IMG/VR virus record: IMGVR_UViG_3300014202_000564 | Direction: 5' to 3' (one strand) | Length of the DNA: 64,000 nucleotides | From: a virus | Shown: positions 1 to 64,000 of the stretch, piece after piece | How the letters are laid out: every line of letters begins with the position of its first letter | Position numbering within the stretch: position 1 is the first letter of the stretch | Translations under genes and position numbers: made by a program | The notes under the pieces: generated by a model | Told to the model about the DNA's origin: nothing | The model's input: only the letters and a program-made list of their open reading frames with translations | Databases searched by the model: none

Positions 1-207
1 AAACCATCAACAATCAGTGATAGCGATATCTCGCGTCGTAACACCATTGCAAAGCTTCTAGAGGAATGGGGGTTGGTGAAGGTCATTAACACTGGGGTTA
101 TTGTTGAAACATGTCCCCTGCATCATATCAAGATTCTATCATTCAAGGAAAAACCAGATTGGAAACTTGTTGCAAAATATACCATCGGCAAAAAACTCCC
201 AAAATAA
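1..207 (+). CDS. hypothetical protein, 5' end outside window
   Basis: frame 1 open from base 1 to TAA 205-207 (KPSTISDSD...KKLPK*); no start in window. Confidence 0.4.
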   Translation, partial: KPSTISDSDISRRNTIAKLLEEWGLVKVINTGVIVETCPLHHIKILSFKEKPDWKLVAKYTIGKKLPK

Positions 208-210
208 GTC

Positions 211-239
211 TTGACATTGATTAGTTAATAATATACAAT
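211..239 (+). promoter_or_regulatory. sigma70-type promoter
   Basis: TTGACA 211-216, 17-nt spacer, TACAAT 234-239; 8 nt before ATG 248. Confidence 0.45.
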
Positions 240-247
240 ATTGGGCA

Positions 248-547
248 ATGAATACCATACACCATAGGTTGATCAAACCTCCATCAGAAAAACAAGTGAA
301 ATTCTATAAAGCATTGGTGTTTCAAATTATCCCCAAAAAAGACCAGAAGGTATGGTTTAGTTTTTTAAATGATTATAATCTCAACCAGAAAGACCTGACC
401 TATAAAATAACAGAGCTTCGTAACATACAAAGTCAAAATATATCAAAAGATATTAAAAAATATGAAAAACAAGCATTAAATAAAATAATAAAACAGAGAC
501 AAATAGAAGAGGATAAGGTATTAAATTCACCATTTCCTGATGAGTAA
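248..547 (+). CDS. hypothetical protein
   Basis: 99-aa track ORF behind promoter 211-239; PSEKQVKFYKALV resembles PTEKQINFYKSLV of the 57055-57669 product. Confidence 0.6.
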   Translation: MNTIHHRLIKPPSEKQVKFYKALVFQIIPKKDQKVWFSFLNDYNLNQKDLTYKITELRNIQSQNISKDIKKYEKQALNKIIKQRQIEEDKVLNSPFPDE

Positions 548-1010
548 ACAATACCACCCATACATTTCATATAATTTATATTATGAATAATAGTCATCCG
601 TTCTAAATTAAGTGACTCACTTGAAAAAGAGTGAAGGGGTTTAGTGGATAAGTCTTCATGAATCACTAAATTCTACCGTTCCGGTGGTTGGGTTTATGTT
701 TACAAGCAACCAGGATGAAACAGAGCAGTCAACCGACTGGGGTGATCGAGGAACCTACTCGCGGTAACACAACACCGTCTCTTCATGAAGTAACTACCTA
801 CAAATAAGTAGGAGTGTCCTTAATCAGTGGATAGAGACCACGGCTCGCACCCGGCATCAAATTCCACTTGATGATGTCACCAGATTTTCTGGTGGACTTG
901 ACCTGCAACAATAGTTGTCACTGGTCATGGATTCTAGGGAATCTTTCTACCCACAATAATTTAAAATAGAACATCGAAGACGCGAAGCGAATATAGGACT
1001 TAATAATATT

Positions 1011-1607
1011 ATGAATTTTAAAGAGATTCTACCATTCCTACATAACTACTTCATATGTCCATCTCATAAAGTTATTATAAAAAATAAGGATTATGGGTAC
1101 GGACTATATCATGATCCTGATGATCAACTTCTTCATGCAGCATTTCAGGTCCTTGTTGATTATGTTGAGATTGACTGCACCTATGCTGGACCCGATTACC
1201 TCAATACTCCACTACAGAATCTTTTTGAACTATTGGATGAAATTCCAACCCTCAGATGGTTAATTCCTCACACATATCGAAGAAATGCTCTCCAGGGTCT
1301 TCTTAAATTAAAATGGGAAATGTCATTAAAAGATGAACACCCCTCTCAATCGGAATCTGCAGAAGCATTTTATAAACTCTATAAGTTTTGGAAACATGAT
1401 CGTCCACAACGACAAGACCCTTGGGATTTTGCAGAAGATGAAAGTTTTGAGCGATATGAACCCACACCACATGGGAAGTCTCGTAAATTTACAAAGATCT
1501 ACAGTCAAAAATTGAAAGAAGCTGGTGAATTGGAAGATAAATATCATGAAGAAGATCAAACAATGCTCCAATTGCTCATTAAACATCGTCGTTCTATGTG
1601 GGTGTAA
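1011..1607 (+). CDS. hypothetical protein
   Basis: 198-aa track ORF in plus-strand tiling; no motif recognised. Confidence 0.65.
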   Translation: MNFKEILPFLHNYFICPSHKVIIKNKDYGYGLYHDPDDQLLHAAFQVLVDYVEIDCTYAGPDYLNTPLQNLFELLDEIPTLRWLIPHTYRRNALQGLLKLKWEMSLKDEHPSQSESAEAFYKLYKFWKHDRPQRQDPWDFAEDESFERYEPTPHGKSRKFTKIYSQKLKEAGELEDKYHEEDQTMLQLLIKHRRSMWV

Positions 1608-1609
1608 CT

Positions 1610-2092
1610 ATGAAACTATCTCCTCATTTTTCTCTCTATGAGTTCACTCGATCAGAAACCGCTACTCGTTTGGATATTGACAACACACCAGACGATACAG
1701 TTATTGCCAATTTGCGCACTATTTGTGAAAAGGTTCTTGAACCTGTCAGGGCTCATTTTAAAAGACCAGTTCGAATCAATTCCGGTTATCGTTCACTAGC
1801 ACTGAATAAGGTGCTGAATCCATTTACTTCTGTTGCATCAAATATCAGTAAACATTGCTATGGTCAGGCAGTTGATTTTGAGATTGATGGTGTCCCCAAT
1901 TATGAGGTTGCATTGTGGTGTGCTGAGAATATTCCAGAGTTCCATCAGGTCATATTGGAGTTCTACACCCCAGGACAACCTAATTCTGGTTGGGTACATG
2001 TTTCATATGTGCCAGGAAACCAGAAGATGGAAGTTAAAACCGCACATAAAGTGAATGGAAAAACCATTTACACCCCCAGACTACTTGCATAA
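1610..2092 (+). CDS. peptidase M15-family cell-wall hydrolase (likely endolysin)
   Basis: LSPHFSLYEFTRSETA, INSGYRS, SKHCYGQAVDFEIDG match the phage M15 (VanY-like) zinc peptidase pattern; ATG 1610 follows the upstream stop (track start is 1598). Confidence 0.75.
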   Translation: MKLSPHFSLYEFTRSETATRLDIDNTPDDTVIANLRTICEKVLEPVRAHFKRPVRINSGYRSLALNKVLNPFTSVASNISKHCYGQAVDFEIDGVPNYEVALWCAENIPEFHQVILEFYTPGQPNSGWVHVSYVPGNQKMEVKTAHKVNGKTIYTPRLLA

Positions 2093-2113
2093 CCTATGTG
2101 ATTGTGTTATACT
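2085..2113 (+). promoter_or_regulatory. sigma70-type promoter (extended -10)
   Basis: TTGCAT 2085-2090, N17, TGtTATACT with -10 at 2108-2113; upstream of ATG 2140. Confidence 0.4.
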
Positions 2114-2139
2114 CCCTCAACTTGTAACGGAGGTTTGTA

Positions 2140-2550
2140 ATGTTTAATTCTATGATTGATGATGTGTGGGAATTTCAAGTCAAGAGTGAACAGCTTTCTC
2201 TCTACGATCCTGCAGCTCCTTCAGATAAACCAGAACTCTATCTAAAACTCGTCAAAGAAGAATACAAAGAGTTGATTGCGGCAGTTGAGTCCGGTGTTGA
2301 GAAAGACATCCTCAATGAAGCAATGGATCTTATTTGGGTGACCATAGGTCTCTGTAACGTCAAGGGACATCGTTTAGATGCTGCATGGAAGGTGTTGGCA
2401 CGTTCAAATATGGCGAAGTTACAGAAAGATCCTACCACAGGTAAGTTGCTGAGAAATTCAGAAGGTAAGATCATGAAGCCATCAAACTGGGAAAAACCAG
2501 ATTATGCTCCGTTTGTCTCACATATTAACAATAAGGGAGGGTTGCGATGA
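2140..2550 (+). CDS. MazG-like all-alpha nucleoside triphosphate pyrophosphohydrolase
   Basis: 136 aa; acidic helix pair LVKEEYKELIAAVE and NEAMDLIWV is typical of small MazG/HisE-like NTP-PPases. Confidence 0.55.
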   Translation: MFNSMIDDVWEFQVKSEQLSLYDPAAPSDKPELYLKLVKEEYKELIAAVESGVEKDILNEAMDLIWVTIGLCNVKGHRLDAAWKVLARSNMAKLQKDPTTGKLLRNSEGKIMKPSNWEKPDYAPFVSHINNKGGLR

Positions 2551-2891
2551 GTGATGTGAAATTGGTTCTCTTCAATAATGGTCTACAGCTTGTTGGTGAA
2601 TTCACTGAGGTTGATGCTACCATCGGTAAAGTGACAATCAAGAAACCGGTTCAGTTGGTTATTGGTCCTCGCACAGAAGCAGAAGCAGCACAGGGTAAGG
2701 TGGGTATGGCATTCACCCCATTCATGCAGTATACAGTTGAGTGGGAAAGTGGAGTTGTGTTTTCTGCAAACGATATTCTTTCTGTCTTGACCCCGATGGC
2801 AGATCTAGTTAATAACTATAGCACCAATTTTGGTAGTGGATTGGTTCTTCCTGGTGGTGCGTCAGGGTTGGTGTTGCCGAGCGGTCGTTAA
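2547..2891 (+). CDS. hypothetical protein
   Basis: 114-aa track ORF; ATGA start/stop overlap with the upstream gene. Confidence 0.6.
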   Translation: MSDVKLVLFNNGLQLVGEFTEVDATIGKVTIKKPVQLVIGPRTEAEAAQGKVGMAFTPFMQYTVEWESGVVFSANDILSVLTPMADLVNNYSTNFGSGLVLPGGASGLVLPSGR

Positions 2892-2916
2892 TTCCATTTG
2901 TGAAAGCATTTCATTT

Positions 2917-5463
2917 ATGAAATTTTATACGCATGTTGCCTGCAGGGGCAACTACATTTATTATCGTGGTGTTGATAACGGTCGGCGAGTACGCTTGAAG
3001 AAAGAATACTCACCTACTCTTTTTGTCCCTTCCCATTCTCCCCTCTCCACTACTTGGAAAGATCTTCATGGCAATGCGGTGGATACCCTCAAATTTTCCT
3101 CGATTTATGAAGCGCGGGAATATCTAACAAAATACAAAGATGTCGATGGGTTCACTATCTACGGAAATACGAAATTCGAATACACTTTCATTTCTGACCA
3201 ACATCCAGAAGATACTATTGATTGGAACATTTCTGATGTTGTGGTTGCGTATATTGACATCGAAGTCGGCACCGAGCATGGTATGCCGAATATTGAGAAA
3301 TGTGAAAACCCAATTACCGCTATCACAGTGAAGCTGTCCAATCGTTCTTACTATGATGTGTTTGGTTGTGGGTCTTATAAAGAACATCGCGGGGACATCA
3401 AATATCATCGCTGCAGAGATGAACATGATTTGATTGAGCAGTTTTTGGAATTTTGGAAAGAGGAATACCCTGATGTGATTACTGGGTGGAATGTAAAGAC
3501 CTTCGATATTCCTTATATTGTGGGTCGTATTTGTGCTCTACCTCTTTTTGGTGAGGAGAAAGCTAAATGGTTATCTCCTTGGGGTAAGATTACCCTCAAC
3601 ACTGAACATTTCTATGGTAAAGAACAACGAGTGTTTGACATTCTGGGTATATCGACACTAGACTATTTACAGCTCTTTAGAAAGTATTCCCCCAAGAGTA
3701 ACCAAGAATCCTACAAGCTTGATCATATCGCTCATGTGGAGCTGAAAGAGAGAAAGCTGGACTATTCTGATTATGACAACCTTCATGATTTGTACAGGAG
3801 TAACTACCAGCGGTTTATTGAGTACAATATTCATGACGTTGAATTGGTGGAAAAGTTAAATGTGAAGGGTCGGTTGATCGACATGGCACTTACCCTCGCA
3901 TATGATAACAAGACCAATTATGAAGACATGTTTAGTCAGGTTCGCATGTGGGATACAATTTGCTACAACCATCTGCGAAAGAAGAATATCGTTATCCCAC
4001 CAAAAAAACAAAATCATAAGACTAAAGCATACGAGGGGGCTTATGTAAAGGACCCTCAAATGGGGTTGCATCGGTTAGTTGGTTCATTTGACTTAGATAG
4101 TCTTTATCCACATTTAATGATGCAGTATAATCTTTCACCTGAAACATTAATCGAACCGAAAGATTACACTGAACCGATGAAGGAACTTTTGAGACTGAAT
4201 ATCACAGTTGATTCCTTTTTAGATCAAAAGTTAGATTTGTCGGTGTTGGAAGGGTGCACCATCACACCAAATGGGCAGTTGTTTAGAACTGATAAGCAGG
4301 GGTTTCTTGCTGAGATTATGGAAACGATGTATAATGCCCGCGTCATCTATAAGAAAAAGCAAATAGAGGCTCAAAAAGAAAAAGAAAATTGCACAGATCC
4401 TACTCGAAAGAAAGAGTTGGAGAATCTTATTTCTAGGTATATGAACCTTCAGCTTGCCAAGAAGGTCAATCTTGTTTCCGCATACGGTGCAATGGGTAAT
4501 GAATATTTTAGATTCTTTGATGTGCGAATTGCCGAAGCAGTCACCCTTGCTGGTCAATTGAGTATTCGTTGGATAGAGAAAAAACTCAATGAGTTTATGA
4601 ATAAGATGTTAAAGACGAATAAAGATTATGTTCTAGCATCAGACACCGATTCCATCTATTTGAGCTTAGAAGGTCTAGCTCGTATGGTGTTTGGGGACAA
4701 TCTTCCAAGTACACCAGAGTTGATTGATTGGATGGACAAAGCCTGCCAGAAAATTAACCTATTCATAGAAAAGTCATACAAAGAACTTGCTGTGTATGTT
4801 CGAGCCTATAAGCAGAAGATGAGGATGAAGAGGGAGTGTCTTGCTGACACGGCAATATGGACTGCCAAGAAGAGATACATTCTGAATGTCTGGGATCAAG
4901 AAGGAGTTCGTTATAAAGAACCAGATTTAAAAATTAAGGGGTTGGAAGCTGTAAAGTCATCTACTCCTTCCGCATGCAGAGATAAAATTAAAGAAGCACT
5001 TAAGATTATTATGACGGGGACAGAAGAGAATGTTATAGACTTCATCTATCAGTTCAGAAAGGAGTTTAACACTCTACCACTATCTGAGATTGGGTTTCCC
5101 AGAACTGTCAATAAGTTAGAAGAATATACAGACATGAAGGATATATACATCAAAGGGTCGCCCATGCATGTGAAAGCTGCTTTGGTCTATAATAACTTCA
5201 TTAAAGAAAAAAACCTCGATGGGACATATGAGTTGATCAAGAGTGGCGAGAAGATCAAATTCATTTCCCTCAAGAGTCCAAATCCTCTTGGTGTTCCTGT
5301 TATCGCATTTCTTTCTCGTATTCCAAAGGAATTGAATTTAGAGTCTATGGTGGATTATCGATACCAATTTGAAAAGAGTTTTATTGAACCATTGCGAATT
5401 GTCCTAGATAAGATAAATTGGCACACAGAGAAAACCAGTACATTAGAGGGGTTCTTTAAGTGA
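2917..5463 (+). CDS. gp43: family B DNA polymerase (T4 gp43-like)
   Basis: ExoI YIDIEVG, ExoII YNIHDVELV, motif A DLDSLYPHLMMQYN, motif B KKVNLVSAYGAMG, motif C LASDTDSIY; start moved to ATG 2917 (MKFYTHV) because track start 2830 overlaps the upstream ORF. Confidence 0.93.
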   Translation: MKFYTHVACRGNYIYYRGVDNGRRVRLKKEYSPTLFVPSHSPLSTTWKDLHGNAVDTLKFSSIYEAREYLTKYKDVDGFTIYGNTKFEYTFISDQHPEDTIDWNISDVVVAYIDIEVGTEHGMPNIEKCENPITAITVKLSNRSYYDVFGCGSYKEHRGDIKYHRCRDEHDLIEQFLEFWKEEYPDVITGWNVKTFDIPYIVGRICALPLFGEEKAKWLSPWGKITLNTEHFYGKEQRVFDILGISTLDYLQLFRKYSPKSNQESYKLDHIAHVELKERKLDYSDYDNLHDLYRSNYQRFIEYNIHDVELVEKLNVKGRLIDMALTLAYDNKTNYEDMFSQVRMWDTICYNHLRKKNIVIPPKKQNHKTKAYEGAYVKDPQMGLHRLVGSFDLDSLYPHLMMQYNLSPETLIEPKDYTEPMKELLRLNITVDSFLDQKLDLSVLEGCTITPNGQLFRTDKQGFLAEIMETMYNARVIYKKKQIEAQKEKENCTDPTRKKELENLISRYMNLQLAKKVNLVSAYGAMGNEYFRFFDVRIAEAVTLAGQLSIRWIEKKLNEFMNKMLKTNKDYVLASDTDSIYLSLEGLARMVFGDNLPSTPELIDWMDKACQKINLFIEKSYKELAVYVRAYKQKMRMKRECLADTAIWTAKKRYILNVWDQEGVRYKEPDLKIKGLEAVKSSTPSACRDKIKEALKIIMTGTEENVIDFIYQFRKEFNTLPLSEIGFPRTVNKLEEYTDMKDIYIKGSPMHVKAALVYNNFIKEKNLDGTYELIKSGEKIKFISLKSPNPLGVPVIAFLSRIPKELNLESMVDYRYQFEKSFIEPLRIVLDKINWHTEKTSTLEGFFK

Positions 5464-5651
5464 CACCACATGAAATTTATGCTGAAACAAATTGGCGTCC
5501 GGTGTCGTTGGTTCATTGTATTCGTTGTGGGGGTGAGTATCACCCCACTGAGTTATTGTTGATTGATCTTGGTAATTGGATATGTCCGTCAGAAGGTTGC
5601 AGGGGAAGTTGGGGAGCATCCATATTCCCCATAGTTACATCAGAAGAATAG
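5460..5651 (+). CDS. small zinc-ribbon-like protein
   Basis: 63 aa; GTG start overlaps the pol stop (GTGA); Cys pairs CIRCGG ... CPSEGC. Confidence 0.5.
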   Translation: MTPHEIYAETNWRPVSLVHCIRCGGEYHPTELLLIDLGNWICPSEGCRGSWGASIFPIVTSEE

Positions 5652-5661
5652 GAGATTGATT

Positions 5662-6687
5662 ATGTCATTGATGGATCGTATGAAAAAACAGACAACAATT
5701 GATATTGCTAATGCACTAGATGATTCTGACATTTTTAGTGATCGTCAGGTTATCCCCACAGAAATTCCAATTTTAAACATTGCTCTACAGGGTAGTTTGC
5801 AAGGTGGACTCACTTCTGGTGTCACACAGATTGCAGGACCATCGAAGCATTTTAAGTCGTTAATTGCATTGTTCATGATGCGGTCATTCCAGAAGAAATA
5901 TCCTGATGGTGCGGTGTTGTTCTATGACTCTGAATTTGGTACCCCAAAGGGATACTTCAAATCTTTTGGAATTGATATGAGCAGGGTTTTGCATTGTCCA
6001 ATTGTCGATGTTGAGCAATTCAAGCATGACATCATGGTTCAGTTGAAGGAATTTAAGCGCGGTGAGAAAGTCCTTATTGTTATCGATTCATTGGGTCAAT
6101 TAGCATCTTCGAAGGAAGTTGATGATACGCTAGAGGGTAAAGCAGTTGCGGACATGACCCGCGCTAAATCAATCAAGTCCTTGTTCAGAATGATTACCCC
6201 ACACCTAAGAATCAAGGATATCCCTATGGTGGTCATTAACCACACCTATAAAGAGCTTGGGATGTATCCAAAGGATATTGTTGGTGGTGGCACTGGTAGT
6301 TATTTTGCAGCAGATACCATTTGGATTGTTGGAAGGCAGCAGAATAAGGTTGATGGTGAAGTTGCAGGTTATAATTTCGTGTTGAATGTTGAGAAATCTA
6401 GGTATGTCAAAGAGAAGTCTAAATTTGGACTAACTGTTACGTTTGAAAATGGTATCGAAATTTACTCTGGTCTTCTTGAGTTGGCTCTTGAGGGTGGGTT
6501 CGTCACAAAACCATCACCAGGTTGGTATGTGAAAAAAGGAACCGCTAACAAGGTTCGTGAGTCGGAGACAAAAACAGAGGCATTTTGGAAGGATCTTCTT
6601 AAAGATGGAGAATTTAATGAATTTATTAAGAAGCATTGTGAAGTGGCTTATGGGGATCTTGTCGATTCAAAAGAAAGCGACGAGTAA
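5662..6687 (+). CDS. uvsX: UvsX-like RecA-family recombinase
   Basis: collinear with T4 UvsX: Walker A GPSKHFKS, DSLGQLASSKE, MTRAKSIKSLFR, VINHTY, NVEKSRYVKEKSKF; ATG 5662 lies 7 nt after GGAG. Confidence 0.92.
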   Translation: MSLMDRMKKQTTIDIANALDDSDIFSDRQVIPTEIPILNIALQGSLQGGLTSGVTQIAGPSKHFKSLIALFMMRSFQKKYPDGAVLFYDSEFGTPKGYFKSFGIDMSRVLHCPIVDVEQFKHDIMVQLKEFKRGEKVLIVIDSLGQLASSKEVDDTLEGKAVADMTRAKSIKSLFRMITPHLRIKDIPMVVINHTYKELGMYPKDIVGGGTGSYFAADTIWIVGRQQNKVDGEVAGYNFVLNVEKSRYVKEKSKFGLTVTFENGIEIYSGLLELALEGGFVTKPSPGWYVKKGTANKVRESETKTEAFWKDLLKDGEFNEFIKKHCEVAYGDLVDSKESDE

Positions 6688-7024
6688 CCCACTCCCACAA
6701 GAAGAGGTTGATTACACTTTTACTGAATTGGTTATTGGTGAAGATGTACTGAGTGCCATAAAGATCATTGACGGTTCATATAGCGGTGTGGTATATTATT
6801 ATGGGCGAGTGAAGGTCATTCCACCAGAAATTCCTGAAACACCAGCAATCCTGTCATTTGATTACAGGGTTCATTCTCTACCAGATGGTATGGACCATCG
6901 TGCGGTGAAGGGGGATGATTTCAAACAACGTGCTGGTGATATATTGACTGCTATTCTTTTAGATAATGGGAAGGGAGAGTATGCTACGATTAGAGAGCAC
7001 GATTCTAAAGAACCTCATCTATAA
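6650..7024 (+). CDS. hypothetical protein (start uncertain)
   Basis: track ORF 6557-7024 overlaps the uvsX 3' end; ATG 6650 is the last in-frame ATG before the uvsX stop; no motif recognised. Confidence 0.4.
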   Translation: MGILSIQKKATSNPLPQEEVDYTFTELVIGEDVLSAIKIIDGSYSGVVYYYGRVKVIPPEIPETPAILSFDYRVHSLPDGMDHRAVKGDDFKQRAGDILTAILLDNGKGEYATIREHDSKEPHL

Positions 7025-8393
7025 TGAATCATATATGAGAAAGGTTATTCCCTTTCTCAAAGCAGAATACTTTAAAGAACAAACAGAACGGTTGCTGTTT
7101 ACACATATCTCTCGCTTTATCGAGAAGTTTAAATCTCTCCCCACATTTGAAGCATTAATTATTGAAATCACAGAGTCCACCAATACCAAAGAAGAGCAGA
7201 TTAAGGATGCGGTTGATCTACTAAAAGATATCAACCTGGATAAAGCTGAACCGACAGATATTCCTTGGCTTTTGGGACAAACGGAAAAGTTTTGTAAAGA
7301 TTCTGCATTGTATAATGCGGTCCTTGAAGCAGTGTCCATCATGGATGAGTCGGACAAGAAGAACAAGAAACCAAGGGAAGTCATTCCCTTCATTCTTCAG
7401 CAAGCACTCTCCGTTTCTTTTGATCCTCATGTGGGTCATGATTATATGCTGCAATCTGATGATCGGTTTGCTGCATACCATAAGAAAGAAAAAAAGATTC
7501 CATTTGATCTTGAATTTTTCAACAAGATAACTAAGGGTGGGTTTTCGGTTAAGACCCTTAATGTGTTCCTCGCCGGAACTGGTGTTGGAAAAACCTTGCT
7601 CATGTGTCATTTAGCTGGTGCTGCTCTTTCTGCAGGGTACAATGTTGTGTATATCACACTTGAAATGGCAGAAGAGAAGATAGCTGAGAGAATTGACGCC
7701 AACTTGCTAAATGTTAAATTGGATGATTTGGAGAAAATTTCAAAACAAGACTATGACCGTAGGTTTTCTATATTTAAAAATAAAACACAGGGTAAGTTGA
7801 TTGTTAAGGAATTCCCCACTGCATCAGCATCTTGTCACCACTTTAGGGGGTTGTTGAGTGAGCTTGCACTTAAGAAGTCGTTCAAACCAGATTTGATTTT
7901 TGTTGATTATATCAATATATGTGCATCAGCTAGAATTAAAATGGGCGGTGGTGCCAACAGTTATGAATATGTTAAGGCAATAGCAGAAGAATTGCGGGGT
8001 CTCGCAGTCGAGTACTGCGTACCTTTGGTTACCGCTACGCAGACAACAAGAAGTGGATTTGAAAGTACAGATCTTGAGTTGACTGATACTTCAGAGTCGT
8101 TTGGTTTACCTGCTACAGCAGACTTCTTTGCCGCCATCATAAGTACTGAAGATCTAGAAAAGATGGGTCAATACATGATCAAGCAGTTGAAGAACAGGTA
8201 TAACGACAAGGCGAACAATAAGAGGTTTGTTATTGGGGTGGATAAACCAAAGATGAGATTGCATGACGTTTCACAAACAGCACAACAAGGATTACAAGAT
8301 GCTGGGCAAACCACACCCAATGTAGCACAAGAAAGAAAACCATTTGAGAGAAAACCGATCAATAAAGACGATCTATCTAAATTTAAGTTCTAG
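6981..8393 (+). CDS. gp41: replicative DNA helicase (T4 gp41 / DnaB-like)
   Basis: collinear with T4 gp41: ALSVSFDPHVGHDY, Walker A GTGVGKT, LEMAEEKIAERIDAN, AIAEELRGLAVE, GLPATADF; ATG 6981 follows GGGAGAG. Confidence 0.93.
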   Translation: MLRLESTILKNLIYNESYMRKVIPFLKAEYFKEQTERLLFTHISRFIEKFKSLPTFEALIIEITESTNTKEEQIKDAVDLLKDINLDKAEPTDIPWLLGQTEKFCKDSALYNAVLEAVSIMDESDKKNKKPREVIPFILQQALSVSFDPHVGHDYMLQSDDRFAAYHKKEKKIPFDLEFFNKITKGGFSVKTLNVFLAGTGVGKTLLMCHLAGAALSAGYNVVYITLEMAEEKIAERIDANLLNVKLDDLEKISKQDYDRRFSIFKNKTQGKLIVKEFPTASASCHHFRGLLSELALKKSFKPDLIFVDYINICASARIKMGGGANSYEYVKAIAEELRGLAVEYCVPLVTATQTTRSGFESTDLELTDTSESFGLPATADFFAAIISTEDLEKMGQYMIKQLKNRYNDKANNKRFVIGVDKPKMRLHDVSQTAQQGLQDAGQTTPNVAQERKPFERKPINKDDLSKFKF

Positions 8394-8972
8394 GTGAAGA
8401 TGATGAAAAGCTACATTACAGTATTAGATGGTGCGCTTACCCATAGTTTTTGTGTTGGTATGATTGAGAAGTTTGAGAAGAATGAAGAGCATGAGCAGGA
8501 AGACACCGATTGGGGAAACCGACACTTCAAAGAAATCAATATCACTTCCCATACGAATTGGGAAAAAGAAAATGACACAATGGTTAGGTCTGTGAATCAG
8601 TTATGGCGCGCTTATGCGCAGGAACATAAAATACTTCTTGATTCGCAGTGGCCCAAGACATTTGGATTTGAACAGTTCAGGATGAAGAGATATTTACCAA
8701 ACAATAAAGATGAATTTTCATTTCATACTGATGTTGGGAGCTATGCCTCATCGAGAAGATTTTTGTCGTTTTTGTGGTATTTGAATACGGTGGATCGCGG
8801 TGGTATGACTAATTTTGGTTATGAGCCAGCTTGTCCGCAGCCGTTTGCGTCGGTCCCTGCAGTAGAGGGAAGGGTCCTCATGTTCCCCCCTCTATGGACC
8901 TATCCCCATTGGGGAGAAAAACCAATTAGTGGTCCTAAGTATATTGTTTCTGGTTACTTACATTACCTCTAA
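8394..8972 (+). CDS. 2OG-Fe(II) oxygenase (prolyl-4-hydroxylase-like)
   Basis: HxD...H pattern: FSFHTDVG ... YPHWGEKP; GTG 8394 or ATG 8400/8403 are possible starts. Confidence 0.65.
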   Translation: MKMMKSYITVLDGALTHSFCVGMIEKFEKNEEHEQEDTDWGNRHFKEINITSHTNWEKENDTMVRSVNQLWRAYAQEHKILLDSQWPKTFGFEQFRMKRYLPNNKDEFSFHTDVGSYASSRRFLSFLWYLNTVDRGGMTNFGYEPACPQPFASVPAVEGRVLMFPPLWTYPHWGEKPISGPKYIVSGYLHYL

Positions 8973-8992
8973 ATATTGACGAAATATTATGT

Positions 8993-9910
8993 ATGCCAAA
9001 TCTTACAGATTTATCTGATGTCAATGAACTTTTCATACTATTTCTCCTTTCCAGTGAAACTTGGTCTTCCCAGGAAGTCAAGGATATCTTTGATAAGAAA
9101 TATCAATCCATAGGGGAAGAAGAAGCTTCATTGCAATTAGAGAGAGCGCGGTTCATGGTCCAAGCATTCCTTTCCTGGGCAGAACAAGCTGGATATCTGA
9201 CACCTATAAAAAATGTCTGGTGGACTGGTAGACCCGGAACACTTCAAAGTATTTTCCAGATCAATATCGATCAGAGAAAGAACCCAACAGATATATTGGT
9301 TCAGTTTACTGACGGACCATCGGATGGGTATTTGGGGATGTCTGCAAAATCAACTCGCGGTCGTTCTGATATCAGTTTCAAAAACCTAGGAGTTGGTTCA
9401 GTCGAGACTGACTTACAAATAGATATCAGTTCAGCGACAAACCAAATGACTGATGATGTGATAAAACAGTTGGGGCTTCCGGTGCAGATGGAAGAGAGGA
9501 AGACCTTTATACGCAGCAATCCTGAAATTAGGTCGTTGACGAGACAAGCAGGTACCCAAATACTAGAAAAGGTTCGGGATATTCTATTTGATAAGCTAAA
9601 AGAGTTTGACGATGAGTATCTAAAGTGTTATATTCTTGATACCTGGTTAAATGCATCAGTCGATAAATATCCACCATACATTAAGGTTACTGGGATAGGT
9701 AAGAAATTAGGGTCCATTCGAGCAAGGGTTGAACATCCCCTGGATAATGATAAAGTTCGCTCGTTGTCTCAGGGGTTGATATATATTGAAAAGTATGGTT
9801 GGGCGAGTGTTGGGGTCAGTGGTTCGGATAAGAGAGTGATGAAGATTCGAGCAAAGTATAGTTCTGAAAAGTTAGCATCATCTTTAAAACTTATGGGTGA
9901 TCCGTGGTAA
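8993..9910 (+). CDS. hypothetical protein
   Basis: 305-aa track ORF; no motif recognised. Confidence 0.65.
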   Translation: MPNLTDLSDVNELFILFLLSSETWSSQEVKDIFDKKYQSIGEEEASLQLERARFMVQAFLSWAEQAGYLTPIKNVWWTGRPGTLQSIFQINIDQRKNPTDILVQFTDGPSDGYLGMSAKSTRGRSDISFKNLGVGSVETDLQIDISSATNQMTDDVIKQLGLPVQMEERKTFIRSNPEIRSLTRQAGTQILEKVRDILFDKLKEFDDEYLKCYILDTWLNASVDKYPPYIKVTGIGKKLGSIRARVEHPLDNDKVRSLSQGLIYIEKYGWASVGVSGSDKRVMKIRAKYSSEKLASSLKLMGDPW

Positions 9911-11136
9911 CAGATTTTAAGACATATCTAACAGAAGACAATGAGCCGAAAAACATACATCTTGAACATATTGAAGATCTGATGTTCAATGATGGGATTG
10001 ATGGTGTTGTAGGTGCTTTAAACTTCCTCACATCGCTTCGTGATATGCTTTCTGGTCATTCAAGGTTCAGTAAGATGAATGTCACCACCAAATGGGATGG
10101 TGCACCTTCTGTGGTTGCTGGGATTAACCCAGACAATGGTAAGTTTTTTGTTGGTACCAAGAGCGTCTTTTCCAAGAACCCAAAAATTAATTACACTGAG
10201 CAGGATATCATCACCAACCATGAATCCCCAGAACTCCAAGATAAATTAAAAATCTGTTTACGCTATCTTCCTAAGCTTGGCATCAAAGGTATTTTGCAGG
10301 GTGATATTTTGTTTACCGAGGATGAGCCAACGGTACAGGAAATTTCTGGTACCGATTATATAACTTTTACCCCCAATACCATCACCTATGCTATTCCAGT
10401 TCTTACAAAATTAGCGGATAGAATTGGTAAAGCAAAGCTTGGTATTGTTTTTCATACCGAGTACAGCGGAAAGACAATGGAGTCATTAAAAACCTCATTT
10501 AACGTTGATCTTGGTTATCTTCATAACACAAAGGATGTGTGGTTCAGGGATGCTAGTTTTATTGACGAGTCTGGCACAGCAACATTCACGGAGGTTGAGA
10601 CTGACTTGATGGATGCCAAGTTGGTAGAAGTCAACCGTAAATTTAAAAGCATTAACACTAGGGTCTTACAACAGATTTCCATGAACACTGTGTATCGAGA
10701 TCTTGTTAAGATGTACAACAATTCTGTTATACGAGAGGGTCAGTCGATAAAAGATACCATCGTCCATACTAATGGTCTGATCCGTTGGATAGACAAGAGA
10801 TTGTCGGCAAAGGTCCTTGAAGCTAAGAAGGTGGAGACACAAACGAAGCGGTTCAAAGAAAAGTCGAACATACTTGGTTTCTTTCAAGTTCATAGCAATG
10901 ATATTAGGATTCTTTTTGACTTGCAAAATGCTATTGTTTCTGCTAAACTATTGATCCTGGATAAATTATCAAAAGCGGAGAGTACGAAGAGTTTTATACG
11001 GGTGGAGTCTGGGTACAAAGTGACAAGACCCGAAGGATTTGTTGCAGTGGATATCCTTGGCAATGCGGTAAAGCTTGTTGATCGTCTTGAGTTCAGTCAT
11101 GAGAACTTTAAAGTGTCCAGGAGTTGGAAAAAATAA
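9904..11136 (+). CDS. putative covalent-nucleotidyltransferase (ligase-like) protein
   Basis: 410 aa; motif I-like TKWDGAPS, motif IV-like RPEGFVAVD, motif V-like AVKLVDR; GTG start overlaps the upstream stop. Confidence 0.45.
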   Translation: MVTDFKTYLTEDNEPKNIHLEHIEDLMFNDGIDGVVGALNFLTSLRDMLSGHSRFSKMNVTTKWDGAPSVVAGINPDNGKFFVGTKSVFSKNPKINYTEQDIITNHESPELQDKLKICLRYLPKLGIKGILQGDILFTEDEPTVQEISGTDYITFTPNTITYAIPVLTKLADRIGKAKLGIVFHTEYSGKTMESLKTSFNVDLGYLHNTKDVWFRDASFIDESGTATFTEVETDLMDAKLVEVNRKFKSINTRVLQQISMNTVYRDLVKMYNNSVIREGQSIKDTIVHTNGLIRWIDKRLSAKVLEAKKVETQTKRFKEKSNILGFFQVHSNDIRILFDLQNAIVSAKLLILDKLSKAESTKSFIRVESGYKVTRPEGFVAVDILGNAVKLVDRLEFSHENFKVSRSWKK

Positions 11137-11152
11137 TTGAACTGGAGATATA

Positions 11153-12046
11153 ATGGAACAACGGGATTTGGTGATTGGGTCTGTCACTGGATATAAATTT
11201 GAACAAATCTCTCCTTGGGTCAACTCGCTCGATGCATCCGGGTTCAAGGGAATGAAAGCTCTTGTGGTATACAATATGGATGCTGAGGGGGTCAAAGAAC
11301 TTTCAGATCGCGGGTACATCATTCTTGGATTTGAGAAGGACTCTGTAACAAATTCACTCCATTACCCCAAACCAAAATTCTCCATCGTCGTTGAGCGTTT
11401 CCTTCATTATTACCTCTTTCTCTATAGCAAAGAAAATCGCTACAATATAAGATACATCCTTTCCACTGATGTGAAGGATGTAATATTCCAAAAGAATCCA
11501 AGTCTCTTTTTTGATTCATGTGATTTGTTGGGGTCTGAGAAAGCTTGCTCCATCATTGCGTCTTCTGAAGAGTTGGAATACCAACATGAAGATTGGGGTA
11601 AGAATAATATGATTGAGTCGTATGGAACAATTTTCTATGAACGACACAAAACAAATACAATATACAATGCTGGAGTGATTGCCGGTAAGTTCCATACGTT
11701 TCTTGGTTTGTGCAAAACAATTTACCTCACTTCTGCAGGTGCCCCCCAATTTGTTCCTGGTGGCGGTGGTCCAGATCAAGCAGCCTATAATCTATTACTC
11801 GATACCGCTGCATACAAAAACATAACGCTACATACAGATCATGACACTGCTTGGGCGGCTCAATTGGGCACCACTGCAGACCCTTCTAAAATTAATAAGT
11901 ATCGTAGCTTTTTAAAAACCACTGGTCCATGTCTAGACACTGATAAGGGTCTTGTTGTTACACCAGTTGGTGAACCGTATGCTATCGTTCATCAATGGGA
12001 CCGAGTTCCTGAAGTTCGTAAATTTGTTGAGAGGAGATATGTATAA
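11153..12046 (+). CDS. hypothetical protein, possible GT-A-fold glycosyltransferase
   Basis: 297 aa; LSTDVKDVIF is a DxD-like segment; first gene of the sugar island. Confidence 0.4.
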   Translation: MEQRDLVIGSVTGYKFEQISPWVNSLDASGFKGMKALVVYNMDAEGVKELSDRGYIILGFEKDSVTNSLHYPKPKFSIVVERFLHYYLFLYSKENRYNIRYILSTDVKDVIFQKNPSLFFDSCDLLGSEKACSIIASSEELEYQHEDWGKNNMIESYGTIFYERHKTNTIYNAGVIAGKFHTFLGLCKTIYLTSAGAPQFVPGGGGPDQAAYNLLLDTAAYKNITLHTDHDTAWAAQLGTTADPSKINKYRSFLKTTGPCLDTDKGLVVTPVGEPYAIVHQWDRVPEVRKFVERRYV

Positions 12047-13071
12047 TGGCTTTTGAAGAACCCACTAAACCAGCACAACCAACACAAGCAGGTGTTCCGG
12101 TGAAGTTTGTTAAGCGTAAGTTGTTGTTTGTCGTTCATAGGTATGCTCCATTTCCAGGTGGGTCGGAAAATTACGTGAAAGATATGGCAGAAACGGCATA
12201 TTTCAGGGGTCATGATGTTGTAGTGCTTGCGGGTGAGCACAAGGGAAATCATAATGGTGTTCCTGTTACCTCTGATACTTCCATCCTCATGAACAGTTGG
12301 GATTTAATCGTTGTTCATGGTGGTGATGTGTCTATGCAAAATTATGTGTTGTCTAATGCGGATAAGTTTGGGGGTCCTGTTCTTTATCTTCTTATTCTTC
12401 CATCAAATTCCCCCACTTGCATTTCTGCATTGTATAAAGCTTCCTACCTGGGGTGCTCCACCTTAGCGGATTATCGTCATGTTAAGGGGTATAATGTCCA
12501 ACATAAGGCAGTTCGCGTTCGTCATGGAATCAATTGTAATCAGTCCATAGGTCCTCTTGGTTTTAGAGAAAAATATGGCATTACCACCAAGTATATGTTC
12601 CTCTCTTCTGGTGGGTTTTGGCCAAACAAGGGGTTTGATGAGTTGGTCGAAACATTTAACTCTATTGATCGAGATGATGTAACCCTTGTATTGACAGGGT
12701 ATGACAACCGAAATAACATCATGCCTCAGACCACAAAAAGGGTGAAGAGTCTCTTGCTCCACACCAGATCTATGATGCTCTCCGCATTGCGAGAAGCTGA
12801 TTTGTATGTATTGAATTCAACGTCTGAGGGGTTTGGGTTGGTGTTGTTAGAGGCGATGTTGAATGGCACTCCCTGGGTCGCAAGAAACATTGCTGGAGCT
12901 GAAACGCTACGTGAATATGGGGTCACCTATACAACCCAAGAAGAGTTGGTAAAATACATGACGGGGTTCATTGGCGTTCCCCATGAAGATCTAGTGACAG
13001 CACAGAATTATATTATTTCTTCACATCAGATATCACACACAGTTGCCGACATCTTGAGGATTATTCAGTAA
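12046..13071 (+). CDS. GT-B glycosyltransferase (GT1/GT4-like)
   Basis: C-terminal signature STSEGFGLVLLEAMLNGTPWVARN; N-terminal FPGGSENYV. Confidence 0.75.
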   Translation: MAFEEPTKPAQPTQAGVPVKFVKRKLLFVVHRYAPFPGGSENYVKDMAETAYFRGHDVVVLAGEHKGNHNGVPVTSDTSILMNSWDLIVVHGGDVSMQNYVLSNADKFGGPVLYLLILPSNSPTCISALYKASYLGCSTLADYRHVKGYNVQHKAVRVRHGINCNQSIGPLGFREKYGITTKYMFLSSGGFWPNKGFDELVETFNSIDRDDVTLVLTGYDNRNNIMPQTTKRVKSLLLHTRSMMLSALREADLYVLNSTSEGFGLVLLEAMLNGTPWVARNIAGAETLREYGVTYTTQEELVKYMTGFIGVPHEDLVTAQNYIISSHQISHTVADILRIIQ

Positions 13072-13748
13072 TGAAGATGACGTTTGGAATATGTACCAGT
13101 GGCAATGTGAGGCATAAGTCTCGCCCACCACACAATGATCTAAGTAGTTACTATACTACTATTGAGAGTATAAAGAGTCTTAACATCCCTGATGTTGAAA
13201 TTCTTACTGCAGACTGTTCGAGTGGTGTGTGGCTCACAGACAAGAAAAATGCCATCGCAAGGCAAGCTTCCCATGATGTCATTGTTCTCCTGCATGATTA
13301 TTTTACCTTTGATAAGCGATGGTATCAAGCTTACAAAGAATTTGGTGATAAGTGGGATGTGTGTTCAAACCCTCAGTTCCTTATGGATGGGAACCGACAT
13401 TTCACAGATTGGGTCATGTGGTACAATGAAAAGCCACCCGTTCAATATACTTCCATAGAGTACACCAATTGGAGTTACACCAAAAAACAATATATTAGTG
13501 GTGGGTTTTTCTTGGTCAAGAAGCAGTTTCTTCTTGATAATCCCCTGAACGAAGAATTGCCAGTTGGTTCTACAGAAGATGTGGAATGGTCCTTGCGAAT
13601 ACGCGATAAGGCAATGATTGCATGCAACCCCGCGGCACTTGTCATACATAATAAACAGCACAGAGACATGGGTAGAGTTGGGTTTCCATTTCAACAAACA
13701 ACCCATTTTCATATTGACTGGTATAAGAGGATGTTGAATTATGATTAA
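13071..13748 (+). CDS. hypothetical protein, possible glycosyltransferase
   Basis: 225 aa; start overlaps the upstream stop; weak GT-A-like VLLHDYF segment only. Confidence 0.35.
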   Translation: MKMTFGICTSGNVRHKSRPPHNDLSSYYTTIESIKSLNIPDVEILTADCSSGVWLTDKKNAIARQASHDVIVLLHDYFTFDKRWYQAYKEFGDKWDVCSNPQFLMDGNRHFTDWVMWYNEKPPVQYTSIEYTNWSYTKKQYISGGFFLVKKQFLLDNPLNEELPVGSTEDVEWSLRIRDKAMIACNPAALVIHNKQHRDMGRVGFPFQQTTHFHIDWYKRMLNYD

Positions 13749-15114
13749 TCGTCTAGTAATTTTTGATCTTGATGGGGTGTTAGTTGATTCTCGGAAGATC
13801 CATTTTGAGGCATTGAATCGCGCCCTATTAGACTGTAACCCAAAGTTTGTGATTTCCTGGGATGAACACCTTTCAAAGTATGATGGACTACCCACCACCA
13901 AGAAGTTACAGATGCTTACCAAGGAAAAAGGATTACCTACCGGTCTGTATGATTCCATTTGGAGAAGAAAACAAGACTATACCGTTGAGTTGTATGGTAA
14001 TATCGATGTAGATGAGAGCACACAATATTTGTGTGAAAAACTCAGAATGAATGCAATTAAGATTGCGGTTGCCTCAAATAGCATACGTGCTACTATGAAG
14101 ATTGCCCTTTTAAGAAAGGGAATTATGGAATATGTTGACTATATGGTTTCAAATGAAGATGTGAAAAGAGCTAAACCCTTTCCTGATATGTATTGGAAGG
14201 TTATGACTGCCCTCAATTCCATTCCAGAGAAAACCGTTATCATAGAGGATTCACATATTGGAAGACAAGCAGCTCTTGCGTCCAAAGCACACCTTCTCCC
14301 CATAGGTGGACCCGAAGATTTGACGGAAGCTGTTATTGATAATGCCATACATTATTTGGATGGTGGGAAGTTGGTTACCGTACCTTGGAGGAACAATAAG
14401 ATGAATGTGGTTATTCCTATGGCTGGGCATGGTTCGAGGTTCGCACAAGCGGGATATTCATTCCCCAAGCCTCTCATCGAAGTGAACGGTAAACCTATGA
14501 TTCAGGTAGTGGTAGAGAACCTGAATATTGAAGCTCACTATGTTTTCTTGGTACAAAGGGAACACTATGAGAAGTATCAGCTAAAATATATGTTGAATAT
14601 GATTGCTCCTGGATGCGACATCGTTCAAGTTGATGGTGTTACTGAAGGGGCTGCCTGCACAACTCTCCTTGCAGAAAAATTTATCAACAATGATGATCCG
14701 CTGTTGATTGCGAATTCTGACCAGTATGTAGAATGGGATTCGAATGAATGCTTGTACGCATTTACTGCAGATGGTATTGATGCGGGCATTTTGACATTTC
14801 ACTCCCTTCATCCCAAATGGTCCTATGCGAAGATTAATGAGAGGGGGTTTGTTGAAGAGGTAGCAGAAAAGAAACCGATTTCAGACCATGCTACAGTGGG
14901 TATTTACTATTGGAAGAAGGGCTCCGATTATGTCAAGTACGCAAAGCAGATGATCGAGAAGAATATTAGGACGAATAATGAATTTTATGTCTGCCCAGTG
15001 TTCAATGAAGCAATCGGGGATGGTAAAGTGGTTCGTGTCAAGGACATTCAGAAGATGTGGGGGATTGGTACACCAGAAGATTTAAAAACCTTTTTGGAGT
15101 CTCATAAGCAATGA
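13741..15114 (+). CDS. HAD phosphatase / sugar-phosphate nucleotidyltransferase fusion protein
   Basis: N-terminal HAD motif I FDLDGVLVDS, then ASNS and EDSHIG; C-terminal half has VVIPMAGHGSRF...FPKPLIEVNGKPMI (GxGxR nucleotidyltransferase loop). Confidence 0.75.
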   Translation: MINRLVIFDLDGVLVDSRKIHFEALNRALLDCNPKFVISWDEHLSKYDGLPTTKKLQMLTKEKGLPTGLYDSIWRRKQDYTVELYGNIDVDESTQYLCEKLRMNAIKIAVASNSIRATMKIALLRKGIMEYVDYMVSNEDVKRAKPFPDMYWKVMTALNSIPEKTVIIEDSHIGRQAALASKAHLLPIGGPEDLTEAVIDNAIHYLDGGKLVTVPWRNNKMNVVIPMAGHGSRFAQAGYSFPKPLIEVNGKPMIQVVVENLNIEAHYVFLVQREHYEKYQLKYMLNMIAPGCDIVQVDGVTEGAACTTLLAEKFINNDDPLLIANSDQYVEWDSNECLYAFTADGIDAGILTFHSLHPKWSYAKINERGFVEEVAEKKPISDHATVGIYYWKKGSDYVKYAKQMIEKNIRTNNEFYVCPVFNEAIGDGKVVRVKDIQKMWGIGTPEDLKTFLESHKQ

Positions 15115-15641
15115 GAACCATCATTGAAATTGGTGCGCATGCTGGTGTAGAAACTAAACACTTTTTGGCAAGTCCAGATGTAAAGGTGTATGCGTTCGAA
15201 CCGAATATCCGCAGATTTAAGGACCTATTCAAGTTATCCCAGGAAAATCCTCGTCTATATCCCCTTCCATTCGCTATTAACTGGGGGGACAATCAGGAAC
15301 CGTTATTCCATGATGAGAACGATGCACAGGATTCTCTTAACCCCTCTGGAGGAACATTCGGCAAACAGTTCACCATGTCTTGGACTATGCGATTGGATAC
15401 GTTTATTGAAATGTATGGCATATCCAGTATAGACTATTTGAGGATTGATGCTCCATTTTCAGAGGAAGCTTGTCTCGATAGTTTGGGGGATCATTATAGA
15501 ATAGTAAAAGAGGGTAGGGTTAGGGTGTATGACAAGCATTCTCAAGATGTATTGCAGTGGTTAATTGATCATGACTTCACCTTTCACACAGACATCATTT
15601 ATGTTGGTGTCGGTGTGGTTGATATTACTTTTCGGAGGTAG
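15111..15641 (+). CDS. FkbM-like methyltransferase
   Basis: IIEIGAHAGVET at the N-terminus resembles the FkbM-family SAM motif; ATGA overlap with the upstream gene. Confidence 0.5.
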   Translation: MRTIIEIGAHAGVETKHFLASPDVKVYAFEPNIRRFKDLFKLSQENPRLYPLPFAINWGDNQEPLFHDENDAQDSLNPSGGTFGKQFTMSWTMRLDTFIEMYGISSIDYLRIDAPFSEEACLDSLGDHYRIVKEGRVRVYDKHSQDVLQWLIDHDFTFHTDIIYVGVGVVDITFRR

Positions 15642-15644
15642 ATT

Positions 15645-16439
15645 ATGCAGACATGGATTTTGACATTCAACAGACCCACAGCACTGAATAGACAAATTGA
15701 TACATTTAAATCATGGACTGATGTTCATGTTTTTACCAACCATTCTGAAGTTGGGTTATCTGAAGAGAACTATAAGTTGGCAGGCGAACAGAAGATTAAA
15801 ATTATGAACAATACCCTGTCCGATAATGAATCAAATTCTTGGTGTGCTCGCAGTTGGAATAGCATTTTTATAAAGGCATTCAAGACAGAAGAAGAGATTA
15901 TTTGTGTACAGGATGATACACACATTATCGATCCGGTTGGATTCCAAAATTTAATTCTTGCGAACAAAGACCGATATGATTTGATATGGGGTCCTGCAGG
16001 AGATCAATTCTTTTATGTGAAGAAGAGACTTCTTGCTCAAGTGGGATATTTCGATGAGAGGTATCTTGGTTGTTACTGTGGGGATGCTGATTGGTTGAAG
16101 AGGATTTGGCAACAGTGGGATGCGAACCGGTTGTCTATCTCAGAAAGTCATGACTGGGGATTTCGTCATAATTCAATTGGGGTGGAACGATACATACCAA
16201 CACATATTCAATCGAAGGCTTGCGATAAGACCTATATAAATCAGCATGAGGAAATTGTTGCGAAGATGGGTGGGAGAAATAGCATACTTGAGCACTCGCA
16301 AGCCCACTACTGTGCAAAATGGGGTCATATGTTAAATGGCAGCGGTCCCATTTCTAGGGTTGATCTTGCATTTGGATCTATGATAACTGAAATAGATTGG
16401 TATCCTTGGTTCACAAAGAAATATTTAAAAGGGGTGTAG
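15645..16439 (+). CDS. glycosyltransferase family 2-like protein
   Basis: ILTFNRPTALNRQIDT and CVQDDTHI resemble the GT2 N-terminal and DxD segments. Confidence 0.45.
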   Translation: MQTWILTFNRPTALNRQIDTFKSWTDVHVFTNHSEVGLSEENYKLAGEQKIKIMNNTLSDNESNSWCARSWNSIFIKAFKTEEEIICVQDDTHIIDPVGFQNLILANKDRYDLIWGPAGDQFFYVKKRLLAQVGYFDERYLGCYCGDADWLKRIWQQWDANRLSISESHDWGFRHNSIGVERYIPTHIQSKACDKTYINQHEEIVAKMGGRNSILEHSQAHYCAKWGHMLNGSGPISRVDLAFGSMITEIDWYPWFTKKYLKGV

Positions 16440-16441
16440 TC

Positions 16442-16606
16442 ATGCCACATAGGATTTATGTTGATGTGAAGAATGAAGTTGATGCGTCCATCATTCAGCA
16501 GGTCATTCATGAATCTCTATGGAGACAGCGGGCAATGCGGCAAGGGAAAGAAGACCTAACTGTTCATCTAATCGATTTACCGGAGGATAATCATGAGTGT
16601 AAGTGA
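16442..16606 (+). CDS. hypothetical small protein
   Basis: 54 aa from ATG 16442 (track 16397 overlaps the upstream gene). Confidence 0.4.
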   Translation: MPHRIYVDVKNEVDASIIQQVIHESLWRQRAMRQGKEDLTVHLIDLPEDNHECK

Positions 16607-17330
16607 TAATGATTTTTTAAAGAGACAATCCAATTTCTGGAATGACATTGCGAAGACATGGAGTCTACAAAACAAGAATCCTATTGTCGGTTGGTATCAT
16701 GAGCACATGGCATTCCCGGAGTATGATAGTGTATTGTTCCGAGATCTTCCATTGACGGGTAATGAAGTTGTCTTGGAATATGGTTGCGGACCTGCAAGAA
16801 ACATTATCAAGTGGCATAAGAAATTTCAACGCATTGATGGTGTTGATATTGCTCCTGAGTGTATTGAAAAAGCGAAGTTGCATCTTGCAGCAGAGAGACT
16901 ACCTGAGCCTAATCTATGGGTTAATGATGGTCGGTCGTTGGATATGATTCCTTCAGCGGGTACCAATCCATATGATTCTAGCCAGTTCCCCGGTTACGAT
17001 TTGGTGTTCATGGTTATCAGTCACCAACATATCACTTCTCGTTCAGTCAGGTTGAATTTGTATAGTGAGTTTTTGCGCGTGTTGAAGCCTGGTGGATATC
17101 TCTGTTTCCAAACTGGGTTTGGTCCTGGGCATCCCCGTTCGGTGGACTATTTTACAGATTCCTTTAACACCGAATCAGAATTTGTGGACAAGGACGTTCG
17201 GGTTGAAGATGTTGAGCATCTTCGCAAGGATCTTGTTGATGTGGGGTTTGAGTGGGTGGGTCACAAACTTACTCGTACCTGCAAAGACGAGCATCCATTG
17301 TGGATTTGGGTCCAGTGTCGTAAACCATAA
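16593..17330 (+). CDS. class I SAM-dependent methyltransferase
   Basis: motif I VLEYGCGPARN, then GVDI, LKPGGYLCFQTGFGPGHP. Confidence 0.75.
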   Translation: MSVSDNDFLKRQSNFWNDIAKTWSLQNKNPIVGWYHEHMAFPEYDSVLFRDLPLTGNEVVLEYGCGPARNIIKWHKKFQRIDGVDIAPECIEKAKLHLAAERLPEPNLWVNDGRSLDMIPSAGTNPYDSSQFPGYDLVFMVISHQHITSRSVRLNLYSEFLRVLKPGGYLCFQTGFGPGHPRSVDYFTDSFNTESEFVDKDVRVEDVEHLRKDLVDVGFEWVGHKLTRTCKDEHPLWIWVQCRKP

Positions 17331-17361
17331 TATCATAATTTTAAATTAGAAAGAGAATATC

Positions 17362-18048
17362 ATGGCAGATGAAATGTTGCGTCAGTTTTGGGGTGAAGAA
17401 GCTTCTCGTTGGTCATTGCAAAATAAAAATCCATTAGTTGGATGGTACAATGAACATATGGCTGATGAGAAAGAGGGGAAGCTTTTGTTCCGAGGGGTTC
17501 AAACTCACATTGGGTCTCATGCTTTGGAATATGGGTGCGGTCCAGGTAGAAACATCATCAAGTTTAAAGATTGGTTTGGTCGCATTGATGGTGTAGATAT
17601 TTCAAGCGAAATTCTTGCTAAACTTCCAGCGAATCTAGCAGAATCACAGGTTCAAGTGCCCAATCTTTATCATACGAATGGTCATTCTCTGAGTATGATT
17701 AATTCTTCAATCTACAATGTGGTCTTCTCCATCATTTGTATGCAACATATTGGTTGCAGGGATTGGAGATTGGAACTCTATCGAGAGATCCATAGAGTTT
17801 TGGTGCCTGGTGGTTATTTCTGTTTTCAGATGGGGTTTGGTCCTGGACACCCCATATCGGTTGATTACTTTCACAATTATGATGAAACCGATACATCCCA
17901 TAGGGATACGAGGGTTGAGGATGTGGAAGTTCTTAAGAAAGATCTTGAAGATCAGGGGTTTGTGGGGTTTGATTATGTTTTGACGGAACCCTGTCATGAC
18001 GTTCATCCCCAATGGATTTGGGTTCGAGTACAGAAACCCACAGAATAG
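17362..18048 (+). CDS. class I SAM-dependent methyltransferase (tandem paralog)
   Basis: ALEYGCGPGRN, GVDIS, LVPGGYFCFQMGFGPGHP; collinear with the 16593-17330 product (WSLQNKNP.VGWY.EHMA). Confidence 0.75.
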   Translation: MADEMLRQFWGEEASRWSLQNKNPLVGWYNEHMADEKEGKLLFRGVQTHIGSHALEYGCGPGRNIIKFKDWFGRIDGVDISSEILAKLPANLAESQVQVPNLYHTNGHSLSMINSSIYNVVFSIICMQHIGCRDWRLELYREIHRVLVPGGYFCFQMGFGPGHPISVDYFHNYDETDTSHRDTRVEDVEVLKKDLEDQGFVGFDYVLTEPCHDVHPQWIWVRVQKPTE

Positions 18049-18144
18049 CTCCATAATGCAACAAAACGGGCGTTTGAGAGGGTTATAATAAAAACCTGAG
18101 TCCACCCACACACCAAACGCCCACAATTTCGTAAGTGGTTGATT

Positions 18145-18606
18145 ATGTTATATATTGCACACCGTGGTAATATTTCAGGTCCGTCGATAGAACTAGAGAA
18201 CTCCCCCAAACACATACAGGTTGCACTGGGATATGGGTTTCATGTTGAAATCGATCTTTGGGGTAAAGATGGAACCTTGTGGTTAGGTCATGATAAACCG
18301 GTCCATAAAATAGACCCACCCTACATAATCGAACACCAAGATAAATTCGTATGCCATTGTAAAAATGTAGAAGCTATTGACATACTTAATGAATTTGTTC
18401 CTGGTGCACATTATTTCTTCCATGATTCTGATGACTACACCTTAACGAGCAGGGGGTATCTTTGGTGCTACCCGGAGCGAACCCCAGCAAGAAAAAACTC
18501 CATTGTTGTTATGCCAGAAAGATTCACTGATGGTGTTTCTTATTATCTTGCAAAACATAATGTGTTTGGTGTATGCTCTGACTACGTAAACGATCTAATC
18601 TTATAA
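18145..18606 (+). CDS. GDPD-fold phosphodiesterase-like protein
   Basis: IAHRGN..ENS..HVEIDLW..DGTLWLGHD follows the HRG / E / ExD / HD catalytic pattern of glycerophosphodiester phosphodiesterases; short; track start is TTG 18139. Confidence 0.5.
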   Translation: MLYIAHRGNISGPSIELENSPKHIQVALGYGFHVEIDLWGKDGTLWLGHDKPVHKIDPPYIIEHQDKFVCHCKNVEAIDILNEFVPGAHYFFHDSDDYTLTSRGYLWCYPERTPARKNSIVVMPERFTDGVSYYLAKHNVFGVCSDYVNDLIL

Positions 18607-18609
18607 ATA
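18602..18609 (+). promoter_or_regulatory. T4 late-promoter-like TATAAATA box
   Basis: exact TATAAATA 33 nt upstream of ATG 18642; the only exact copy I found next to a gene start. Confidence 0.3.
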
Positions 18610-18641
18610 ATTCCATAACATAACATTCCTGTAGAGGGGAT

Positions 18642-20753
18642 ATGAAGCCGCTATACATTCCTAAGCATGGTCTCAATATACAACGTTCCCAACTTCCACA
18701 GATCAAGTCTACAGATGTGTCCGCTTTCATTCAGTGGCTCAAGACCAAAAAGAATATAAAAGTCACACATACCGAGTTCCCCGTTGCTTCTCTCTATCCT
18801 TCTCAGGGTGAGTTTAATGAAGTAAAAATCAGACAGTTGATGAAGGATAAGCGGGAGCACTTAAAAAAACCTATTATCATGTCTGGAGATCATTACCTCT
18901 TAGATGGGCATCATCGTTGGATTGCTCTGCTCAATATTGACAATAAAGAGACGATTCCTGCTATTGTGGTCCATGCAAAAATTCTGGATCTTCTCTCCGC
19001 TGCAAAAGAATTCCCCAAGTCGTTCACTAAAACTGTGGTTGAATCATTTACCTCTCATATTCAGGAACCACATTTAGTCATGACGTTTGGTCGTATGAAT
19101 CCTCCAACACTTGGTCATGAGAAATTGATTCAGAAGGTTCATGAGATTGCACATAAACACAATGCAGATCATAAAGTTATCCTATCCCATACCCAAGATA
19201 GAAACAAGAATCCTTTAGATCAAGAGTCTAAGATCCGGCACACCAGTGCGATGTTTCCGGGTACCAAGATAATGGGGTCAACAAAGGAACATCCATCGTT
19301 ACTTCACCATGCAACTTTAGCACATAAGTCTGGGGTTAAGCATTTACATGTTGTCATGGGGGATGACCGAGTTGATGAGTTTAATACTTTGTTAAATAAG
19401 TATAATGGTCATATTGATGATGCGGGCAATGGATTCCACTTCAAATCCATCACCGTCCATTCAGCAGGACATAGAGATGCGGATGGAGAGGGGATTGAGG
19501 GGGTTTCCTCTAGTAAAATGAGAGAGCATGCAAAGAATAATAACTTTCAGGAATTTAAGAAAGGTATTCCAAGCACCATGTCACTAGATAACGCAGAGCA
19601 ATTATTCTACGATGTTAGGAAGTCGATGGGTATGTTAGAAGAAGAGAGACAATTGCTATCCGAAGGTGTACATGATGCATCTATTTTTAAAGCTGTATTT
19701 TTAGCTGGTGGTCCTGGATCGGGAAAAGATTTTGTTCTTAAGAAAGCACTTGATGGGCATGGACTGGTAGAAATTAATTCAGATAAGGCTCTTGAGTATC
19801 TGATGGACAAACATAAGCTTGACATGAAGATGCCAGAGCATGAGACGAAGAGACGAGACGAAGTAAGAGCTAAGGCTAAGTCCGTCACTGAACTCAGACA
19901 TCGTTTCGCTCTTGAGGGTCGCAATGGGATTATTATCAACTCCACAGGTGCAGATGCAAAGAAAATAGGAAAGATTAAGAGTGTTCTTGATGAGTTGGGA
20001 TACGATTCTAAGATGTTGTTTGTTGATACAAGTGATGATGTGTCTCGTCAGAGGAATGTTGAAAGAGGACAACGCGGCGGACGTTTAGTTCCTGAAAAGC
20101 TTCGTTCCTCCAAGTGGAAGGAGGCACAGGATGCCCGCGTAGAATTCTCAAAGATCTTTGGAACTGAGCACTATCATGAGTTCAAAAATGATGAGGATTT
20201 GCGCACTAATTTAGATCCAGAGGTACATAAGGCAAAGAGTAAAGAGCTACTAGATCTATTCAAAACAGTTAAGAAGTTCAGCCAGTCGGAACCAAAACAT
20301 CCGAAAGCACAAGAATGGATTCAGAGCAATTTGGGCAAGCTTGCTAAAAAACCAATTGGCAATAAGAAGCAGCAAAGTTCGGTAACCCCACCAAATGACC
20401 AATCTGAAGCAGCAAAGCAAGCACAGCAGATGGGACTGCAGTATTATGGGTTTGGTCGCTATGGTAAGGGTGGTCGAATCACTCACTTCTCATTACATGA
20501 TAAGCTGGTTGAGAAGAAGAAGGTTATGGAGAAACCAAAAGAAGTTGCTAAGCAGCCAGTTAAAGAATCCCTTGATGATGCATTCGCTAATTTACTTACT
20601 GAGGGTGAACCTGTTCTTGATTTGGGTGGTGAGGGTGGACCCATACTTGGTATGGATAAGGGCGAAAAGGAAGTTATTTCTCCTTTAAGTGGAGGCAAAG
20701 CAACAACAGGACCCAAGAAAACATTCAGAGATTTGCGAACGGAGAAGAAGTAA
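18642..20753 (+). CDS. ParB-like nuclease domain / HIGH-motif nucleotidyltransferase / P-loop kinase fusion protein
   Basis: aa 80-100 GDHYLLDGHHRWIAL (ParB/Srx fold); aa 148-160 TFGRMNPPTLGHE plus SSSKMRE (cytidylyl/adenylyltransferase HxGH and ISSTxxR); aa 353-363 FLAGGPGSGKD (Walker A); Lys/Glu-rich tail. Confidence 0.65.
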   Translation: MKPLYIPKHGLNIQRSQLPQIKSTDVSAFIQWLKTKKNIKVTHTEFPVASLYPSQGEFNEVKIRQLMKDKREHLKKPIIMSGDHYLLDGHHRWIALLNIDNKETIPAIVVHAKILDLLSAAKEFPKSFTKTVVESFTSHIQEPHLVMTFGRMNPPTLGHEKLIQKVHEIAHKHNADHKVILSHTQDRNKNPLDQESKIRHTSAMFPGTKIMGSTKEHPSLLHHATLAHKSGVKHLHVVMGDDRVDEFNTLLNKYNGHIDDAGNGFHFKSITVHSAGHRDADGEGIEGVSSSKMREHAKNNNFQEFKKGIPSTMSLDNAEQLFYDVRKSMGMLEEERQLLSEGVHDASIFKAVFLAGGPGSGKDFVLKKALDGHGLVEINSDKALEYLMDKHKLDMKMPEHETKRRDEVRAKAKSVTELRHRFALEGRNGIIINSTGADAKKIGKIKSVLDELGYDSKMLFVDTSDDVSRQRNVERGQRGGRLVPEKLRSSKWKEAQDARVEFSKIFGTEHYHEFKNDEDLRTNLDPEVHKAKSKELLDLFKTVKKFSQSEPKHPKAQEWIQSNLGKLAKKPIGNKKQQSSVTPPNDQSEAAKQAQQMGLQYYGFGRYGKGGRITHFSLHDKLVEKKKVMEKPKEVAKQPVKESLDDAFANLLTEGEPVLDLGGEGGPILGMDKGEKEVISPLSGGKATTGPKKTFRDLRTEKK

Positions 20754-21862
20754 TGTCACATATCACCGATGCATTCAAAGGTTCACACCAGTATACTGGA
20801 AAAATTAATGGTAAAACGTTTGTTGTCCCTCATGGTAAGGTTGACATCTACGCAACAAACTACCATAAGGCTCACAGCGATGAGACCATCACATCTAGGG
20901 AGCATGTTGCTAAACACAATCCAGATTTCTCTAAGCAGGAAATTGATGCCGTTCATTCACATATAAAAAAGGTTCATGGTGGAAATATGCATGAAGAAAA
21001 CAAAAACTCTAGTTCACAAGACACCCTAGAAGAAGGTAGACCAATGGTTGGTGATGTGTTTCACCGTCACCAGACTCATGTTGCTAGACAGACTTTGCGC
21101 ATGCATGATGCTGCAGCAGCGGTTGCTGGTGGTATGAGCAAAGATGAAGCGAGAGCACACCTTGCAAAAATGGGGTGGACGAAAAAGCAGATACATGATC
21201 ATGAACACTCCTTAAATGAACATGGTTTTGTTGGGTTTGATCATAAGGGAACTCGGCATGAGGTTGAAGCCGATTCTCTTTATTCTGCAGTCACACAAAT
21301 TCGTAAAAAGGCAAACACACCAAAAAGCAAACATCATTTGGTTCATGCAAAAATAGCAGAGAAGGATACCCCAGATGGTAGAAAGCAGGTCACCCATACT
21401 GCAGTTGATGAGAGTGTGCAGATTGACGAGCTGAACAAGTCCACACTTCGCTCATACGTGGCAAAAGCTGGGGATGCTGCAGCAAAGCATGCAAAAACCT
21501 CACATGATTTGTCCATGACGGCATCGAAATCGTCAGATAGTGGTGTCCGTTTGGGGTCAAGTCTTTTAGCAAAATCACAAATGAAAAAGTCATTAAAGAG
21601 GGCAAAGGGGGTTAATATGGCAACAAAGAAACTAACAAATGAAGAGGGGTCAACTCTCTCAATTGTAAAAGAGCTAATTAAGGAAGCTGCATTCACTCGT
21701 CGCCATTTCAGACAGGTTGCAGATATCATTAAGTCACACCCAGATCCAAAGAAACGACATGAGTTAGCATCACATCACTCCGAGATTTTCACTAAAGCTA
21801 ACCCACGTTTCGATAAGAAGCGTTTCTTTGATGCTGCAGGAGTAAAAGAAGAGAAGTCATAA
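20753..21862 (+). CDS. hypothetical protein (His/Lys-rich)
   Basis: 369-aa track ORF; start overlaps the upstream stop. Confidence 0.65.
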   Translation: MSHITDAFKGSHQYTGKINGKTFVVPHGKVDIYATNYHKAHSDETITSREHVAKHNPDFSKQEIDAVHSHIKKVHGGNMHEENKNSSSQDTLEEGRPMVGDVFHRHQTHVARQTLRMHDAAAAVAGGMSKDEARAHLAKMGWTKKQIHDHEHSLNEHGFVGFDHKGTRHEVEADSLYSAVTQIRKKANTPKSKHHLVHAKIAEKDTPDGRKQVTHTAVDESVQIDELNKSTLRSYVAKAGDAAAKHAKTSHDLSMTASKSSDSGVRLGSSLLAKSQMKKSLKRAKGVNMATKKLTNEEGSTLSIVKELIKEAAFTRRHFRQVADIIKSHPDPKKRHELASHHSEIFTKANPRFDKKRFFDAAGVKEEKS

Positions 21863-21871
21863 GGGGACCAC

Positions 21872-22540
21872 ATGAAAAAGTATAAACAGATTAAGGAAGC
21901 TAGGTTGCACACTCCTCTAAAGGGACATGATTATCACTATAAGAGTGATGCGGAGTTGCATTACATCGCAAAGGATGCTCATGAGGCGATGACTGCTATT
22001 GGTACCCATGACCAGAAAGCTGCAGGTAAGTATGCGGATCAGGTCAATGATGCTGCGTCCATTATTGCGTTTCGAAAGAAAGGTGGAAAGCAGCTCATAA
22101 AAGCGTCCAATAAGAAGATTCAAGAAGCGTTTAATGTGGCATTCAATGAGGATGGTGGGTTCAAGGTGGGTGATGTGGTTGTCCCGGATAAGGGGCCCCA
22201 TGTTGGCGTACCACATGAGGTTGTCCACCTACATGGAAACGGTCAGATAAATATCCGTCCAAAGGGAATACCGACAACAGCAGTCAAGTATCGTTTGGGG
22301 TCTGCAGTTGTACATCCGAACGAGATACAACCCCACCTCCCACTATCGGAACGTAAGCATACTGGCATTAATAGAGAGGTAGTGCAGGAAGCGTTCAAGG
22401 AAGCAAAGAAGAAGAAAAGTCCTTCAAAGGATCAAAAGGGTAACGGTGAGAAAATTGAAGTTAAGGGTCCTGGACCAGAGGATAGGTTTCAGAAAGATCC
22501 TGTTGTGACACCACTTACTACAGCTTACACGAAAGGTTAA
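21872..22540 (+). CDS. hypothetical protein
   Basis: 222-aa track ORF. Confidence 0.65.
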   Translation: MKKYKQIKEARLHTPLKGHDYHYKSDAELHYIAKDAHEAMTAIGTHDQKAAGKYADQVNDAASIIAFRKKGGKQLIKASNKKIQEAFNVAFNEDGGFKVGDVVVPDKGPHVGVPHEVVHLHGNGQINIRPKGIPTTAVKYRLGSAVVHPNEIQPHLPLSERKHTGINREVVQEAFKEAKKKKSPSKDQKGNGEKIEVKGPGPEDRFQKDPVVTPLTTAYTKG

Positions 22541-22551
22541 AAACCATAAAT

Positions 22552-23055
22552 ATGCTAAGGGACCCTAAAGCTATAATTTATAGTGATTCTGATGGTGTTA
22601 TCTGTGATTTTTATGCTCAAGCAGAAAAGGTCCTAGGTAGGAAGTGGAGCCATGAGCTGAGTGAGCATGAGCAGGGGTTAATCCTCAATAGACATGAGGA
22701 ATTTTGGGAAACCATACCCCCTATGAGAGATTGGAAACTGTATTGGGGGCACATTGAGAAGTATTCCCCCCATATCTTGACAGCCGTTCCTGGATGGGAT
22801 CATAACTTTTCCGAAGTAGAACGGGGGAAACAAGAATGGTATCGAAGGCATATTCCTTCACTTCCAAAATCACGTATCCATGTCGTTCACAGAAGAGACA
22901 AACAGTTATTCGCAGTCAATGGAAATATAAGAAATATACTCATAGACGATCATCCACACAATATAGAAGAGTTTGAGTCAGCAGGCGGAATTGGTATTCA
23001 CCATGTAAGCGCCAAAGTGACTATTTTGAGATTGAAAGAATTAGGATACTATTAA
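22552..23055 (+). CDS. HAD-family 5'(3')-deoxyribonucleotidase-like protein
   Basis: IYSDSDGVICDF (DxDxV motif I), LIDDHPHN (motif IV-like); size fits the NT5C family. Confidence 0.5.
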   Translation: MLRDPKAIIYSDSDGVICDFYAQAEKVLGRKWSHELSEHEQGLILNRHEEFWETIPPMRDWKLYWGHIEKYSPHILTAVPGWDHNFSEVERGKQEWYRRHIPSLPKSRIHVVHRRDKQLFAVNGNIRNILIDDHPHNIEEFESAGGIGIHHVSAKVTILRLKELGYY

Positions 23056-23076
23056 CATCTAAAAGGAGAGACTGAA

Positions 23077-23646
23077 ATGTCATTGTGGAATACTACAGAC
23101 GCAAACACGAGTGCACCAAAGTACGCTGTGGCTGGTGGATTGGGAGTGTCGGCTAACGGCAGAGTTCTTTATAACAACACACAGGTTCATGCCTTCAAGA
23201 CTGGTGTTGCACTAGGAGTTTTCGGTATCTCTTCTGGTGAAGCACAGAATACAACAAGAGAAGGAGCGAACACAACACATGCAGGTTGGGTCTTGCGCAC
23301 ACAACACACCGGAGGCGTGCAGCGTATCGATGTTGTTAGTGGTGGTGCTGGGTATACCCCCTCAGAAGTTGGGTTCATTGAGTTTGGTAGTGTTGGCAGT
23401 GGAGTCGGCGCAAATGCAACATACTATGTGAACGACACAGGGAACGTTGCTAACGTTGTGCTCAATAACTCTGGTAACAGTTTCAACACAAGAGCAGTTA
23501 CGGCAAATGCGAATACCACATACGACGAAGCAGCAGTGTTTAGTGTTGTCATGGGTGGTCGCGCAGGTCGTATCACTTATGAAACCATTCTCGCAAGCGG
23601 AAACATTGCAGCCGATTCAGATGATGACTCAGTATTCGGTGCATAA
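23077..23646 (+). CDS. hypothetical protein (Gly/Asn/Thr-rich, possibly structural)
   Basis: 189-aa track ORF behind AAGGAGAG RBS. Confidence 0.6.
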   Translation: MSLWNTTDANTSAPKYAVAGGLGVSANGRVLYNNTQVHAFKTGVALGVFGISSGEAQNTTREGANTTHAGWVLRTQHTGGVQRIDVVSGGAGYTPSEVGFIEFGSVGSGVGANATYYVNDTGNVANVVLNNSGNSFNTRAVTANANTTYDEAAVFSVVMGGRAGRITYETILASGNIAADSDDDSVFGA

Positions 23647-24041
23647 TGGATAGCACATCACATGATATGAATGACGGGGAGGTTGTCGCCAATCTCCTCG
23701 TTGTTGGTTCATCACATGCGGTGAACTTCCATGATGCAGACGCCCGCGATGATTTTAATTCTCTACTCGATGATGTCACCATTGATGCTAACCATCCTGG
23801 TATGGCATACGCTGAGATACGCGGTCTCTTCTCTGAAGCTGGATACACACTACCTCACTTTGATGAATTGGGTATGATGTACCCTTCCGATGAACGTATC
23901 ATTTCTATTCTACTTCATGAGGGTGATGAGGGGGTCTATTTTTATTTTGGTCATGGTCCAACAGATCTAAGAGGTACCGAAATTCTTTCAGAGGTAATGA
24001 CAGAAGAGGAATTAGAAGAACTTTTTAATGAAGATGAATAA
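23646..24041 (+). CDS. hypothetical acidic protein
   Basis: 131-aa track ORF; TAATG overlap with the upstream gene. Confidence 0.6.
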   Translation: MDSTSHDMNDGEVVANLLVVGSSHAVNFHDADARDDFNSLLDDVTIDANHPGMAYAEIRGLFSEAGYTLPHFDELGMMYPSDERIISILLHEGDEGVYFYFGHGPTDLRGTEILSEVMTEEELEELFNEDE

Positions 24042-24466
24042 TGCAAACTTTGAATTTGACGCCTGAAACGGTTATGATATATGCCGTTAAGGCATATGAT
24101 AAACCAGCATATGTACGAAGTGAACTTGCCGATGACATGAAGCATTTTAGCTATCTTCGTCGGTTGTTTCGTCGCTACACACAATATGGTGAATTGAGGG
24201 AAAGACTCATCCTCAATCATTTGATTATCGTTTACAACCTATTTGGTGTACCGGCAGCCACTCGATTGTTGTTTTACCATATACGTCCAGATGATTATAG
24301 GATACTCAAAACATTTTTGTCTTTTCTGAACTATATGCCAGTTGCGGTGCATGGGATTCAGGGAAAGACGATACTCTCTAATGATATCGAACTTGATAAC
24401 ACCATCATAGAAGCACTAAAAAAGATCAAGGTTAATGGTACGGATAATGAAACCACTTCTGATTGA
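24041..24466 (+). CDS. hypothetical protein
   Basis: 141-aa track ORF; TAATG overlap. Confidence 0.6.
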   Translation: MQTLNLTPETVMIYAVKAYDKPAYVRSELADDMKHFSYLRRLFRRYTQYGELRERLILNHLIIVYNLFGVPAATRLLFYHIRPDDYRILKTFLSFLNYMPVAVHGIQGKTILSNDIELDNTIIEALKKIKVNGTDNETTSD

Positions 24467-25304
24467 ATCTAATGGACACATTCTTCAAGACTACATACAA
24501 CACTTCTCATACTTTGCCTGCCAAAAACTAGGAATCAACGATTGTCCACCAATTAAATTGGTGTCGAAGACTGGTAGCTCCTCATTCGGTAACTATCACA
24601 TCAGTACAAAAGTTATCACCATTGCAACAGATGGTAGACATATTGCGGATATTCTTAGGACTCTTGCTCATGAACTAGTCCATGAATCACAGCATCTTCA
24701 TGGTCAACCGGAGTGTTCATTGGAAGAGTTGGAGTATGAGGCGAATGCGATAGCTGGAATGATCATGAGGGAGTATAATAAATTACATCCAGAATTGTAT
24801 GATGCAACAGACATTGAATCTGATGACACCTTAGAAGATATGGGCAATCCTGGTGCGGCACAGGGATCATTAGAGAACTCTGGTGTCACTGTGGACAGAT
24901 TTCAAGCGCCCTCATATCAAGAGGGTGGATTGAGTAGCGATCCAATGAGACCCACTTCTCATGTTGAACTTGCTGAAGAGGGGGTAAAGAGTACCGATTC
25001 TGATTCTCTCAAGCTACTTAAATTGCAGAATATGGCACTGAGAGCATTCCCTTCATCACCCAAGCAAAAAGAAATTCAGCAACAGATTAATGTTTTACGG
25101 GAAAAGATGAAAAAGGAAAACACACCAGAATATCATCAAACCCTCAAAAATGAGGAAGCTCCAGTGAATTCTGTTGGGTCTGGTGCAGTCGAAGGAATGG
25201 GGTTTGGACCAAAGGGTGAACCTGGTATACATCCTAGTAAGAAGAATAAGCCACAGGTGTTAAAGAGAAAGACATTAGAACAATTAAGACAAGGGTTAAA
25301 GTAG
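24435..25304 (+). CDS. putative zinc metallopeptidase-like protein
   Basis: HExxH motif in LAHELVHESQH; alternative start ATG 24447. Confidence 0.4.
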   Translation: MVRIMKPLLIESNGHILQDYIQHFSYFACQKLGINDCPPIKLVSKTGSSSFGNYHISTKVITIATDGRHIADILRTLAHELVHESQHLHGQPECSLEELEYEANAIAGMIMREYNKLHPELYDATDIESDDTLEDMGNPGAAQGSLENSGVTVDRFQAPSYQEGGLSSDPMRPTSHVELAEEGVKSTDSDSLKLLKLQNMALRAFPSSPKQKEIQQQINVLREKMKKENTPEYHQTLKNEEAPVNSVGSGAVEGMGFGPKGEPGIHPSKKNKPQVLKRKTLEQLRQGLK

Positions 25305-25313
25305 GAGGCAGTC

Positions 25314-25853
25314 ATGGGCATGGGAGATTTTTTCAAAGAAGCAGGTGGGTTGCTCGCAACAGTTGCCCCAACAGTTGCATCCGCGTTTGGTGGTCCATTG
25401 GCAGGTCTTGCAACACAGAAACTTATTGGTGCGCTTGGTATGTCACCAGATGCATCAAAAGAGGAGTTGGAGCAGGCAATACTTGGTGCAACACCAGAAC
25501 AGCTATTAGCAATTAAGAAAGCAGAGCAAGAGTTTAAAGTTGAAATGAAGAAACTTGACATAGATATTGAGAAAATCTATGCCCAGGACCGGGATTCTGC
25601 TCGTCAACGAGAGATCCAAGTAAAAGACCACACTCCAAAGGTTCTAGCTGCATGTGTGGTTGGGTTGTATATCTTTGTTCAAGTCGATCTGCTCACTAGT
25701 ACCATTGATCCTACAATGAAAGACTTTGTGCTCCGTTCACTTGGTATGTTAGATGCCGCTTTGGGTCTTGTGCTTGGTTATTACTTTGGTTCTTCTGCAG
25801 GGTCCAGGGCGAAAGACGAGGTTAGGTATCCCCGCGATAAGGATAGGGGATAA
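25314..25853 (+). CDS. membrane protein, possibly 3-TM holin-like
   Basis: Gly-rich N-terminus, coiled segment, then hydrophobic spans VLAACVVGLYIFVQV and LGMLDAALGLVLGYYFG; resembles the DUF3154/3TM-holin layout (from memory). Confidence 0.35.
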   Translation: MGMGDFFKEAGGLLATVAPTVASAFGGPLAGLATQKLIGALGMSPDASKEELEQAILGATPEQLLAIKKAEQEFKVEMKKLDIDIEKIYAQDRDSARQREIQVKDHTPKVLAACVVGLYIFVQVDLLTSTIDPTMKDFVLRSLGMLDAALGLVLGYYFGSSAGSRAKDEVRYPRDKDRG

Positions 25854-25855
25854 TC

Positions 25856-26368
25856 ATGAGTGGCGAGGTTCTACCGGATTGCAAAGAAGGATTTCATGAT
25901 CTTAAGCTAGAGGTCCAAGTTGTCAAAACTGAGGTAAAGACTCAGGAGAAAGTTATTGACAAATTGACCGAAGGTATTGAAAAGATTCAGGAAGTTAATA
26001 CTAATCTCTTGAGAATGCTTGCGATTCATGAGGAAAAGCATGAGACGCATGACAAGATCGAAGAGGATATGGATGATGATATCAAGGATTTGCATTCTAG
26101 GATAACAACAGAAAGCAGAGCGACACAAGACAAACTTGATGGACTGAAGACTGAGTTGTATGGTAAAATGGAAACCCTCAGAAGGGATGCGTTCGGTACA
26201 TATTCCCATAAGATTGATGGGGAGTCAGTCAGGTCTAGGAAAGTTACAGATATACTGAAAGATTTGGATAGGTGGAAGTATTTTCTTATTACCCTTGCCG
26301 TTATCCTATCATGGATCATTGAACATATAAACGTAAAGGTTCTGTTGCAGTTGTTCAGTGCAAATTAA
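25856..26368 (+). CDS. coiled-coil protein with C-terminal membrane anchor
   Basis: 170 aa; heptad-rich; C-terminal YFLITLAVILSWIIEHI. Confidence 0.55.
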   Translation: MSGEVLPDCKEGFHDLKLEVQVVKTEVKTQEKVIDKLTEGIEKIQEVNTNLLRMLAIHEEKHETHDKIEEDMDDDIKDLHSRITTESRATQDKLDGLKTELYGKMETLRRDAFGTYSHKIDGESVRSRKVTDILKDLDRWKYFLITLAVILSWIIEHINVKVLLQLFSAN

Positions 26369-26371
26369 GTA

Positions 26372-26400
26372 TTGAGTTTTTGTTATGTCCTGTGTATAAT
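26372..26400 (+). promoter_or_regulatory. sigma70-type promoter (extended -10)
   Basis: TTGAGT 26372-26377, N17, TGtgTATAAT with -10 at 26395-26400; 8 nt before ATG 26409. Confidence 0.45.
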
Positions 26401-26408
26401 ATTCGTCT

Positions 26409-27449
26409 ATGCTATACCTAGATTTAAAATATGTAAACTTGTTATCGAATCATTTTGAAAGATTCGTTAGGAAATCTGATTACCTCTTCAATGTGAGATG
26501 CCCAATATGTGGTGACTCGCAGACGAAGAAAACCAGAATGAGAGGATACATTTATCGAGTTCAGGATAGCTTGGCATACAAATGTCATAACTGCAATTGT
26601 AGTATGGGGTTTGGTAATCTTCTCAAACAGATGAACACAGAACTCCACAGAGAATGGACACTTGAGCTGTTAAAGGAGAAGCGACCAGGATTATTTAAGG
26701 TAGCAGTCGGAAAACATGGGCAGTTTAACCAGACACCAGTTAGATTTGGAAAGGTTGATCAGGTTATCTATGAACATGCTGAAAAGATTATTGATCTACC
26801 AGAGCTTCATTTTTGCCGGTCGTATGTCAGAGAGAGGAAAATCCCACAGAAATACTGGAATAGGTTATACTTTGCGCCTTCGTTTAAGGATTTTGCTGAT
26901 GAGGTTGCTCCTCTTCATGGCAAGGAAGTAACCAAAGATCCGCGTTTAGTTATTCCTTATTATGACGCATATGGAGCAGTTGTTGCGATTAGTGGTCGAG
27001 ACCTTCAAGGTAAACAGAATGCTCTTAGATATATAACGATAAGGGTTGAGGTAAGTGAGAGAAAACTCATCTATGGATTAGATAGAGTTAACCAGGATGA
27101 GCCGGTTCTGGTTGTTGAGGGTCCTCTTGATTCCCTGTTTCTAGATAATGCGGTTGCATCGGGAGACTCCAATCTCATTCTTGTTGCCAAACAATTGTCG
27201 GCAAAAAATATCACACTGGTGTTTGATAATGAACCTCGAAACAAAGAAAATATAGATCAAATCACTAAAGCAATCCGTGAGGGTCACAAGGTTTGCATAT
27301 GGCCCGAGTGGATTGAACATAAAGATGTCAATAAGATGGTGACACATGGGTGTCATACCCCAGAGCAATTGCAAACTATTATTAGAGAGAATACTTATAG
27401 TGGGTTAGCTGCACTAACACATTTAACATTCTGGAAAAAAACAAAATAG
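26409..27449 (+). CDS. gp61: DNA primase (T4 gp61-like)
   Basis: collinear with T4 gp61: zinc ribbon RCPICGDS...CHNCNC, DPRLVIPYY, TOPRIM VVEGPLDSLF, FDNEPRN, KDVNKM. Confidence 0.9.
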   Translation: MLYLDLKYVNLLSNHFERFVRKSDYLFNVRCPICGDSQTKKTRMRGYIYRVQDSLAYKCHNCNCSMGFGNLLKQMNTELHREWTLELLKEKRPGLFKVAVGKHGQFNQTPVRFGKVDQVIYEHAEKIIDLPELHFCRSYVRERKIPQKYWNRLYFAPSFKDFADEVAPLHGKEVTKDPRLVIPYYDAYGAVVAISGRDLQGKQNALRYITIRVEVSERKLIYGLDRVNQDEPVLVVEGPLDSLFLDNAVASGDSNLILVAKQLSAKNITLVFDNEPRNKENIDQITKAIREGHKVCIWPEWIEHKDVNKMVTHGCHTPEQLQTIIRENTYSGLAALTHLTFWKKTK

Positions 27450-27459
27450 GAGGCTTGTT

Positions 27460-28149
27460 ATGAGTGATGGGATTAGGGTATTAGATTATGGGGTGGTCAG
27501 ATTGGTTGAGCATATGGGTAGCGATTTGTCTATTGTTCGGTCTGCTCGCGTCAGCTATAACGCAGAATGGAGAACTGGTGAAGACGCGGGTAAGGATGAA
27601 AAGCTCATCAATTATCTAATAAAAAACCGTCACACTTCCCCTCTCGAATGTGTTCAGTTCACATTTGAAATCAAAGCTCCCATATTTGTATTTCGGCAGT
27701 GGCATCGTCATAGAACATGGTCCTATAATGAAGTGTCTGCTCGTTATTCAGAACTCCCCGAAGAATTTTACATCCCCACCGTTGAACATGTTGGTGTCCA
27801 ATCATCCAGCAATAAACAGATGAGAGTGTTAGAAGAGAATGCAGGGTTGAATCAGAAAGATGTCGCATTCATCAATGATTTACAGATGCATTCCCAGCAA
27901 GGATTTGCTTTATATCGTAAGCATCTAGAAGCTGGCGTTCCTAGAGAACTTGCCCGCTGTCTTCTTGGTTTGAATACATACTCACATATGTTTGCATCAG
28001 TGGACTTGCATAACCTTCTTCATTTTCTTAAACTGAGGTTGCATAGTCATGCACAATATGAAATCCGCGTTTATGCTGAAGCTCTGTTGCAGCTCATTGA
28101 ACCGGTTGCCCCAGTAGCTATCAATGCATGGAAAGAACATAACAAGTAA
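27460..28149 (+). CDS. thyX: flavin-dependent thymidylate synthase
   Basis: ThyX signature RHRTWSYNEVSARY (RHRxxSxxxxSxR); 229 aa. Confidence 0.9.
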   Translation: MSDGIRVLDYGVVRLVEHMGSDLSIVRSARVSYNAEWRTGEDAGKDEKLINYLIKNRHTSPLECVQFTFEIKAPIFVFRQWHRHRTWSYNEVSARYSELPEEFYIPTVEHVGVQSSSNKQMRVLEENAGLNQKDVAFINDLQMHSQQGFALYRKHLEAGVPRELARCLLGLNTYSHMFASVDLHNLLHFLKLRLHSHAQYEIRVYAEALLQLIEPVAPVAINAWKEHNK

Positions 28150-28271
28150 TGAAAAAGAAAACAGATTCACCAATCTTCTGCAATCATGCCAATGAGAATC
28201 CGAATGTATGTCCATGCCCCAAAGGCTGTTGGTGCAACAGGAACTCGAAGCGCATTTGCGGTAAAAAATAA
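28149..28271 (+). CDS. small Cys-rich protein
   Basis: 40 aa, below the track cutoff; TAATG overlap with the thyX stop; 7 Cys (CNH..CPCPKGCWC..IC). Confidence 0.35.
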   Translation: MKKKTDSPIFCNHANENPNVCPCPKGCWCNRNSKRICGKK

Positions 28272-28289
28272 GGAAAGGGTAGCACCATC

Positions 28290-30071
28290 ATGCAAGAGCC
28301 GAAGTATCAACCCATAGGGTTTCCTTTGCAAATTTTCAAAGATCGATATGCATTTCTGCCTGATGAAACTTGGGGTGAAGCTTGTCAGAGGGTATCACAT
28401 CAGATGGTGATTGCAGAGTCACCAGAGAAACAGAAAGTTTATCATGAAAAATTTTATGACATCCTCTCGTCAAATTTGTTTGTGCCTGGTGGAAGGATTT
28501 GGGTCAACTCAGGTCGAACCAATCCTCAACTCTTGAACTGTTTTGTGCTGAATCCAGATAAGGATTCTAAAGAAGGGTGGGGTCGTTCTGCTTACGACAT
28601 GATTGTCACATCAATGACTGGTGGTGGTTGTGGTGATGATTTTTCGGATATTCGCCCTCGCGGTGCAACGATCAATGGTCAAAAGGGTGTTGCTCCTGGT
28701 GCGGTCGAGTTGATGCGTTTAATTGATGCATGTGCACAGCCAGTTCGAAATGGTGGGCAGCGACGGGTTGCTCTTATGTTCTCCCTTGATCTTGATCATC
28801 CAGATATCGAAGAGTTTCTTAATGCAAAACTAGTGAAGGGCGAGTTAACGCATGCCAATGTTTCTGTGAGATCTAGACACACTAAAGCATTTCTTAAGGC
28901 TATCAAAGATGATGGGGAAATTGAACTGCAATGGAAAGGTAAATATAAAAAGAACATCAAGGCAAGAAAGCTTTGGGAGACCATTGTAACAAATGCATAC
29001 AACTCCGCTGAACCTGGATTTTTAAATTGGGAGTTGGTTGAAAGTGAAAGCAACATTCATTATATTGAAAAGTTGGTCACAACTAATCCATGTGGTGAGT
29101 TGCCTCTAGCTGCAATGGAGCCATGTTGCTTGGGTCATTTGGTGCTGTCTCGTTTTGTTGATGTTAATGAGATGGATTGGGTGAAGTTGGGTGAAACTAT
29201 TAGGCTTGCAGTGAGGTTTTTAGATAATGCATTGTCGGTCAACCACTTTCCTTTACCTGAAATGAAAGTGAAGTCTAATAACCTGAGACGTATCGGACTA
29301 GGAACCACAGCATTAGCCGACACACTAGCATTGCTCGGTTATCGCTATGGGTCAGAGGATGGGAATAAGTTCATCAGTAAGTTGTACCGTTTTATTTCTA
29401 AAGCGGCATATGAAGCATCAGTATTTCTTGCAGTAGAGAAGGGTGCATTTCCTCTTTGTGATCCATCCAAGCATATTGAATCGGGGTATATGAAGAGAAT
29501 GACACCAAAGATTCGTTCATTAGTTGCGGAACATGGTATTCGTAATTGTACCCTATTGACACAAGCTCCCACCGGCACCGTATCTATTTTATCCGATAAC
29601 TGCAGCGCAGGCATAGAACCAATGTTTGCACCAGCATATGAGAGAAGGTACTGGGTTGGTGAAGAGAGAAAGACTGAATTGGTATTCCATCCCCTATTTG
29701 AACGGTTCATGCAGCAGGGTAGGTCTGTTGACCATTTCATAGGGTCGCATGATTTACAGGTTCGAGATCATCTTGAGGTTCAACGGGTGGTACAGGTTCA
29801 TATTGACTCAGCATGCTCCAAGACCATAAATATACCAGAAACCTATCCACTAGAAGAGATGGCAGCAGCATGGTTGGAGTATCTTCCCCACCTAAAGGGT
29901 ACTACATTCTATCGAGAATCGACTAGGGGGTACGTTAACGCGAAGGGTGAGGTTGAAGCTCCACCGTTGAGTCCAATCCCCCTTGATGAAGCTAAGAAGA
30001 GGTTCAAAGAAACCCATATCACTGGAACAGAGGGTGCTATGGAATGTCCAACGGGTATCTGCTCAATATAG
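28290..30071 (+). CDS. nrdJ: ribonucleotide reductase, class II-like (single chain)
   Basis: 593 aa; NPCGE thiyl-radical loop; LNCFV; C-terminal CPTGIC redox pair; no beta-subunit gene nearby. Confidence 0.8.
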   Translation: MQEPKYQPIGFPLQIFKDRYAFLPDETWGEACQRVSHQMVIAESPEKQKVYHEKFYDILSSNLFVPGGRIWVNSGRTNPQLLNCFVLNPDKDSKEGWGRSAYDMIVTSMTGGGCGDDFSDIRPRGATINGQKGVAPGAVELMRLIDACAQPVRNGGQRRVALMFSLDLDHPDIEEFLNAKLVKGELTHANVSVRSRHTKAFLKAIKDDGEIELQWKGKYKKNIKARKLWETIVTNAYNSAEPGFLNWELVESESNIHYIEKLVTTNPCGELPLAAMEPCCLGHLVLSRFVDVNEMDWVKLGETIRLAVRFLDNALSVNHFPLPEMKVKSNNLRRIGLGTTALADTLALLGYRYGSEDGNKFISKLYRFISKAAYEASVFLAVEKGAFPLCDPSKHIESGYMKRMTPKIRSLVAEHGIRNCTLLTQAPTGTVSILSDNCSAGIEPMFAPAYERRYWVGEERKTELVFHPLFERFMQQGRSVDHFIGSHDLQVRDHLEVQRVVQVHIDSACSKTINIPETYPLEEMAAAWLEYLPHLKGTTFYRESTRGYVNAKGEVEAPPLSPIPLDEAKKRFKETHITGTEGAMECPTGICSI

Positions 30072-30079
30072 GAGTGTTT

Positions 30080-30487
30080 ATGTTTAACTACCGCAGTCTT
30101 AAATCATATAAGTACCAATTGATGGATGATTATGTATTTGATATTGCTGTTTTGTTGGCAGATGAATCTGTTATTGTTCCCGATCCTGGGGTGCCTGCTA
30201 GCATTGATGGGTTTGTCCAACTAAGCTCTAGTGGTGTGTTGGTGTTTAAAAAAGGATATGCATGGAACGGAGCTAACGTTGTCATGGACACCAAAACAAT
30301 CATGAGAGCGTCCCTTGTTCATGACGGACTATATCAGTTGATCAAAGAAAAGAAGCTACCCAAAGATCCATATAGAAAGATTGCGGGCAATGCTCTTTAC
30401 CGCGTATCTAGGATCGATGAGATGGGATGGTTTAGGGCTAATTACATTTACCTAGGTGTGAGAATAGGTGGGAGATTTTTTGTATGA
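30080..30487 (+). CDS. hypothetical protein (DUF1353-like)
   Basis: ATG 30080 follows AGGAG; KKGYAWNGANV...ASLVHDGLYQL resembles the DUF1353 core (from memory). Confidence 0.4.
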   Translation: MFNYRSLKSYKYQLMDDYVFDIAVLLADESVIVPDPGVPASIDGFVQLSSSGVLVFKKGYAWNGANVVMDTKTIMRASLVHDGLYQLIKEKKLPKDPYRKIAGNALYRVSRIDEMGWFRANYIYLGVRIGGRFFV

Positions 30488-30867
30488 AACATATTCTTGT
30501 GGTTGCTCTTGCTCTTTCTTTGTCTGCATGTGGCATCATACTTCCCGCTCAATATAATGAGACAGAGTACAGGACCTTATCGGAGATTGCAACAACCGTA
30601 TCGTTGGGAACATGTGATAGGACTACATCAGAGAAGCTTGTTGCACAGACAACATTCCTCGGTCATTATACCAAGCATTCTGGTGGAATCACAAAGAACC
30701 ACCACACTCATGAGGCGGTCGTTCTTATACAGGAAATGGTTTCTGACCTACATAAGAGAGTGGAATCGGGGCAGACAATTTCCCCAACGTTTTGTAGCAT
30801 GAAACTTCAGATTATTGGTGAATCTATCGATAGTCTAAAAGAAGCTTCTGGAGGTAAAGTACGATGA
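30484..30867 (+). CDS. lipoprotein
   Basis: signal peptide with lipobox: MKHILVVALALSLSAC. Confidence 0.65.
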   Translation: MKHILVVALALSLSACGIILPAQYNETEYRTLSEIATTVSLGTCDRTTSEKLVAQTTFLGHYTKHSGGITKNHHTHEAVVLIQEMVSDLHKRVESGQTISPTFCSMKLQIIGESIDSLKEASGGKVR

Positions 30868-31121
30868 CACAGCTACGATCATTGGTTGATGATTTGCTTG
30901 GGCACAATGAGGGGAAGGTAAAATGGATTGCCGGTATGATTGGTTCAATGGAAACTTATCTCCAAGAAGGAACGTTAACCAAAGCAGAATATGATGGGAT
31001 GATGGAAGACATCGAGCGATACCGCAAGATCATTGAGTTGTCCAACGATATTCAATTGAATACTAAGATCAACCAGGCGTTATGTTTGTTAATGGAAGCT
31101 GCAAAATACGCAAAGTTTTAA
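30864..31121 (+). CDS. hypothetical protein
   Basis: 85-aa track ORF; ATGA overlap. Confidence 0.55.
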   Translation: MTQLRSLVDDLLGHNEGKVKWIAGMIGSMETYLQEGTLTKAEYDGMMEDIERYRKIIELSNDIQLNTKINQALCLLMEAAKYAKF

Positions 31122-31134
31122 CTATGAGGGATTT

Positions 31135-31578
31135 ATGACTATGACAGTAGATCAATTACGAGCAGTCCTTGCCGACACATTCCACTTATATTTTCGTGCA
31201 CATGCATTCCATTGGAATGTGACTGGTATACTGTTTCCACAGTTGCATGATTTTTTTGGAAAAATATACACAGCAACATGGGCAGAGTTGGACGGAATTG
31301 CAGAGCACATTAGAGCATGCGGTGAATTGGCGCCGGCGTCAGTTGAATCTCTCTTGCGGTTTCGTAATGTTGCACCTAATGATGCAACACCAGGAACATA
31401 TAAAGAGATGATTGAGCAGTTGGTCATGTTAAACAGAACACTTCTTGGTTCTTTGGCAGTCGCCCGCAATGCTGCAGAAGATGAAAAACAAATTGGTGTG
31501 GTCAATTATCTTGAGGGTTTGATTGATGCACATGAGAAATTAAATTGGATGCTGTCAGCTTCGCTACAGGAGATATAA
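31135..31578 (+). CDS. dps: Dps-family ferritin-like protein
   Basis: LADTFHLYFRAHAFHWNVTG..FPQLHDFF...LDGIAEHIRACGE matches the Dps ferroxidase-site helices. Confidence 0.8.
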   Translation: MTMTVDQLRAVLADTFHLYFRAHAFHWNVTGILFPQLHDFFGKIYTATWAELDGIAEHIRACGELAPASVESLLRFRNVAPNDATPGTYKEMIEQLVMLNRTLLGSLAVARNAAEDEKQIGVVNYLEGLIDAHEKLNWMLSASLQEI

Positions 31579-31748
31579 TGAAATTATCAACCACATGTGA
31601 TGTATGCGAGAATAAAGTAAAGATTGATTATGACGAGACGGTCTGTCATGTGCAGTACTGCCCGTTTTGTGGTGAAGAGATGGAGGATGAGGGTGATTAT
31701 GAAATCTTAGAAGATGGTATTGATGTACCATCAGAGGATTGGGGTTGA
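31578..31748 (+). CDS. small zinc-ribbon protein
   Basis: 56 aa from ATG 31578; CDVC...CPFC; acidic tail. Confidence 0.5.
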   Translation: MKLSTTCDVCENKVKIDYDETVCHVQYCPFCGEEMEDEGDYEILEDGIDVPSEDWG

Positions 31749-32173
31749 AGATTTTTTAGTGTCGCTTTGTGGAGCTTTAAGCTCACCCATTTATTATAGA
31801 ACTTGTCACTGAGCAGTGCTCCCCGAACTAATATTTCAAACGCTTCATAGTAGTTAGTTTCCCCCCTACTTACACATAATCTTAGAACTTCCCTTGAGAA
31901 GTTGTCTTTACCATATTTCGTTACGTCCTCTAACAGATCAGCACTCGAACCGTAATAGGTTTGCCAATCACTTTCCACCCGCATTTTCTTTTTGCGTTTT
32001 GTTTTTGTCTTCTGTTGTATTTTGGATTTGGTGAAGTATTTTCTTCCTATATATTGTTTTCCTGTTGCTCTATGGGTGATGAGGTAGACCATTCCATAAT
32101 AACCAGTCGAGTCAATGAACTCTTTTCCTTTGAAAATCCAGTGGTTAGGTGTGGTCATGATATCCCTTGACAT
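31697..32173 (-). mobile_element. free-standing GIY-YIG homing endonuclease gene (seg-like)
   Basis: minus-strand ORF of 158 aa; YYGMVYLITHRATGKQYIGRKYF is the GIY-(x10)-YIG motif; followed by a basic region. Confidence 0.75.
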
Positions 32174-32195
32174 TGAAATTGTGGTGTGTTACCCT
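32167..32195 (+). promoter_or_regulatory. sigma70-type promoter (extended -10)
   Basis: TTGACA 32167-32172, N17, TGtTACCCT with -10 at 32190-32195; overlaps the 5' end of the minus-strand GIY-YIG gene. Confidence 0.35.
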
Positions 32196-32215
32196 CTCAG
32201 TATATAGGAGAACTT

Positions 32216-32386
32216 ATGAAGACTTTGAGGTTTTTGTTTCAATGCGTTTCATTGCTGTTCGCTGCGATGATTGTTCTGATCATGTATGCCGTTGCGGTGT
32301 CGGTTGCAGTGGTCGTTTTTGTTTTTCTTGTTGCGTCCGTTCCCTTCCTTTACCTTAAAGATAAGATCAAAGGGGTATATTCATGA
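32216..32386 (+). CDS. small membrane protein
   Basis: ATG 32216 follows AGGAG; two hydrophobic spans; preferred over the alternative-frame track ORF 32167-32358. Confidence 0.5.
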   Translation: MKTLRFLFQCVSLLFAAMIVLIMYAVAVSVAVVVFVFLVASVPFLYLKDKIKGVYS

Positions 32387-32808
32387 CTAGACCTGTTGGA
32401 TATCCACCAAAAAAATGGGATGTGATTATGTTCTTTGTTGATGAACAGAACATCCAATGTGTTGAGACATTTGAGGTTGCTCCTGTTGGTGCGGTAGTGA
32501 ATGGTAACACTGTGATCGAGCAGGAGTCCACAGAGCCAATCAGTGATCGAGTTGCATGTAAGGTTGGGTTGGTTTCGGTTCGAAAAAATCTTCCATGTAT
32601 TGAGGAACCATTTACCTCACACTTCTTTGATCCATTTGTATATGCGGAACGGATGTTAAATAGCGGATTTACTGGAATCATGGTGAAGGCTGGCAGCGCA
32701 ACGTTGGATGCATTTTTCGATCTGACATATGGCATTTTGGCACACAATGTCAAACAGACTGCATCGATGGCTGTACAGAACCTATCAAAGGAATGTGAAA
32801 AGAAATAG
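32383..32808 (+). CDS. hypothetical protein
   Basis: 141-aa track ORF; ATGA overlap. Confidence 0.6.
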   Translation: MTRPVGYPPKKWDVIMFFVDEQNIQCVETFEVAPVGAVVNGNTVIEQESTEPISDRVACKVGLVSVRKNLPCIEEPFTSHFFDPFVYAERMLNSGFTGIMVKAGSATLDAFFDLTYGILAHNVKQTASMAVQNLSKECEKK

Positions 32809-32810
32809 TA

Positions 32811-32839
32811 TTGACAGATGCCCGGTGATATGTTAAAGT
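32811..32839 (+). promoter_or_regulatory. sigma70-type promoter (extended -10)
   Basis: TTGACA 32811-32816, N17, TGtTAAAGT with -10 at 32834-32839. Confidence 0.45.
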
Positions 32840-32854
32840 TTCGATACTTTAATA

Positions 32855-33208
32855 ATGGAGGGAACGATGGTCACACAAGATAAGTTGATTGAGCTATTGA
32901 AAGAGGGGGAAGTTGTTGTTTCCTTCACAAAGAAGGATGGAACTACCCGCGTCATGACGTGCACAAAGAATAAAGATCTTATGACGTTCAAGGTATCAGA
33001 ACCTACCGATAAAAAGACTACTCGAAAAGAAAACCCAAATCAAATCCGTGTATATGACCTTACCGAACAAGCATGGCGATCATTTAACTATGATACTGTG
33101 TTTGATGTCCAGATTCCAAATGCAACGGGAGTAGACCCTGTTACAAAGGCAATCGGCGGGGTGGTCGTTGCTGCAGCAATCTTATCTTTGTTGATAGGCG
33201 TATCATGA
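32855..33208 (+). CDS. hypothetical protein with C-terminal TM anchor
   Basis: 117 aa; VVSFTKKDGTTRVM...IRVYDL..AWRSFNYDTV is a small beta-rich phage domain (DUF2693-like, from memory). Confidence 0.5.
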   Translation: MEGTMVTQDKLIELLKEGEVVVSFTKKDGTTRVMTCTKNKDLMTFKVSEPTDKKTTRKENPNQIRVYDLTEQAWRSFNYDTVFDVQIPNATGVDPVTKAIGGVVVAAAILSLLIGVS

Positions 33209-33465
33209 ATACGCTCGGACTTTCTGTGATAGCATTTGTCATTTTTATCGTGGTGATAAATGTTGTTGCACTGCTACTAGTGTGCGCATGGGCTGATTCT
33301 TATGCGCGACGTTTGTATGATGCATTTATGTTCAAATCCTCAACCTCTCAGTTAAAGGAGACATATGACACAAGAAGGGTATCCTCGAACACTCAAGGGA
33401 AACCGAAATCGAAAAAGATCCGAGGCAGCGGTGCGTCAGCAAGAGTGGGCAAACCTAAGTCTTAA
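33205..33465 (+). CDS. membrane protein with basic tail
   Basis: 86-aa track ORF; N-terminal TM; overlaps the next ORF by ~100 nt. Confidence 0.45.
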   Translation: MNTLGLSVIAFVIFIVVINVVALLLVCAWADSYARRLYDAFMFKSSTSQLKETYDTRRVSSNTQGKPKSKKIRGSGASARVGKPKS

Positions 33466-33565
33466 GCAGCAGTTGGCTGAGTTGGACAAGCGCCCAGGTG
33501 AGTGTAAGAAGCAACGGGCAAAGATTGCTCGATTGATGGAGCAAGAGAAGACCAACAAGAATTAA
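33365..33565 (+). CDS. hypothetical basic protein
   Basis: 66-aa track ORF behind a strong AAGGAG RBS. Confidence 0.55.
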   Translation: MTQEGYPRTLKGNRNRKRSEAAVRQQEWANLSLKQQLAELDKRPGECKKQRAKIARLMEQEKTNKN

Positions 33566-33577
33566 TAGCAGGACATT

Positions 33578-33748
33578 ATGATACAATTGACCGGTTCATG
33601 CACAGTAAAAATACCCTCTGATTGTGTACTACAGATCGAACCTCGAACTGATGGAACCGGTCATGATCTGACAATTTTTAAAGAAGAGACTGGTGAAATA
33701 GCATTTAGTGGCACGTTCGGTATCAGTGAGTTATCATTTTTAATATGA
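33578..33748 (+). CDS. hypothetical small protein
   Basis: 56 aa, below the track cutoff; fills an otherwise empty gap. Confidence 0.35.
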   Translation: MIQLTGSCTVKIPSDCVLQIEPRTDGTGHDLTIFKEETGEIAFSGTFGISELSFLI

Positions 33749-33758
33749 TGAGGGGATT

Positions 33759-34199
33759 ATGAAATCTATTATCCTGGCATTCATTATCACACTCATTCCT
33801 CTGGTGGTCTCTGCAGAACCGATCTATTTTTGTACTGATGCAGCAGGACAAGTCACCTATACCAATAAGGAATTGGTTGGTCAATCCTGTGTATGGCATG
33901 TGCTCCCTGGTCTCTCAGTGGTCCCGAAGCGCACACTTCCCACTTCTCCCTCACATGTAGATGATGTCCATCAAGATTCATTTGATATCCAAGATCCACC
34001 CTTGGTCGAGGGTCCCAGAGAAACCCATACAATCAACCCTGTTGTGGGTCATAATGTCGCTGAACAGGTCTGTGATCTATATGGGAAGTGGCTTGATTTA
34101 AACCTTGCAACCAGAGGGGGATTGTACTATAATAAACTTACTGCACCATTGCTCACTCTTTTTGGTGGTGGGTTTATTCCGATGGAATGTAAGCGATGA
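33759..34199 (+). CDS. secreted protein (DUF4124-like N-terminus)
   Basis: signal peptide MKSIILAFIITLIPLVVSA; IYFCTDAAGQVTYTN resembles the DUF4124 motif (from memory). Confidence 0.5.
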   Translation: MKSIILAFIITLIPLVVSAEPIYFCTDAAGQVTYTNKELVGQSCVWHVLPGLSVVPKRTLPTSPSHVDDVHQDSFDIQDPPLVEGPRETHTINPVVGHNVAEQVCDLYGKWLDLNLATRGGLYYNKLTAPLLTLFGGGFIPMECKR

Positions 34200-34378
34200 A
34201 CACCAATCCCAATAACACAGTCTATCGTATAGACTCCTTGCCGTTCATTAAGCAGGTCGAGTGTCCACATACACAAACAGAACGGCGAGGTCAATCTTCC
34301 TATGGATCATATTACACATGGAATGTGTGCTTGGCTTGTGGGTATGAGTCCAACTATCATTGCCAGGAAGGTTGGTAA
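34196..34378 (+). CDS. small Cys-containing protein
   Basis: 60-aa track ORF; ATGA overlap. Confidence 0.5.
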   Translation: MNTNPNNTVYRIDSLPFIKQVECPHTQTERRGQSSYGSYYTWNVCLACGYESNYHCQEGW

Positions 34379-35058
34379 TGGCAAATCTTCCACCCAGCGG
34401 TACTATCATACATTGTCCACACTGTGGATCTGATGACCTTACTGAAAAACAAACAGACCCTCATGTTTTGTTGGGTATTCTATATCGGCATATGATGTGC
34501 CACAGATGCTTTGATGATTTCCCTGTTCCCATAGGTCCAGCGCATGTGTTTACATTCAATGAGCTTCTAACGAGGAACCATTTCAATTTTACTCACACAC
34601 CAACTAAAGCAGCAGATACCATTCGATGGAAGGGGTCGGATCGTAACATGATGTTTGATGCTCCTACTCGGCATGATATGGACAACATGATGAGTCTAAC
34701 TCATACCTTGATGGATGCGACACTGGAGGAGAATAGTGAAGTGGCAGAACAGGTGAGAAACCTCATTCGTAAGACGACTCCCTCATTTGCAGATGGCATC
34801 AAACCGGAAAGAATAGGTCGGAATTTATTGCTTACTGTGATTCTTCCCAAAGAAGTTACAGCATACCGAAGTCGGTTCATTCATGTTGAGCGACCTACTT
34901 TGCAGGATACTATTACGCTTGCGCTTTTGGGTCCACCCGCTAAGAAGATTGAAGACCCTCGGCTTGCATGGGATGATCATATCAAGGGGGATCAGGTGTT
35001 ACATAAGGAATATGTCTGTCACCGTGTGTATGGTACCGTCTATGAGGCACAACCATGA
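34378..35058 (+). CDS. hypothetical protein with N-terminal zinc ribbon
   Basis: ATG 34378 (TAATG overlap); CPHCGS...CHRC. Confidence 0.55.
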   Translation: MANLPPSGTIIHCPHCGSDDLTEKQTDPHVLLGILYRHMMCHRCFDDFPVPIGPAHVFTFNELLTRNHFNFTHTPTKAADTIRWKGSDRNMMFDAPTRHDMDNMMSLTHTLMDATLEENSEVAEQVRNLIRKTTPSFADGIKPERIGRNLLLTVILPKEVTAYRSRFIHVERPTLQDTITLALLGPPAKKIEDPRLAWDDHIKGDQVLHKEYVCHRVYGTVYEAQP

Positions 35059-35732
35059 GAGAGTTTTACACTGTGTTTCCTGTTCTTCTTGAGCAGGATA
35101 TTCGAGATGAGGATCATATTATTGATGAAGCGGGTCAGACATTCTATAATCTGACGCCGTACATTTCATCCAGTGATCTTGCGTCCTGGACCGCGTTTCT
35201 TGCTGATGTGCCGCCTTGTGATCCGATTGATGGTCCCTGGATCATGGGTGGCGCAGTCCGTCGATTCCTACAGGGACAGCCGCAAGATGCCGATATTGAT
35301 CTATTCTTTGATAGCAGCGCACAGTATGACCTGTATCATCGTCTTATGGTTCATATGGGTCATGGTCTGCTTGCACACACAGAGCATCATACGATGTTTG
35401 AGGTTCGTTCCGCACAGTCTATCAAGAAGGTTCAGCTTGTCACAACTCGCTATCGAGAGTCACTGATTGATCATATGAATGCATTTGATTATACGCTGTG
35501 TCAAACCGGATGGGATGGTGAACGAGTGATAGCATCCTACCATGCGCTGATTGATATTGTTGATCAGAAGCTTAATTTGGCATCGACTACCCTTCATGAC
35601 CTACCCTCGTCCTGGTTTCGAATCCTCAAGTATGCACAGCAGGGCTACCACCCTTCACAGAAAACGATCAATTATTTTATGCAGCATGCACATGAAGTCA
35701 CCAGCACCATTGATCAAGTCAAAACCTATTAG
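35055..35732 (+). CDS. Pol-beta-superfamily nucleotidyltransferase (CCA-adding / poly(A) polymerase head-like)
   Basis: IMGGAVRRFLQGQPQDADIDLFF matches the GGxVRDxLLGxxxxDxD head-domain motif. Confidence 0.45.
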   Translation: MREFYTVFPVLLEQDIRDEDHIIDEAGQTFYNLTPYISSSDLASWTAFLADVPPCDPIDGPWIMGGAVRRFLQGQPQDADIDLFFDSSAQYDLYHRLMVHMGHGLLAHTEHHTMFEVRSAQSIKKVQLVTTRYRESLIDHMNAFDYTLCQTGWDGERVIASYHALIDIVDQKLNLASTTLHDLPSSWFRILKYAQQGYHPSQKTINYFMQHAHEVTSTIDQVKTY

Positions 35733-35744
35733 AAAGGAACGAAC

Positions 35745-36008
35745 ATGGAAGGTAACAGCTATGAGTACCCTGCATTTGATCCAGACCTTATGAAGATCTT
35801 TATGGGATGTTTGCTCTATAAGCTTGGTGGTGAGATCAAGATTACCCCTGAAGAGATTGACGAGATCAAGAAGAGTATTGGAGGTTTCCAGGTTCTTCTC
35901 ACAGCGGATGATGCCATTGTGTTGAAGATTAAGACTCCCGAAGCGTATCAAGAGACACTAGAAGCATTGAGAAAGCTTGAGCTGGAGGGGAATGATGCGA
36001 CTCAGTAA
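35745..36008 (+). CDS. hypothetical protein
   Basis: 87-aa track ORF. Confidence 0.55.
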   Translation: MEGNSYEYPAFDPDLMKIFMGCLLYKLGGEIKITPEEIDEIKKSIGGFQVLLTADDAIVLKIKTPEAYQETLEALRKLELEGNDATQ

Positions 36009-36174
36009 GATCCTTGCATGGGGGTTTCTGATTACCCTTACTCTGTTTGTGTCGGGTGTCTTTCTTACTGCTATTGTCGTTTCGATGGGATGGATGCCAA
36101 TTTTGGGAGTATTAGGACTTCTTGGTATTGGTATCCTTACTAATTATTGTCTCCATGTGGTCTCAAGACCCTGA
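35992..36174 (+). CDS. small membrane protein
   Basis: ATG 35992; two TM spans; last gene before the repeat region. Confidence 0.5.
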   Translation: MMRLSKILAWGFLITLTLFVSGVFLTAIVVSMGWMPILGVLGLLGIGILTNYCLHVVSRP

Positions 36175-36357
36175 AAATGGGGTATCTGCCAGAATAGAAT
36201 GATAGGTGTGGTATCGAGTGGGGGATTGTGGTAGATGGTGGGAGAGTGTGTGCCAAAATAATCGATGAAACAGTGAATATGACACTTTTTGGTAACATGG
36301 GGGTAGAAGCGTAAAATAGGGGGGGTCGGTGTACATGATGGTTGGGCTTGAGGGTTT

Positions 36358-36487
36358 GTTCATTTTTGTACGCCATGTTAACGGTGTGTTCAATTTTGTC
36401 CATGTTCACTATTGTTCATAGTGTTCATTTTGGCACAGTTCGTTTTTGTACATGTTCAATTCTGTGCATTAGTGTTCATTTTTGTAC
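36358..36487 (+). repeat. iteron-like direct repeat array (GTTCAnTTTTGTAC)
   Basis: full units at 36358, 36388, 36423, 36438, 36454, 36474; partial units at 36404 and 36414; lies in a 430-nt ORF-free gap. Confidence 0.7.
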
Positions 36488-36553
36488 ATGATACCAGGTA
36501 CATGGCTTGCATGTTGAGTTTGTGTGATTTATGAGACCTTACGTAGTATCACC

Positions 36554-36573
36554 ATGTATCCAATCAGATACAT
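36554..36573 (+). repeat. palindromic hairpin, variant of the cassette hairpin
   Basis: ATGTATC-CAATCA-GATACAT. Confidence 0.5.
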
Positions 36574-36610
36574 GAGTATTTTCACCATGTTATAGAAAGG
36601 AACTGTGAAC

Positions 36611-36871
36611 ATGGAAGCAACAGAATTGTTTGTCATACCTGGCATCTATGGTGTACCTGGTGTCAAGCGTATGTGGTATGACATAGGAGAGCGCACTTTT
36701 CATTTTATATTTGACAACACTGCAAGTGAATATGTAGCGACCGCAGAATACCTGTTACTCATGTCGGATGATGATCCACATTTTGACGGTGTTGGGGTTG
36801 GGGGTCGAGAAAAAATAAAAGAGTTTGTCAAGAGAATTCATACTTCCAGTAGCCTTGACACCATGCACTGA
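36611..36871 (+). CDS. hypothetical protein
   Basis: track ORF 36605 (GTG); ATG 36611. Confidence 0.5.
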   Translation: MEATELFVIPGIYGVPGVKRMWYDIGERTFHFIFDNTASEYVATAEYLLLMSDDDPHFDGVGVGGREKIKEFVKRIHTSSSLDTMH

Positions 36872-37049
36872 GATATGGTATCATGATATTGTAGAAAGAT
36901 ATTCTGTCATAGGCGGTGTGGATGGACACACTTGCATAGTGATGGGAAGCCGTAAAACTCGGCGGGTAACGGTCATGCAGAGACACCATCGAACCAGAAT
37001 CAAGCCTGGTCCTATGACATCATGGAGGACCCATGACACCAGATATTGA
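36825..37049 (+). CDS. hypothetical protein (weak)
   Basis: 74-aa track ORF overlapping both neighbours; no RBS seen. Confidence 0.3.
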   Translation: MSREFILPVALTPCTEIWYHDIVERYSVIGGVDGHTCIVMGSRKTRRVTVMQRHHRTRIKPGPMTSWRTHDTRY

Positions 37050-37212
37050 GTATATTGAATCCTTGCGCGAGCAAGCAAAAGACTTTACGATGGTGGCATT
37101 CTATGATAATATGTTACTGCGAATGAGGTATTCGCATATTAAGATGCTCGATGTATTCATGAGTACCATGCAACGGGGTCAATGGGTTTCTATTGAGGAG
37201 TACCATCCATGA
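37033..37212 (+). CDS. hypothetical small protein
   Basis: 59 aa, just below the track cutoff; stop overlaps the next ATG (ATGA). Confidence 0.45.
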   Translation: MTPDIEYIESLREQAKDFTMVAFYDNMLLRMRYSHIKMLDVFMSTMQRGQWVSIEEYHP

Positions 37213-37292
37213 GTGAAATTGATGGCACAGTGTGGATTGTGGTTGCTGGGTTGGTCTTATACTTCTTACTATGGGTGTATGACGAATGTTAA
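37209..37292 (+). CDS. very small membrane protein
   Basis: 27 aa, single TM; coupled overlaps on both sides. Confidence 0.3.
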   Translation: MSEIDGTVWIVVAGLVLYFLLWVYDEC

Positions 37293-37471
37293 CAATATTG
37301 GCATGGATACCAGTTGGTGCAGTCGGACTTGCTTGCTTGGTGGTGATCGGGATGCTTGCATGGGATCATCCCTATACTGCAGCATGGGTATTTGGTGCAC
37401 TCTGGTTCTTTTGGGGTGCGATTCACCTTGTGAATCACTATGACACCAATCCAAACAAAGATAATTGGTGA
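37286..37471 (+). CDS. small membrane protein (2 TM)
   Basis: 61-aa track ORF; preferred over alternative-frame 37213-37443. Confidence 0.5.
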   Translation: MLTILAWIPVGAVGLACLVVIGMLAWDHPYTAAWVFGALWFFWGAIHLVNHYDTNPNKDNW

Positions 37472-37659
37472 TGGACTCGCAGCTTTGCATTGTTGAGAAA
37501 GAAAAAATTCTTGAGTATATCCGTGCGGCCCACCTGTTGGAGCTACCCTATCGGATGTCATTGCATCTTATATTGAAGTTGACAAAGGGTCACTGTAACC
37601 CTATTGAAGTCGTTGCGCTCATGGATCAGGTGAATCCTCATTGGAAGAATCATGATTGA
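37471..37659 (+). CDS. hypothetical small protein
   Basis: ATG 37471 overlaps the upstream TGA. Confidence 0.5.
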   Translation: MDSQLCIVEKEKILEYIRAAHLLELPYRMSLHLILKLTKGHCNPIEVVALMDQVNPHWKNHD

Positions 37660-37924
37660 ATATATCTGCCGGGATTGGTATTGCCATAAAATTAGATTTG
37701 TGGTTGAGTTCTGTGGTCTGGTGATTGGCATTGCTATGTCCATCTTGTTGGCACTCACAACCCCTACGCCTCCAATGGTCTATGCGTATATTGGTTGGTT
37801 AATCTCCGCATGCTTGCTTGGTGGGGGTGCGTGGCATCGTGGGTCGTTTGGACTTACTGCTCTCTATGTTGCGTACTTTATCATTGATGGTATCGGACTT
37901 CTTCGAACCTTGGGGGTGCTATGA
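37652..37924 (+). CDS. membrane protein (3 TM)
   Basis: 90-aa track ORF. Confidence 0.55.
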   Translation: MIEYICRDWYCHKIRFVVEFCGLVIGIAMSILLALTTPTPPMVYAYIGWLISACLLGGGAWHRGSFGLTALYVAYFIIDGIGLLRTLGVL

Positions 37925-38163
37925 TGAACATACGCCAACAACGTAGCTTGCTGAACATGATGGAAGTGATTGAGGACATCCTCAAAGACTCATACCCAAG
38001 TTGTCATGTTTGCTATGATCGAGAGTGGATACCGGTGGACGCGCAAACCTTTATTCGGTGCTATGGTGCTCGCATGGGGCAGGGTCTTGCCATTAATATC
38101 GATGAAAAGATTGATGAGTGTTCGGTGCGCCGCGGATGGTGCACATGCCAAAGAGAGGAATAA
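37921..38163 (+). CDS. hypothetical Cys-rich protein
   Basis: 80-aa track ORF; ATGA overlap. Confidence 0.55.
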   Translation: MMNIRQQRSLLNMMEVIEDILKDSYPSCHVCYDREWIPVDAQTFIRCYGARMGQGLAINIDEKIDECSVRRGWCTCQREE

Positions 38164-38164
38164 C

Positions 38165-38242
38165 ATGGATACATTTGACTACCTGGTCATTGCGTTTCTC
38201 TCCATCATGGTTGGGTACTTCTTTCGAGTATGGACTCTATAA
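38165..38242 (+). CDS. very small membrane protein
   Basis: 25 aa, single TM; ATG 2 nt after the upstream stop. Confidence 0.3.
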   Translation: MDTFDYLVIAFLSIMVGYFFRVWTL

Positions 38243-38599
38243 CCCTGCTCTCTTTGCATTCGAAAAGATGAGCTTGGTGAGATCCGCGTACAACGTCACC
38301 CCTGCTTCCCTTCCACAATAGACCGCATAGGTTGCCAGGACCACATGAGTGGGCAACTCCCTCAGTTTGCTTGGTTGATTCGCTTCGAACATCGGGTGGT
38401 TGCTATGAACATGTAACACTTCCTGTGTGTCCAGGTTATAGAACGCATAATACGTTCTGCTCCCCTCATCCCAATAGCTCCTCAGATCCTTGGGTGCCCG
38501 TTCCTTGGGTTGCAAGAAGAACTTACGTCCTTTGTAATCAGGGAACGTGGCTTGAATGATGTGCTTTACGGACTTGAGATCTTTTCCTATGAGCTTCAT
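38237..38599 (-). CDS. hypothetical protein
   Basis: minus strand; ATG 38599 follows AAGGAGG; the in-frame upstream ATG 38629 sits 7 nt after the -10 of its own cassette promoter. Confidence 0.65.
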   Translation of the reverse strand: MKLIGKDLKSVKHIIQATFPDYKGRKFFLQPKERAPKDLRSYWDEGSRTYYAFYNLDTQEVLHVHSNHPMFEANQPSKLRELPTHVVLATYAVYCGREAGVTLYADLTKLIFSNAKRAGL

Positions 38600-38663
38600 G
38601 GTTGCCTCCTTGTTTTCTCCCCTGTCCATGATCTAAGCATACCATATTGGCAGATAGTGTCAA
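38600..38663 (-). promoter_or_regulatory. early-promoter cassette, minus strand
   Basis: read on minus: TTGACA (38663-38658), N16, TGgTATGCT (-10 at 38641-38636), TAGATC, ATG 38629, AAGGAGG. Confidence 0.6.
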
Positions 38664-38683
38664 GTCAACCAAATATTAAAAAT

Positions 38684-38743
38684 TTGACATTTTACGGAGT
38701 TATGGTAATCTGGTAACATGGGGAGTGTATCTAAAAGGATACA
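38684..38743 (+). promoter_or_regulatory. promoter plus cassette hairpin, no ORF downstream
   Basis: TTGACA 38684-38689, N16, TGgTAATCT (-10 at 38706-38711); hairpin TGTATC-TAAAAG-GATACA 38726-38743. Confidence 0.5.
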
Positions 38744-38800
38744 ATGAGTATACTTCTCCACAATACCAGATTACCAAATATATGGAAGCCTGTCAACTGT

Positions 38801-38814
38801 GTTCATTTTTGTAC
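38801..38814 (+). repeat. isolated copy of the iteron GTTCATTTTTGTAC
   Basis: exact 14-mer identical to the units at 36358 and 36474. Confidence 0.6.
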
Positions 38815-39013
38815 ACTGAGAGAACATTAAAAATAATTAATATTGGCTTCTGTGAGGCTTTGTGAGCATGGAACTTGCAAGCCTATGATTTTTGCAATTG
38901 CAAGAGTCGATGGTGTCATTTATACCACTCTATACACACACCCGCCCCTAGGGGGTTTCACCCTCAAAAATCAATTATAGTTTATCATAATAAAAAATCT
39001 TGTCAAGGGGGTC

Positions 39014-39093
39014 TTGACATCACATGCCAGTATGGTATTCTTGGATCATGATGATGACGCAAAAAGTAGATGATCTGAACTAGGAGGCACACA
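39014..39093 (+). promoter_or_regulatory. early-promoter cassette
   Basis: TTGACA 39014, N16, TGgTATTCT (-10 at 39036-39041), ATCATGATGA box with ATG 39048 (+7), 11-codon mini-ORF to 39083, AGGAGG. Confidence 0.65.
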
Positions 39094-39705
39094 ATGTCTA
39101 TTCGTATGATGGTAGACAAAGCTGAGTATGACAAGAACCCTGGTGAGGTTGAGTGCATTGAGAATTACCCAGGTCATGAGATTACGCGAATTCATCACAC
39201 CTATGCTTGTGGTAAGGGGTCGCATGAGGGCCGCGGTGAATCGTGCAGTCAATGTGTCAACTATTCGCCACTGTATATGAAAACGTCTTATGTGGGGTGT
39301 GTGGTCGATACCGGTGAGATCAATGGATATGATGACTCGGACTTTTACGCGGTTGTGTGGGATGATGCCAAACAGGAATTTAAACGAGTGGTCTATGCTT
39401 CAACTCGCGGCTGGTCCTATCCAAATGGTGCTTCGATTGATGCGACTCCCGAAATTGCTGCCAAGTATGCTGAGATGCAAGAAGCAAAATATAGAGCGAT
39501 ACAGGAACGTAAGCGGATGGACCGGTTGATGCGAGTGGAGCGCGGGAAGCAGGTTAAAATTGTTCGGGGTCGCAAGCTTCCAAAGGGATTAATCGGGATC
39601 TGTTTCTGGGTAGGTCAGACACGGTTTGGTTGGTCGGTTGGGATCGAGTCGGAACGGGGTCGAGAGTTCACAGCGTTAGGGAATGTGGAAGTGATTCTTG
39701 CTTGA
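39094..39705 (+). CDS. hypothetical protein
   Basis: 203-aa track ORF behind AGGAGG. Confidence 0.7.
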   Translation: MSIRMMVDKAEYDKNPGEVECIENYPGHEITRIHHTYACGKGSHEGRGESCSQCVNYSPLYMKTSYVGCVVDTGEINGYDDSDFYAVVWDDAKQEFKRVVYASTRGWSYPNGASIDATPEIAAKYAEMQEAKYRAIQERKRMDRLMRVERGKQVKIVRGRKLPKGLIGICFWVGQTRFGWSVGIESERGREFTALGNVEVILA

Positions 39706-39730
39706 CAATAACGGCAGACATGGAGGCACC

Positions 39731-39976
39731 ATGATTCCAGAACCATGCACACAAAAAGAAGGGGTCTATACACAGGACGATATTGTGAAGTGGTATGTGG
39801 TGAGCAACTACAGGCGAGCGCATGTGTTGCAAGAGGGTGATGGGTTTGTGTATCGAGTGTTCGAAATGGTTGACCATCCAAGCGGGTCCAAGGTACATGG
39901 ACGAGTGATCTATATGGGTCGCCGCAAAACCCTGGAGGGTGCGAGGGGACGCGCATTATCGTACATATGGAGATAG
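39731..39976 (+). CDS. hypothetical protein
   Basis: ATG 39731 follows GGAGG (track start 39698). Confidence 0.6.
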   Translation: MIPEPCTQKEGVYTQDDIVKWYVVSNYRRAHVLQEGDGFVYRVFEMVDHPSGSKVHGRVIYMGRRKTLEGARGRALSYIWR

Positions 39977-40070
39977 TGTATCCTTTTAGATACACCAGAA
40001 AACCTGACACTTGACTATTCTGGCACCTATGGTATTCTTGGATCATGATGATCAAGACACCAAAGGAGAC
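39976..40070 (+). promoter_or_regulatory. hairpin + early-promoter cassette
   Basis: GTGTATC-CTTTTA-GATACAC 39976-39995; TTGACT 40011, N16, TGgTATTCT (-10 at 40033-40038); ATG 40045 (+7); mini-ORF stop overlaps ATG 40071. Confidence 0.65.
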
Positions 40071-40553
40071 ATGATGATTCAACCTCTCAAACAACGTAAG
40101 AATGAATGTTGGGTCACTTCGTTAGCAATGGTCACTGGAAAAGCGGTTGATGAGTTGTTGAAAGAATTCGAGACCCTGGCAGGTATGGAATACCATGCCT
40201 CGATTGCAGCACGGAGACCGGATGGGACACAAGATTTTACTTGGTTTCAGACAGCGAACACAATGATGAAACAGTATGGATTTCAGGGTCAACCCGGATC
40301 TACCTTTGCGACTGGACTATTCGATACCCCATTTCTGGGGTTGAAGCGAGTGAACCTCACTGAATCCTTGTTACATGGGAAGGGTATTTTGGGGGTCGCA
40401 TTGGGGAAGCGCACGGCACATGCGGTTGCGTTTGAAGATGGAAAGATCTATGAGCCGAACTGTGGAACCGGTGGCCTGCCATTCAAGGAGTGGAAAAAAT
40501 TATATCGAGTTCGAGTCTATCGGTGGCGCATTGATCGATGCCAGAAAGGATAA
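40071..40553 (+). CDS. hypothetical protein, possible papain-like cysteine peptidase
   Basis: ATG 40071 follows AGGAG; NECWVTSLAMV (Cys) and RTAHAVAF (His) suggest a Cys-His dyad. Confidence 0.35.
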   Translation: MMIQPLKQRKNECWVTSLAMVTGKAVDELLKEFETLAGMEYHASIAARRPDGTQDFTWFQTANTMMKQYGFQGQPGSTFATGLFDTPFLGLKRVNLTESLLHGKGILGVALGKRTAHAVAFEDGKIYEPNCGTGGLPFKEWKKLYRVRVYRWRIDRCQKG

Positions 40554-40555
40554 CG

Positions 40556-40771
40556 ATGAAGATTTTTATCTGGGAATATGTTGAAGAGCTGACGGACCAA
40601 TATCATTCTGATGGAGGGTTGGTGATCATTGCACAAGATGAGGAGCGAGCGAGACAGCTAGCAGCAGAGCGTGATGTGAAGTTCAGAGATGATGAAGTGC
40701 CGGTATCCTATGACATCACAGCAGAGAAGGAAAAGGTCTACATTTTCCCCGATAACGGGTGCTGTTCATAA
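40556..40771 (+). CDS. hypothetical protein
   Basis: ATG 40556, 2 nt after the upstream stop. Confidence 0.55.
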   Translation: MKIFIWEYVEELTDQYHSDGGLVIIAQDEERARQLAAERDVKFRDDEVPVSYDITAEKEKVYIFPDNGCCS

Positions 40772-40786
40772 GGAAGGATTGGAGAC

Positions 40787-41185
40787 ATGGAACAGGATGA
40801 AATGGACGCGATGTTTAAACGGATCAGGTTAGATATCGCTCAGTATGACCTACGCCCAGGCACCGTTGTGGATCTGGGTGCAGAGCATGGAACATACATT
40901 GTGGCACTGACGATTCTTGGTAAGAGAATGGAGAGTCAACTACGAGATCGGAGAATTTGGAAGCTGTTCACACTGGTCAACTTGAGCTGCGGGATTACCT
41001 GGGCAGCACCAATTCCAGTCATGAGTGAGGGGACCATTGACATCAGGAAGCTGTTGAGGGGTGGGGATGACGAGAGAGCGCGGGTAACCAAGGTCACCTA
41101 TCAGGGGGGACTGGAGGAGAAGAAAAGGAAGTATCTGGTAGAGTGGGAAGGGAAGCGGACGTTCGAAGCGACTGTATCCAATTAG
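40787..41185 (+). CDS. hypothetical protein (paralog of 44534-44911)
   Basis: RIWKLFTLVNLSCGITWAAPIPVMSEGTIDIRKLLRG vs KIWALFCLVDISNGSIYEEPVPIMSEGYIDLRRLMG. Confidence 0.65.
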   Translation: MEQDEMDAMFKRIRLDIAQYDLRPGTVVDLGAEHGTYIVALTILGKRMESQLRDRRIWKLFTLVNLSCGITWAAPIPVMSEGTIDIRKLLRGGDDERARVTKVTYQGGLEEKKRKYLVEWEGKRTFEATVSN

Positions 41186-41225
41186 ATACACTTGACACTA
41201 TCTGCCAGTATGATAGACTTTGATC
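41173..41225 (+). promoter_or_regulatory. hairpin + early-promoter cassette
   Basis: TGTATC-CAATTA-GATACA 41173-41190; TTGACA 41192, N16, TGaTAGACT (-10 at 41214-41219); ATG 41226 at +7. Confidence 0.65.
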
Positions 41226-41336
41226 ATGATGAAGGTGATCAAAAGGGTAGCGAAGGAAATCAGGATTCTGGTGGAAGCATGGAAGCGGACTCAGCGCATG
41301 CCGTGCCCACAGTATACTGAGATCTTTGAACACTAG
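41226..41336 (+). CDS. 36-codon leader ORF starting at the predicted transcript 5' end
   Basis: MMKVIKRVAKEIRILVEAWKRTQRMPCPQYTEIFEH*; stops 9 nt before ATG 41346. Confidence 0.3.
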   Translation: MMKVIKRVAKEIRILVEAWKRTQRMPCPQYTEIFEH

Positions 41337-41345
41337 GAGGCAATC

Positions 41346-41552
41346 ATGATTGGGTATGTGATTACAGATGGAGCAGGTCGAAAGCTGGATGGCGGTCAGA
41401 CGCGGGCGCAAGTGGTCGCTGCGGTTCAGCGATTGCTCAGCGACATGAACGTGGTCATACCGAAGCTTCCAAAAGCAGGGTACACAGTGGTCCTAGCACT
41501 CCCAATTGGTAAGTATCTTGGTGTTGATCAGTTGCGGATACAGAAGGTCTGA
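41346..41552 (+). CDS. hypothetical protein
   Basis: 68-aa track ORF behind AGGAGG. Confidence 0.6.
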   Translation: MIGYVITDGAGRKLDGGQTRAQVVAAVQRLLSDMNVVIPKLPKAGYTVVLALPIGKYLGVDQLRIQKV

Positions 41553-41584
41553 GAGATCCTTGAACACATGGAGGAAGGCGTCTC

Positions 41585-41779
41585 ATGATCATTGAAGAAT
41601 TCACACATAATAAGAGATATAGTGGGTTTACTATTCGTTTTCAGAACCGTCCAAGCATGATCTACACCTATGATTACCTGTTGACTCGTATGAACGTGGA
41701 CCCCTTACTCAAGACCCTTTCGCGGGAAGTCAAAGAGAACATACAGTTGTCGGTGTTTCGAGAGAAGAATGCATCATAG
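41585..41779 (+). CDS. hypothetical protein
   Basis: 64-aa track ORF behind GGAGG. Confidence 0.55.
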   Translation: MIIEEFTHNKRYSGFTIRFQNRPSMIYTYDYLLTRMNVDPLLKTLSREVKENIQLSVFREKNAS

Positions 41780-41783
41780 TGGC

Positions 41784-41810
41784 GAAACAATCAAAAAGAA
41801 TAGGAGCAAT
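41784..41810 (+). repeat. 27-nt direct repeat, copy 1
   Basis: GAAACAATCAAAAAGAATAGGAGCAAT, identical to 42038-42064. Confidence 0.8.
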
Positions 41811-41817
41811 AGGAGAG

Positions 41818-42033
41818 ATGATGAAGCAGAAAGATCATAGGTTGTCTAAGGGTGTGTTGGACCTATATGAGAGAGAAATCGACGGACTTGAGCGGCAGGT
41901 CCAGTGCATGGCTCTAGAGATTTATAGACAACAAGTTTCATTAAAACGTATGATAGAGGAACAAAAAGACAGGAAGAAGCAGGTTGAGAAGTTGATGCGC
42001 GTGGTGATTCAACATCACAAGTGTACATCCTAA
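41818..42033 (+). CDS. hypothetical coiled-coil protein
   Basis: ATG 41818 follows GGAG (track GTG 41779). Confidence 0.5.
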   Translation: MMKQKDHRLSKGVLDLYEREIDGLERQVQCMALEIYRQQVSLKRMIEEQKDRKKQVEKLMRVVIQHHKCTS

Positions 42034-42037
42034 TGGT

Positions 42038-42064
42038 GAAACAATCAAAAAGAATAGGAGCAAT
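42038..42064 (+). repeat. 27-nt direct repeat, copy 2
   Basis: GAAACAATCAAAAAGAATAGGAGCAAT; supplies the RBS of ATG 42068. Confidence 0.8.
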
Positions 42065-42067
42065 CAC

Positions 42068-42289
42068 ATGAAAGATGCACTAGGAAAAACGATTACAAAG
42101 GGATGCAAGATAGCAGGACTTGCACTCAGTTCATGGACTACGCCGTGGTTCTATGTCGGAAAGATTTCGGGAATGTCAAAACGGACTGACTCAGTGTATG
42201 TGAAGGTTGCAGGTGAGGAATTTCTTGTTCCTGCAGGGGAATGTGTCGTTGTGAAATCGGCACGGCGTGTATCCAAAAAGATACAGTGA
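42068..42289 (+). CDS. hypothetical protein
   Basis: 73-aa track ORF. Confidence 0.55.
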   Translation: MKDALGKTITKGCKIAGLALSSWTTPWFYVGKISGMSKRTDSVYVKVAGEEFLVPAGECVVVKSARRVSKKIQ

Positions 42290-42323
42290 CAATAATTGTC
42301 ATATTTTTAATGTTTCTGGTGAC

Positions 42324-42387
42324 TTGACAAGATTGGCATATATGCTAGACTCAGAATGTAAGGGAAATAAACAAGGGAGGTAGAAAG
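42324..42387 (+). promoter_or_regulatory. early-promoter cassette (no ATCATGATGA box)
   Basis: TTGACA 42324, N16, TGcTAGACT (-10 at 42346-42351), GGGAGG RBS; same layout as 57743-57808. Confidence 0.6.
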
Positions 42388-42948
42388 ATGGCATATATGA
42401 GTCAAGAGAAAAAGAAGAAGATTGCTGAGGAGCTGAAGAAGGCACTCAAGGGAACCGGACTCAAGTATACCTTGGGGGTACACAATCACAGCACATTGGT
42501 GATGAACATCAAGAGCGGTCCAATTGATTTCATCGGTAACCATGTCAAGACCATGTTGGATAAAGCGTATACGTTGCAAGATTACCAGAAAGAAGCAATC
42601 GAAGCTTTGCCCAAACAAGGGTACATGGATATCAATCATTATTGGTATCATGAGCATTTCACTGGGGTTGCGCTGGAAGTCATGAAGAAGATCATCGATA
42701 CCATGCACATTGGAAACCATGATAACAGTGATCCGATGACGGACTACTTCGATGTGGGATGGTATGTTGATGTCAACGTAGGGAAATGGGAGAAGCCCTA
42801 TGTATGCACTGCTCATGATCCGGCGATTGAGGATGCAATACAGAACGCGAAGGATGCCAAGAAGGTGGAATTGGAAAAGAAGATTGTGGAGTTGAAGGAT
42901 CAATTGAATCAAGCGGTGGTCCAGTATCAGGAGTTGGTAGCAGCATAG
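42388..42948 (+). CDS. hypothetical protein (paralog of 57809-58222)
   Basis: MAYMSQEKKKKIAEELKKALKGTGLKYTLGVHNHSTL vs MAYMSQERKKEIAEQLKKVLAGTGIKYTLGVDNHSTL; adds a C-terminal coiled extension. Confidence 0.7.
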   Translation: MAYMSQEKKKKIAEELKKALKGTGLKYTLGVHNHSTLVMNIKSGPIDFIGNHVKTMLDKAYTLQDYQKEAIEALPKQGYMDINHYWYHEHFTGVALEVMKKIIDTMHIGNHDNSDPMTDYFDVGWYVDVNVGKWEKPYVCTAHDPAIEDAIQNAKDAKKVELEKKIVELKDQLNQAVVQYQELVAA

Positions 42949-42980
42949 GGGGACATGCGGATAGAGAGAAAGGAACCAGG

Positions 42981-43193
42981 ATGATCAAGGTGCACAAACC
43001 AAACAACATCTATGCCGTATTGAGTGATCATGATTTTTTGATCTGCAAGGAGATCGGTGAAGGACAACTTCGTGCAGTGCATAGTTCTATAACACATGCT
43101 CGCGCTCAGGAAACCATCATGGAGTGGGGTGAATTGAGGAGCATTGTGTATGCGATTGTACCGAGAAAAGATGTTGAATGGGTGGAGTGGTGA
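42981..43193 (+). CDS. hypothetical protein
   Basis: 70-aa track ORF. Confidence 0.55.
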   Translation: MIKVHKPNNIYAVLSDHDFLICKEIGEGQLRAVHSSITHARAQETIMEWGELRSIVYAIVPRKDVEWVEW

Positions 43194-43396
43194 GAAAACA
43201 CAAAAAGACCATGCAGGGGCGCTGGCTTCTAGAGTGGTGGGACGAAACCAGCATGTATGATCCAGAGGGGGTTTGGCAAGGTGGATCTGAGTGCTACATG
43301 AGATTCTATCGAGCATGGATTCCAAACAGCATTAAGCGTCATGATGTCGATGAACAGATGAACTATTTGGAGACACACCCTCAAGCGTATGTATGA
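43178..43396 (+). CDS. hypothetical protein
   Basis: 72-aa track ORF; 16-nt overlap with the upstream ORF. Confidence 0.5.
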   Translation: MGGVVRKHKKTMQGRWLLEWWDETSMYDPEGVWQGGSECYMRFYRAWIPNSIKRHDVDEQMNYLETHPQAYV

Positions 43397-43397
43397 C

Positions 43398-43498
43398 TGT
43401 ATCCTTTTAGATACACCCGAAAATTTGATACTTGACTTTCCTGGCACCTATGGTATTCTTAGATCATGATGATGAACAAGAAAACCAAGGGGGAAACG
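43398..43498 (+). promoter_or_regulatory. hairpin + early-promoter cassette
   Basis: TGTATC-CTTTTA-GATACA 43398-43415; TTGACT 43432, N16, TGgTATTCT (-10 at 43454-43459); ATG 43466 (+7, in frame); AACAAGAAAACCAAGGGGGA. Confidence 0.7.
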
Positions 43499-43966
43499 AT
43501 GAAGACACCAACACTCGCTGCGTTTAAATTGTGGGCGAAGGTCAACAAGGAACTTGCGTTGATGGTCTGTAAAGCTCAAGCACAGGCAGAGCTGGTGCGG
43601 GAACATGTTGACTCGTATACACAACCAATCTTCGAAACCTACGGGTTCAAGGTTGATGCCGACATCACAAAGGGGATGACGGATTACGGACGGCCCCTCG
43701 ATAAACCTTCTGACCTGTACTTGACGGATGACCCCAGGGTGACAGAGTACTATGCAGCATGTGACAAAGCACACAAAGAGCAGGGGTACGATGTGCAAGC
43801 GGGGTATTGCCCAGCACTTGTTGCAGAGCATGAGCTGATTAAGATCCAGAATCAGCTCTTAGAGAGTGGTGCTAAATTGATGGGGATCGAGGACATCCCA
43901 GTATATGGAAAAAATCGAGTGGACATGTTGAAGCTCTTGATCGGTGCATGTACCGCAAAGCAATAG
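43499..43966 (+). CDS. hypothetical protein
   Basis: ATG 43499 follows AAGGGGGA; track start 43466 is the in-frame +7 ATG. Confidence 0.65.
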   Translation: MKTPTLAAFKLWAKVNKELALMVCKAQAQAELVREHVDSYTQPIFETYGFKVDADITKGMTDYGRPLDKPSDLYLTDDPRVTEYYAACDKAHKEQGYDVQAGYCPALVAEHELIKIQNQLLESGAKLMGIEDIPVYGKNRVDMLKLLIGACTAKQ

Positions 43967-43978
43967 GAGAAGAGGAAC

Positions 43979-44173
43979 ATGGGAATCTGGTTTCAAAAGA
44001 CCACAGATAAAAGCGCAGTGATCTATCGAGTCAATGACCGGTATCTCTATGATGTCTATGCACTTTGGATGGGTCGCTATGGTAAACTTGTCAATGGTCC
44101 GTTGTTGCAGACCGGCAGCATGGATACACTTGAACAAGCAAAGAGGATGTGTTTGTCTTATTTGTACGCATAA
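43979..44173 (+). CDS. hypothetical protein
   Basis: 64-aa track ORF behind AGGAG. Confidence 0.55.
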   Translation: MGIWFQKTTDKSAVIYRVNDRYLYDVYALWMGRYGKLVNGPLLQTGSMDTLEQAKRMCLSYLYA

Positions 44174-44248
44174 TGGCAAATAAACCACTAGCCCAAGGTG
44201 ATACCATGTAACCGATATCTGGCATTTAACTTTTAACATGGAGACATT

Positions 44249-44485
44249 ATGAAAACCGAGATCGAGACAGTGACAGTGACATACTGCAGAGATTTTACTT
44301 GTTCAGTCTGCCGAAAAAGTGAAATGGGTCCAAAGGTGACGATGGTTTATCATGGTGGTGGGTTGCCGGGCACAAGTATGCTGCGGTTCAATGCGAGATA
44401 TTCGTATCCAAAGGGATGGAACTGTGTGACAGCTAGAGAAGATGGGTTGATTCTCTATACCTGTGTCTCATGTATCAAACAATAA
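44249..44485 (+). CDS. hypothetical Cys-rich protein
   Basis: 78 aa; CSVC...CVSC pairs; GGAG RBS. Confidence 0.55.
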   Translation: MKTEIETVTVTYCRDFTCSVCRKSEMGPKVTMVYHGGGLPGTSMLRFNARYSYPKGWNCVTAREDGLILYTCVSCIKQ

Positions 44486-44487
44486 GC

Positions 44488-44533
44488 TTGACAAGCTCTC
44501 TACCACTTGATAGACTCTGAATCGGAGGCGGTG
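44488..44533 (+). promoter_or_regulatory. early-promoter cassette (no ATCATGATGA box)
   Basis: TTGACA 44488, N17, TGaTAGACT (-10 at 44511-44516), GGAGG. Confidence 0.55.
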
Positions 44534-44911
44534 ATGACAGACGAAAATCTACAAGAAATTATAGAAGATGTGGATAGAGAGATGGAGCGGTATTGGGTGA
44601 GATCGGGTGAACAGGTCACAATGAGGCGCGTCTTGACTGATGGTGAGTTTGTCGTCAGTCGAATCCTCATGCAGGGTGAGATCGCGCAAGCGTTGAATGA
44701 TAAGAAGATCTGGGCACTCTTTTGCTTGGTCGATATCTCAAACGGGTCGATCTATGAAGAACCGGTGCCGATCATGAGTGAGGGGTATATCGATCTGCGG
44801 CGGTTGATGGGATCTACCAAGATTGTGTACATGAATACGAGGGGGTTTGTGAGGACCTATAAAGCAACAGCACATGATGGGTACGAATTCATTATGAAGG
44901 TGAAACGATGA
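44534..44911 (+). CDS. hypothetical protein (paralog of 40787-41185)
   Basis: ATG 44534 follows GGAGG; shared PVPIMSEGYIDLRRL core. Confidence 0.65.
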   Translation: MTDENLQEIIEDVDREMERYWVRSGEQVTMRRVLTDGEFVVSRILMQGEIAQALNDKKIWALFCLVDISNGSIYEEPVPIMSEGYIDLRRLMGSTKIVYMNTRGFVRTYKATAHDGYEFIMKVKR

Positions 44912-45087
44912 TAGCACTCTATGTTCGAACGGTGGGGATGGAAGTTGGAAAACGCTACCGGTCTCTGGAAGTGGTTGGTGAGTTTTCCTATGATGGTGCA
45001 CAATACTGGCATCATACGGTCCTTGGTGAAACGGTGCACATTCACCCGGATCTTAGATCTATCTGGATTCCGAAGGACCCAGCATGA
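44908..45087 (+). CDS. hypothetical small protein
   Basis: 59 aa; ATGA overlaps at both ends; preferred over track ORF 44921-45127 in another frame. Confidence 0.45.
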   Translation: MIALYVRTVGMEVGKRYRSLEVVGEFSYDGAQYWHHTVLGETVHIHPDLRSIWIPKDPA

Positions 45088-45335
45088 AGAAGATGACGCG
45101 ACAGGATGCTATCTCTCTATTGAATAGAACACTTGAAGATGTAGCATTTTATCGTTTTGAAACTAAAGTCTTACTGAACCGTGATCATGCAAATTCACAT
45201 GAAATATTGATACTCCTTCTTTCGAAACTGAAGGAAGTCGAGGAGAAGTTAGATCGGGTGTTAGATGAAGCGGGGGTCAATGAAGCGTCCAATAAAGCAA
45301 TTGAGGAATTGATGAAACGGGGGATACAACCATGA
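45084..45335 (+). CDS. hypothetical protein
   Basis: 83-aa track ORF. Confidence 0.55.
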   Translation: MKKMTRQDAISLLNRTLEDVAFYRFETKVLLNRDHANSHEILILLLSKLKEVEEKLDRVLDEAGVNEASNKAIEELMKRGIQP

Positions 45336-45508
45336 GTAAGGATACACTATGGGAATTTCGCGCCGTGTTGTGGTTGATGTTTGCGTTTATATTGTCACAT
45401 GATGATCGAGGGGGTTGGATGCAACTCATTGCGCTTGCCTTAGCGGGGGTGTCAATATTCATGTCCCTACTCCATCTGGTAGTCGATTACTATATTAACC
45501 GGAAGTAG
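45332..45508 (+). CDS. small membrane protein
   Basis: 58 aa, two TM; ATGA overlap with the upstream gene. Confidence 0.45.
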   Translation: MSKDTLWEFRAVLWLMFAFILSHDDRGGWMQLIALALAGVSIFMSLLHLVVDYYINRK

Positions 45509-45510
45509 CG

Positions 45511-45626
45511 GTGTATCTAAAAGGATACACTTTAAACATGAGTGTTTGGAGACCCCTTGACAAGATTGGCAGCTATGGTATGATTAGACCATGATGATGA
45601 TGAACAACAAAACCAAGGGGGAAATC
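45511..45626 (+). promoter_or_regulatory. hairpin + early-promoter cassette
   Basis: GTGTATC-TAAAAG-GATACAC 45511-45530; TTGACA 45557, N16, TGgTATGAT (-10 at 45579-45584); ATG 45591 (+7, in frame); AACAACAAAACCAAGGGGGA. Confidence 0.7.
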
Positions 45627-45938
45627 ATGGAACATCTGACAACCAAGATCGAGGCGCTTGCGGTTGAGTTGAACAAGCTGGAAGCTGAGGATTTTGCTCG
45701 AAGGGGTTTCACACATCCCCATGATAGATGGCACTTGAAGAAGGTGGGGAAAAAGTTCGCATACCTGGATTGTGGTGGGTCTGGTGCATTTCTGGTTGAA
45801 AGTGCAACAGGGGAATTGTACAATATTAAAGGATATGGAGTGCCGGATTACAACAAGAAAAAGAAAGCGGATATCGGGAACATTGCAACAGTGAATCCGA
45901 GGGAGTTGCATGCAAGACGGTGGAACTACCTTCGATAG
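45627..45938 (+). CDS. hypothetical protein
   Basis: ATG 45627 follows AAGGGGGA (track start 45591). Confidence 0.65.
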   Translation: MEHLTTKIEALAVELNKLEAEDFARRGFTHPHDRWHLKKVGKKFAYLDCGGSGAFLVESATGELYNIKGYGVPDYNKKKKADIGNIATVNPRELHARRWNYLR

Positions 45939-45950
45939 GAGTATTCAACA

Positions 45951-46115
45951 ATGAGAATGCAAAAAGCAAACTACCGCACAGTCTACCGAGTCATTGTGAA
46001 CGGACTCATGCAAGAGGAATACGAGTCCAAGTCACTTGCGGAACGTGATGTGAAACAAGCGCAAGCACAGGGGAAGGATGCGTATGTGTATACAGCATCC
46101 GTTGTGGAGTACTGA
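45951..46115 (+). CDS. hypothetical small protein
   Basis: 54 aa, below the track cutoff; AGGAG-like RBS; fills a gap. Confidence 0.4.
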   Translation: MRMQKANYRTVYRVIVNGLMQEEYESKSLAERDVKQAQAQGKDAYVYTASVVEY

Positions 46116-46118
46116 GTC

Positions 46119-46283
46119 ATGAGGAAAGAAAAGAAGTGTCCAGGTCTGCATGCCAGGGATTGTGATAATCCCCGTTCGAAGACGCTACACACTTGTCCAT
46201 ACAAAGAAGATCTGTATGCCGATCTGGGCACAATGTGTGCATGTTGTGATGACTGTAGGAAACGATGTCAAGATGAGACCTAA
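46119..46283 (+). CDS. small Cys-rich protein
   Basis: 54 aa with 8 Cys (CACCDDCRKRC); its 3' end overlaps ATG 46273. Confidence 0.4.
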   Translation: MRKEKKCPGLHARDCDNPRSKTLHTCPYKEDLYADLGTMCACCDDCRKRCQDET

Positions 46284-46797
46284 CTGGCACGGTCCTATGT
46301 ATCGCGTGGTGTCTGGTGTGCAGAGTCCTGCCGCAATGCGGTTGCGCTACAAAGTTTTCGCTGAAGAATTGCACTGGATACCGGAGACCCCAGACCGACA
46401 GGACCAGGATGAATATGATGCACAGTGTATGCCCTACGCGGTGTATATGGATGATGCACCAATCGCGTATGCTCGCGTGATTCATGAAGAACACCAATAT
46501 ATGATCGAAAAAGATTTTCTTGATGTGCTGCCCACCCCATTCAATAAAAAGAGCAGCGCGGAAGTTTCGCGTCTCTGTGTTGATCCATTTGTGCGTCATG
46601 ATGGGTTTCCTATCGTCTCGATGCTGTTGAAGAGTATCCATAGGGATCTGAAATCGCTGGGTGTGGAGTATGCGTATTTTGTGACGATTGCGCCAGTGGT
46701 TCGAGTGCTACGGAGGATTGGGGTGCCGGTGCATGTGTTGGTGAAGACGGAGAGTAAGTTATCTGCAGTTGTGAATATTTCCGAATGGATCTATTAG
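46273..46797 (+). CDS. GNAT-fold N-acyltransferase of the autoinducer-synthase (LuxI) / N-acyl-amino-acid synthase type
   Basis: RLRYKVFAEELHWIPETPDRQDQDEYD ... AEVSRLCVDP follows the R..vF..elgW......E.DeyD and S-R-l-x-V pattern; start ATG 46273 (track 46150). Confidence 0.5.
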   Translation: MRPNWHGPMYRVVSGVQSPAAMRLRYKVFAEELHWIPETPDRQDQDEYDAQCMPYAVYMDDAPIAYARVIHEEHQYMIEKDFLDVLPTPFNKKSSAEVSRLCVDPFVRHDGFPIVSMLLKSIHRDLKSLGVEYAYFVTIAPVVRVLRRIGVPVHVLVKTESKLSAVVNISEWIY

Positions 46798-46805
46798 GGG
46801 GACGT

Positions 46806-47270
46806 ATGGAACTTGTGACACAAATCTACGGTGTGATGTGGATGATAGTGATTGCTATGTTGGTTGTGGTGTTCTGCTCTATCGCGGTGCTCAGTGTGCG
46901 CGATTCTCGTAGAAAAGCAGCAGATCTAGACCGACGCTCTAAATTACATGGTCGGTATGACGTGTCCGGTATTTCTGTATCGGTCAATGGGTATCATGGC
47001 ATCATTACAAACATGAGTCTCATGGGAGCAGGAATTACTCTCGATGAACCCATTTCACCATTGCATCAGGGTCCGTATGTGAGGATCAAACTGAAATCTG
47101 ATGATGAAGTCACGATTATCAGCATGAATGCTTGGCTCACCAAAACACAAACCTACAGTATGAGACAGATCCATGTGGTATTCGATACACATGACGCACT
47201 GTCTTACCGTGAGGAACTATCTGCTCTTATCACCCACTACTGGATGCGAAAACATAGTGTATCCTTTTAG
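46806..47270 (+). CDS. membrane-anchored PilZ-like protein
   Basis: N-terminal TM; DRRSKLHGR ... ITNMSLMGAGITL gives a good (D/N)xSxxG motif but a non-canonical RxxxR. Confidence 0.5.
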   Translation: MELVTQIYGVMWMIVIAMLVVVFCSIAVLSVRDSRRKAADLDRRSKLHGRYDVSGISVSVNGYHGIITNMSLMGAGITLDEPISPLHQGPYVRIKLKSDDEVTIISMNAWLTKTQTYSMRQIHVVFDTHDALSYREELSALITHYWMRKHSVSF

Positions 47271-47348
47271 ATACACCCCCCTTGACACTATCCGTTGATA
47301 TGGTATTCTTAGATCATGATGATGAACAAGAAAACCAAGGGGGAGAAC
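47257..47348 (+). promoter_or_regulatory. hairpin + early-promoter cassette
   Basis: GTGTATC-CTTTTA-GATACAC 47257-47276 (contains stop 47268-47270); TTGACA 47282, N16, TGgTATTCT (-10 at 47304-47309); ATG 47316 (+7, in frame). Confidence 0.7.
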
Positions 47349-47492
47349 ATGAAAAAAATCGCTGGGAAGACTGCGAAGTGGGTATTGTGCGTTGAAGAGA
47401 AGATTGTCGAGTGTGTAACCTACCAAGAAGCGAAACTACGAATGATTGAGTACGAAGCAGCAGGAAGACCCTGTTACATCGAACCCAAGTAA
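47349..47492 (+). CDS. hypothetical small protein
   Basis: 47 aa behind AAGGGGGAG; extends to 47316 if the +7 ATG is used. Confidence 0.45.
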   Translation: MKKIAGKTAKWVLCVEEKIVECVTYQEAKLRMIEYEAAGRPCYIEPK

Positions 47493-47526
47493 ATCGGCAA
47501 CCATTAGGAAATCTTAGAAAGGGTTA

Positions 47527-49485
47527 GTGAAAATGATGACGAGTTTGGTAGTTACGGGTATTTGGTTGATGGTAATTTTTGCCGCAGTGGTATCAAAACA
47601 ACGAAAAGTCGCATTGATGTTGAGCGGTCTGCTCTATGTGCGCTACATGGTCTGGCGTGTCACTGAAACAATCCCCACTGATGAAACGTGGTCATTGGTT
47701 GCAGGTATTGTTTTGTGGGGTGCAGAGTTATATGGGACCATTCAGTTTGGATTTTTTGCGTTTCAAACTTGGCATGGGTTTCATACAACCCCCAAACCGG
47801 ACAAGGTTGAACCTCTTAGTGTGGATATGTTTGTCTGTGTGGTCCAAGAACCCATTGAACTCCTGAGACAAACTGTTTATGGTTGTTTGATGCAGCGGGG
47901 TCGGTACTCCATCACTGTTCACATTTTGGATGATGGAAAGCGCGAATCAGTGCGACTGTTGGCAGAGGAATTGGGGTGTCGCTATCACACCCGGACCAAT
48001 ACTCCCCAACATGCGAAAGCTGGGAATATTAATGCGGCATTACCTCGAACATCTGGGGATGTGATTGCAATATTTGACGTGGATCATGTACCCACAGAAA
48101 ACTTTGTGCAGGAGACACTACCTCATTTTAGTGATCCTAAAGTGGCGATGGTGCAAACTTCACAACACTTCTATAATCCTGACATCTTTCAATCTGGGCT
48201 ATCGCGGAAGATTCAGAACGAACAGGAACTCTTTTTCTCTGTCCTGCAACCTGGGAGAAATGCACACAATAGCGCATTCTTCGCGGGGTCTGGTGGGTTG
48301 GTGCGCCGATCGGCTCTATTGGAAATTGGTGGCTTCATGACTCAGACGATTACCGAGGATATCCATACAAGCATGGAACTCCATTCGCGGGGATGGAAAT
48401 CGGTCCATGTGAATCAACCCTTATCAGCAGGACTCATGCCGGAAACGTTTCATGGGTATGTGAAGCAGCGGAAGCGGTGGGCGATTGGATGTATGCAAGT
48501 GTTCTTTGGTGACAATCCGTTATTGAAGCGCGGGTTGACGTGGCAACAGCGGATCGATTATCTTGGATCAATGTTCTACTTCATGTTTGGGTTTCCTCGT
48601 ATGATCGGGTTGGTTGCACCACTAACAATGCTTTTGTTTGGAATCACCCCAGTTGCAACCGATCTGTGGCACCTAGTGATACAATTTGGTGCAGTGTACC
48701 TGGCACTCATTGCCACCATGCATCTTTCTGTTGCTAGGATGCGCAATCCGTTTGCTTCTGATATCTATGAAGTAGCGATGGCACCAAGTCTGTGTCGAGC
48801 AGCATTGTCGATTTGTTTTCCTCGAAAAGAACGAGTGTTTGAAGTTACCCCAAAGGGTGAGCAGCAGGATCATGGGGCGAGCATGTGGGCACCCACGTAT
48901 CCTTTGATGGTGCTTGCTTGTTTGTTGGGGTTGGGTATAATCCTGGGTGCATTTGAATTGCAGAGTGGGGATTATCATCTTGGAGTTCCATATGCGATGG
49001 TCTGGGCAACTATCAATCTGGGGATGGTACTTGCAGCTCTTTGGACAGCTCAACCAACAGAGCATCGCCGCGGTGCATTCCGTCATGTGCGGCAGGGGTT
49101 GCATAACATTCCCGCTCTGATAGGTGCAGAATATGGAAAGGTGTATGATTTGAGCATGACCGGTGCAGCAATAACCCTGACATCAATGTCACCAAAATTC
49201 TTGGTGGGGAAGCGGGTTCCGGTTGCATTTAATGATGAAGATGTGGGTATAGTATTTGTGCTCATGGCAACCATTGTTCGTCTAGATGGTATGCGGGTGT
49301 CGGTGAAATTTGATTCGGAGGATATGAAACATGTGGAAGGTCAACTTATCACTCTACTGTTTGGTCATAGTGGAGTGTGGGAAGATGAACGCGGGTTGAA
49401 AGTTTACCCAGAGTTAGAAACCTCTGCAGTGCAGCAAATTGAAACGCATGTGGCACAGGACCAACAACGAAGGGAGTTGTTATGA
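47527..49485 (+). CDS. bcsA: cellulose-synthase-like processive GT2 with C-terminal PilZ domain (BcsA-like)
   Basis: LDDG, HAKAGNIN, FDVDH, QTSQHF, FFAGSG, TEDIHTS, QRKRWAIG (QxxRW); multiple TM spans; PilZ RRGAFR + DLSMTGAAI. Confidence 0.85.
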   Translation: MKMMTSLVVTGIWLMVIFAAVVSKQRKVALMLSGLLYVRYMVWRVTETIPTDETWSLVAGIVLWGAELYGTIQFGFFAFQTWHGFHTTPKPDKVEPLSVDMFVCVVQEPIELLRQTVYGCLMQRGRYSITVHILDDGKRESVRLLAEELGCRYHTRTNTPQHAKAGNINAALPRTSGDVIAIFDVDHVPTENFVQETLPHFSDPKVAMVQTSQHFYNPDIFQSGLSRKIQNEQELFFSVLQPGRNAHNSAFFAGSGGLVRRSALLEIGGFMTQTITEDIHTSMELHSRGWKSVHVNQPLSAGLMPETFHGYVKQRKRWAIGCMQVFFGDNPLLKRGLTWQQRIDYLGSMFYFMFGFPRMIGLVAPLTMLLFGITPVATDLWHLVIQFGAVYLALIATMHLSVARMRNPFASDIYEVAMAPSLCRAALSICFPRKERVFEVTPKGEQQDHGASMWAPTYPLMVLACLLGLGIILGAFELQSGDYHLGVPYAMVWATINLGMVLAALWTAQPTEHRRGAFRHVRQGLHNIPALIGAEYGKVYDLSMTGAAITLTSMSPKFLVGKRVPVAFNDEDVGIVFVLMATIVRLDGMRVSVKFDSEDMKHVEGQLITLLFGHSGVWEDERGLKVYPELETSAVQQIETHVAQDQQRRELL

Positions 49486-49901
49486 AATATGTGGTGGTGA
49501 AGACTGAGTTTGATGATCTGGTGCCGATTATATTTCCTGAGACCATTCCACATAGGACGATTCCAAAAGAGAGTTACAACCATACTGCAGTGAGTGCTGG
49601 GTTTTGTGCTCTCAAGCAAGGCAAATGGGTTGCGTATGGGGAAAGTATAGGTCTTAAATTGAAATCTAGACCGGAGGATACCGATTTACTAAATCGCCAT
49701 TTTAGTGACACTGATACAAAACATGAGGTTGAACATTTGAAGGCTCATGTGTTCGGGATGCTGCAGATTATTGAGTTGATGAATAATAATGCACTACCGA
49801 AAGACTACGCGACTCTGAACAACTTGCAACACTGGATTGATAGTGCTCGAAAGGCAGCAAATGGTAACTGTATCCAAAAAGATACACCCACCAAAACATG
49901 A
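49482..49901 (+). CDS. hypothetical protein
   Basis: 139-aa track ORF; ATGA overlap with the bcsA-like stop. Confidence 0.6.
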   Translation: MKYVVVKTEFDDLVPIIFPETIPHRTIPKESYNHTAVSAGFCALKQGKWVAYGESIGLKLKSRPEDTDLLNRHFSDTDTKHEVEHLKAHVFGMLQIIELMNNNALPKDYATLNNLQHWIDSARKAANGNCIQKDTPTKT

Positions 49902-49938
49902 CGCTTGACAGACCGGTGGGATGTGGTAGACTTAAATC
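49869..49938 (+). promoter_or_regulatory. hairpin + early-promoter cassette
   Basis: TGTATC-CAAAAA-GATACA 49869-49886 (inside the upstream ORF 3' end); TTGACA 49905, N16, TGgTAGACT (-10 at 49927-49932). Confidence 0.65.
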
Positions 49939-50103
49939 ATGATGAATATGACGAAAATAAAAGAATTGGTTCTAGACTGTGAACGGTTGGTCAAGCGGGT
50001 AGAGCGTTTGGTTGAAGCGGATGCAGCAGATGATGTGTTCTTTGCAGCACTGAGGGTACCAAAAGAGTTGGTGGGGATAAGCCTAAAGAATGCCCAAAAG
50101 TGA
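49939..50103 (+). CDS. hypothetical small protein (candidate leaderless start)
   Basis: 54 aa; ATG 49939 lies exactly 7 nt after the -10; no RBS. Confidence 0.4.
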   Translation: MMNMTKIKELVLDCERLVKRVERLVEADAADDVFFAALRVPKELVGISLKNAQK

Positions 50104-50109
50104 GGGCCA

Positions 50110-50256
50110 ATGGAACCCTGTGAATGTGAACAATTACGAACACTTGTGGATAAGCTGATTGATGTTGCCGATAACGCGACTCCAATCCATTTCATGAGGG
50201 AACTTGACAAGGTGGTGACGGAAGCGAAAGAGATCCGTCGAAGGGGGAATCAATGA
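50110..50256 (+). CDS. hypothetical small protein
   Basis: 48 aa, below the track cutoff; stop overlaps the next ATG. Confidence 0.35.
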   Translation: MEPCECEQLRTLVDKLIDVADNATPIHFMRELDKVVTEAKEIRRRGNQ

Positions 50257-50405
50257 AGCTCGTATGCGCATGGTGTCTACAAGAGGGGAAACCTGCGGAT
50301 ATGGGGGACAAGGAACCCCTAGACGATACGCGGGTGAGTCATACGATCTGTGATGATCATTTTAAGCAGTTTGATGCTCAATATGGGGACCCACATAAGA
50401 CTTGA
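50253..50405 (+). CDS. small Cys-containing protein
   Basis: 50 aa; CAWC...CDDH; stop lies inside the next -35. Confidence 0.35.
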   Translation: MKLVCAWCLQEGKPADMGDKEPLDDTRVSHTICDDHFKQFDAQYGDPHKT

Positions 50406-50470
50406 CAATTTGGACGGGTGTGGTAGACTTAAATCATGATGAATGACCAACAAAACAAAGGGGTGAAATC
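50402..50470 (+). promoter_or_regulatory. early-promoter cassette
   Basis: TTGACA 50402, N16, TGgTAGACT (-10 at 50424-50429); ATG 50436 (+7); mini-ORF stop overlaps ATG 50471. Confidence 0.65.
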
Positions 50471-50620
50471 ATGAGGATGATTATTACGGGGGTGGTGCTT
50501 GGTATAGTGATGTTCATCATGTATACGACAGCAAGTATGACGAAGGATGCAGCAGAGGGGGCGAAGAAGCTGGTTGAAAGTCGGAATGCAATGATCGAGG
50601 AGATCTTAAAGGAGCAATAA
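50471..50620 (+). CDS. small membrane protein
   Basis: 49 aa; N-terminal TM; AAAGGGGTGA RBS. Confidence 0.45.
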   Translation: MRMIITGVVLGIVMFIMYTTASMTKDAAEGAKKLVESRNAMIEEILKEQ

Positions 50621-50622
50621 CA

Positions 50623-50817
50623 GTGGCAACGATTAAAATCAAAACCACATACCAACCATACTTTGGGTGGAATGCGATTGACGAGAACACCTATGATGGT
50701 GCACCAGACAGCATTAATAAGGAATGCGGAACCGGTGAGACCGAAGAAGAAGCGATCAATGACTTACTAGAGCAATTGACGGAACGAGATACCCTGGAGG
50801 ATGAAGATTATGGATAA
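50623..50817 (+). CDS. hypothetical acidic protein
   Basis: 64-aa track ORF; GTG start 8 nt after AAAGGAG. Confidence 0.5.
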   Translation: MATIKIKTTYQPYFGWNAIDENTYDGAPDSINKECGTGETEEEAINDLLEQLTERDTLEDEDYG

Positions 50818-50965
50818 GATGACGAGGACGGAAGTGCATAGTCTTCTTGTTCAGGTGACCGAGGCAAAAGCGGTCCTGGCTGCGGCACAATCGCATTATG
50901 ACAAGCTTTATCATCGGTTGTGGAACGAGATCCAGCAGCATTATCCAATCGAACCTAGGAACTAG
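50810..50965 (+). CDS. hypothetical small protein
   Basis: 51 aa; overlaps the upstream stop. Confidence 0.4.
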   Translation: MDKMTRTEVHSLLVQVTEAKAVLAAAQSHYDKLYHRLWNEIQQHYPIEPRN

Positions 50966-51076
50966 TGTATCTAAAATGATACACCCAGAAAGTATATATT
51001 TGAGGACTTGACATTCTGGCAGACTTTGTTATACTCAGATCATGATGAATGACAAACATAACAAAGGGGTGAACTG
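50965..51076 (+). promoter_or_regulatory. hairpin + early-promoter cassette
   Basis: GTGTATC-TAAAAT-GATACAC 50965-50984; TTGACA 51008, N16, TGtTATACT (-10 at 51030-51035); ATG 51042 (+7); mini-ORF stop overlaps ATG 51077. Confidence 0.7.
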
Positions 51077-51346
51077 ATGGGACGCTCTATTACTCCAAAA
51101 TACCGAATGGAATTTGTTGATAGCCAGGGTGTGAAGGTTCAGATGTGCTGGAAGGGGAAAGCAACGGAAAAATCTTTGGGGGAGTGGGTTTTCGCCTATC
51201 ATGAGTCGATGAAGTCTGGTGGTTGCAATGCGCACATTCCTCAATCTCTTGGGGTGTTTCCTGCGGTAAACAAAGCCAAGGTGATTCGACAGGTTGACAA
51301 TGCGGTTGTTGCAACCTGGAATGCACCAATGTTCATGGTGATTTGA
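51077..51346 (+). CDS. hypothetical protein
   Basis: 89-aa track ORF. Confidence 0.6.
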   Translation: MGRSITPKYRMEFVDSQGVKVQMCWKGKATEKSLGEWVFAYHESMKSGGCNAHIPQSLGVFPAVNKAKVIRQVDNAVVATWNAPMFMVI

Positions 51347-51555
51347 TGACAACATACTACACTGCAGAGCAAGCGCAGAGGATTCTTAAACAAATAGCAG
51401 GGCACAAAGTTCTCCCAGAGAAGGGTGAGCGAGTGACTGTTGAGTGTTCGAAGACCTGGAAGGGGAAATGTACAGTAACCCTTCATGACATGAAGTCTAC
51501 ACATGGTAGACCACTGTACAAGTTCGTTTTTAATGGAGTCCCGTTGCCATCATGA
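51346..51555 (+). CDS. hypothetical protein
   Basis: ATG 51346 overlaps the upstream TGA (track 51343). Confidence 0.55.
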   Translation: MTTYYTAEQAQRILKQIAGHKVLPEKGERVTVECSKTWKGKCTVTLHDMKSTHGRPLYKFVFNGVPLPS

Positions 51556-51644
51556 AGGAACTACTGGTCGATTTCATATGTCTTCCGTATGTGTGGAAGT
51601 TTATGCCCATGAGGGTGAAGGTGTGGGCATTTTTAAATGGTTGA
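51552..51644 (+). CDS. very small ORF
   Basis: 30 aa; ATGA overlap; alternative to track ORF 51503-51748. Confidence 0.25.
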   Translation: MKELLVDFICLPYVWKFMPMRVKVWAFLNG

Positions 51645-51653
51645 GGGGGTGTT

Positions 51654-51764
51654 ATGTTTGCAACAGCACTGATCGAGTTTATGGTTGCTCTTGGGTTCTT
51701 GTATGTTCTGGTGCATGGGTTTGTTGGTGGTGTGGTCATTTTACGTAACCGGTTGGGACTGTAA
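51654..51764 (+). CDS. very small membrane protein
   Basis: 36 aa, single TM; GAGGGGG RBS. Confidence 0.3.
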   Translation: MFATALIEFMVALGFLYVLVHGFVGGVVILRNRLGL

Positions 51765-51994
51765 GGAAAAGTGAGGGGGACGGTTCTGAAGTTGTTTTGG
51801 AATGGAGGCAACACCTAAAAGACTCTCAGGACACTTCATCCAAGACTTGATGCTTCCTTCTGATGTGGTGGAGTGGAGGGCAATCTCATGCATCATAACA
51901 TGACTAAGCCCGTAGAAGCGTTGAAACCATATCGGATGAAAAAATTGAATCGTAACATGACGGCAGTTTCCCCCTCACCCATTTGGAGGATGTT

Positions 51995-52357
51995 ATGGAC
52001 ATCGATGCAAAAGAATACAGCGACACAAATAAGAAAATAAAGAGCATTCAGGATAAGGTTGATGCTTTGCAGAAGAAGCAGACTGTTTTGGTGTTGGAGT
52101 ATATCAAACAAGAAGCGAAGAATATCCTATTGAAATATCCAGAGTTGGTGTGTTATACCCAAGGAATGGGGTCGTGGTCGTTTTATGATTCTTTTAATAC
52201 TCCTGTATCGTGGGTTGATGGGGTTGATTTAGAAGAGGATAGTGGTATCGCACATATTCTCTATGAATATGACAATGATCTGCATGTGACTGGTGTACCC
52301 CTAAAAATTATGAAGGATTTGGTTACTGGGGAGTTTGAAACCTTAACTGACTGGTAG
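51995..52357 (+). CDS. hypothetical protein
   Basis: ATG 51995 follows GGAGG (track 51983). Confidence 0.6.
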   Translation: MDIDAKEYSDTNKKIKSIQDKVDALQKKQTVLVLEYIKQEAKNILLKYPELVCYTQGMGSWSFYDSFNTPVSWVDGVDLEEDSGIAHILYEYDNDLHVTGVPLKIMKDLVTGEFETLTDW

Positions 52358-52364
52358 GAGCACT

Positions 52365-52514
52365 ATGAAAAAATGTTGCGGGTGTACGATACGCGGTGAA
52401 CATTTTACAACCTGCCGAGTGAATGTTTTTGATAAGAGTTTTGAGGAGCCCAGTGTAATGGATGTGTTGGAATTTAGGATTATTCGATGGTTGCAGAAGT
52501 GGGGGATTCTGTGA
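52365..52514 (+). CDS. small Cys-rich protein
   Basis: 49 aa; KKCCGCT..C; AGGAG RBS. Confidence 0.4.
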   Translation: MKKCCGCTIRGEHFTTCRVNVFDKSFEEPSVMDVLEFRIIRWLQKWGIL

Positions 52515-52765
52515 GGATCAATAGAAAAAAGCTTCTTGTCCGATGGAGCAAAAAGGAGAATGATTTTTTCATTAGCTATCCATCCAGACCGGATGGGCAT
52601 CTAGCATCCAATGTGCTCTTCTCTAAGAGAATGTACCCAAAGTTTGGTGATAGGAAACCTGGTGAATTTCCTTGGGATTTTGACCCTTCGTTTATTGAGG
52701 AACTTGAGAAGAGGGGATACGACACCAAGACTCTAAGATTATCTGTGGAATTGAAGAAGACTTGA
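52487..52765 (+). CDS. hypothetical protein
   Basis: 92-aa track ORF. Confidence 0.55.
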   Translation: MVAEVGDSVRINRKKLLVRWSKKENDFFISYPSRPDGHLASNVLFSKRMYPKFGDRKPGEFPWDFDPSFIEELEKRGYDTKTLRLSVELKKT

Positions 52766-52799
52766 CAGGCGCCAGGGAGTTTGGTATCATGGAGATATT
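52762..52799 (+). promoter_or_regulatory. early-promoter cassette (short)
   Basis: TTGACA 52762 (overlaps the upstream stop), N17, TGgTATCAT (-10 at 52785-52790), GGAG. Confidence 0.5.
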
Positions 52800-52964
52800 A
52801 TGAAACCCACATTACACCTAGATTCAAGAATTTCAGATGCTCTGCAGGATATTGAAGCCCTTAAGAGGAAAGTTGGAGAGCTAGAAGCTCGTCTTGATGG
52901 TGTAACTGACGCACTTTTAAAATATGCAGAAGGTGCCAAGAACGTATTGGAGGAGAGATCATGA
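52800..52964 (+). CDS. hypothetical coiled-coil protein
   Basis: 54 aa, below the track cutoff. Confidence 0.4.
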   Translation: MKPTLHLDSRISDALQDIEALKRKVGELEARLDGVTDALLKYAEGAKNVLEERS

Positions 52965-53128
52965 TTGAGACATTTGCTCTTGGTTATGCCGCAGTGTTTA
53001 TGACTGGGTTGGCATTTGTGATAACCACACCAAGAAATTTCGGGTCTGTTGCCCTGTTTAAGATACTGCCGTTTTTCGGTGGATTGTTGTGTTTTGCATT
53101 AACTTTAAAGCGGTTGGGTGTGATCTAG
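52961..53128 (+). CDS. small membrane protein
   Basis: 55 aa, two TM; ATGA overlap. Confidence 0.4.
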   Translation: MIETFALGYAAVFMTGLAFVITTPRNFGSVALFKILPFFGGLLCFALTLKRLGVI

Positions 53129-53292
53129 TGAAGGAAACCTGGCATGTAGTATTCCAGGGGACCGTTGATGTTGACAAGACATCGATGGATCATCCGTATA
53201 AACAGATCTATGATGCTGTGCGAGATAATAAATTAAGTTGTATGAGGATTGTGTCGGCTGATCCACTGAACACATACCATGAGGATGATTAG
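53128..53292 (+). CDS. hypothetical small protein
   Basis: GTG 53128 overlaps the upstream TAG; same frame as track ORF 53089. Confidence 0.4.
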   Translation: MKETWHVVFQGTVDVDKTSMDHPYKQIYDAVRDNKLSCMRIVSADPLNTYHEDD

Positions 53293-53294
53293 CG

Positions 53295-53534
53295 ATGGAG
53301 GTACCTATTGTGTATAGCCGAGACGAGATAGCAGCAGAATTTCCTGGTGTTCCCAACCTCAGTGATCGGGAACTTCTGAAGACCGATTTTACGAGGAGAA
53401 AGATTAGTCGGGTATATGATTGGAGGAACTACGCTTCCGGGCATGCAGAAAAATGGAAAACCTACACCCCACTAAAAAGGTTAATTATTTACATACGTTC
53501 ATATGAGGAAGCTATGAGAGAAGAGTGGGATTAA
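53295..53534 (+). CDS. hypothetical protein
   Basis: 79-aa track ORF. Confidence 0.55.
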   Translation: MEVPIVYSRDEIAAEFPGVPNLSDRELLKTDFTRRKISRVYDWRNYASGHAEKWKTYTPLKRLIIYIRSYEEAMREEWD

Positions 53535-53734
53535 GACTTATTCTATTCATTTGGTGGTTCGCTGTAGTCACACCACAGGGTGGAGTCATGTATTATGACT
53601 ATGGAAGCAAAGAGACCTGCGAAATGATGCAGCGGGCGAAGAGTCGAGAAATAGCGGAAAATAAGATTACACAGTGCCAACAGACCCTTTTAAAAAGGGA
53701 GAGGAAAAGTCTTCATGGTGACTCTGCGGCATAA
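53525..53734 (+). CDS. small secreted/membrane protein
   Basis: 69-aa track ORF; hydrophobic N-terminus. Confidence 0.45.
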   Translation: MGLRLILFIWWFAVVTPQGGVMYYDYGSKETCEMMQRAKSREIAENKITQCQQTLLKRERKSLHGDSAA

Positions 53735-53787
53735 TAACAGGAATCCAGAGGTTCTGTTACCAGGTGAGCATTCTATTTTAGAGATGG

Positions 53788-54471
53788 ATGAAACGAAATC
53801 TAATGAAGAAGGACACAGCACCCATGAATATCATCCTAAGTGTGATATTATTGATTCTTCTTCAACCTAGTGTTGTTCTTGCCGGGGATGTGTTCACTGG
53901 GTTTCAGAGTGACATGTATAAGCAGTATTTTGGTTACCTAGGCGCTCGAACACATCTATCAGAGCAAGTGTTTATTCAAGGATTGACTGGTGGATTTGGA
54001 TATGGTGAGCATGACAAAGGTGGACAAACACTCCATACAGATGTCCAGTTCATGAACCTAGGAATAGGATTGGAAAAGAAAATACAATCGTATGCATTTG
54101 CGGCAATGATTGGTGCATCGGGTCGTAGGGTCGATTCCAACAATTCGGACCATAATCGAGCTGGGGCATTTGTGCAGCTAGAAGCTGGTCATTGGGGGGA
54201 ACGAATTAGTGTACAGGGAATGCTGAACTATGTGACAATGGACAATTTTTTCTGGGGACGCATTCGGAGTATGTACCGAACTGGTGAATATATATCTGCG
54301 GGTATGGATGTTGTGGCAATGGGTAATGCAGGATATTATGCAGTTCAAACTGGACCGGTCGTTGGTGTTCCTGTGGGTCCAGTGAATGTAAATCTTAAGG
54401 GTGGATATCAGAGAGACAGCACGTTCAGAGACGGAGCATATAGTGGCATTGAGTTGGGACTTCATTTTTAA
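53788..54471 (+). CDS. outer-membrane beta-barrel-like protein
   Basis: Sec signal peptide ending VVLA-GD; alternating Gly/aromatic strands; C-terminal GIELGLHF ends in Phe. Confidence 0.5.
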   Translation: MKRNLMKKDTAPMNIILSVILLILLQPSVVLAGDVFTGFQSDMYKQYFGYLGARTHLSEQVFIQGLTGGFGYGEHDKGGQTLHTDVQFMNLGIGLEKKIQSYAFAAMIGASGRRVDSNNSDHNRAGAFVQLEAGHWGERISVQGMLNYVTMDNFFWGRIRSMYRTGEYISAGMDVVAMGNAGYYAVQTGPVVGVPVGPVNVNLKGGYQRDSTFRDGAYSGIELGLHF

Positions 54472-54482
54472 TCGGGGGGAAT

Positions 54483-54641
54483 ATGTCAAGCTTTACAACT
54501 ACCTACTACGTAAATTCATATGATGGGAACGACAATAATCCGGGAACAAAGGAACAACCCTTCAAGACCCTGGAGCGCGCCGCGCAATTGGAACTCGATG
54601 ATAATGTGCATATATCTGCAACGATAGTTGTTCCGAACTAA
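54483..54641 (+). pseudogene. short ORF resembling only the N-terminus of right-handed beta-helix proteins (possible remnant)
   Basis: 52 aa; YYVNSYDGNDNNPGTKEQPFKTLERAA resembles YVS..G.D.N.G....PfkTi..A leader segments; no helix body follows. Confidence 0.3.
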
Positions 54642-54662
54642 TCATCTAATTTAGGAGGCACC

Positions 54663-54890
54663 ATGCAAGTTGATGTCCCGCAAACGAAAGATTCTTGGGC
54701 ATTTCGCGCTATCGTTCCTGTTAACGTGGTCACTGTAATTTTGGTGCTCTTAAAGGGATTTGGAGTTCTTGATATCAGTTGGCTGCAATCACTGACCCCA
54801 GGACTCGCGTTAGCAGTTATGTTGGGGTTGATGGCAGAATATGGGTTGTATATCTGCCACCAAGAAGAGAAGGAGAGGATGCAACGATGA
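54663..54890 (+). CDS. membrane protein (2-3 TM)
   Basis: 75-aa track ORF behind AGGAGG. Confidence 0.55.
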   Translation: MQVDVPQTKDSWAFRAIVPVNVVTVILVLLKGFGVLDISWLQSLTPGLALAVMLGLMAEYGLYICHQEEKERMQR

Positions 54891-55141
54891 TTAGTTTTAT
54901 GCAAGAAGGAACCAAAGTAAAGATCCAAGCGAACCCCAAAATGCACAACGGTAATGTGATGTATTTTTATTGGGAATGTGGAACAGAATGGTACGCTGAG
55001 TTGTTGACCAAGCAGTTGCAAGATTGCCTCGCAGAATCTATTCGTGGCATTCGTTCAGATGAATATAATGAGGGATGGAAAGCGGCGAAGGCGAAAACTT
55101 TCAAGAAGCTATATTTTATGAGTTCCTTTTTCAGAAAGTGA
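54887..55141 (+). CDS. hypothetical protein
   Basis: ATG 54887 (ATGA overlap); track start 54779 overlaps the upstream ORF. Confidence 0.5.
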   Translation: MISFMQEGTKVKIQANPKMHNGNVMYFYWECGTEWYAELLTKQLQDCLAESIRGIRSDEYNEGWKAAKAKTFKKLYFMSSFFRK

Positions 55142-55147
55142 GAAGCT

Positions 55148-55426
55148 ATGGACGAGTATTTTATTCGCTGTGAATGTTTTGCTGAAATGATTCACGTTTG
55201 CCGGGATCGTGACGATGGAGAAGTGTATATGTCAGTCTACGTACCTCGCGGTAGGGGTAAACTGGCATGGAAATACCGGTTGCAACACATTTGGAGAATA
55301 CTTACTAAGGGATATCCTTGGCAGGATGAAATCATTTTAGGCAAGGCAGAAGCAGCGAGATTTGGTGTATGGTTGTTAGAGTCGGAAGAAAAGAAATTCG
55401 TGGACCCAGAAAATTTGGGTGGATAG
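55148..55426 (+). CDS. hypothetical protein
   Basis: 92-aa track ORF. Confidence 0.6.
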   Translation: MDEYFIRCECFAEMIHVCRDRDDGEVYMSVYVPRGRGKLAWKYRLQHIWRILTKGYPWQDEIILGKAEAARFGVWLLESEEKKFVDPENLGG

Positions 55427-55525
55427 TGGTCAACTATAGTTCACTGGAATCGATTTCCCCACCATTTGGTAAACTCACCTTTACCACATACCATAACTCA
55501 TTGATTTACATAGAGTATTTTCCAT

Positions 55526-55591
55526 TTGACAAACCAATTCCCCTTTGATAAGGTTATATCGTAATGATTGAACAACAAAGGGGGAATCGAG
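55526..55591 (+). promoter_or_regulatory. early-promoter cassette (degenerate box)
   Basis: TTGACA 55526, N17, TGaTAAGGT (-10 at 55549-55554); ATGATTGAACAACAAAGGGGGA. Confidence 0.45.
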
Positions 55592-55756
55592 ATGTTTAGA
55601 GTCACATTCAACAGTGATCGAGAGGGGAATGAGCAGAAGGATTTTGCCGATAAGTCATGGGGGAAGTCCATCGGTCACATTGTCACTAAGCTGATTTCTC
55701 ATGGTGAGGAATGCGGGCATAACGACAAATTGACCATCACAATAGAATGGATTTAA
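55592..55756 (+). CDS. hypothetical small protein
   Basis: ATG 55592 follows AAGGGGGA (track 55568). Confidence 0.5.
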   Translation: MFRVTFNSDREGNEQKDFADKSWGKSIGHIVTKLISHGEECGHNDKLTITIEWI

Positions 55757-55983
55757 CAATGCGACATGATCAACTTGTGATGCAAGCGATGAACCATTTA
55801 TCTGAAGCAAGAGAGCTGTTAGATAAACTGGTTGATGAGCAGTTTCAACCAAACTTCGAAAAGTTCTCACAGGTGGTCGATGCAAGGGAAAATGTACGGG
55901 TGGCACTGACTGGGGTATCCATCTATTTTACTGAGTTAGTCCTCGAAAACCTCAAAAAGGAGCAGAACAATGGAACTGTGTAA
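55747..55983 (+). CDS. hypothetical protein (possible frameshift donor)
   Basis: 78-aa track ORF; contains C-AAA-AAG at 55953-55959. Confidence 0.55.
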   Translation: MDLTMRHDQLVMQAMNHLSEARELLDKLVDEQFQPNFEKFSQVVDARENVRVALTGVSIYFTELVLENLKKEQNNGTV

Positions 55984-56048
55984 TCGGTTGTCGTTTTCAC
56001 AATTTTGTTGGTTGCGCAAGATCATGCGAACGTTGCGAGCGGAAAAGA

Positions 56049-56207
56049 ATGGTTAAAACGGACGCGGTGAGAATACGAAAAACTCTTATCGAGTATCTAT
56101 ACGCGAAGGCACAAATGAGAGATTGGCATGGTGTGAGTGACGCAGCAAACGATCTGAGGGAACTGGAAGCTCGGTACCCATTCCTCAAGGAGAAAGATAC
56201 ATTATGA
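56049..56207 (+). CDS. hypothetical small protein (frame open upstream to 55935 with no start codon)
   Basis: 52 aa from ATG 56049; ATGA overlap with the next gene; the upstream in-frame stretch is Cys-rich. Confidence 0.4.
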   Translation: MVKTDAVRIRKTLIEYLYAKAQMRDWHGVSDAANDLRELEARYPFLKEKDTL

Positions 56208-56413
56208 TTACGACGAACCAGACCGGTCGAGAGGTAGAGTTTGAAGTGGCGGGTGAAGAGGATGATGTGCATATTTCTTGGATGGTGTTTACTGACACCC
56301 AAGAAGAAGCGGATGATGAGACAGTTGAATGGGTCGAAGAGAATAAACCAGAGCTGTTATTTGAAGCATGGTTTGGTAGTCAGGTGGAACGAACTGAATA
56401 TCTATATGGGTGA
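56204..56413 (+). CDS. hypothetical acidic protein
   Basis: 69-aa track ORF. Confidence 0.55.
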   Translation: MITTNQTGREVEFEVAGEEDDVHISWMVFTDTQEEADDETVEWVEENKPELLFEAWFGSQVERTEYLYG

Positions 56414-56418
56414 ATAAC

Positions 56419-56730
56419 ATGGAACAAGAACGAACCAAAGAACAGATTTACGACGAAGAAATTGCACCAGTTCTCCTTGCACTCGGTGAGAAAATAAAGA
56501 AGCTCGATATGAGCATGGTGGCAGTTGTGGAATATGCACCAAGTGAGCGCGGAGCGACCAAGGTAATCGGCAAGGACTCTGGGTTAGAAATGAAAATGTT
56601 GAGTATCTGTGATCAAACAGCACCGAATGTTGATGGATTTATGCTTGCATTAAAGAGATACTGTTATCAAAACAATATTGATGTGAGTTCATCTATGTAC
56701 TTGTCGGATTGGGGGAATAAGAGTCGATGA
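56419..56730 (+). CDS. hypothetical protein
   Basis: ATG 56419 (track GTG 56410). Confidence 0.55.
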   Translation: MEQERTKEQIYDEEIAPVLLALGEKIKKLDMSMVAVVEYAPSERGATKVIGKDSGLEMKMLSICDQTAPNVDGFMLALKRYCYQNNIDVSSSMYLSDWGNKSR

Positions 56731-56969
56731 GTAAAAAAGGATTCGTGAAGCACACCATTGAAATTGATATTCCAGCGGGGAGAGATCCGCTGTCATACTT
56801 GAAAGATGCTCTAGAGGATGCGATTCAACATAACTATGAAATGGTGATGTTGGATCTGACGAAAAGACCACACATTAACGAGAACCTGATGAGGGTGGCT
56901 GCAGAGATATATCGAAAGAACATTGAGGAATATAAGCAAACCAAAGGAACGTTGAGCGTGATTGTGTAG
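56727..56969 (+). CDS. hypothetical protein
   Basis: 80-aa track ORF; ATGA overlap. Confidence 0.55.
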   Translation: MSKKGFVKHTIEIDIPAGRDPLSYLKDALEDAIQHNYEMVMLDLTKRPHINENLMRVAAEIYRKNIEEYKQTKGTLSVIV

Positions 56970-56992
56970 TAATAACAATAAGTTACGATTAC

Positions 56993-57054
56993 TTGACAAA
57001 CATGAGACCCCGTATTATACTTTGTGCATAACACAGGATAACAAAGGGGGAGCT
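56993..57054 (+). promoter_or_regulatory. early-promoter cassette (no ATCATGATGA box)
   Basis: TTGACA 56993, N17, TATACT 57016-57021; AACAAAGGGGGAG RBS. Confidence 0.5.
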
Positions 57055-57669
57055 ATGGACTTATTGACACCATATCTTGAAAAGACCAAGCAGGAGATTT
57101 CCGGTATCGTAACTGAGTTTGGACCCCCAATCACAGGAACTCCAGATGCACCAACCGAAAAACAAATCAATTTCTACAAAAGTTTAGTGATGGGTAAGGA
57201 TCTGATTGATACGCAACGGTACCAGCTTATGACCAACCTTTCCAAATTGACTCGCAAAACCATATCAGACACCATTTCATGGTTAGTGGGTATTCCCTGG
57301 AAAAAGAAAGAAGTCGTTGTAAACACACCAGTTGCACCACAAATTAGAACGGTCACCTTGAACCCAGGACGGTATGCAATAAATCACCCCTCTGGTGAAC
57401 TCAGGTTTTATCAGATTGATAGACCGGTTCAGGGTCGATGGGCTGGTGTGGTATTTTTGTCACAGTTGAGTGGTGAAAATCACATCGCAATACGTGATCG
57501 AACCGAAAAGGATTTTATATTTTCACTGATAGCAATGAATCCAACAGAGTCATTGAAGCTGTATGGTCAAAAGATAGGTCGTTGTGGTCACTGCAAAAAG
57601 ACCCTAACAGATCAAGTTTCTAGGGATTTTGGCATTGGACCGGTTTGCAGGAAGGTGTTGGGAATTTGA
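57055..57669 (+). CDS. hypothetical protein with C-terminal CxxC domain (DUF6011-like)
   Basis: ATG 57055; C-terminal GRCGHCKKTLTDQVSRDFGIGPVCRKVLG; N-terminal PTEKQINFYKSLV shared with the 248-547 product. Confidence 0.55.
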   Translation: MDLLTPYLEKTKQEISGIVTEFGPPITGTPDAPTEKQINFYKSLVMGKDLIDTQRYQLMTNLSKLTRKTISDTISWLVGIPWKKKEVVVNTPVAPQIRTVTLNPGRYAINHPSGELRFYQIDRPVQGRWAGVVFLSQLSGENHIAIRDRTEKDFIFSLIAMNPTESLKLYGQKIGRCGHCKKTLTDQVSRDFGIGPVCRKVLGI

Positions 57670-57701
57670 CACATTTTTGTCAAGTGTCCTAAGTCGTTGA
57701 G

Positions 57702-57808
57702 TGTATCTAAAAGGATACAGTAGAATTGACGGTTTAGGAGACTTGACAACTTATATATGCCATGATAGTCTTAGAACGTAAGAGATAAACAAATAAACGG
57801 AGGATGAA
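57702..57808 (+). promoter_or_regulatory. hairpin + early-promoter cassette
   Basis: TGTATC-TAAAAG-GATACA 57702-57719; TTGACA 57743, N17, TGaTAGTCT (-10 at 57766-57771); ACGGAGG RBS. Confidence 0.6.
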
Positions 57809-58222
57809 ATGGCATACATGAGTCAAGAGAGAAAAAAGGAAATCGCGGAACAGTTGAAGAAGGTGCTTGCTGGGACTGGTATCAAGTACACACTCGGTGT
57901 TGATAACCATTCCACATTACAGATGAAGATTAAAAGTGGTCCGGTGGATTTCATTGGTAACTACAATGAAGTGAAGATTGCGGATCATGTTGAGTTGAGA
58001 AATCCACACTGGAAACCTGCAGAGGGAAATATCGATGTTAATGTGTACTGGTACAAGGATCATTTCAGTGGGGTTGCAAAGGACATTTTGGAAAAGATCA
58101 TCAAGACCATGAACGCAGGAAATCATGATAACAGTGACTCGCAGAGTGATTATTTCGATGTGGGTTGGTATGTGAGTGTGTCGGTTGGGTTGTGGAATAA
58201 ACCTTATAATTTGGTGAAATAA
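57809..58222 (+). CDS. hypothetical protein (paralog of 42388-42948)
   Basis: 137 aa; collinear with the 42388 product through DYFDVGWYV. Confidence 0.7.
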   Translation: MAYMSQERKKEIAEQLKKVLAGTGIKYTLGVDNHSTLQMKIKSGPVDFIGNYNEVKIADHVELRNPHWKPAEGNIDVNVYWYKDHFSGVAKDILEKIIKTMNAGNHDNSDSQSDYFDVGWYVSVSVGLWNKPYNLVK

Positions 58223-58413
58223 TGGCTGGTAAATGGTTATCAAAGGAAGCGGTATTGCGAGCAATTGATGAGGAGCCAGTTCTTCCGGGTGAGATGCCGG
58301 AGGAAATGTACAAGGTTATAGTTACCGGTGATAAGGATCTTGTTACTGCAGCGTTTAGGATTGTGGTCGAGCAAGCGAAGAAGGGAATACGAAACCGCAT
58401 TCTTGAAGGTTGA
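58222..58413 (+). CDS. hypothetical protein
   Basis: 63-aa track ORF; TAATG overlap. Confidence 0.55.
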   Translation: MAGKWLSKEAVLRAIDEEPVLPGEMPEEMYKVIVTGDKDLVTAAFRIVVEQAKKGIRNRILEG

Positions 58414-58450
58414 TTGAAGTCTACCGGCCTATGACGCGCAAGAGGGATTT

Positions 58451-58540
58451 ATGTACATGATGACAACGGAAGCAATCATATCGATTCTGGTGTTCTCTCT
58501 TGCTTTGATTTTCTACACATGGAAGAAGGAAGGGTTCTGA
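58451..58540 (+). CDS. very small membrane protein
   Basis: 29 aa, single TM; stop overlaps ATG 58540. Confidence 0.3.
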   Translation: MYMMTTEAIISILVFSLALIFYTWKKEGF

Positions 58541-58785
58541 TGGATTCCGTCAAGTTTCCCGATAACCAGCCCGGTGTCCTTTGCGCAGATGAAAAGCGGT
58601 ATCATGCTAATGCGTCGGTGCTGGGGTTGTCGTTTCCATTCCCGGTTATGGTCTCATTCAGGGGGAAGACATACATAGCCTGTTCAACCATTTCAGATGA
58701 TAAGGGGGATTTTCTGAGGGTTACCTATAAGTGTGGGGAAGACCATTTCTTTATTGTCCACAATGAAACAGTAAAAAAGGATTGA
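58540..58785 (+). CDS. hypothetical protein
   Basis: ATG 58540 (track 58519). Confidence 0.5.
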   Translation: MDSVKFPDNQPGVLCADEKRYHANASVLGLSFPFPVMVSFRGKTYIACSTISDDKGDFLRVTYKCGEDHFFIVHNETVKKD

Positions 58786-58790
58786 GCACA

Positions 58791-58985
58791 ATGAAGCGTA
58801 AAAAGAAGCAGCCCATTGATAGCTGGGTGGTGTTGCATAACATGGTGAAGTTTTTGGTCCTCTTTCTGTTGGTCGCTAATGTGGTGTCGCTGTTCACCCA
58901 TACCCTCTTCTTCATCATTCTTTTTACTGGAATCTTTTCACATTTGCTTTCTGTGTGGTACCATATTTGGTGGAGGCCAGAATGA
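58791..58985 (+). CDS. small membrane protein
   Basis: ATG 58791 (track TTG 58782); two TM. Confidence 0.5.
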   Translation: MKRKKKQPIDSWVVLHNMVKFLVLFLLVANVVSLFTHTLFFIILFTGIFSHLLSVWYHIWWRPE

Positions 58986-59305
58986 AAAACACTACTGTGG
59001 TCACAAATAAAGATATCGATGCAGTCTTAGGTGGAGTCCTCAAGAAGGGGGAAGAAGAGCTGAAGAATCTGAAGCAAGAAGACCTTGATAAGTTCTGGTA
59101 CTTCCGATATAATAAAGAGGCATCCAAGGAACAGAATTTATATGAGTTTCATGGCATGTTGGATCTTTACCGCAGACAATGCAGACGGTGGGAAGAGATT
59201 CATAGGGGATCATGTTGTGTGGTTGAGCGAGTCCGAGATACGTACCTGTGGCCCAAGATTAAACAATTTCTTCTTGATCTTGAGGGAGATAATCAACATG
59301 AATGA
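58982..59305 (+). CDS. hypothetical protein
   Basis: ATG 58982 overlaps the upstream TGA (track 58955). Confidence 0.55.
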   Translation: MKNTTVVTNKDIDAVLGGVLKKGEEELKNLKQEDLDKFWYFRYNKEASKEQNLYEFHGMLDLYRRQCRRWEEIHRGSCCVVERVRDTYLWPKIKQFLLDLEGDNQHE

Positions 59306-59498
59306 GGAAATATTGGATGCGGTAGAGAAGTTTGTCTGTGAGTGTGAATTTGAAGCGACTCATGAAGCAGTTGAAGCTGGGTTTGGTATTGTGGGATGGG
59401 AGATCATGATTGTATTCCACCCCCTCTATGAACAATATGTCCTTTCGAAAGAATTTCTCACTCATTATGCTAACAAAGTTTCCTTGGTGTCCCAATGA
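59298..59498 (+). CDS. hypothetical acidic protein
   Basis: ATG 59298 within track ORF 59085-59498; avoids a 220-nt overlap. Confidence 0.45.
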   Translation: MNEEILDAVEKFVCECEFEATHEAVEAGFGIVGWEIMIVFHPLYEQYVLSKEFLTHYANKVSLVSQ

Positions 59499-60070
59499 AC
59501 GATACCTATAAGTCCATGTTAATAGATCTGTTTTATAAAACTGATTCATACAAAGAAGACCACATTCATCCTTTTCTGTTGTCTTCTGGTGAGGAGAGCC
59601 CATATTACGTTGACTGCAGGAGGCTACTATCATACCCATATGCAAGAAAATTGGTTGGGGAAATGGGGGCATGGCTTCTGAGGGACCTTTCGGTTGATTG
59701 TGTTGGTGGGTTAGAGTCTGGGGCGATATCGGTTGCACAATCCATTTCCGATCAAACCAACACCCGTTTGTTCTATGTTAGAAAAAATCAACGGACACAT
59801 GGTGCAAAGGGAATAATCGGGGCGATTGAGGGGGCGGTACGTGCCCAGGATCGAGCGGTGATTGTCGATGATGTGTTCACAACGGGGGAGTCGGTAATTA
59901 AAGCTGCTACTGCAGTGCGGGAAGCGGGGTTACTGGTGAGCAATGCGTTGGTTATTGTGAATAGATCTGAAGATTTTATAGCAGCACAGACCCTCTTACA
60001 GAAACATGGGATTAGGACCCATAGCATTTTAAAAATGAGAGACATTTCGGAGTTTAAAAGTTTAAAATGA
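59495..60070 (+). CDS. pyrE: type I phosphoribosyltransferase, orotate PRTase-like
   Basis: FLLSSGEESPYYVDCR (like FxLxSGxxSPYYxD) and PRPP loop RAVIVDDVFTTGESV. Confidence 0.6.
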   Translation: MNDTYKSMLIDLFYKTDSYKEDHIHPFLLSSGEESPYYVDCRRLLSYPYARKLVGEMGAWLLRDLSVDCVGGLESGAISVAQSISDQTNTRLFYVRKNQRTHGAKGIIGAIEGAVRAQDRAVIVDDVFTTGESVIKAATAVREAGLLVSNALVIVNRSEDFIAAQTLLQKHGIRTHSILKMRDISEFKSLK

Positions 60071-60405
60071 AGCAGCCGAAACATCTATATGTTATCACAA
60101 GAAAGGATCTTTCCCCTGGGTACCAAGGAGTCCAGGGCATGCATGCATTGGTTGAGTTCTCTGCAAAATTTCCTGAGTTATATCTTAAGTGGTATAAGAC
60201 TTCCAACTACCTCTGTTTCCTTTCTGTGTGGGACGAAAAGGAGCTGAAAGCTCTTGCAAGAAAAGCAATGAAGTTGGGGGTTATGGTGTCCACGTTTCAT
60301 GAACCGGATGTCAATTTTGAAATGACTGCAATTGTGTTGGAAGTTGGCTCGAAGTCTATGAAAATAACCAAGAAACTAACATTAGCACTGAAGGAGTGGC
60401 CATAA
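60067..60405 (+). CDS. peptidyl-tRNA hydrolase 2 (Pth2)-fold protein
   Basis: 112 aa; LYVITRKDLSPGYQGVQGMHA and KELKALARKAMKLGVMVSTFHEPD are collinear with archaeal/eukaryotic Pth2 (VVRNDLKMGKGKxAAQxxHA ...). Confidence 0.6.
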   Translation: MKQPKHLYVITRKDLSPGYQGVQGMHALVEFSAKFPELYLKWYKTSNYLCFLSVWDEKELKALARKAMKLGVMVSTFHEPDVNFEMTAIVLEVGSKSMKITKKLTLALKEWP

Positions 60406-60947
60406 TGAGTACGAAGATTTACAATGGATTCCAGACTTCATTTGGTGATCTTGAAACGTTTTTGGATCTTGTTCATACGTTTCGTGATGGGTATTGGAAG
60501 AAGGGAGCAATAGAGCTGAGGGAGAAGTTTGTCGCCGCAGCTTTTGCTGGGTTTCCTGTTCAGGATGCAGAGGCAAAGAGGAAAGCGTATAGCCTTTGGT
60601 GGGATCTTTCTAGTAAAGCGCGAACCTCGACCACCAGGCAACCAGCATTAGACACAGATTTTAAAGTAACCATTTTTCCTGATTCGGGTCGGTTTATTGG
60701 TATCGCATATACAGAGCATGATAAGTGGTTTGAAGCATGGTTAAAGTTGCCAGGAATTCGAGAGTATGGATATTGGAATAACGTTGATCCTCCAGACCAT
60801 GTAACTGACGAGGAGTGGGAAGCTCGAAGGGAAGTATGGGACCGCGTTTTGCCTGGATGTGGTATTCCAGCTATGGAGGGATTTTCCATCGATGTGAGTG
60901 ATACTTTTGGTGCACCCATTGCAACCCTTGAGGAGATGGGGTTATGA
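60405..60947 (+). CDS. hypothetical protein
   Basis: ATG 60405 (TAATG overlap; track GTG 60396). Confidence 0.6.
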   Translation: MSTKIYNGFQTSFGDLETFLDLVHTFRDGYWKKGAIELREKFVAAAFAGFPVQDAEAKRKAYSLWWDLSSKARTSTTRQPALDTDFKVTIFPDSGRFIGIAYTEHDKWFEAWLKLPGIREYGYWNNVDPPDHVTDEEWEARREVWDRVLPGCGIPAMEGFSIDVSDTFGAPIATLEEMGL

Positions 60948-61213
60948 TGAAATATGATCCTGAGCTTCCCTACGCAAAACAGCTTTTTGCTTCTCTTTTC
61001 TTAATTGCAGCGTTGTATGCCGGTTCGATGTTTCTCAGTGCTCTGATAGCTGTATGCGTCTCTTTGGCATCAGGGTTTTCGATGGGCTATGGTTGGTTGT
61101 TCGAGGAACTTGGCACGATGGTTGCAACAGTTTTGGTAATTGGGTTCTGGTGGGTTATATTCACCCTGTCTATGAAATATTATGTTAACTGTGATAGAAA
61201 GGAGAAGAAGTGA
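60944..61213 (+). CDS. membrane protein (3 TM)
   Basis: 89-aa track ORF; ATGA overlap. Confidence 0.55.
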   Translation: MMKYDPELPYAKQLFASLFLIAALYAGSMFLSALIAVCVSLASGFSMGYGWLFEELGTMVATVLVIGFWWVIFTLSMKYYVNCDRKEKK

Positions 61214-61289
61214 GAACCATACATTACTTTTTCTATTTCATGATCGGTATTGGGTTGGGGATGTCCCTTGCAACTCTCTGGGGAGTATC

Positions 61290-61598
61290 ATGACAACATC
61301 ACAAGAGCTGCAAGATCTAAAAGAAGAGACTATCCTTTCAACACTCAAAAAGTTAAAAGAAGAGAATAAGGCTCTGAAAGACGAGATTGAGTATTATAAG
61401 AAAATGAAGCAGGGTATTGTGATGTTCTTGTCTGGTAGACAGATTTGTGCATCTACATTCATTGATGATGAAACAATTACATACGGATATGGTGATCTTG
61501 ACAGGATCGGGTGTTGGGAATATTCTGTCCCCTCTATCATAGTGAAGTACGTTCAAGAATTGCGAGAGAAAATTAAATTACTCGAAAATAAGAGTTGA
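61290..61598 (+). CDS. hypothetical coiled-coil protein
   Basis: ATG 61290 follows GGGGAG (track 61182). Confidence 0.5.
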   Translation: MTTSQELQDLKEETILSTLKKLKEENKALKDEIEYYKKMKQGIVMFLSGRQICASTFIDDETITYGYGDLDRIGCWEYSVPSIIVKYVQELREKIKLLENKS

Positions 61599-61623
61599 CG
61601 AGGGTAAGTGACTGTGGTAGTAT
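61595..61623 (+). promoter_or_regulatory. sigma70-type promoter of the ncRNA
   Basis: TTGACG 61595-61600 (overlaps the upstream stop), N17, TGgTAGTAT (-10 at 61618-61623). Confidence 0.55.
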
Positions 61624-61631
61624 GTTGAATT

Positions 61632-61918
61632 GTGGGGTGTGGCTGATAGACTCATTCTACAGGGTCAAGGCGTAGTACCTGAAAGGACCAGGGAAAGCAC
61701 AAGTAGAATGGTGGAGGTAAGGCTGAAGGATACCAGAAGATCCTAATCTGGTAGAGCGCAAGGCATTCGGTAGCTCCCTATACACCAGTAGACGAATGCT
61801 TGGGAGTAGACACTCTCCCCAGAACGCAGAGATCCGTAACCGGAACGGGTTGAGTTCTGTAGCCAAATAACCGAACACCAAACGAACGTTGGGGGGCCTG
61901 GAAATCCCCCCACCCCAC
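61632..61918 (+). ncRNA. candidate ~287-nt structured RNA of unknown class
   Basis: no ORF; own promoter; 5' GTGGGGT (61632-61638) pairs with 3' ACCCCAC (61912-61918); many internal helices; GC hairpin and T-run at the 3' end. Confidence 0.55.
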
Positions 61919-61925
61919 TTTTTAT
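61891..61925 (+). terminator. terminator-like GC hairpin and T-tract
   Basis: GGGGGG-CCTGGAAAT-CCCCCC then ACCCCAC then TTTTTATT; the T-run is 7 nt from the hairpin, so atypical. Confidence 0.45.
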
Positions 61926-61926
61926 T

Positions 61927-62142
61927 ATGGAGCCTATGATGGAAACATACTGCAACGAACTAGCACAGAGACATATAGCAAATGCGGAAAATCTTCTGAG
62001 AGAAGCATTTAAAAGCTTACACTATGCAAAAGAATACATTGCATTGATGAATAGAATTCGTACTACCGGCGAAGTAAAATGTGTGCTTGATTGTATCTCC
62101 CCACCACCCGATGCCATTGTTCTGGAGAAGCAGAATGTATAA
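61927..62142 (+). CDS. hypothetical protein
   Basis: 71-aa track ORF; ATG 61939 has better GGAG spacing. Confidence 0.5.
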   Translation: MEPMMETYCNELAQRHIANAENLLREAFKSLHYAKEYIALMNRIRTTGEVKCVLDCISPPPDAIVLEKQNV

Positions 62143-62503
62143 GATCCAACAAAACAAAAAGACACCCCTATTCAGCGTGACTATAAAAGATTGCGAGATC
62201 CAGACATTTCGTGCTGGTGGGAAGGGTGGGCAAAATCAAAATAAGGTTGAGTCTGGTGTGCGTATCATTCACCATCCATCCGGGTCTCGCGGAGAATCTA
62301 GGGAATTCAGAACCCAGTTAGAAAACAAAAAAGCAGCATTTGCGCGAATGGGGAAGACTGAGACATTTCAGAGATGGGCTCGTAGTATGGCAGCTAAACT
62401 TCGCGGTGAGAAGTCTTTGGAGGATCGAGTAGAAGAATCAATGATACCACAAAATTTACTTATCGAAGAGCAATCCGCTGATGGATGGAAGGTGACATCA
62501 TGA
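62135..62503 (+). CDS. GGQ-domain release-factor-like protein (ArfB/PrfH-like peptidyl-tRNA hydrolase)
   Basis: FRAGGKGGQNQNKVESGVRIIHHPSG...RTQLENKKAA matches the class I RF GGQ domain; 122 aa from ATG 62135 (track 62081). Confidence 0.75.
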   Translation: MYKIQQNKKTPLFSVTIKDCEIQTFRAGGKGGQNQNKVESGVRIIHHPSGSRGESREFRTQLENKKAAFARMGKTETFQRWARSMAAKLRGEKSLEDRVEESMIPQNLLIEEQSADGWKVTS

Positions 62504-63120
62504 ACACAGACGATCCGATTAGGGATGAAATTGATACAATGATTCTCCGCAAAATAGCTGAGACAGAATTTCAAACATTCAATAAAATTCCACGGCTTTC
62601 TCGTCGTTGTGTGGTTACTGAAAAGATTGATGGGACCAATGCTCAACTCCTTATCACAGAGGATGGTAAATTGTTTGCGGGCAGTCGCTCTCGATGGCTT
62701 GTCGAGAATGATGTGTTGAAATGTGATAATTTTGGGTTTGGTGCTTGGGCACTCCAACATAAGGATGAGTTGGTTACAGGTCTTGGGATAGGAAGACATT
62801 TCGGAGAGTGGTGGGGCGCAGGTATTCAGCGTAAGTATGGGTTGAAGGAAAAGAGGTTTTCTCTATTCAATACAGATCGTTGGAAGGAAGATAATAAACC
62901 TGCCTGTTGTCATGTGGTACCAGTATTGTACGATGGAATGTTCACAACCAACGAGATTAACGTAACCCTTGCTCATTTGGCATTTAATGGGAGCGTTGCT
63001 GCTCCTGGGTTCATGAAGCCAGAGGGTATCGTTATCTATCATGTTGCTGCAAATTCGTTCTTTAAGAAGACCATTGAGGGGGATGAAAGTCCAAAGGGAT
63101 TAGTTGACAATAATGGATAA
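62500..63120 (+). CDS. ATP-dependent RNA ligase, Rnl2-like adenylyltransferase domain
   Basis: motif I EKIDGTN, III HFGEWWG, IV PEGIVIYH, V FFKKT; ATG 62500 overlaps the RF-like stop (ATGA). Confidence 0.7.
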   Translation: MNTDDPIRDEIDTMILRKIAETEFQTFNKIPRLSRRCVVTEKIDGTNAQLLITEDGKLFAGSRSRWLVENDVLKCDNFGFGAWALQHKDELVTGLGIGRHFGEWWGAGIQRKYGLKEKRFSLFNTDRWKEDNKPACCHVVPVLYDGMFTTNEINVTLAHLAFNGSVAAPGFMKPEGIVIYHVAANSFFKKTIEGDESPKGLVDNNG

Positions 63121-63394
63121 GGGTGTTAGACTCAGGGCAGTGCTAGATGAGGATGATTGGTGGTTGGGATGGACCACTGATAGAGGTATCCCAACATGGG
63201 TGCCAATGCAGGTTCAAGAGTGGATCGTTACGAAGTGGAACTTGGTTGTATGTTGGTTCAAGGGGCATCGGATAGTAGGAGAGATCCGAGGAACACTTTG
63301 TAGTCACTGTATGCACTGTATGACTGAAACCCTAGGTACTGGTTGTCGATGGTGTGAACTTGATGATAAAGACCTGGAGGAATTAGATGATTAA
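63113..63394 (+). CDS. small Cys-rich protein
   Basis: ATG 63113 within track ORF 63104; CSHCMHC...GCRWC. Confidence 0.5.
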   Translation: MDKGVRLRAVLDEDDWWLGWTTDRGIPTWVPMQVQEWIVTKWNLVVCWFKGHRIVGEIRGTLCSHCMHCMTETLGTGCRWCELDDKDLEELDD

Positions 63395-64000
63395 GTCATT
63401 TGTGAAATATAAGAAAATCAAATTTCCTGCCGGCGAAATGCATGTTCAACTCCTTCTTGAGGACGATGTGACATATCCTGATAAGGGGAATGTTGAGTGG
63501 TTATTTGAATCCACTGAGGAGATCATGGAGATACTACTTTTGAGTAGTGCTCTAAAACAACATGGGTATAAAATAGATAAATTGATCATTCCCTATTTTC
63601 CATTTTCTCGCCAGGATCGTGTAGCCAATTATGGGGATTGTTTTTCGCTCAAGGTGATGTGTGGGTTAATTAATCAGTTGGGAGCAGAGGAAGTCGTAAC
63701 ACATGACCCCCATTCCGATGTTCTTCCTGCATTGTTAGATAATGTGTATGTCGTTCACCAATCGACAATTTTCTATCCTATGTTGAATTCATGGTTTTCC
63801 CATGATGATAATGTGATTCTCATTTCCCCTGATGCAGGGGCGCTTAAGAAAATCTATCGTCTCTCTAAGGAATCCTTTAAAGTTAAGGGGGTTGTGGAGT
63901 GCAGTAAGCTTCGAAATACACAAACCGGAGACATTACCGGAGTCAAGGTTAATGCGCCCGCACATGAATTAGACGGTAAAACCTGTGTGATGGTAGATGA
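63387..64000 (+). CDS. prs: ribose-phosphate pyrophosphokinase (Prs)-like protein, 3' end outside window
   Basis: KFPAGEMHVQL, IPYFPFSRQDR (like PYxxYxRQDR), ISPDAGALKK; open to the window end. Confidence 0.75.
   Translation, partial: MIKSFVKYKKIKFPAGEMHVQLLLEDDVTYPDKGNVEWLFESTEEIMEILLLSSALKQHGYKIDKLIIPYFPFSRQDRVANYGDCFSLKVMCGLINQLGAEEVVTHDPHSDVLPALLDNVYVVHQSTIFYPMLNSWFSHDDNVILISPDAGALKKIYRLSKESFKVKGVVECSKLRNTQTGDITGVKVNAPAHELDGKTCVMVD

Follow-up and report, generated by a model that had tools for sequence, protein, structure and literature searches.

A promoter cassette repeated in an ORFan-rich region

The window, that is the whole stretch of 64,000 nucleotides analysed here, can be assigned to a novel T4-like myovirus. 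It codes for a gp43-type DNA polymerase, UvsX, a DnaB-like helicase, a primase and RNR, the closest match being to cyanomyovirus DNA polymerases (49% amino-acid identity), and no near DNA match to it was found among the phages searched. Between 38.6 and 51.1 kb, in a hyperplastic region of ORFan genes, lie ten cassettes made of TTGAC(A/T), a 16-nt spacer, TGn-TAnnnT, 6 nt and then an ATG (Table 1). The ORFs downstream are all ORFans or of unknown function (10/10). The 6-nt discriminator ends in ATC, and ATG(ATG)A, the predicted initial transcribed sequence, follows. There usually come next a weakly structured, A/C-rich leader of 12–36 nt, rich above all in A and mostly unpaired at its 5' end, then a strong SD and the gene ATG. 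Seven of the ten copies also carry the hairpin GTGTATC-N6-GATACAC, with a 7-bp stem. With its TTGACA, 16-bp spacer, extended −10 TGn and TAnnnT, the promoter is predicted to be of the strong host sigma-70 type, and the cassette sites rank top in an independent promoter scan (TTGACA, 16-nt spacer, extended −10 TG).

Table 1. Coordinates of the cassettes and of other promoters of the same class in the window.
Feature	Coordinates	Strand	−10 end	Remarks
Cassette 1 promoter	38636–38663	−	38636	−35 TTGACA 38663–38658, TGG, −10 TATGCT 38641–38636; predicted +1: A of ATG 38629
Cassette 1 gene	38237–38629	−		5' ATG 38629 in frame with main ATG 38599; 30-nt leader, SD AAGGAGG; 120 aa from the SD-led ATG; JGI gene call P0001 (130 aa) begins at the +1 ATG
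Cassette 2 promoter	39014–39041	+	39041	TTGACA / TGG TATTCT
Cassette 2 mini-ORF, 5'-terminal	39048–39083	+		11 codons; TAG within SD TAGGAGG of gene 39094–39705; stop 10 nt upstream of ATG 39094
Hairpin upstream of cassette 3	39976–39995			GTGTATC-N6-GATACAC
Cassette 3 promoter	40011–40038	+	40038
Cassette 3 mini-ORF, 5'-terminal	40045–40074	+		9 codons; ATGA overlap with main start 40071 (gene 40071–40553)
Cassette 4 hairpin and promoter	41172–41219	+	41219	hairpin 41172–41191 directly adjoins promoter 41192–41219
Cassette 4 ORF	41226–41336	+		36 codons from the predicted +1, no SD; TAG within SD of gene 41346–41552; candidate leaderless small gene
Cassette 5 hairpin and promoter	43397–43459	+	43459	hairpin 43397–43416, promoter 43432–43459
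Cassette 5 gene	43466–43966	+		5' ATGATGATG in frame with main ATG 43499; 33-nt leader, SD AAGGGGG
Cassette 6 hairpin and promoter	45511–45584	+	45584	hairpin 45511–45530, promoter 45557–45584; box variant ACCATGATGATGATG
Cassette 6 gene	45591–45938	+		5' run of four ATGs in frame with main ATG 45627; 36-nt leader
Cassette 7 hairpin and promoter	47257–47309	+	47309	hairpin 47257–47276, promoter 47282–47309
Cassette 7 gene	47316–47492	+		5' ATG in frame with main ATG 47349; 33-nt leader
Cassette 8 hairpin and promoter	49868–49932	+	49932	hairpin 49868–49887, promoter 49905–49932
Cassette 8 gene, conserved	49939–50103	+		54 aa; begins at predicted +1 ATGATG, no SD
Cassette 9 promoter	50402–50429	+	50429
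Cassette 9 mini-ORF, 5'-terminal	50436–50474	+		12 codons; ATGA overlap with main start 50471 (gene 50471–50620)
Cassette 10 hairpin and promoter	50965–51035	+	51035	hairpin 50965–50984, promoter 51008–51035
Cassette 10 mini-ORF, 5'-terminal	51042–51077	+		11 codons; TGATG overlap with main start 51077 (gene 51077–51346)
Eleventh same-class promoter	38684–38720	+		promoter 38684–38711, ATG at +7 (38718); points into hairpin 38726–38743
Box-less same-class promoter	42324–42351	+		+1 GTAAGGG
Further box-less same-class promoters	44488–44516, 52762–52790, 55526–55554, 57743–57771

As originally predicted, the A of the first ATG is the seventh base past the −10 hexamer in 10/10 cassettes, all ten coordinate pairs being right. 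The same prediction had a common box, ATCATGATGA, in every cassette, and this holds for eight exact copies; the box at 45588 is the variant ACCATGATGA, and the minus-strand copy retains ATCATGGACA only. The eight copies (0.73 expected) are all on the + strand and inside 12 kb, a number reached in 0/100 shuffles, and the wider pattern TGnTAnnnT-N6-ATG occurs 21 times for 3.9 expected. All ten copies derive, as paralogous repeats, from a single cassette, so their constant spacing within the window is one inherited property and not ten independent events.

Relation to PeSLs

The cassettes match, by their composition and setting, the PeSLs (promoter-early stem-loops), which T4-type phages are known to carry as mobile regulatory cassettes (Arbiol et al. 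2010, PMC2839356; Comeau et al. 2014, PMC4122927), and would be a small mobile promoter cassette reused before many unrelated early genes of a T4-like phage. Like PeSLs, they are repeated composites in which a stem-loop is combined with a sigma-70 early promoter close to consensus and, at the 3' end, an SD with start codon, they are clustered in hyperplastic regions among the ORFans of a T4-like genome, and they are tied to gene swaps between relatives, the crossover falling in the stretch from the −10 to the ATG. Unlike PeSLs, they have the stem-loop GTGTATC-N6-GATACAC, with its loop in either orientation, a promoter whose spacer is 16 bp and whose −10 is extended, a transcript predicted to begin with AUG(AUG), and a leader of frame-locked length. 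In RB49, the type phage for PeSLs, only 1/28 early promoters has an ATG at +7; the start region is ATCGAAAAC or ATACCAAC, and the initial transcribed sequence ATCGAAAAC is equally conserved without an AUG, meaning that a conserved start region alone does not imply translation. The original prediction had recognised neither the PeSL-type elements, nor the box as a recombination breakpoint, nor the E. coli precedent described below (PMC4965119).

Position and reading frame of the 5' ATG

Metagenomic relatives share the same hairpin, promoter and ATG. Among 60 non-redundant promoters of the clade, 37 have the ATG at offset 7 and none has it at offsets 6, 8 or 9. In the non-redundant cassettes −3 A (44/45), −1 C (44/45) and the ATG at +1 to +3 are near-invariant.

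The frame opened by each ATG in the window ends as had been described: four run in frame into the main ATG, the 49939 ORF begins at the predicted +1, and the five others end at the main start or its SD (Table 1). The claim that these outcomes are non-random lacks significant support in the window alone, where 4/8 SD-led cassettes are in frame (p=0.26), but it is clearly supported by sequence comparison once the metagenomic relatives are added. The 5' ATG is then in frame and open in 29/38 SD-led cassettes, three of the calls being manual corrections (naive binomial p=7e-8; the cassettes are paralogous and recombining, so that the counts are not independent), with leaders of 12, 18, 21, 24, 27, 30, 33 and 36 nt. 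When each leader family and length is counted once, 15/22 are in frame (p=9e-4). Control promoters without the ATG give 3/13, which differs from the 29/38 of the cassettes (Fisher p=0.001), and box-containing promoters of other viral contigs, picked regardless of frame, give 4/6 (L003, L004, L008 and L010). The out-of-frame cassettes all stop at −13 to +6 of the main ATG (9/9, compared with 5/10 controls, p=0.02), and none of the nine has a long overlap. Orthologues of the cassette 6 gene (L133, L134 and L136) have leaders of 27–30 nt, likewise in frame, and those of cassette 10 end in TGAcATG (L134 and L137) or are in frame with 33 nt (L165). Loss of the ATG accompanies loss of the frame, as seen at L165 116, with ATA and a 16-nt leader, and its orthologue L134 1776, with ATG and a 12-nt leader.

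Some conserved genes begin directly at the predicted +1 without any SD. The gene at 49939 and that at L138 7831 are the same conserved gene, leaderless in both, and its orthologues in L132, L134, L136 and L165 have in-frame SD leaders of 21–27 nt. The SD is also absent from L138 7271 (114 aa).

Possible functions of the start region

The best explanation, to which we attach a moderate probability, is that ribosome capture of the 5'-uAUG or leaderless type is built into a PeSL-type mobile early-expression cassette. The early mRNAs would begin with 5'-AUGAUGA, host RNA polymerase initiating at the A of the first ATG, and ribosomes would recognise the 5'-terminal AUG leaderless-style (70S), alongside the SD-led start. 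Because the 5' AUG would be read, selection would permit only three layouts. In the first, the 5' AUG is in frame with the SD-led AUG and the protein would gain about 4–12 N-terminal residues; in the second, a mini-ORF ends on or beside the main start, by ATGA, by TGATG or with its stop codon in the SD, allowing termination and re-initiation; in the third, the gene itself would begin at +1 without any SD. The frame pattern among the relatives, the fixed offset of the ATG and the SD-less conserved genes suggest, indirectly, such a use of the 5' AUG, the central idea of the original prediction. If so, many early genes would share a built-in second mode of translation initiation.

We infer from sequence both where transcription starts and that the 5' AUG is translated, the predicted +1 being placed by sigma-70 geometry only. 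At offset 7 and with a C before it, the A of the first ATG stands in the favoured sigma-70 start context, which argues against transcription starting elsewhere, for example at +4/+10 or by upstream read-through. In that case the ATG would lie within a leader, and the pattern would be a by-product of gene starts (ATC ATG ATG A...) duplicated into the cassette. Start-site choice can indeed shift by 1–3 nt, and ATC is the commonest triplet before SD-led starts (8/38 cassettes, 7/81 window-wide). However, initiation at offset 10, on the second A, still yields a 5' AUG in the same frame, the tandem ATG preserving it if transcription begins 3 nt downstream, and no SD lies upstream of the first ATG for internal initiation. 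We consider this alternative the most improbable of all.

An operator had been proposed as another role of the box, and it could coexist with other roles. The perfect 8-bp palindrome ATCATGAT, at −3 to +5, spans the start site, a classic repressor position, and would be bound by a phage or host protein switching the early promoters off; in an alternative form, it would be a methylation or restriction-type site (CATG, TCATGA, GATC). Its conservation is roughly symmetric (−3 A 44 vs +5 T 33; −2 T 36 vs +4 A 37). The proposal is nevertheless weakened, as the palindrome is intact in 27/45 non-redundant cassettes only, whereas ATC|ATG is near-invariant and is kept at the same offset in the 18/45 lacking it (ATCATGGAGG, ATCATGAAA and similar). 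GATC is present in only 20/45, 8 bp is short, no candidate binding protein was found, and an operator says nothing about the frame lock; we regard it as improbable.

A more serious competitor, still rather unlikely in our judgement, is that the cassette is a promoter and recombination module only, ATCATGATGA being the conserved 3' edge of a repeated PeSL whose AUG is never read by ribosomes. The box would then set C at −1 and A at +1, optimal for starting transcription, the initial transcribed sequence would be tuned for promoter escape, the box would serve as crossover microhomology, and the frame bias would come from common ancestry together with slippage of the ATG run by triplets. The cassettes are indeed paralogous repeats, and L134 and L135 are identical at 106/120 positions up to ...TGAATCATGA and at 30/90 beyond, which places the breakpoint exactly at the box. 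Crossovers between the −10 and the ATG have been shown experimentally for the RB49 PeSLs (PMC2839356), whose conserved start region is non-AUG. Part of the leader-length variation is ATG-repeat slippage, inherently 3n, and the most conservative count, that of distinct lengths past the ATG run only, is not significant (6 in frame, 6 out of frame). In the more distant relative L152, homologous cassettes carry ATAGTG in place of ATGATG and keep 3n open leaders in 5/5 cases (21, 21, 24, 21 and 33 nt), which leaves two options, a start at the GUG at +4 or a different origin of the 3n rule. A module of this kind leaves unexplained, however, why the 9/9 out-of-frame cassettes stop on the main start without long overlaps, why 3n is kept in leaders of very different sequence and length (12–36 nt), why SD-less conserved genes start exactly at the predicted +1, and why the frame is lost in the ATG-to-ATA orthologue.

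Comparison with other conserved start regions and leaderless mRNAs

Very strong sigma-70 early promoter families (e.g. T5 PN25/P26) also share conserved sequence past +1; to our knowledge, neither an AUG start nor a frame lock to the gene has been reported for start regions of that type. In E. coli, SD-led mRNAs are documented to make dual use of a 5'-terminal AUG: such AUGs are bound by 70S ribosomes and translated, and they can influence the gene downstream (Beck, Fleming & Janssen 2016, PMC4965119). As predicted for the cassettes, a single mRNA combines a 5'-terminal AUG with an SD-led start further downstream; the mini-ORFs have 5–26 codons, with ATGA overlaps or short gaps to the main start, and a ribosome-loading (standby) role was proposed for the 26-nt ptrB leader. 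In E. coli the genes concerned are chromosomal, unrelated and scattered, in-frame ones were purposely left out, and conservation or frame constraint was not reported (PMC4965119). By contrast, the window 5' AUG, described here from sequence, belongs to a mobile cassette reused before many genes; diverged phages conserve it, and in most cases it is in frame.

Leaderless initiation has been reviewed (PMC9031893), and its inefficiency in enterobacteria (PMC9031893) counts against a leaderless-type reading of the 5' AUG. In lambda cI transcribed from pRM, 70S ribosomes read an AUG that stands at the extreme 5' end of the sigma-70 transcript (PMC9031893, PMC10491246), and window 49939 and L138 7271 would share this layout of the classical leaderless phage mRNAs. 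The lambda case concerns one regulatory gene, cI, which lacks an SD, whereas most cassettes retain a strong SD (two modes) and serve early lytic genes.

Other promoters of the same class

The eleventh promoter of this class, with its ATG at 38718, was absent from the original list, which had also missed the five box-less ones (Table 1). The box-less promoter with +1 GTAAGGG provides an internal control.

Genomic setting of the cassettes

To judge by its sequence, the window comes from a large myovirus of the T4-like kind without a close sequenced relative. The assignment comes from core replication genes, the structural genes falling outside the window: a gp43-type DNA polymerase, UvsX, a DnaB-like (gp41-like) helicase and a primase (PHROG E-values from 1e-303 to 1e-71) are encoded, as is a ribonucleotide reductase, and tblastn with the polymerase gives T4-like cyanophages as the best match, at 49% identity. 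Nothing among 50,697 phage records matched 38-52 kb by megablast, and exact look-up of two window proteins (that of the 39094 gene and P0001, the JGI call for the 38629 gene) matched no record. The 38.6-51.1 kb segment is a series of small ORFs without known function; all ten genes downstream of the cassettes are ORFans or of unknown function, and this is a typical hyperplastic region. A LuxI-like autoinducer synthase lies within it, and a small PilZ-like ORF and a BcsA-like GT2 glycosyltransferase (652 aa, with a C-terminal PilZ domain and 34% identity to Salmonella cellulose synthase) are also present. These three genes form an auxiliary set that is uncommon for a T4-like phage.

Cassette architecture in the window

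All ten promoter cassettes read C-TTGAC-(A/T), then 16 nt of spacer that close with TGn, the extended -10, then TAnnnT and six further bases, the last four of them (A/G)A(T/C)C, directly before ATG. Because this layout is common to all, the A of the first ATG, the predicted +1, is the 7th base past the -10 in every case, as the original prediction had it; each of its -10 and ATG coordinates proved right, and the frame outcome given for each cassette agreed with our re-check. The ten copies are obviously paralogous, and the constant distance of 7 nt is therefore a single inherited property. An independent consensus promoter scan ranked these ten promoters top in the region. We counted 8 exact copies of ATCATGATGA (0.73 expected) and 21 occurrences of TGnTAnnnT-N6-ATG (3.9 expected). 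The box, that is the palindrome-containing sequence around the first ATG, had been assigned to all ten cassettes, but the minus-strand copy carries only ATCATGGACA and not the full box. An eleventh ATG at +7, unlisted in the prediction, and the promoters of the same class that have no box are given in the table.

In eight of the ten cassettes an AAGGRGG-type SD stands 5-9 nt ahead of an ATG, and in the other two (41226 and 49939) an ORF begins at +1 itself. The strong downstream SDs and their ATGs are found 12-46 nt from +1 on the same predicted transcript, and several cassettes have leaders (the stretch from +1 to the SD-led ATG) in common.

Seven cassettes carry a hairpin, GTGTATC-N6-GATACAC, 0-40 nt upstream of the -35; it is missing at 39048, 50436 and 38629. 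Rfam covariance models run over 36000-58500 found nothing at gathering score. A function as intrinsic terminator was rejected, since the hairpin has no T run and a terminator scan reported none of these hairpins as plus-strand terminators, the only one reported being on the minus strand. The loop reads CTTTTA at some sites and its complement, TAAAAG, at others, so that the 20-nt element occurs both ways round; a role at the DNA level, or one symmetric between the strands, suits this better than an RNA signal confined to one strand.

Three further arrangements were observed around promoters of this class. Two of them converge across a hairpin that sits within a longer inverted repeat, an organization kept in four related contigs; the pair could give short sense and antisense RNAs, or insulate in both directions at the place where early transcription divides into leftward and rightward. 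Promoters of this type can also be followed by another conserved class of start region, GTAAG(G/A)G or GTAGGGG, which precedes paralogous genes beginning MAYM. Lastly, one promoter has the A of ATTATG as its predicted +1 and GGAG within the discriminator; with just 3 nt ahead of the ATG, the 54-codon ORF would be nearly leaderless.

Coordinates of features in the window and of their counterparts in related contigs (L-numbers)
Feature	Position in window	Strand	Position in relatives
gp43-type DNA polymerase	2830-5463		
38629 gene, JGI call P0001 (130 aa)	38237-38629	-	
Conserved neighbour protein used as query	38599-38237		
Eleventh ATG at +7	38718		
Same-class promoters without box (five sites)	42324, 44488, 52762, 55526, 57743		
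Hairpins, loop in one orientation	39976-39995, 43397-43416, 47257-47276		
Hairpins, loop in the other orientation	45511-45530, 38726-38743, 57702-57719		
Hairpin reported by terminator scan	47277-47256	-	
Convergent promoter, rightward	38684-38711	+	
Convergent promoter, leftward	38796-38768	-	
Hairpin between convergent promoters	38726-38743		
Convergent arrangement in relatives			L134 4118-4226, L135 585-693, L138 ~9834, L165 2110-2148
GTAAG(G/A)G or GTAGGGG start regions	42358, 57778, 55561		L138 1325
Genes beginning MAYM	42388, 57809		
Near-leaderless promoter and ORF start	52762-52800		
LuxI-like autoinducer synthase	46150-46797		
PilZ-like ORF	46785-47270		
BcsA-like glycosyltransferase	47527-49485		

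Relatives, probable PeSL identity and recombination at the box

Promoter-early stem-loops (PeSLs) consist of a stem-loop and a near-consensus sigma-70 early promoter followed by a short leader with its SD and start codon; they are repeated, lie between ORFans in the hyperplastic regions of T4-like phages and are associated with gene swaps among relatives (PMC2839356, PMC4122927). Mini-circles, formed in infected cells when flanking copies recombine, are a further hallmark of the class. At the window's sites we found a sigma-70-like promoter, an adjoining stem-loop, an SD with a start codon at the 3' end, a hyperplastic T4-type location beside ORFans, and gene replacement between related phages. 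The sites are thus very probably PeSL-type early promoter cassettes.

Searching metagenomes for a degenerate 23-base pattern of the cassette yielded six loci from related phages, and further relatives came from a protein search and contig look-up that started from a conserved neighbour protein. Hairpin, promoter and ATG position are all the same in these relatives as in the window. A scan of viral contigs with the hairpin alone (GTGTATC-N6-GATACAC) gave more than 100 mostly single chance matches and no relatives. Once near-duplicate promoters had been dropped, the ATG was at exactly offset 7 in 37 of 60 same-class promoters, and at offsets 6, 8 or 9 in none. Sigma-70 RNA polymerase prefers to start at offset 7 after the -10, with C at -1. 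Among the 45 ATG cassettes, A at -3 and C at -1 are each present in 44, and about three quarters have ATGA at +4 to +7.

As the box contains a perfect palindrome, ATCATGAT, it could be an operator bound by a repressor, a function that could coexist with others. This explanation is weakened by the pattern of conservation: ATCATGAT is intact in 27 of the 45 cassettes while ATC followed by ATG is nearly invariant, and positions +4 and +5 are less conserved. Dam methylation of GATC is unlikely, the G at -4 not being conserved and GATC occurring in just 20 of the 45. Nor does ATC appear to be a general start context, since it is only modestly the commonest triplet before ATG (7/81).

Contig L134 is syntenic with the window's 35-52 kb; it holds only a subset of the genes, in reshuffled order. 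One of its cassettes (minus strand, +1 at 4041) is identical to a cassette of contig L135 (plus strand, +1 at 770) at 106 of 120 positions through ...TGAATCATGA; downstream, identity drops to 30/90 and different genes are attached. The identity breaks off at the box, which is therefore also a crossover point. This agrees with the PeSLs of phage RB49, whose crossovers have been placed experimentally between the -10 and the ATG (PMC2839356). A minus-strand cassette at position 69 of L141 also looks like a recombinant, of the L138 cassettes at 9216 and 8718.

The RB49 promoters differ from those of the window in the ATG. Their start region, ATCGAAAAC or ATACCAAC, is as conserved as here, yet an ATG stands at +7 in only 1 of 28. 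A conserved start region alone does not, therefore, imply translation, and the 5' AUG is restricted to the window's clade rather than general to PeSLs. If that AUG is read, PeSL biology gains a defined feature, a crossover point that is also the start of transcription and translation; if it is unread, the result amounts to a new PeSL sequence family.

Frame relation between the 5' AUG and the main start

The frame opened by the 5' ATG had been described as non-random. Within the window this was not significant (4/8 SD-led cassettes in frame, p=0.26), and it became apparent once relatives were added. Of the ATG cassettes, 38 have an SD-led start that can be recognised, and in 29 of these the leader is a multiple of three and stop-free (naive binomial against 1/3, p=7e-8); the lengths are 12, 18, 21, 24, 27, 30, 33 and 36 nt and the sequences differ widely. 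Since cassettes recombine, these counts are not independent; with each leader family and length counted once, the figure is 15/22 (p=9e-4). Same-class promoters without an ATG at +1 served as control and were in frame and open in 3/13 (Fisher's test against 29/38, p=0.001). In the remaining nine cassettes the 5' mini-ORF stops at -13 to +6 of the main ATG, the stop being arranged as ATGA, TGATG, TGAcATG or within the SD, and none of the nine has a long out-of-frame overlap with the main gene (stop at the main start 9/9, compared with 5/10 controls, p=0.02).

Three start calls behind these counts were set by hand: L138 7831 and L165 411 as zero-leader genes, and L165 2265 as a 30-nt leader by homology. 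Part of the leader-length variation is slippage of the ATG repeat, which is inherently a multiple of three, and when distinct lengths are counted only past the ATG run there are 6 in frame and 6 out. A pseudo-frame control, reading from +2 or +3, was uninformative because ATGATGA carries TGA in one such frame. Among box-bearing promoters from other viral contigs, chosen regardless of frame, 4/6 were in frame.

A more distant relative, L152 (IMGVR_UViG_3300022205_000001, 168 kb), has homologous cassettes that read tatatcATAGTGAGG..., with ATAGTG and not ATGATG. Despite this, all five of its leaders are multiples of three and open, so that either the GUG at +4 is used or another cause keeps the phase. 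A scan for cassettes of this type matched no contig besides L152 itself.

Several genes open at the ATG of the predicted +1 itself. The 49939 gene, which is conserved (LVxDCERLVxRVE...), starts at the predicted +1 ATGATG without an SD both in the window and in L138, while in L132, L134, L136 and L165 the orthologues have an SD, behind a leader of 21-27 nt that keeps them in the frame of this 5' ATGATG. At 7271 of L138 a 114-aa gene starts at +1, again with no SD, and at 41226 a 36-codon ORF opens at +1 and stops within the SD of the next gene. One cassette, at 116 of L165, has ATA in place of ATG and a 16-nt leader (compare the 12-nt leader of the orthologous cassette at L134 1776).

A role for the cassette and its box in promoter function and recombination only would account for the conservation and for the breakpoint at the box. 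It leaves unexplained why stops fall on the main start, why genes at +1 lack an SD and why leaders so varied are multiples of three. The comparative evidence indirectly favours reading of the 5' AUG by ribosomes, with the L152 leaders as a caveat, and the original interpretation is partly supported at the level of sequence.

The cassette also affects annotation. For the 38629 gene, P0001 begins at the predicted +1 ATG, which adds MDRGENKEAT, whereas gene calls in the relatives start at the SD-led ATG, where the homologues all begin MKL; the ambiguity in start-codon annotation stems from the cassette. Genes without an SD, 49939 and 41226 for example, are likewise prone to being missed or mis-started.

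Proposed initiation at the 5' AUG

We propose that host sigma-70 RNA polymerase would initiate at the A of the first ATG, so that the early mRNAs would open with AUG(AUG)A; that ribosomes would use the AUG at the 5' end in the way known from leaderless mRNAs (reviewed in PMC9031893); and that selection would keep the frame of this AUG either continuous with that of the SD-led start or closed by a stop there. Taken as a whole, we consider this mechanism slightly more probable than its negation. The leaders are A-rich with largely unpaired 5' ends, and their folding energy over 50 nt (-1.3 to -6.8 kcal/mol) shows no difference from shuffled sequences, which is compatible with the mechanism and not discriminating. 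Leaders such as ATGAATGAACACACAAAGG have what we take to be a resemblance to the old "downstream box" consensus, to which we give no evidential weight.

The cassettes are a variant that combines known kinds, PeSL and 5'-uAUG or leaderless initiation, and not a new category. In Escherichia coli, 70S ribosomes bind SD-led mRNAs that have an AUG at the very 5' end; these mRNAs are translated and sometimes affect the downstream cistron, and for a 26-nt leader a ribosome-loading model has been put forward (PMC4965119). The mechanism proposed here mirrors that class. The E. coli cases are scattered and their conservation is unreported, whereas the AUG of the cassettes is a conserved part of a mobile unit. 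The cassettes offer dozens of natural variants (in-frame, ATGA-coupled, SD-less and ATG-to-ATA) for probing the role of a 5'-uAUG, with ribosome loading, N-terminal isoforms and coupling as candidates. If the AUG is read, we know of no other promoter cassette in which a 5'-terminal AUG is built in by design, moves with the unit and is under evolutionary constraint.

A broader and more tentative reading, to which we give somewhat less than even weight, is that of a portable dual-mode initiation module. Every early transcript would start with AUG(AUG) and capture 70S ribosomes, which would either continue in frame or stop and start again at the SD-led ATG, so that newly acquired ORFan genes would be translated once transcribed, possibly even where host or phage alters SD-dependent initiation. 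Recombination at the box could remove the SD leader and leave purely leaderless genes, and the locking of leaders to the frame would be the trace left by the module in the evolution of an environmental T4-like clade. For synthetic biology, the cassette points to a small part that unites promoter and RBS.

In an unrelated viral contig of 59 kb, L002 (IMGVR_UViG_3300010354_000099), we observed that 5/7 TTGACA/TGnTAnnnT promoters have an ATG exactly at +7, and these ATGs apparently open coding sequence directly, without an SD. Leaderless early genes abutting their promoters may be more widespread among phages.

What the first reader, a model, noticed from the sequence alone, without database searches (positions are those of the whole stretch)
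46119..49485. Phage-borne c-di-GMP / polysaccharide module: LuxI-like acyltransferase, PilZ-like protein and BcsA-like synthase with PilZ
One cassette-bounded segment encodes three relevant products. (a) 46273-46797 is a GNAT-fold autoinducer-synthase-like / N-acyl-amino-acid-synthase-like enzyme. (b) 46806-47270 is a TM-anchored PilZ-like protein. (c) 47527-49485 is a 652-aa multi-TM GT2 carrying every hallmark I know for bacterial cellulose synthase BcsA: DDG, HAKAGNIN, DVDH, QTSQHF, FFAGSG, TED and QRKRW. It also has a C-terminal PilZ domain with canonical RRGAFR and DLSMTGAAI. No bcsB/C/Z partner is present in the window. A phage-encoded c-di-GMP-gated exopolysaccharide synthase could remodel the infected cell surface, for example for superinfection exclusion, receptor masking or matrix production. 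It could also act as a c-di-GMP sink. I am not aware of a characterised example.
Basis: partly seen in the sequence, partly recalled or inferred. Interest (0 to 1): 0.8.

Follow-up and report, generated by a model that had tools for sequence, protein, structure and literature searches.

The report
Phage-borne Nitrospira-type glycan synthase module
A novel T4-like phage carries an intact, probably c-di-GMP-gated cellulose-synthase-like enzyme and, 4 kb away, the small outer-membrane-type partner (BcsS) that accompanies it in Nitrospira, so the phage probably makes its infected host secrete a sugar polymer.

Summary
Bases 47533-49485 encode a 650-aa BcsA-family synthase with every catalytic, gating-loop and PilZ motif (TIGR03030 1.6e-143; 2.4e-87 to solved E. 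coli BcsA; the model's top 8 fold matches are BcsA, TM 0.63-0.70).

The window is a new T4-like phage. It has gp43 polymerase, UvsX, helicase, primase and RNR, with no close relative in INPHARED or IMG/VR.

New points:
- **Partner gene.** A BcsS-like gene lies at 53788-54471. It is 35-41% identical to the gene directly downstream of the closest cellular BcsA homologues in 11 of 11 Nitrospiraceae loci, none of which has bcsB nearby.
- **Second phage.** A syntenic phage (Logan, 150 kb) carries bcsS-bcsA side by side. The two phage BcsA pair together (bootstrap 100) and are sister to the Nitrospiraceae clade (78).
- **Lost domain.** Both phage enzymes lack the host's second PilZ.
- **Two units, not one.** The GNAT/small-PilZ genes and bcsA lie in two successive early-promoter cassettes.
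- **GNAT.** It is LuxI/N-acyl-amino-acid-synthase-like but unassignable.
- **Small TM-PilZ.** It is an orphan with only sub-threshold PilZ support.
- **Precedent.** Cyanophage S-CBWM1 gp157/gp158 is an uncharacterised HlyD partner plus GT2-PilZ synthase.

Verdict: a real, host-derived exopolysaccharide module and a new variant of a known kind. Its role in infection is inferred.

The parts
45510..45626 (+). Regulatory cassette 1. Stem-loop GTGTATC-TAAAAG-GATACAC (45511-45530). Sigma-70-type promoter TTGACA(45557)-N16-TG-TATGAT(45584). Conserved leader ...GATGATGATGAACAACAAAACCAAGGGGGAAATC with an RBS.
   Evidence: Read directly. Member of repeat families D1 and D5. Promoter scan 11/12 with an extended -10 TG.
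45627..45938 (+). First gene of the unit: a 103-aa conserved phage hypothetical protein.
   Evidence: 62% identical to the product of L001/L002 776-1102. No Pfam or PHROG family.
45951..46283 (+). Two 54-aa ORFs, 45951-46115 and 46119-46283. The second is Cys-rich. Function unknown.
   Evidence: no family match.
46273..46797 (+). GNAT-fold acyltransferase of the LuxI / N-acyl-amino-acid-synthase branch. 174 aa from the ATG at 46273. The JGI call starts at 46216 (193 aa).
   Evidence: Pfam Autoind_synth 40.4 bits (cutoff 24), Acetyltransf_5 38.4, FeeM 26.8. NCBIfam exosortase-associated acyltransferase 1.1e-8 and TraI 4e-7, both far below cutoffs. Best solved relative is the AHL synthase TofI, 3p2f, 5.5e-5. 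No homologue found by word search of 5.8e9 proteins or in INPHARED.
46806..47270 (+). 154-aa orphan protein: an N-terminal TM helix, a basic linker with RDSRR, then a beta-rich domain with NMSLMG and a C-terminal helix. A PilZ-like candidate.
   Evidence: Pfam PilZ 5e-4, 20.8 bits, below the 22.5 cutoff. Motifs. Weak blastp match to TM8 plus the first PilZ of Nitrospira BcsA (1.6e-4 in a 120-sequence database). No homologue in 5.8e9 or 1.84e9 proteins. hhalign not significant. AF2 pLDDT 52.
47256..47348 (+). Regulatory cassette 2. Stem-loop AGTGTATCC-TTTT-AGATACACC (47256-47277). Promoter TTGACA(47282)-N16-TG-TATTCT(47309). Leader with RBS AAGGGGGA.
   Evidence: (D1, D2, D5, D7).
47349..47492 (+). 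47-aa ORF, the first gene of the bcsA unit. Function unknown.
47533..49485 (+). BcsA-family processive GT2 glycan synthase/translocase with a C-terminal PilZ, 650 aa. Motifs: DDG133-135, HAKAGN160-165, DVDH182-185, FFAGSG249-254, TED274-276, E304, QRKRW312-316, FEVTPK436-441, RGAFR513-517, DLSMTG539-544.
   Evidence: The closest cellular relatives are Nitrospira.
49482..49901 (+). 139-aa ORF overlapping the bcsA stop codon (ATGA), probably translationally coupled. Function unknown.
   Evidence: Only a weak phrog_3988 hit, 2.3e-7. No Pfam family.
52762..52790 (+). Promoter-like site TTGACA-N17-TG-TATCAT upstream of the gene run that ends in bcsS.
   Evidence: 11/12 match, TG present. Consensus match only.
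53788..54471 (+). BcsS-family protein, 227 aa. It has an N-terminal signal-peptide-like segment (...VVLA|GDVFTGF) and a C-terminal ...GIELGLHF. Predicted to be a secreted or outer-membrane beta-rich partner of the synthase.
   Evidence: Pfam CBP_BcsS 27.2 bits, cutoff 24. 35-41% identical (43% over the best segment) to the gene directly downstream of BcsA-like in 11 Nitrospiraceae loci. 34-36% identical to the bcsS of phage L001.

Best explanation
The window is part of a new T4-like phage (about 169 kb, GC about 43%). The phage has captured and long retained the two-gene, BcsB-less exopolysaccharide secretion module typical of Nitrospiraceae.

The two parts are:
- an inner-membrane BcsA-family synthase/translocase with a PilZ switch (47533-49485);
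- a BcsS-family envelope partner (53788-54471).

Proposed mechanism:
1. Early in infection the host sigma-70 RNA polymerase reads the TTGACA/extended -10 promoters of the repeated cassettes.
2. The synthase inserts into the inner membrane. It polymerises a UDP-sugar, most probably UDP-glucose into a beta-glucan, through its own TM channel.
3. Host c-di-GMP binds R513/R517 and D539/S541/G544 of PilZ. This breaks the R513-E304 tether and frees the FEVTPK gating loop, as in R. sphaeroides BcsA.
4. BcsS handles the polymer at the outer envelope.

The net effect is a phage-driven glycan coat or matrix on the infected cell. Its likely use is to hold the cell in the floc or biofilm next to new hosts, to mask receptors against superinfection, or both.

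Shown: gene identity, intact motifs, the partner gene, phage context, the Nitrospiraceae affinity, and conservation in two phages.
Inferred: sugar and linkage, c-di-GMP dependence, BcsS function and location, timing of expression, benefit to the phage, and the host.

The neighbouring LuxI-like GNAT and the TM-PilZ-like orphan are early genes of the adjacent unit. Any link between them and the synthase is unproven.
For: **Identity.**
- TIGR03030 1.6e-143 and PRK11498 3e-108.
- 2.4e-87 to E. coli BcsA over aa 26-593, and 4e-81 to R. sphaeroides BcsA.
- AF2 model: pLDDT 68, pTM 0.64. The top 8 Foldseek hits are all BcsA (E 1e-27 to 2.5e-34, TM 0.63-0.70). Plant CesA follows at 0.47-0.49.
- The catalytic, gating and PilZ residues are invariant across 59 homologues: D133, D134, D182, T274, E275, D276, E304, Q312, R313, R315, W316, F436, T439, K441, R513, R517 and G544.

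**Partner.**
- BcsS-like gene in the window.
- The same gene lies directly downstream of BcsA-like in 11 of 11 Nitrospiraceae loci with enough flank.
- BcsB is absent from the window, from both phage loci and from those Nitrospiraceae loci. The same queries found it in the proteobacterial control loci.

**Phage context.**
- gp43-type polymerase 5.5e-303, UvsX, DnaB-like helicase, primase and RNR.
- The best phage polymerase match is 49%.
- GC3 of bcsA and bcsS is 45.5 and 36, against 76 and 74 in Nitrospira.

**Retention under selection.**
- A second syntenic phage, L001/L002, has bcsS and bcsA adjacent.
- The phage pair has bootstrap 100 and is sister to the Nitrospiraceae clade at 78.5.
- The GT domain is 70% identical between the two phages; PilZ is 22%.

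**Expression.** At least 10 promoter cassettes, including those at 45553 and 47278.
Against: - No experiment exists; the product, c-di-GMP binding and expression are all unmeasured.
- The protein scores below NCBIfam's equivalog cutoffs (479 vs 699; 363 vs 992). It has FFAGSG and QTSQHF where classical BcsA has FFCGS and QTPHHF, so the polymer may not be cellulose.
- Characterised BcsA needs BcsB for activity (Omadjela et al. 2013, as cited in PMC8892547). No BcsB is present here, and BcsS is functionally uncharacterised (PMC8892547).
- bcsA and bcsS are 4.3 kb apart in this phage, in different transcription units.
- The PilZ domain evolves fast. In the sister phage the DxSxxG motif is degenerate (EHSKPG), so c-di-GMP gating may not be essential.
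- The host assignment rests on two genes only. The phage GC is about 18 points below that of Nitrospira.
- The sister-clade bootstrap is only 78.5, from a neighbour-joining tree.
Confidence: 0.6

Rival explanations
1. c-di-GMP sponge or decoy. The phage proteins mainly bind c-di-GMP, or poison the host synthase complex, to switch off host biofilm or defence signalling. Polymer synthesis would be irrelevant.
For: Up to two PilZ-type modules lie in adjacent units, the BcsA C-terminus and the small TM-PilZ-like protein. The phage BcsA PilZ has more canonical motifs (RRGAFR, DLSMTG) than the first PilZ of the host enzymes (GRxAFR, NxNExG). No diguanylate cyclase or phosphodiesterase motif occurs in the window.
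Against: The GT domain is the most conserved part (70% between the phages, 62-64% to Nitrospira) and PilZ the least (22%). All catalytic residues are invariant. The sister phage has a degenerate DxSxxG but keeps the catalytic motifs and bcsS. Retaining a secreted or outer-membrane partner makes no sense for a cytoplasmic sponge.
Confidence: 0.1
2. An active synthase with a different purpose or product. Examples: a non-cellulosic glycan (mixed-linkage or beta-1,3 glucan, or an amino-sugar polymer), or a drain on the UDP-sugar pool. Such a drain could starve host envelope synthesis or a competitor's DNA glycosylation.
For: Scores lie below the cellulose-synthase equivalog cutoffs. The motif variants FFAGSG and QTSQHF are shared with the Nitrospiraceae clade. 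The clade lacks BcsB. The phage also carries its own sugar-nucleotide genes, a HAD+NTP_transferase fusion and a GT4.
Against: The TM channel, gating loop and BcsS partner all point to export of a polymer, not mere substrate consumption. The closest solved folds are BcsA, not hyaluronan or chitin synthases. Nothing measures pools.
Confidence: 0.15
3. The genes are not really phage genes: an assembly chimera, or a host island or prophage remnant, with Nitrospira DNA joined to a phage contig.
For: The closest homologues of bcsA and bcsS are cellular. The lineage is absent from INPHARED and IMG/VR.
Against: The genes are embedded between phage early-promoter cassettes on the same strand. Their composition is the phage's (GC3 36-46% vs 74-76% in Nitrospira). 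Identity to Nitrospira proteins is only 41-50%. An independent assembly of a different syntenic phage, from another data source, carries both genes. The same protein is recorded on 5 JGI contigs of up to 168,789 bp.
Confidence: 0.02
4. The GNAT, the TM-PilZ-like protein and BcsA form one functional module. The acyltransferase would make an acyl signal, or acylate the glycan or a lipid. The small PilZ would supply in trans the second PilZ that the phage synthase has lost.
For: The genes are adjacent, on the same strand, in successive early cassettes. The host enzymes have a second PilZ that both phage enzymes lack. The small protein weakly resembles TM8 plus PilZ of Nitrospira BcsA. The GNAT's best NCBIfam hit is an exosortase/EPS-associated acyltransferase family.
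Against: The sister phage shows neither gene in the 15.7 kb around its bcsS-bcsA. Both proteins are orphans. The PilZ assignment of the small protein is sub-threshold. A terminator-like stem-loop and a separate promoter divide the units.
Confidence: 0.2

Closest known systems
Bacterial cellulose synthase BcsA (R. sphaeroides 4HG6/4P00; E. coli 7LBY/9FMV)
   Same: Same domain order: N-terminal TM helices, a GT2 domain with DDG / DxD / TED / QxxRW, interface helices, the FxVTxK gating loop, more TM helices, then a C-terminal PilZ with RxxxR and DxSxxG. The Glu (E304) that tethers the PilZ Arg in the resting state is also present. Sequence E 2.4e-87; fold TM 0.63-0.70.
   Different: Only 29-34% identical. 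The N-terminus is shorter (the alignment starts at E. coli residue 201). FFAGSG replaces FFCGS, and QTSQHF replaces QTPHHF. It scores below the NCBIfam equivalog cutoffs. There is no BcsB; a BcsS-family gene is the partner. It is encoded by a lytic-type phage.
Nitrospiraceae BcsA-like + BcsS-like gene pair (e.g. N. moscoviensis NZ_CP011801, locus L008; annotated only as 'glycosyltransferase' or 'cellulose synthase (UDP-forming)')
   Same: These are the closest relatives of both phage genes: BcsA 41-50%, BcsS 35-41%. They share the motif variants and the absence of a neighbouring bcsB.
   Different: The host enzymes are about 760 aa with a second C-terminal PilZ (Pfam 28 bits in P0003) that the phage enzymes lack. 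In the hosts the genes are adjacent in the order A-S. In this phage they are 4.3 kb apart, and in the sister phage the order is S-A. The phage copies have phage-like codon composition. The host system is itself uncharacterised.
Synechococcus phage S-CBWM1 gp157/gp158 (MG450654; 'multidrug efflux membrane protein' + 'putative cellulose synthase')
   Same: A cultured phage that carries a GT2 + Cellulose_synt + PilZ (6.5e-11) synthase next to a host-type export partner. This is the same general idea: a phage-borne, PilZ-bearing, synthase-dependent glycan module.
   Different: 34% identity over the GT region only. The partner is an HlyD-family membrane-fusion protein (the cyanobacterial type), not BcsS. 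The phage lineage (Aokuangvirus) and the host phylum differ. I found no functional study in the held literature.
LuxI-type AHL synthases (TofI 3P2F, LasI 1RO5) and N-acyl amino acid synthases (FeeM; PEP-CTERM/exosortase-associated TIGR03694)
   Same: The GNAT aligns with TofI over residues 24-155. The alignment includes the RYxVF...W, DxYD, AR(L/V) and E-x-SR signature positions. Pfam Autoind_synth is above its cutoff.
   Different: Scores of 28-35 bits lie against equivalog cutoffs of 112-292. It is shorter (174 aa) and has no detectable homologue. No LuxR-type gene was identified nearby. The substrate cannot be told. Prophage-encoded LuxI/LuxR pairs have been described (PMC13345283), so a phage LuxI-like gene is not unprecedented.
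PeSL-type mobile regulatory cassettes of T4-type phages (from memory: Arbiol et al. 2010, Genome Biol Evol)
   Same: The repeated unit has a stem-loop, a sigma-70 early promoter and a conserved leader with an RBS. It sits between small early genes in the hyperplastic region, in at least 10 copies.
   Different: The sequence family is specific to this phage. Function was not tested, and the comparison rests on recalled literature.

Membership tests
BcsA (bacterial cellulose synthase catalytic subunit) | GT2 catalytic core with the D, DxD, TED and QxxRW motifs | tested here: met
   DDG133-135, DVD182-184, TED274-276 and QRKRW312-316. They are invariant in 59 homologues and align with E. coli BcsA.
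BcsA (bacterial cellulose synthase catalytic subunit) | Membrane channel fold with interface helices and the FxVTxK gating loop | tested here: met
   FEVTPK436-441. In the AF2 model (pLDDT 68) the top 8 Foldseek hits are BcsA at TM 0.63-0.70.
BcsA (bacterial cellulose synthase catalytic subunit) | C-terminal PilZ with RxxxR and (D/N)xSxxG | tested here: met
   Pfam PilZ 32.2 bits, cutoff 22.5. RGAFR513-517 and DLSMTG539-544.
BcsA (bacterial cellulose synthase catalytic subunit) | Score above the curated equivalog cutoff (TIGR03030 / PRK11498) | tested here: not met
   479.3 bits vs 699.1, and 362.9 vs 992. It is a homologue, not a certified equivalog.
BcsA (bacterial cellulose synthase catalytic subunit) | Co-catalytic partner BcsB encoded alongside | tested here: not met
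   Seven diverse BcsB queries hit the proteobacterial control loci. None hit the window, the sister phage or 10 Nitrospiraceae loci. No unassigned ORF in the window is of BcsB size.
BcsA (bacterial cellulose synthase catalytic subunit) | Product is beta-1,4-glucan made from UDP-glucose, activated by c-di-GMP | not testable with these tools
   Needs expression, linkage analysis and binding assays.
BcsS (PF17036, accessory Bcs subunit) | Profile match above the gathering score, and linkage to a bcsA gene | tested here: met
   27.2 bits vs 24. The orthologue is adjacent to BcsA-like in 11 Nitrospiraceae loci and in the sister phage.
PilZ domain (PF07238), for the 154-aa protein at 46806-47270 | Profile match above the gathering score | tested here: not met
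   20.8 bits vs 22.5, E 5e-4. hhalign against the BcsA family gave probability 1.6%.
PilZ domain (PF07238), for the 154-aa protein at 46806-47270 | RxxxR and (D/N)xSxxG c-di-GMP motifs | tested here: met
   RDSRR32-36 and NMSLMG69-74. Among ORFs of 60 aa or more in six frames, only this ORF, BcsA and one spurious minus-strand ORF carry the combined pattern.
PilZ domain (PF07238), for the 154-aa protein at 46806-47270 | [quoted passage not shown] | tested here: inconclusive
   The single-sequence AF2 model shows 6-7 strands (56-124) then a helix (131-149), but pLDDT there is 24-48. No homologues exist to build an alignment.
LuxI-type acyl-homoserine-lactone synthase (PF00765), for the GNAT | Profile match above the gathering score, and signature residues | tested here: met
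   40.4 bits vs 24. The alignment with TofI keeps the R/F/W N-terminal block, DxYD, AR and ExSR.
LuxI-type acyl-homoserine-lactone synthase (PF00765), for the GNAT | Equivalog-level score that separates it from N-acyl amino acid synthases | tested here: not met
   TraI models score 27.7-29.7 bits vs cutoffs of 250-292. The exosortase-associated acyltransferase model scores higher (34.8), and Acetyltransf_5 scores 38.4.
LuxI-type acyl-homoserine-lactone synthase (PF00765), for the GNAT | Cognate LuxR-type receptor gene nearby; AHL production | not tested
   The neighbouring ORFs that I scanned had no Autoind_bind or GerE hit. Not every small ORF was scanned. The chemistry needs an experiment.
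T4-like phages (Straboviridae/Kyanoviridae-type replication module) | gp43-type polymerase, UvsX, replicative helicase, primase and RNR in one block | tested here: met
   PHROG hits from 5.5e-303 down to 8.8e-71. The best match to cyanomyovirus gp43 is 49%. Structural genes lie outside the window, so they were not examined.

The most novel reading that the evidence does not exclude
BcsA-BcsS is a minimal, BcsB-independent, two-protein glycan secretion system confined to Nitrospiraceae and their phages. This phage runs its own rewired version. The synthase is stripped of the host's second PilZ. It is expressed from early cassettes next to a TM-anchored PilZ-like protein and a LuxI-like acyltransferase. 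Together these would let a lytic phage of a key nitrite oxidiser take control of aggregation and matrix production, and possibly of acyl signalling, in nitrifying flocs and biofilms.
Probability: 0.2. Interest if true: 0.8.

Novelty: new variant of a known kind. Interest (0 to 1): 0.55.

Why it matters
**Host clue.** I know of no cultured phage of Nitrospira (my own knowledge; my literature searches did not test this directly). Nitrospira is the main nitrite oxidiser in wastewater treatment, drinking-water filters and soils, and it lives in dense EPS-embedded microcolonies. A phage-borne copy of a Nitrospiraceae-specific synthase and partner pair is a concrete host-linkage clue. It also suggests that phages manipulate matrix production in nitrifying biofilms.

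**A compact test system.** The pair could show whether a BcsA-family synthase can work without BcsB, and what the uncharacterised BcsS subunit does. The phage versions are short, AT-richer and easy to synthesise.

**Regulatory evolution.** The host enzyme has tandem PilZ domains, this phage has a single canonical PilZ, and the sister phage has a degenerate one. That gives a natural series for studying how c-di-GMP gating is tuned or lost.

**Limits on novelty.** EPS genes are already listed as viral auxiliary genes (PMC13092590, PMC7532657). Cyanophage S-CBWM1 already carries a GT2-PilZ synthase.

Tried and rejected
**Searches that found nothing.**
- Megablast of 45.5-50 kb and of 1-25 kb against INPHARED: no match.
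- Exact-protein contig look-ups for the window BcsA, P0001 and P0110: not on record.
- IMG/VR scans with the BcsA protein, the BcsA alignment, the BcsS alignment and the DUF6011 neighbour. No relatives were found, apart from one unrelated 62%-GC phage that shares only the DUF6011 domain.
- JGI metagenome scan: only a distant 28% fragment.
- Cluster look-up for sample accessions: none given.
- tblastn of the GNAT and of BcsS against INPHARED: no match.
- Homologue searches for the small PilZ-like protein (word-indexed 5.8e9 proteins, and the full HMMER scan of 1.84e9 representatives) and for the GNAT (word-indexed only): self only.

**Tests that were uninformative.**
- hhalign of the small protein against the BcsA family: not significant.
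- Single-sequence AF2 of the small protein: pLDDT 52, too poor for a fold search.
- Motif scan for GGDEF, EAL and HD-GYP in all six frames: nothing credible.

**Ideas rejected.**
- Assembly chimera: rejected on composition, cassettes and the second phage.
- Pure c-di-GMP sponge: disfavoured because the GT domain is far more conserved than PilZ.

**Literature.** Searches for a characterised phage BcsA or PilZ, and for the S-CBWM1 cellulose synthase, gave only AMG lists.

Full report
**1. The observation**

All three ORFs are present on the + strand.

The large ORF is 47527-49485. Its probable start is the ATG at 47533, eight bases after AAAGGG, and this matches the 650-aa JGI gene call P0001.

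- Pfam gives Glyco_trans_2_3 9.9e-27, Glyco_tranf_2_3 8.7e-24, Cellulose_synt 2.4e-11 and PilZ 1.5e-7 (32.2 bits, cutoff 22.5).
- NCBIfam gives TIGR03030 (CelA) 1.6e-143 and PRK11498 3.1e-108. Both are below the curated equivalog cutoffs: 479 vs 699 bits and 363 vs 992.
- Against solved structures it aligns almost end to end with E. coli BcsA (2.4e-87; residues 26-593 vs 201-774) and with R. sphaeroides BcsA (4e-81).
- An AlphaFold2 model built on 59 homologues has mean pLDDT 68 and pTM 0.64. Its eight best PDB matches are all BcsA (E 1e-27 to 2.5e-34, TM 0.63-0.70). Plant CesA follows at 0.47-0.49, then chlorovirus hyaluronan synthase at about 0.42.

The protein passes that test.

**2. It is phage DNA**

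The window encodes:
- a gp43-type DNA polymerase (phrog_262, 5.5e-303);
- a UvsX-like recombinase;
- a DnaB-like helicase;
- a primase;
- a class I ribonucleotide reductase.

Nearly all long ORFs are on one strand. The polymerase is at most 49% identical to any phage in INPHARED, and the best matches are cyanomyoviruses. Megablast finds nothing. This is a new, deeply branching T4-like phage. The same BcsA protein is recorded on five JGI contigs, the longest 168,789 bp.

**3. Transcription units**

Between 39.0 and 51.1 kb there are at least ten copies of a cassette. Each copy has three parts:
- a stem-loop (TGTATCC-TTTTAG-ATACA);
- a TTGACA-N16/17-TG-n-TATTCT / TAGACT / TATGAT promoter;
- a conserved leader ending in AAGGGGGA and an ATG.

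They resemble the promoter-early stem-loop cassettes of T4-type phages; that comparison rests on my recollection of Arbiol et al. 2010.

| Cassette | Genes that follow |
|---|---|
| 45510-45626 | 45627-45938, two 54-aa ORFs, the GNAT (46273-46797), the small PilZ-like gene (46806-47270) |
| 47256-47348 | a 47-aa ORF, bcsA (47533-49485), an overlapping 139-aa ORF (49482-49901) |

Both probably have early, sigma-70-type promoters. This is inferred from consensus matches only.

**4.

The closest cellular homologues of the synthase are 45-50% identical proteins of about 760 aa from Nitrospira and Nitrospirota. They are annotated "glycosyltransferase" or "cellulose synthase (UDP-forming)".

In a Nitrospira contig the gene is followed by a 238-aa gene that matches Pfam CBP_BcsS weakly. 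tblastn with that protein finds a clear homologue in the window at 53788-54471 (43% identity, 2e-39). The window protein matches CBP_BcsS above the gathering score (27.2 vs 24). It has a signal-peptide-like N-terminus and ends in ...GLHF.

I scanned one genome per GTDB species. BcsS-like lies directly downstream of BcsA-like in all 11 Nitrospiraceae loci with enough flank (L003, 4, 6-11, 16, 29, 61), and in none of the other loci.

BcsB was then tested with seven queries from diverse Proteobacteria and Myxococcota. These queries detect one another's loci. They find nothing in the window, in the sister phage or in the Nitrospiraceae loci.

BcsS is listed in the literature only as an accessory Bcs component of unknown role (PMC8892547).

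**5. A second phage with the same module**

The nearest relative of the window's synthase is P0002 (52% identity). It sits on Logan contigs of 55,658 and 150,228 bp, fetched as L001 and L002. These contigs are syntenic with window 45.6-63.4 kb, at 33-79% protein identity. The shared genes include the DUF6011 protein, an RF-1-domain protein, an RNA ligase and a phosphoribosyltransferase. The contigs also carry NAMPT.

In that phage bcsS (3028-3684; CBP_BcsS 2.7e-8) lies immediately upstream of bcsA (3721-5760). This is the genome position where the window keeps only bcsS. In the window, bcsA sits about 6 kb upstream, within a segment (about 45.95-51.9 kb) most of which has no counterpart in L001/L002. 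That segment also holds the GNAT and the small PilZ-like gene. Neither of those two genes is seen in the 15.7 kb available for the sister phage.

**6. Origin**

I built a neighbour-joining tree of 78 BcsA homologues on 667 columns and bootstrapped a 27-sequence subset on the same columns.

| Grouping | Bootstrap (of 200) |
|---|---|
| The two phage proteins together | 100% |
| The Nitrospiraceae BcsA-BcsS clade | 98.5% |
| Phage pair as sister to that clade | 78.5% |

Classical proteobacterial BcsA is 32-37% identical.

The phage genes are fully adapted to phage composition. GC3 is 45.5% for bcsA and 36% for bcsS in the window, and 35.6% and 33.8% in L001. In Nitrospira it is 76% and 74%. This points to an old capture, not a chimera, most simply a single one in a common ancestor of the two phages. 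A Nitrospiraceae-like host is the best inference, but it rests on these two genes.

**7. What changed in the phage copies**

The host enzymes carry two PilZ-type modules.
- The first has GRxAFR and NxNExG.
- A C-terminal extension of about 110 aa has RRRxxR and DMSFTG. Pfam recognises it as PilZ: 28 bits in P0003, and 19-22 bits in two others.

Both phage enzymes end before this second domain.
- The window enzyme's single PilZ is canonical: RRGAFR and DLSMTG.
- The sister phage has RRKSHR but EHSKPG, and its PilZ is sub-threshold (20.4 bits).

Identity between the two phage enzymes, by domain:

| Region | Identity |
|---|---|
| GT domain | 70% |
| Membrane region | 52-57% |
| PilZ | 22% |

E304 lies eight residues before QRKRW, the position of R. 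sphaeroides E371. E304, R513 and R517 are invariant in 59 sequences. The autoinhibitory Glu-Arg tether and the gating loop described for R. sphaeroides BcsA are therefore in place. The residue equivalence is my inference from motif spacing and established knowledge of Morgan et al. 2014.

Strong conservation of the catalytic half, together with retention of bcsS in both phages, argues for an active synthase and against a c-di-GMP sponge.

**8. The GNAT**

Pfam Autoind_synth (40.4 bits) and Acetyltransf_5 (38.4) are both above their cutoffs. FeeM (26.8) is just below its cutoff.

NCBIfam's best hit is the PEP-CTERM/exosortase-associated acyltransferase family (34.8 bits vs a cutoff of 112). The TraI AHL-synthase models follow at 28-30 bits vs cutoffs of 250-292.

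The best solved relative is the AHL synthase TofI (5.5e-5). The N-terminal R/F/W block, DxYD, AR and ExSR positions are all aligned.

No homologue was found by word search of 5.8e9 proteins or in INPHARED. It is a divergent member of the LuxI / N-acyl-amino-acid-synthase branch, and the acyl acceptor cannot be told. Prophage LuxI/LuxR pairs are already described (PMC13345283).

**9. The small PilZ-like protein**

Over 154 aa it has an N-terminal TM helix (the only confident part of the AF2 model), then RDSRR, then a beta-rich region with NMSLMG, then a C-terminal helix. This layout mimics the TM8-linker-PilZ end of BcsA. blastp gives a weak hit to exactly that part of a Nitrospira enzyme (1.6e-4 in a 120-sequence database).

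The evidence against a firm call is substantial:
- Pfam PilZ is below its cutoff.
- hhalign is not significant.
- The model is poor, at pLDDT 52.
- There is no homologue at all in 1.84e9 representative proteins.

I treat it as a candidate, not a member.

**10. Precedent and novelty**

PHROGs holds two "unknown function" families that match the synthase at 1e-80 and 1e-78.

The cultured cyanophage S-CBWM1 encodes gp158, a 724-aa GT2 + Cellulose_synt + PilZ (6.5e-11) protein annotated "putative cellulose synthase". It lies directly after gp157, an HlyD-family membrane-fusion protein. That is the cyanobacterial type of synthase and partner pair.

bcsA also appears in lists of viral auxiliary genes (PMC13092590, PMC7532657). 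I found no functional study of any of these.

The general idea is therefore known at the annotation level. Four things are new here:
- the Nitrospiraceae-type BcsA-BcsS pair;
- its conservation in a new T4-like lineage;
- the loss of the second PilZ;
- the company of a LuxI-like enzyme and a TM-PilZ-like orphan.

**11. Mechanism and confidence**

I am about 90% confident that this is a phage-borne, intact BcsA-family synthase with a cognate BcsS partner of Nitrospiraceae type.

I put about 60% on the full account: early expression, c-di-GMP-gated synthesis and export of a beta-glucan-type polymer by the infected cell.

The benefit to the phage is speculation. Candidates are retention in the floc next to new hosts, receptor masking and protection. 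The polymer's identity, BcsB independence, the role of BcsS and the host all need experiments.

Noticed in passing
window 39010-51079 (copies at 39010, 40007, 41188, 42320, 43428, 45553, 47278, 49901, 50399, 51005); promoter-like site at 52762: At least ten copies of a regulatory cassette between small early genes. Each has a stem-loop, a TTGACA-N16/17-TG-n-TATTCT/TAGACT promoter and a conserved leader with an AAGGGGGA RBS. They look like the PeSL cassettes thought to drive gene shuffling in T4-type phages. The bcsA-containing segment, absent at this position in the sister phage, is flanked by them.
   Followed up: partly
window 42388-42948 vs 57809-58222: Two paralogous genes, 71-72% nucleotide identity over about 330 nt, lie 15.4 kb apart. 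Function unknown: a weak Rv2743c-family hit for one and nothing for the other.
   Followed up: no
window 9904-21862: A sugar-nucleotide / glycosylation-type cluster inside the replication module. It holds DUF6267 (1.4e-109), a GT4 glycosyltransferase (12046-13071), a HAD + NTP_transferase fusion (13741-15114), a SAM methyltransferase (16593-17330) and a 703-aa Zeta-toxin/AAA kinase-like protein with PHROG 'cytidyltransferase' hits. It may serve DNA hypermodification or nucleotide-sugar supply. If the latter, it could feed the synthase.
   Followed up: partly
window 59495-63120: A set of translation-rescue / RNA-repair genes: a phosphoribosyltransferase (59495-60070), a PTH2-like peptidyl-tRNA hydrolase (60067-60405), an RF-1-domain (ArfB-like) protein (62081-62503) and an RNA ligase (62485-63120). 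All are conserved at 40-73% in the sister phage L001/L002, which also has NAMPT and PRPP-synthase-like genes.
   Followed up: partly
Nitrospira proteins P0003, P0081, P0110 (C-terminal about 110 aa); loci L003-L011, L016, L029, L061: The Nitrospiraceae BcsA-like synthases carry a second C-terminal PilZ (tandem PilZ). They are always followed by a BcsS-like gene and never by bcsB within 5 kb. This looks like an undescribed BcsB-less two-gene Bcs variant in nitrite oxidisers. Some Nitrospira genomes (L035, L046) also hold a second, distant BcsA paralogue.
   Followed up: partly
L086 (Synechococcus phage S-CBWM1, MG450654, 113415-116767): gp157 (HlyD-family membrane-fusion protein) and gp158 (GT2 + PilZ 'putative cellulose synthase') form a cyanobacterial-type synthase module in a cultured phage. 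I found no functional work on it in the held literature.
   Followed up: partly
window 49482-49901: A 139-aa ORF whose ATG overlaps the bcsA stop codon (ATGA), so it is probably translationally coupled to the synthase. Its only match is a weak phrog_3988 hit (2.3e-7), and it has no counterpart next to bcsA in the sister phage.
   Followed up: no
window 46119-46283: A 54-aa Cys-rich ORF (8 Cys, with C..C and CC..C spacing) that overlaps the GNAT start by 11 nt. It could be a small zinc-binding protein. No family match.
   Followed up: no
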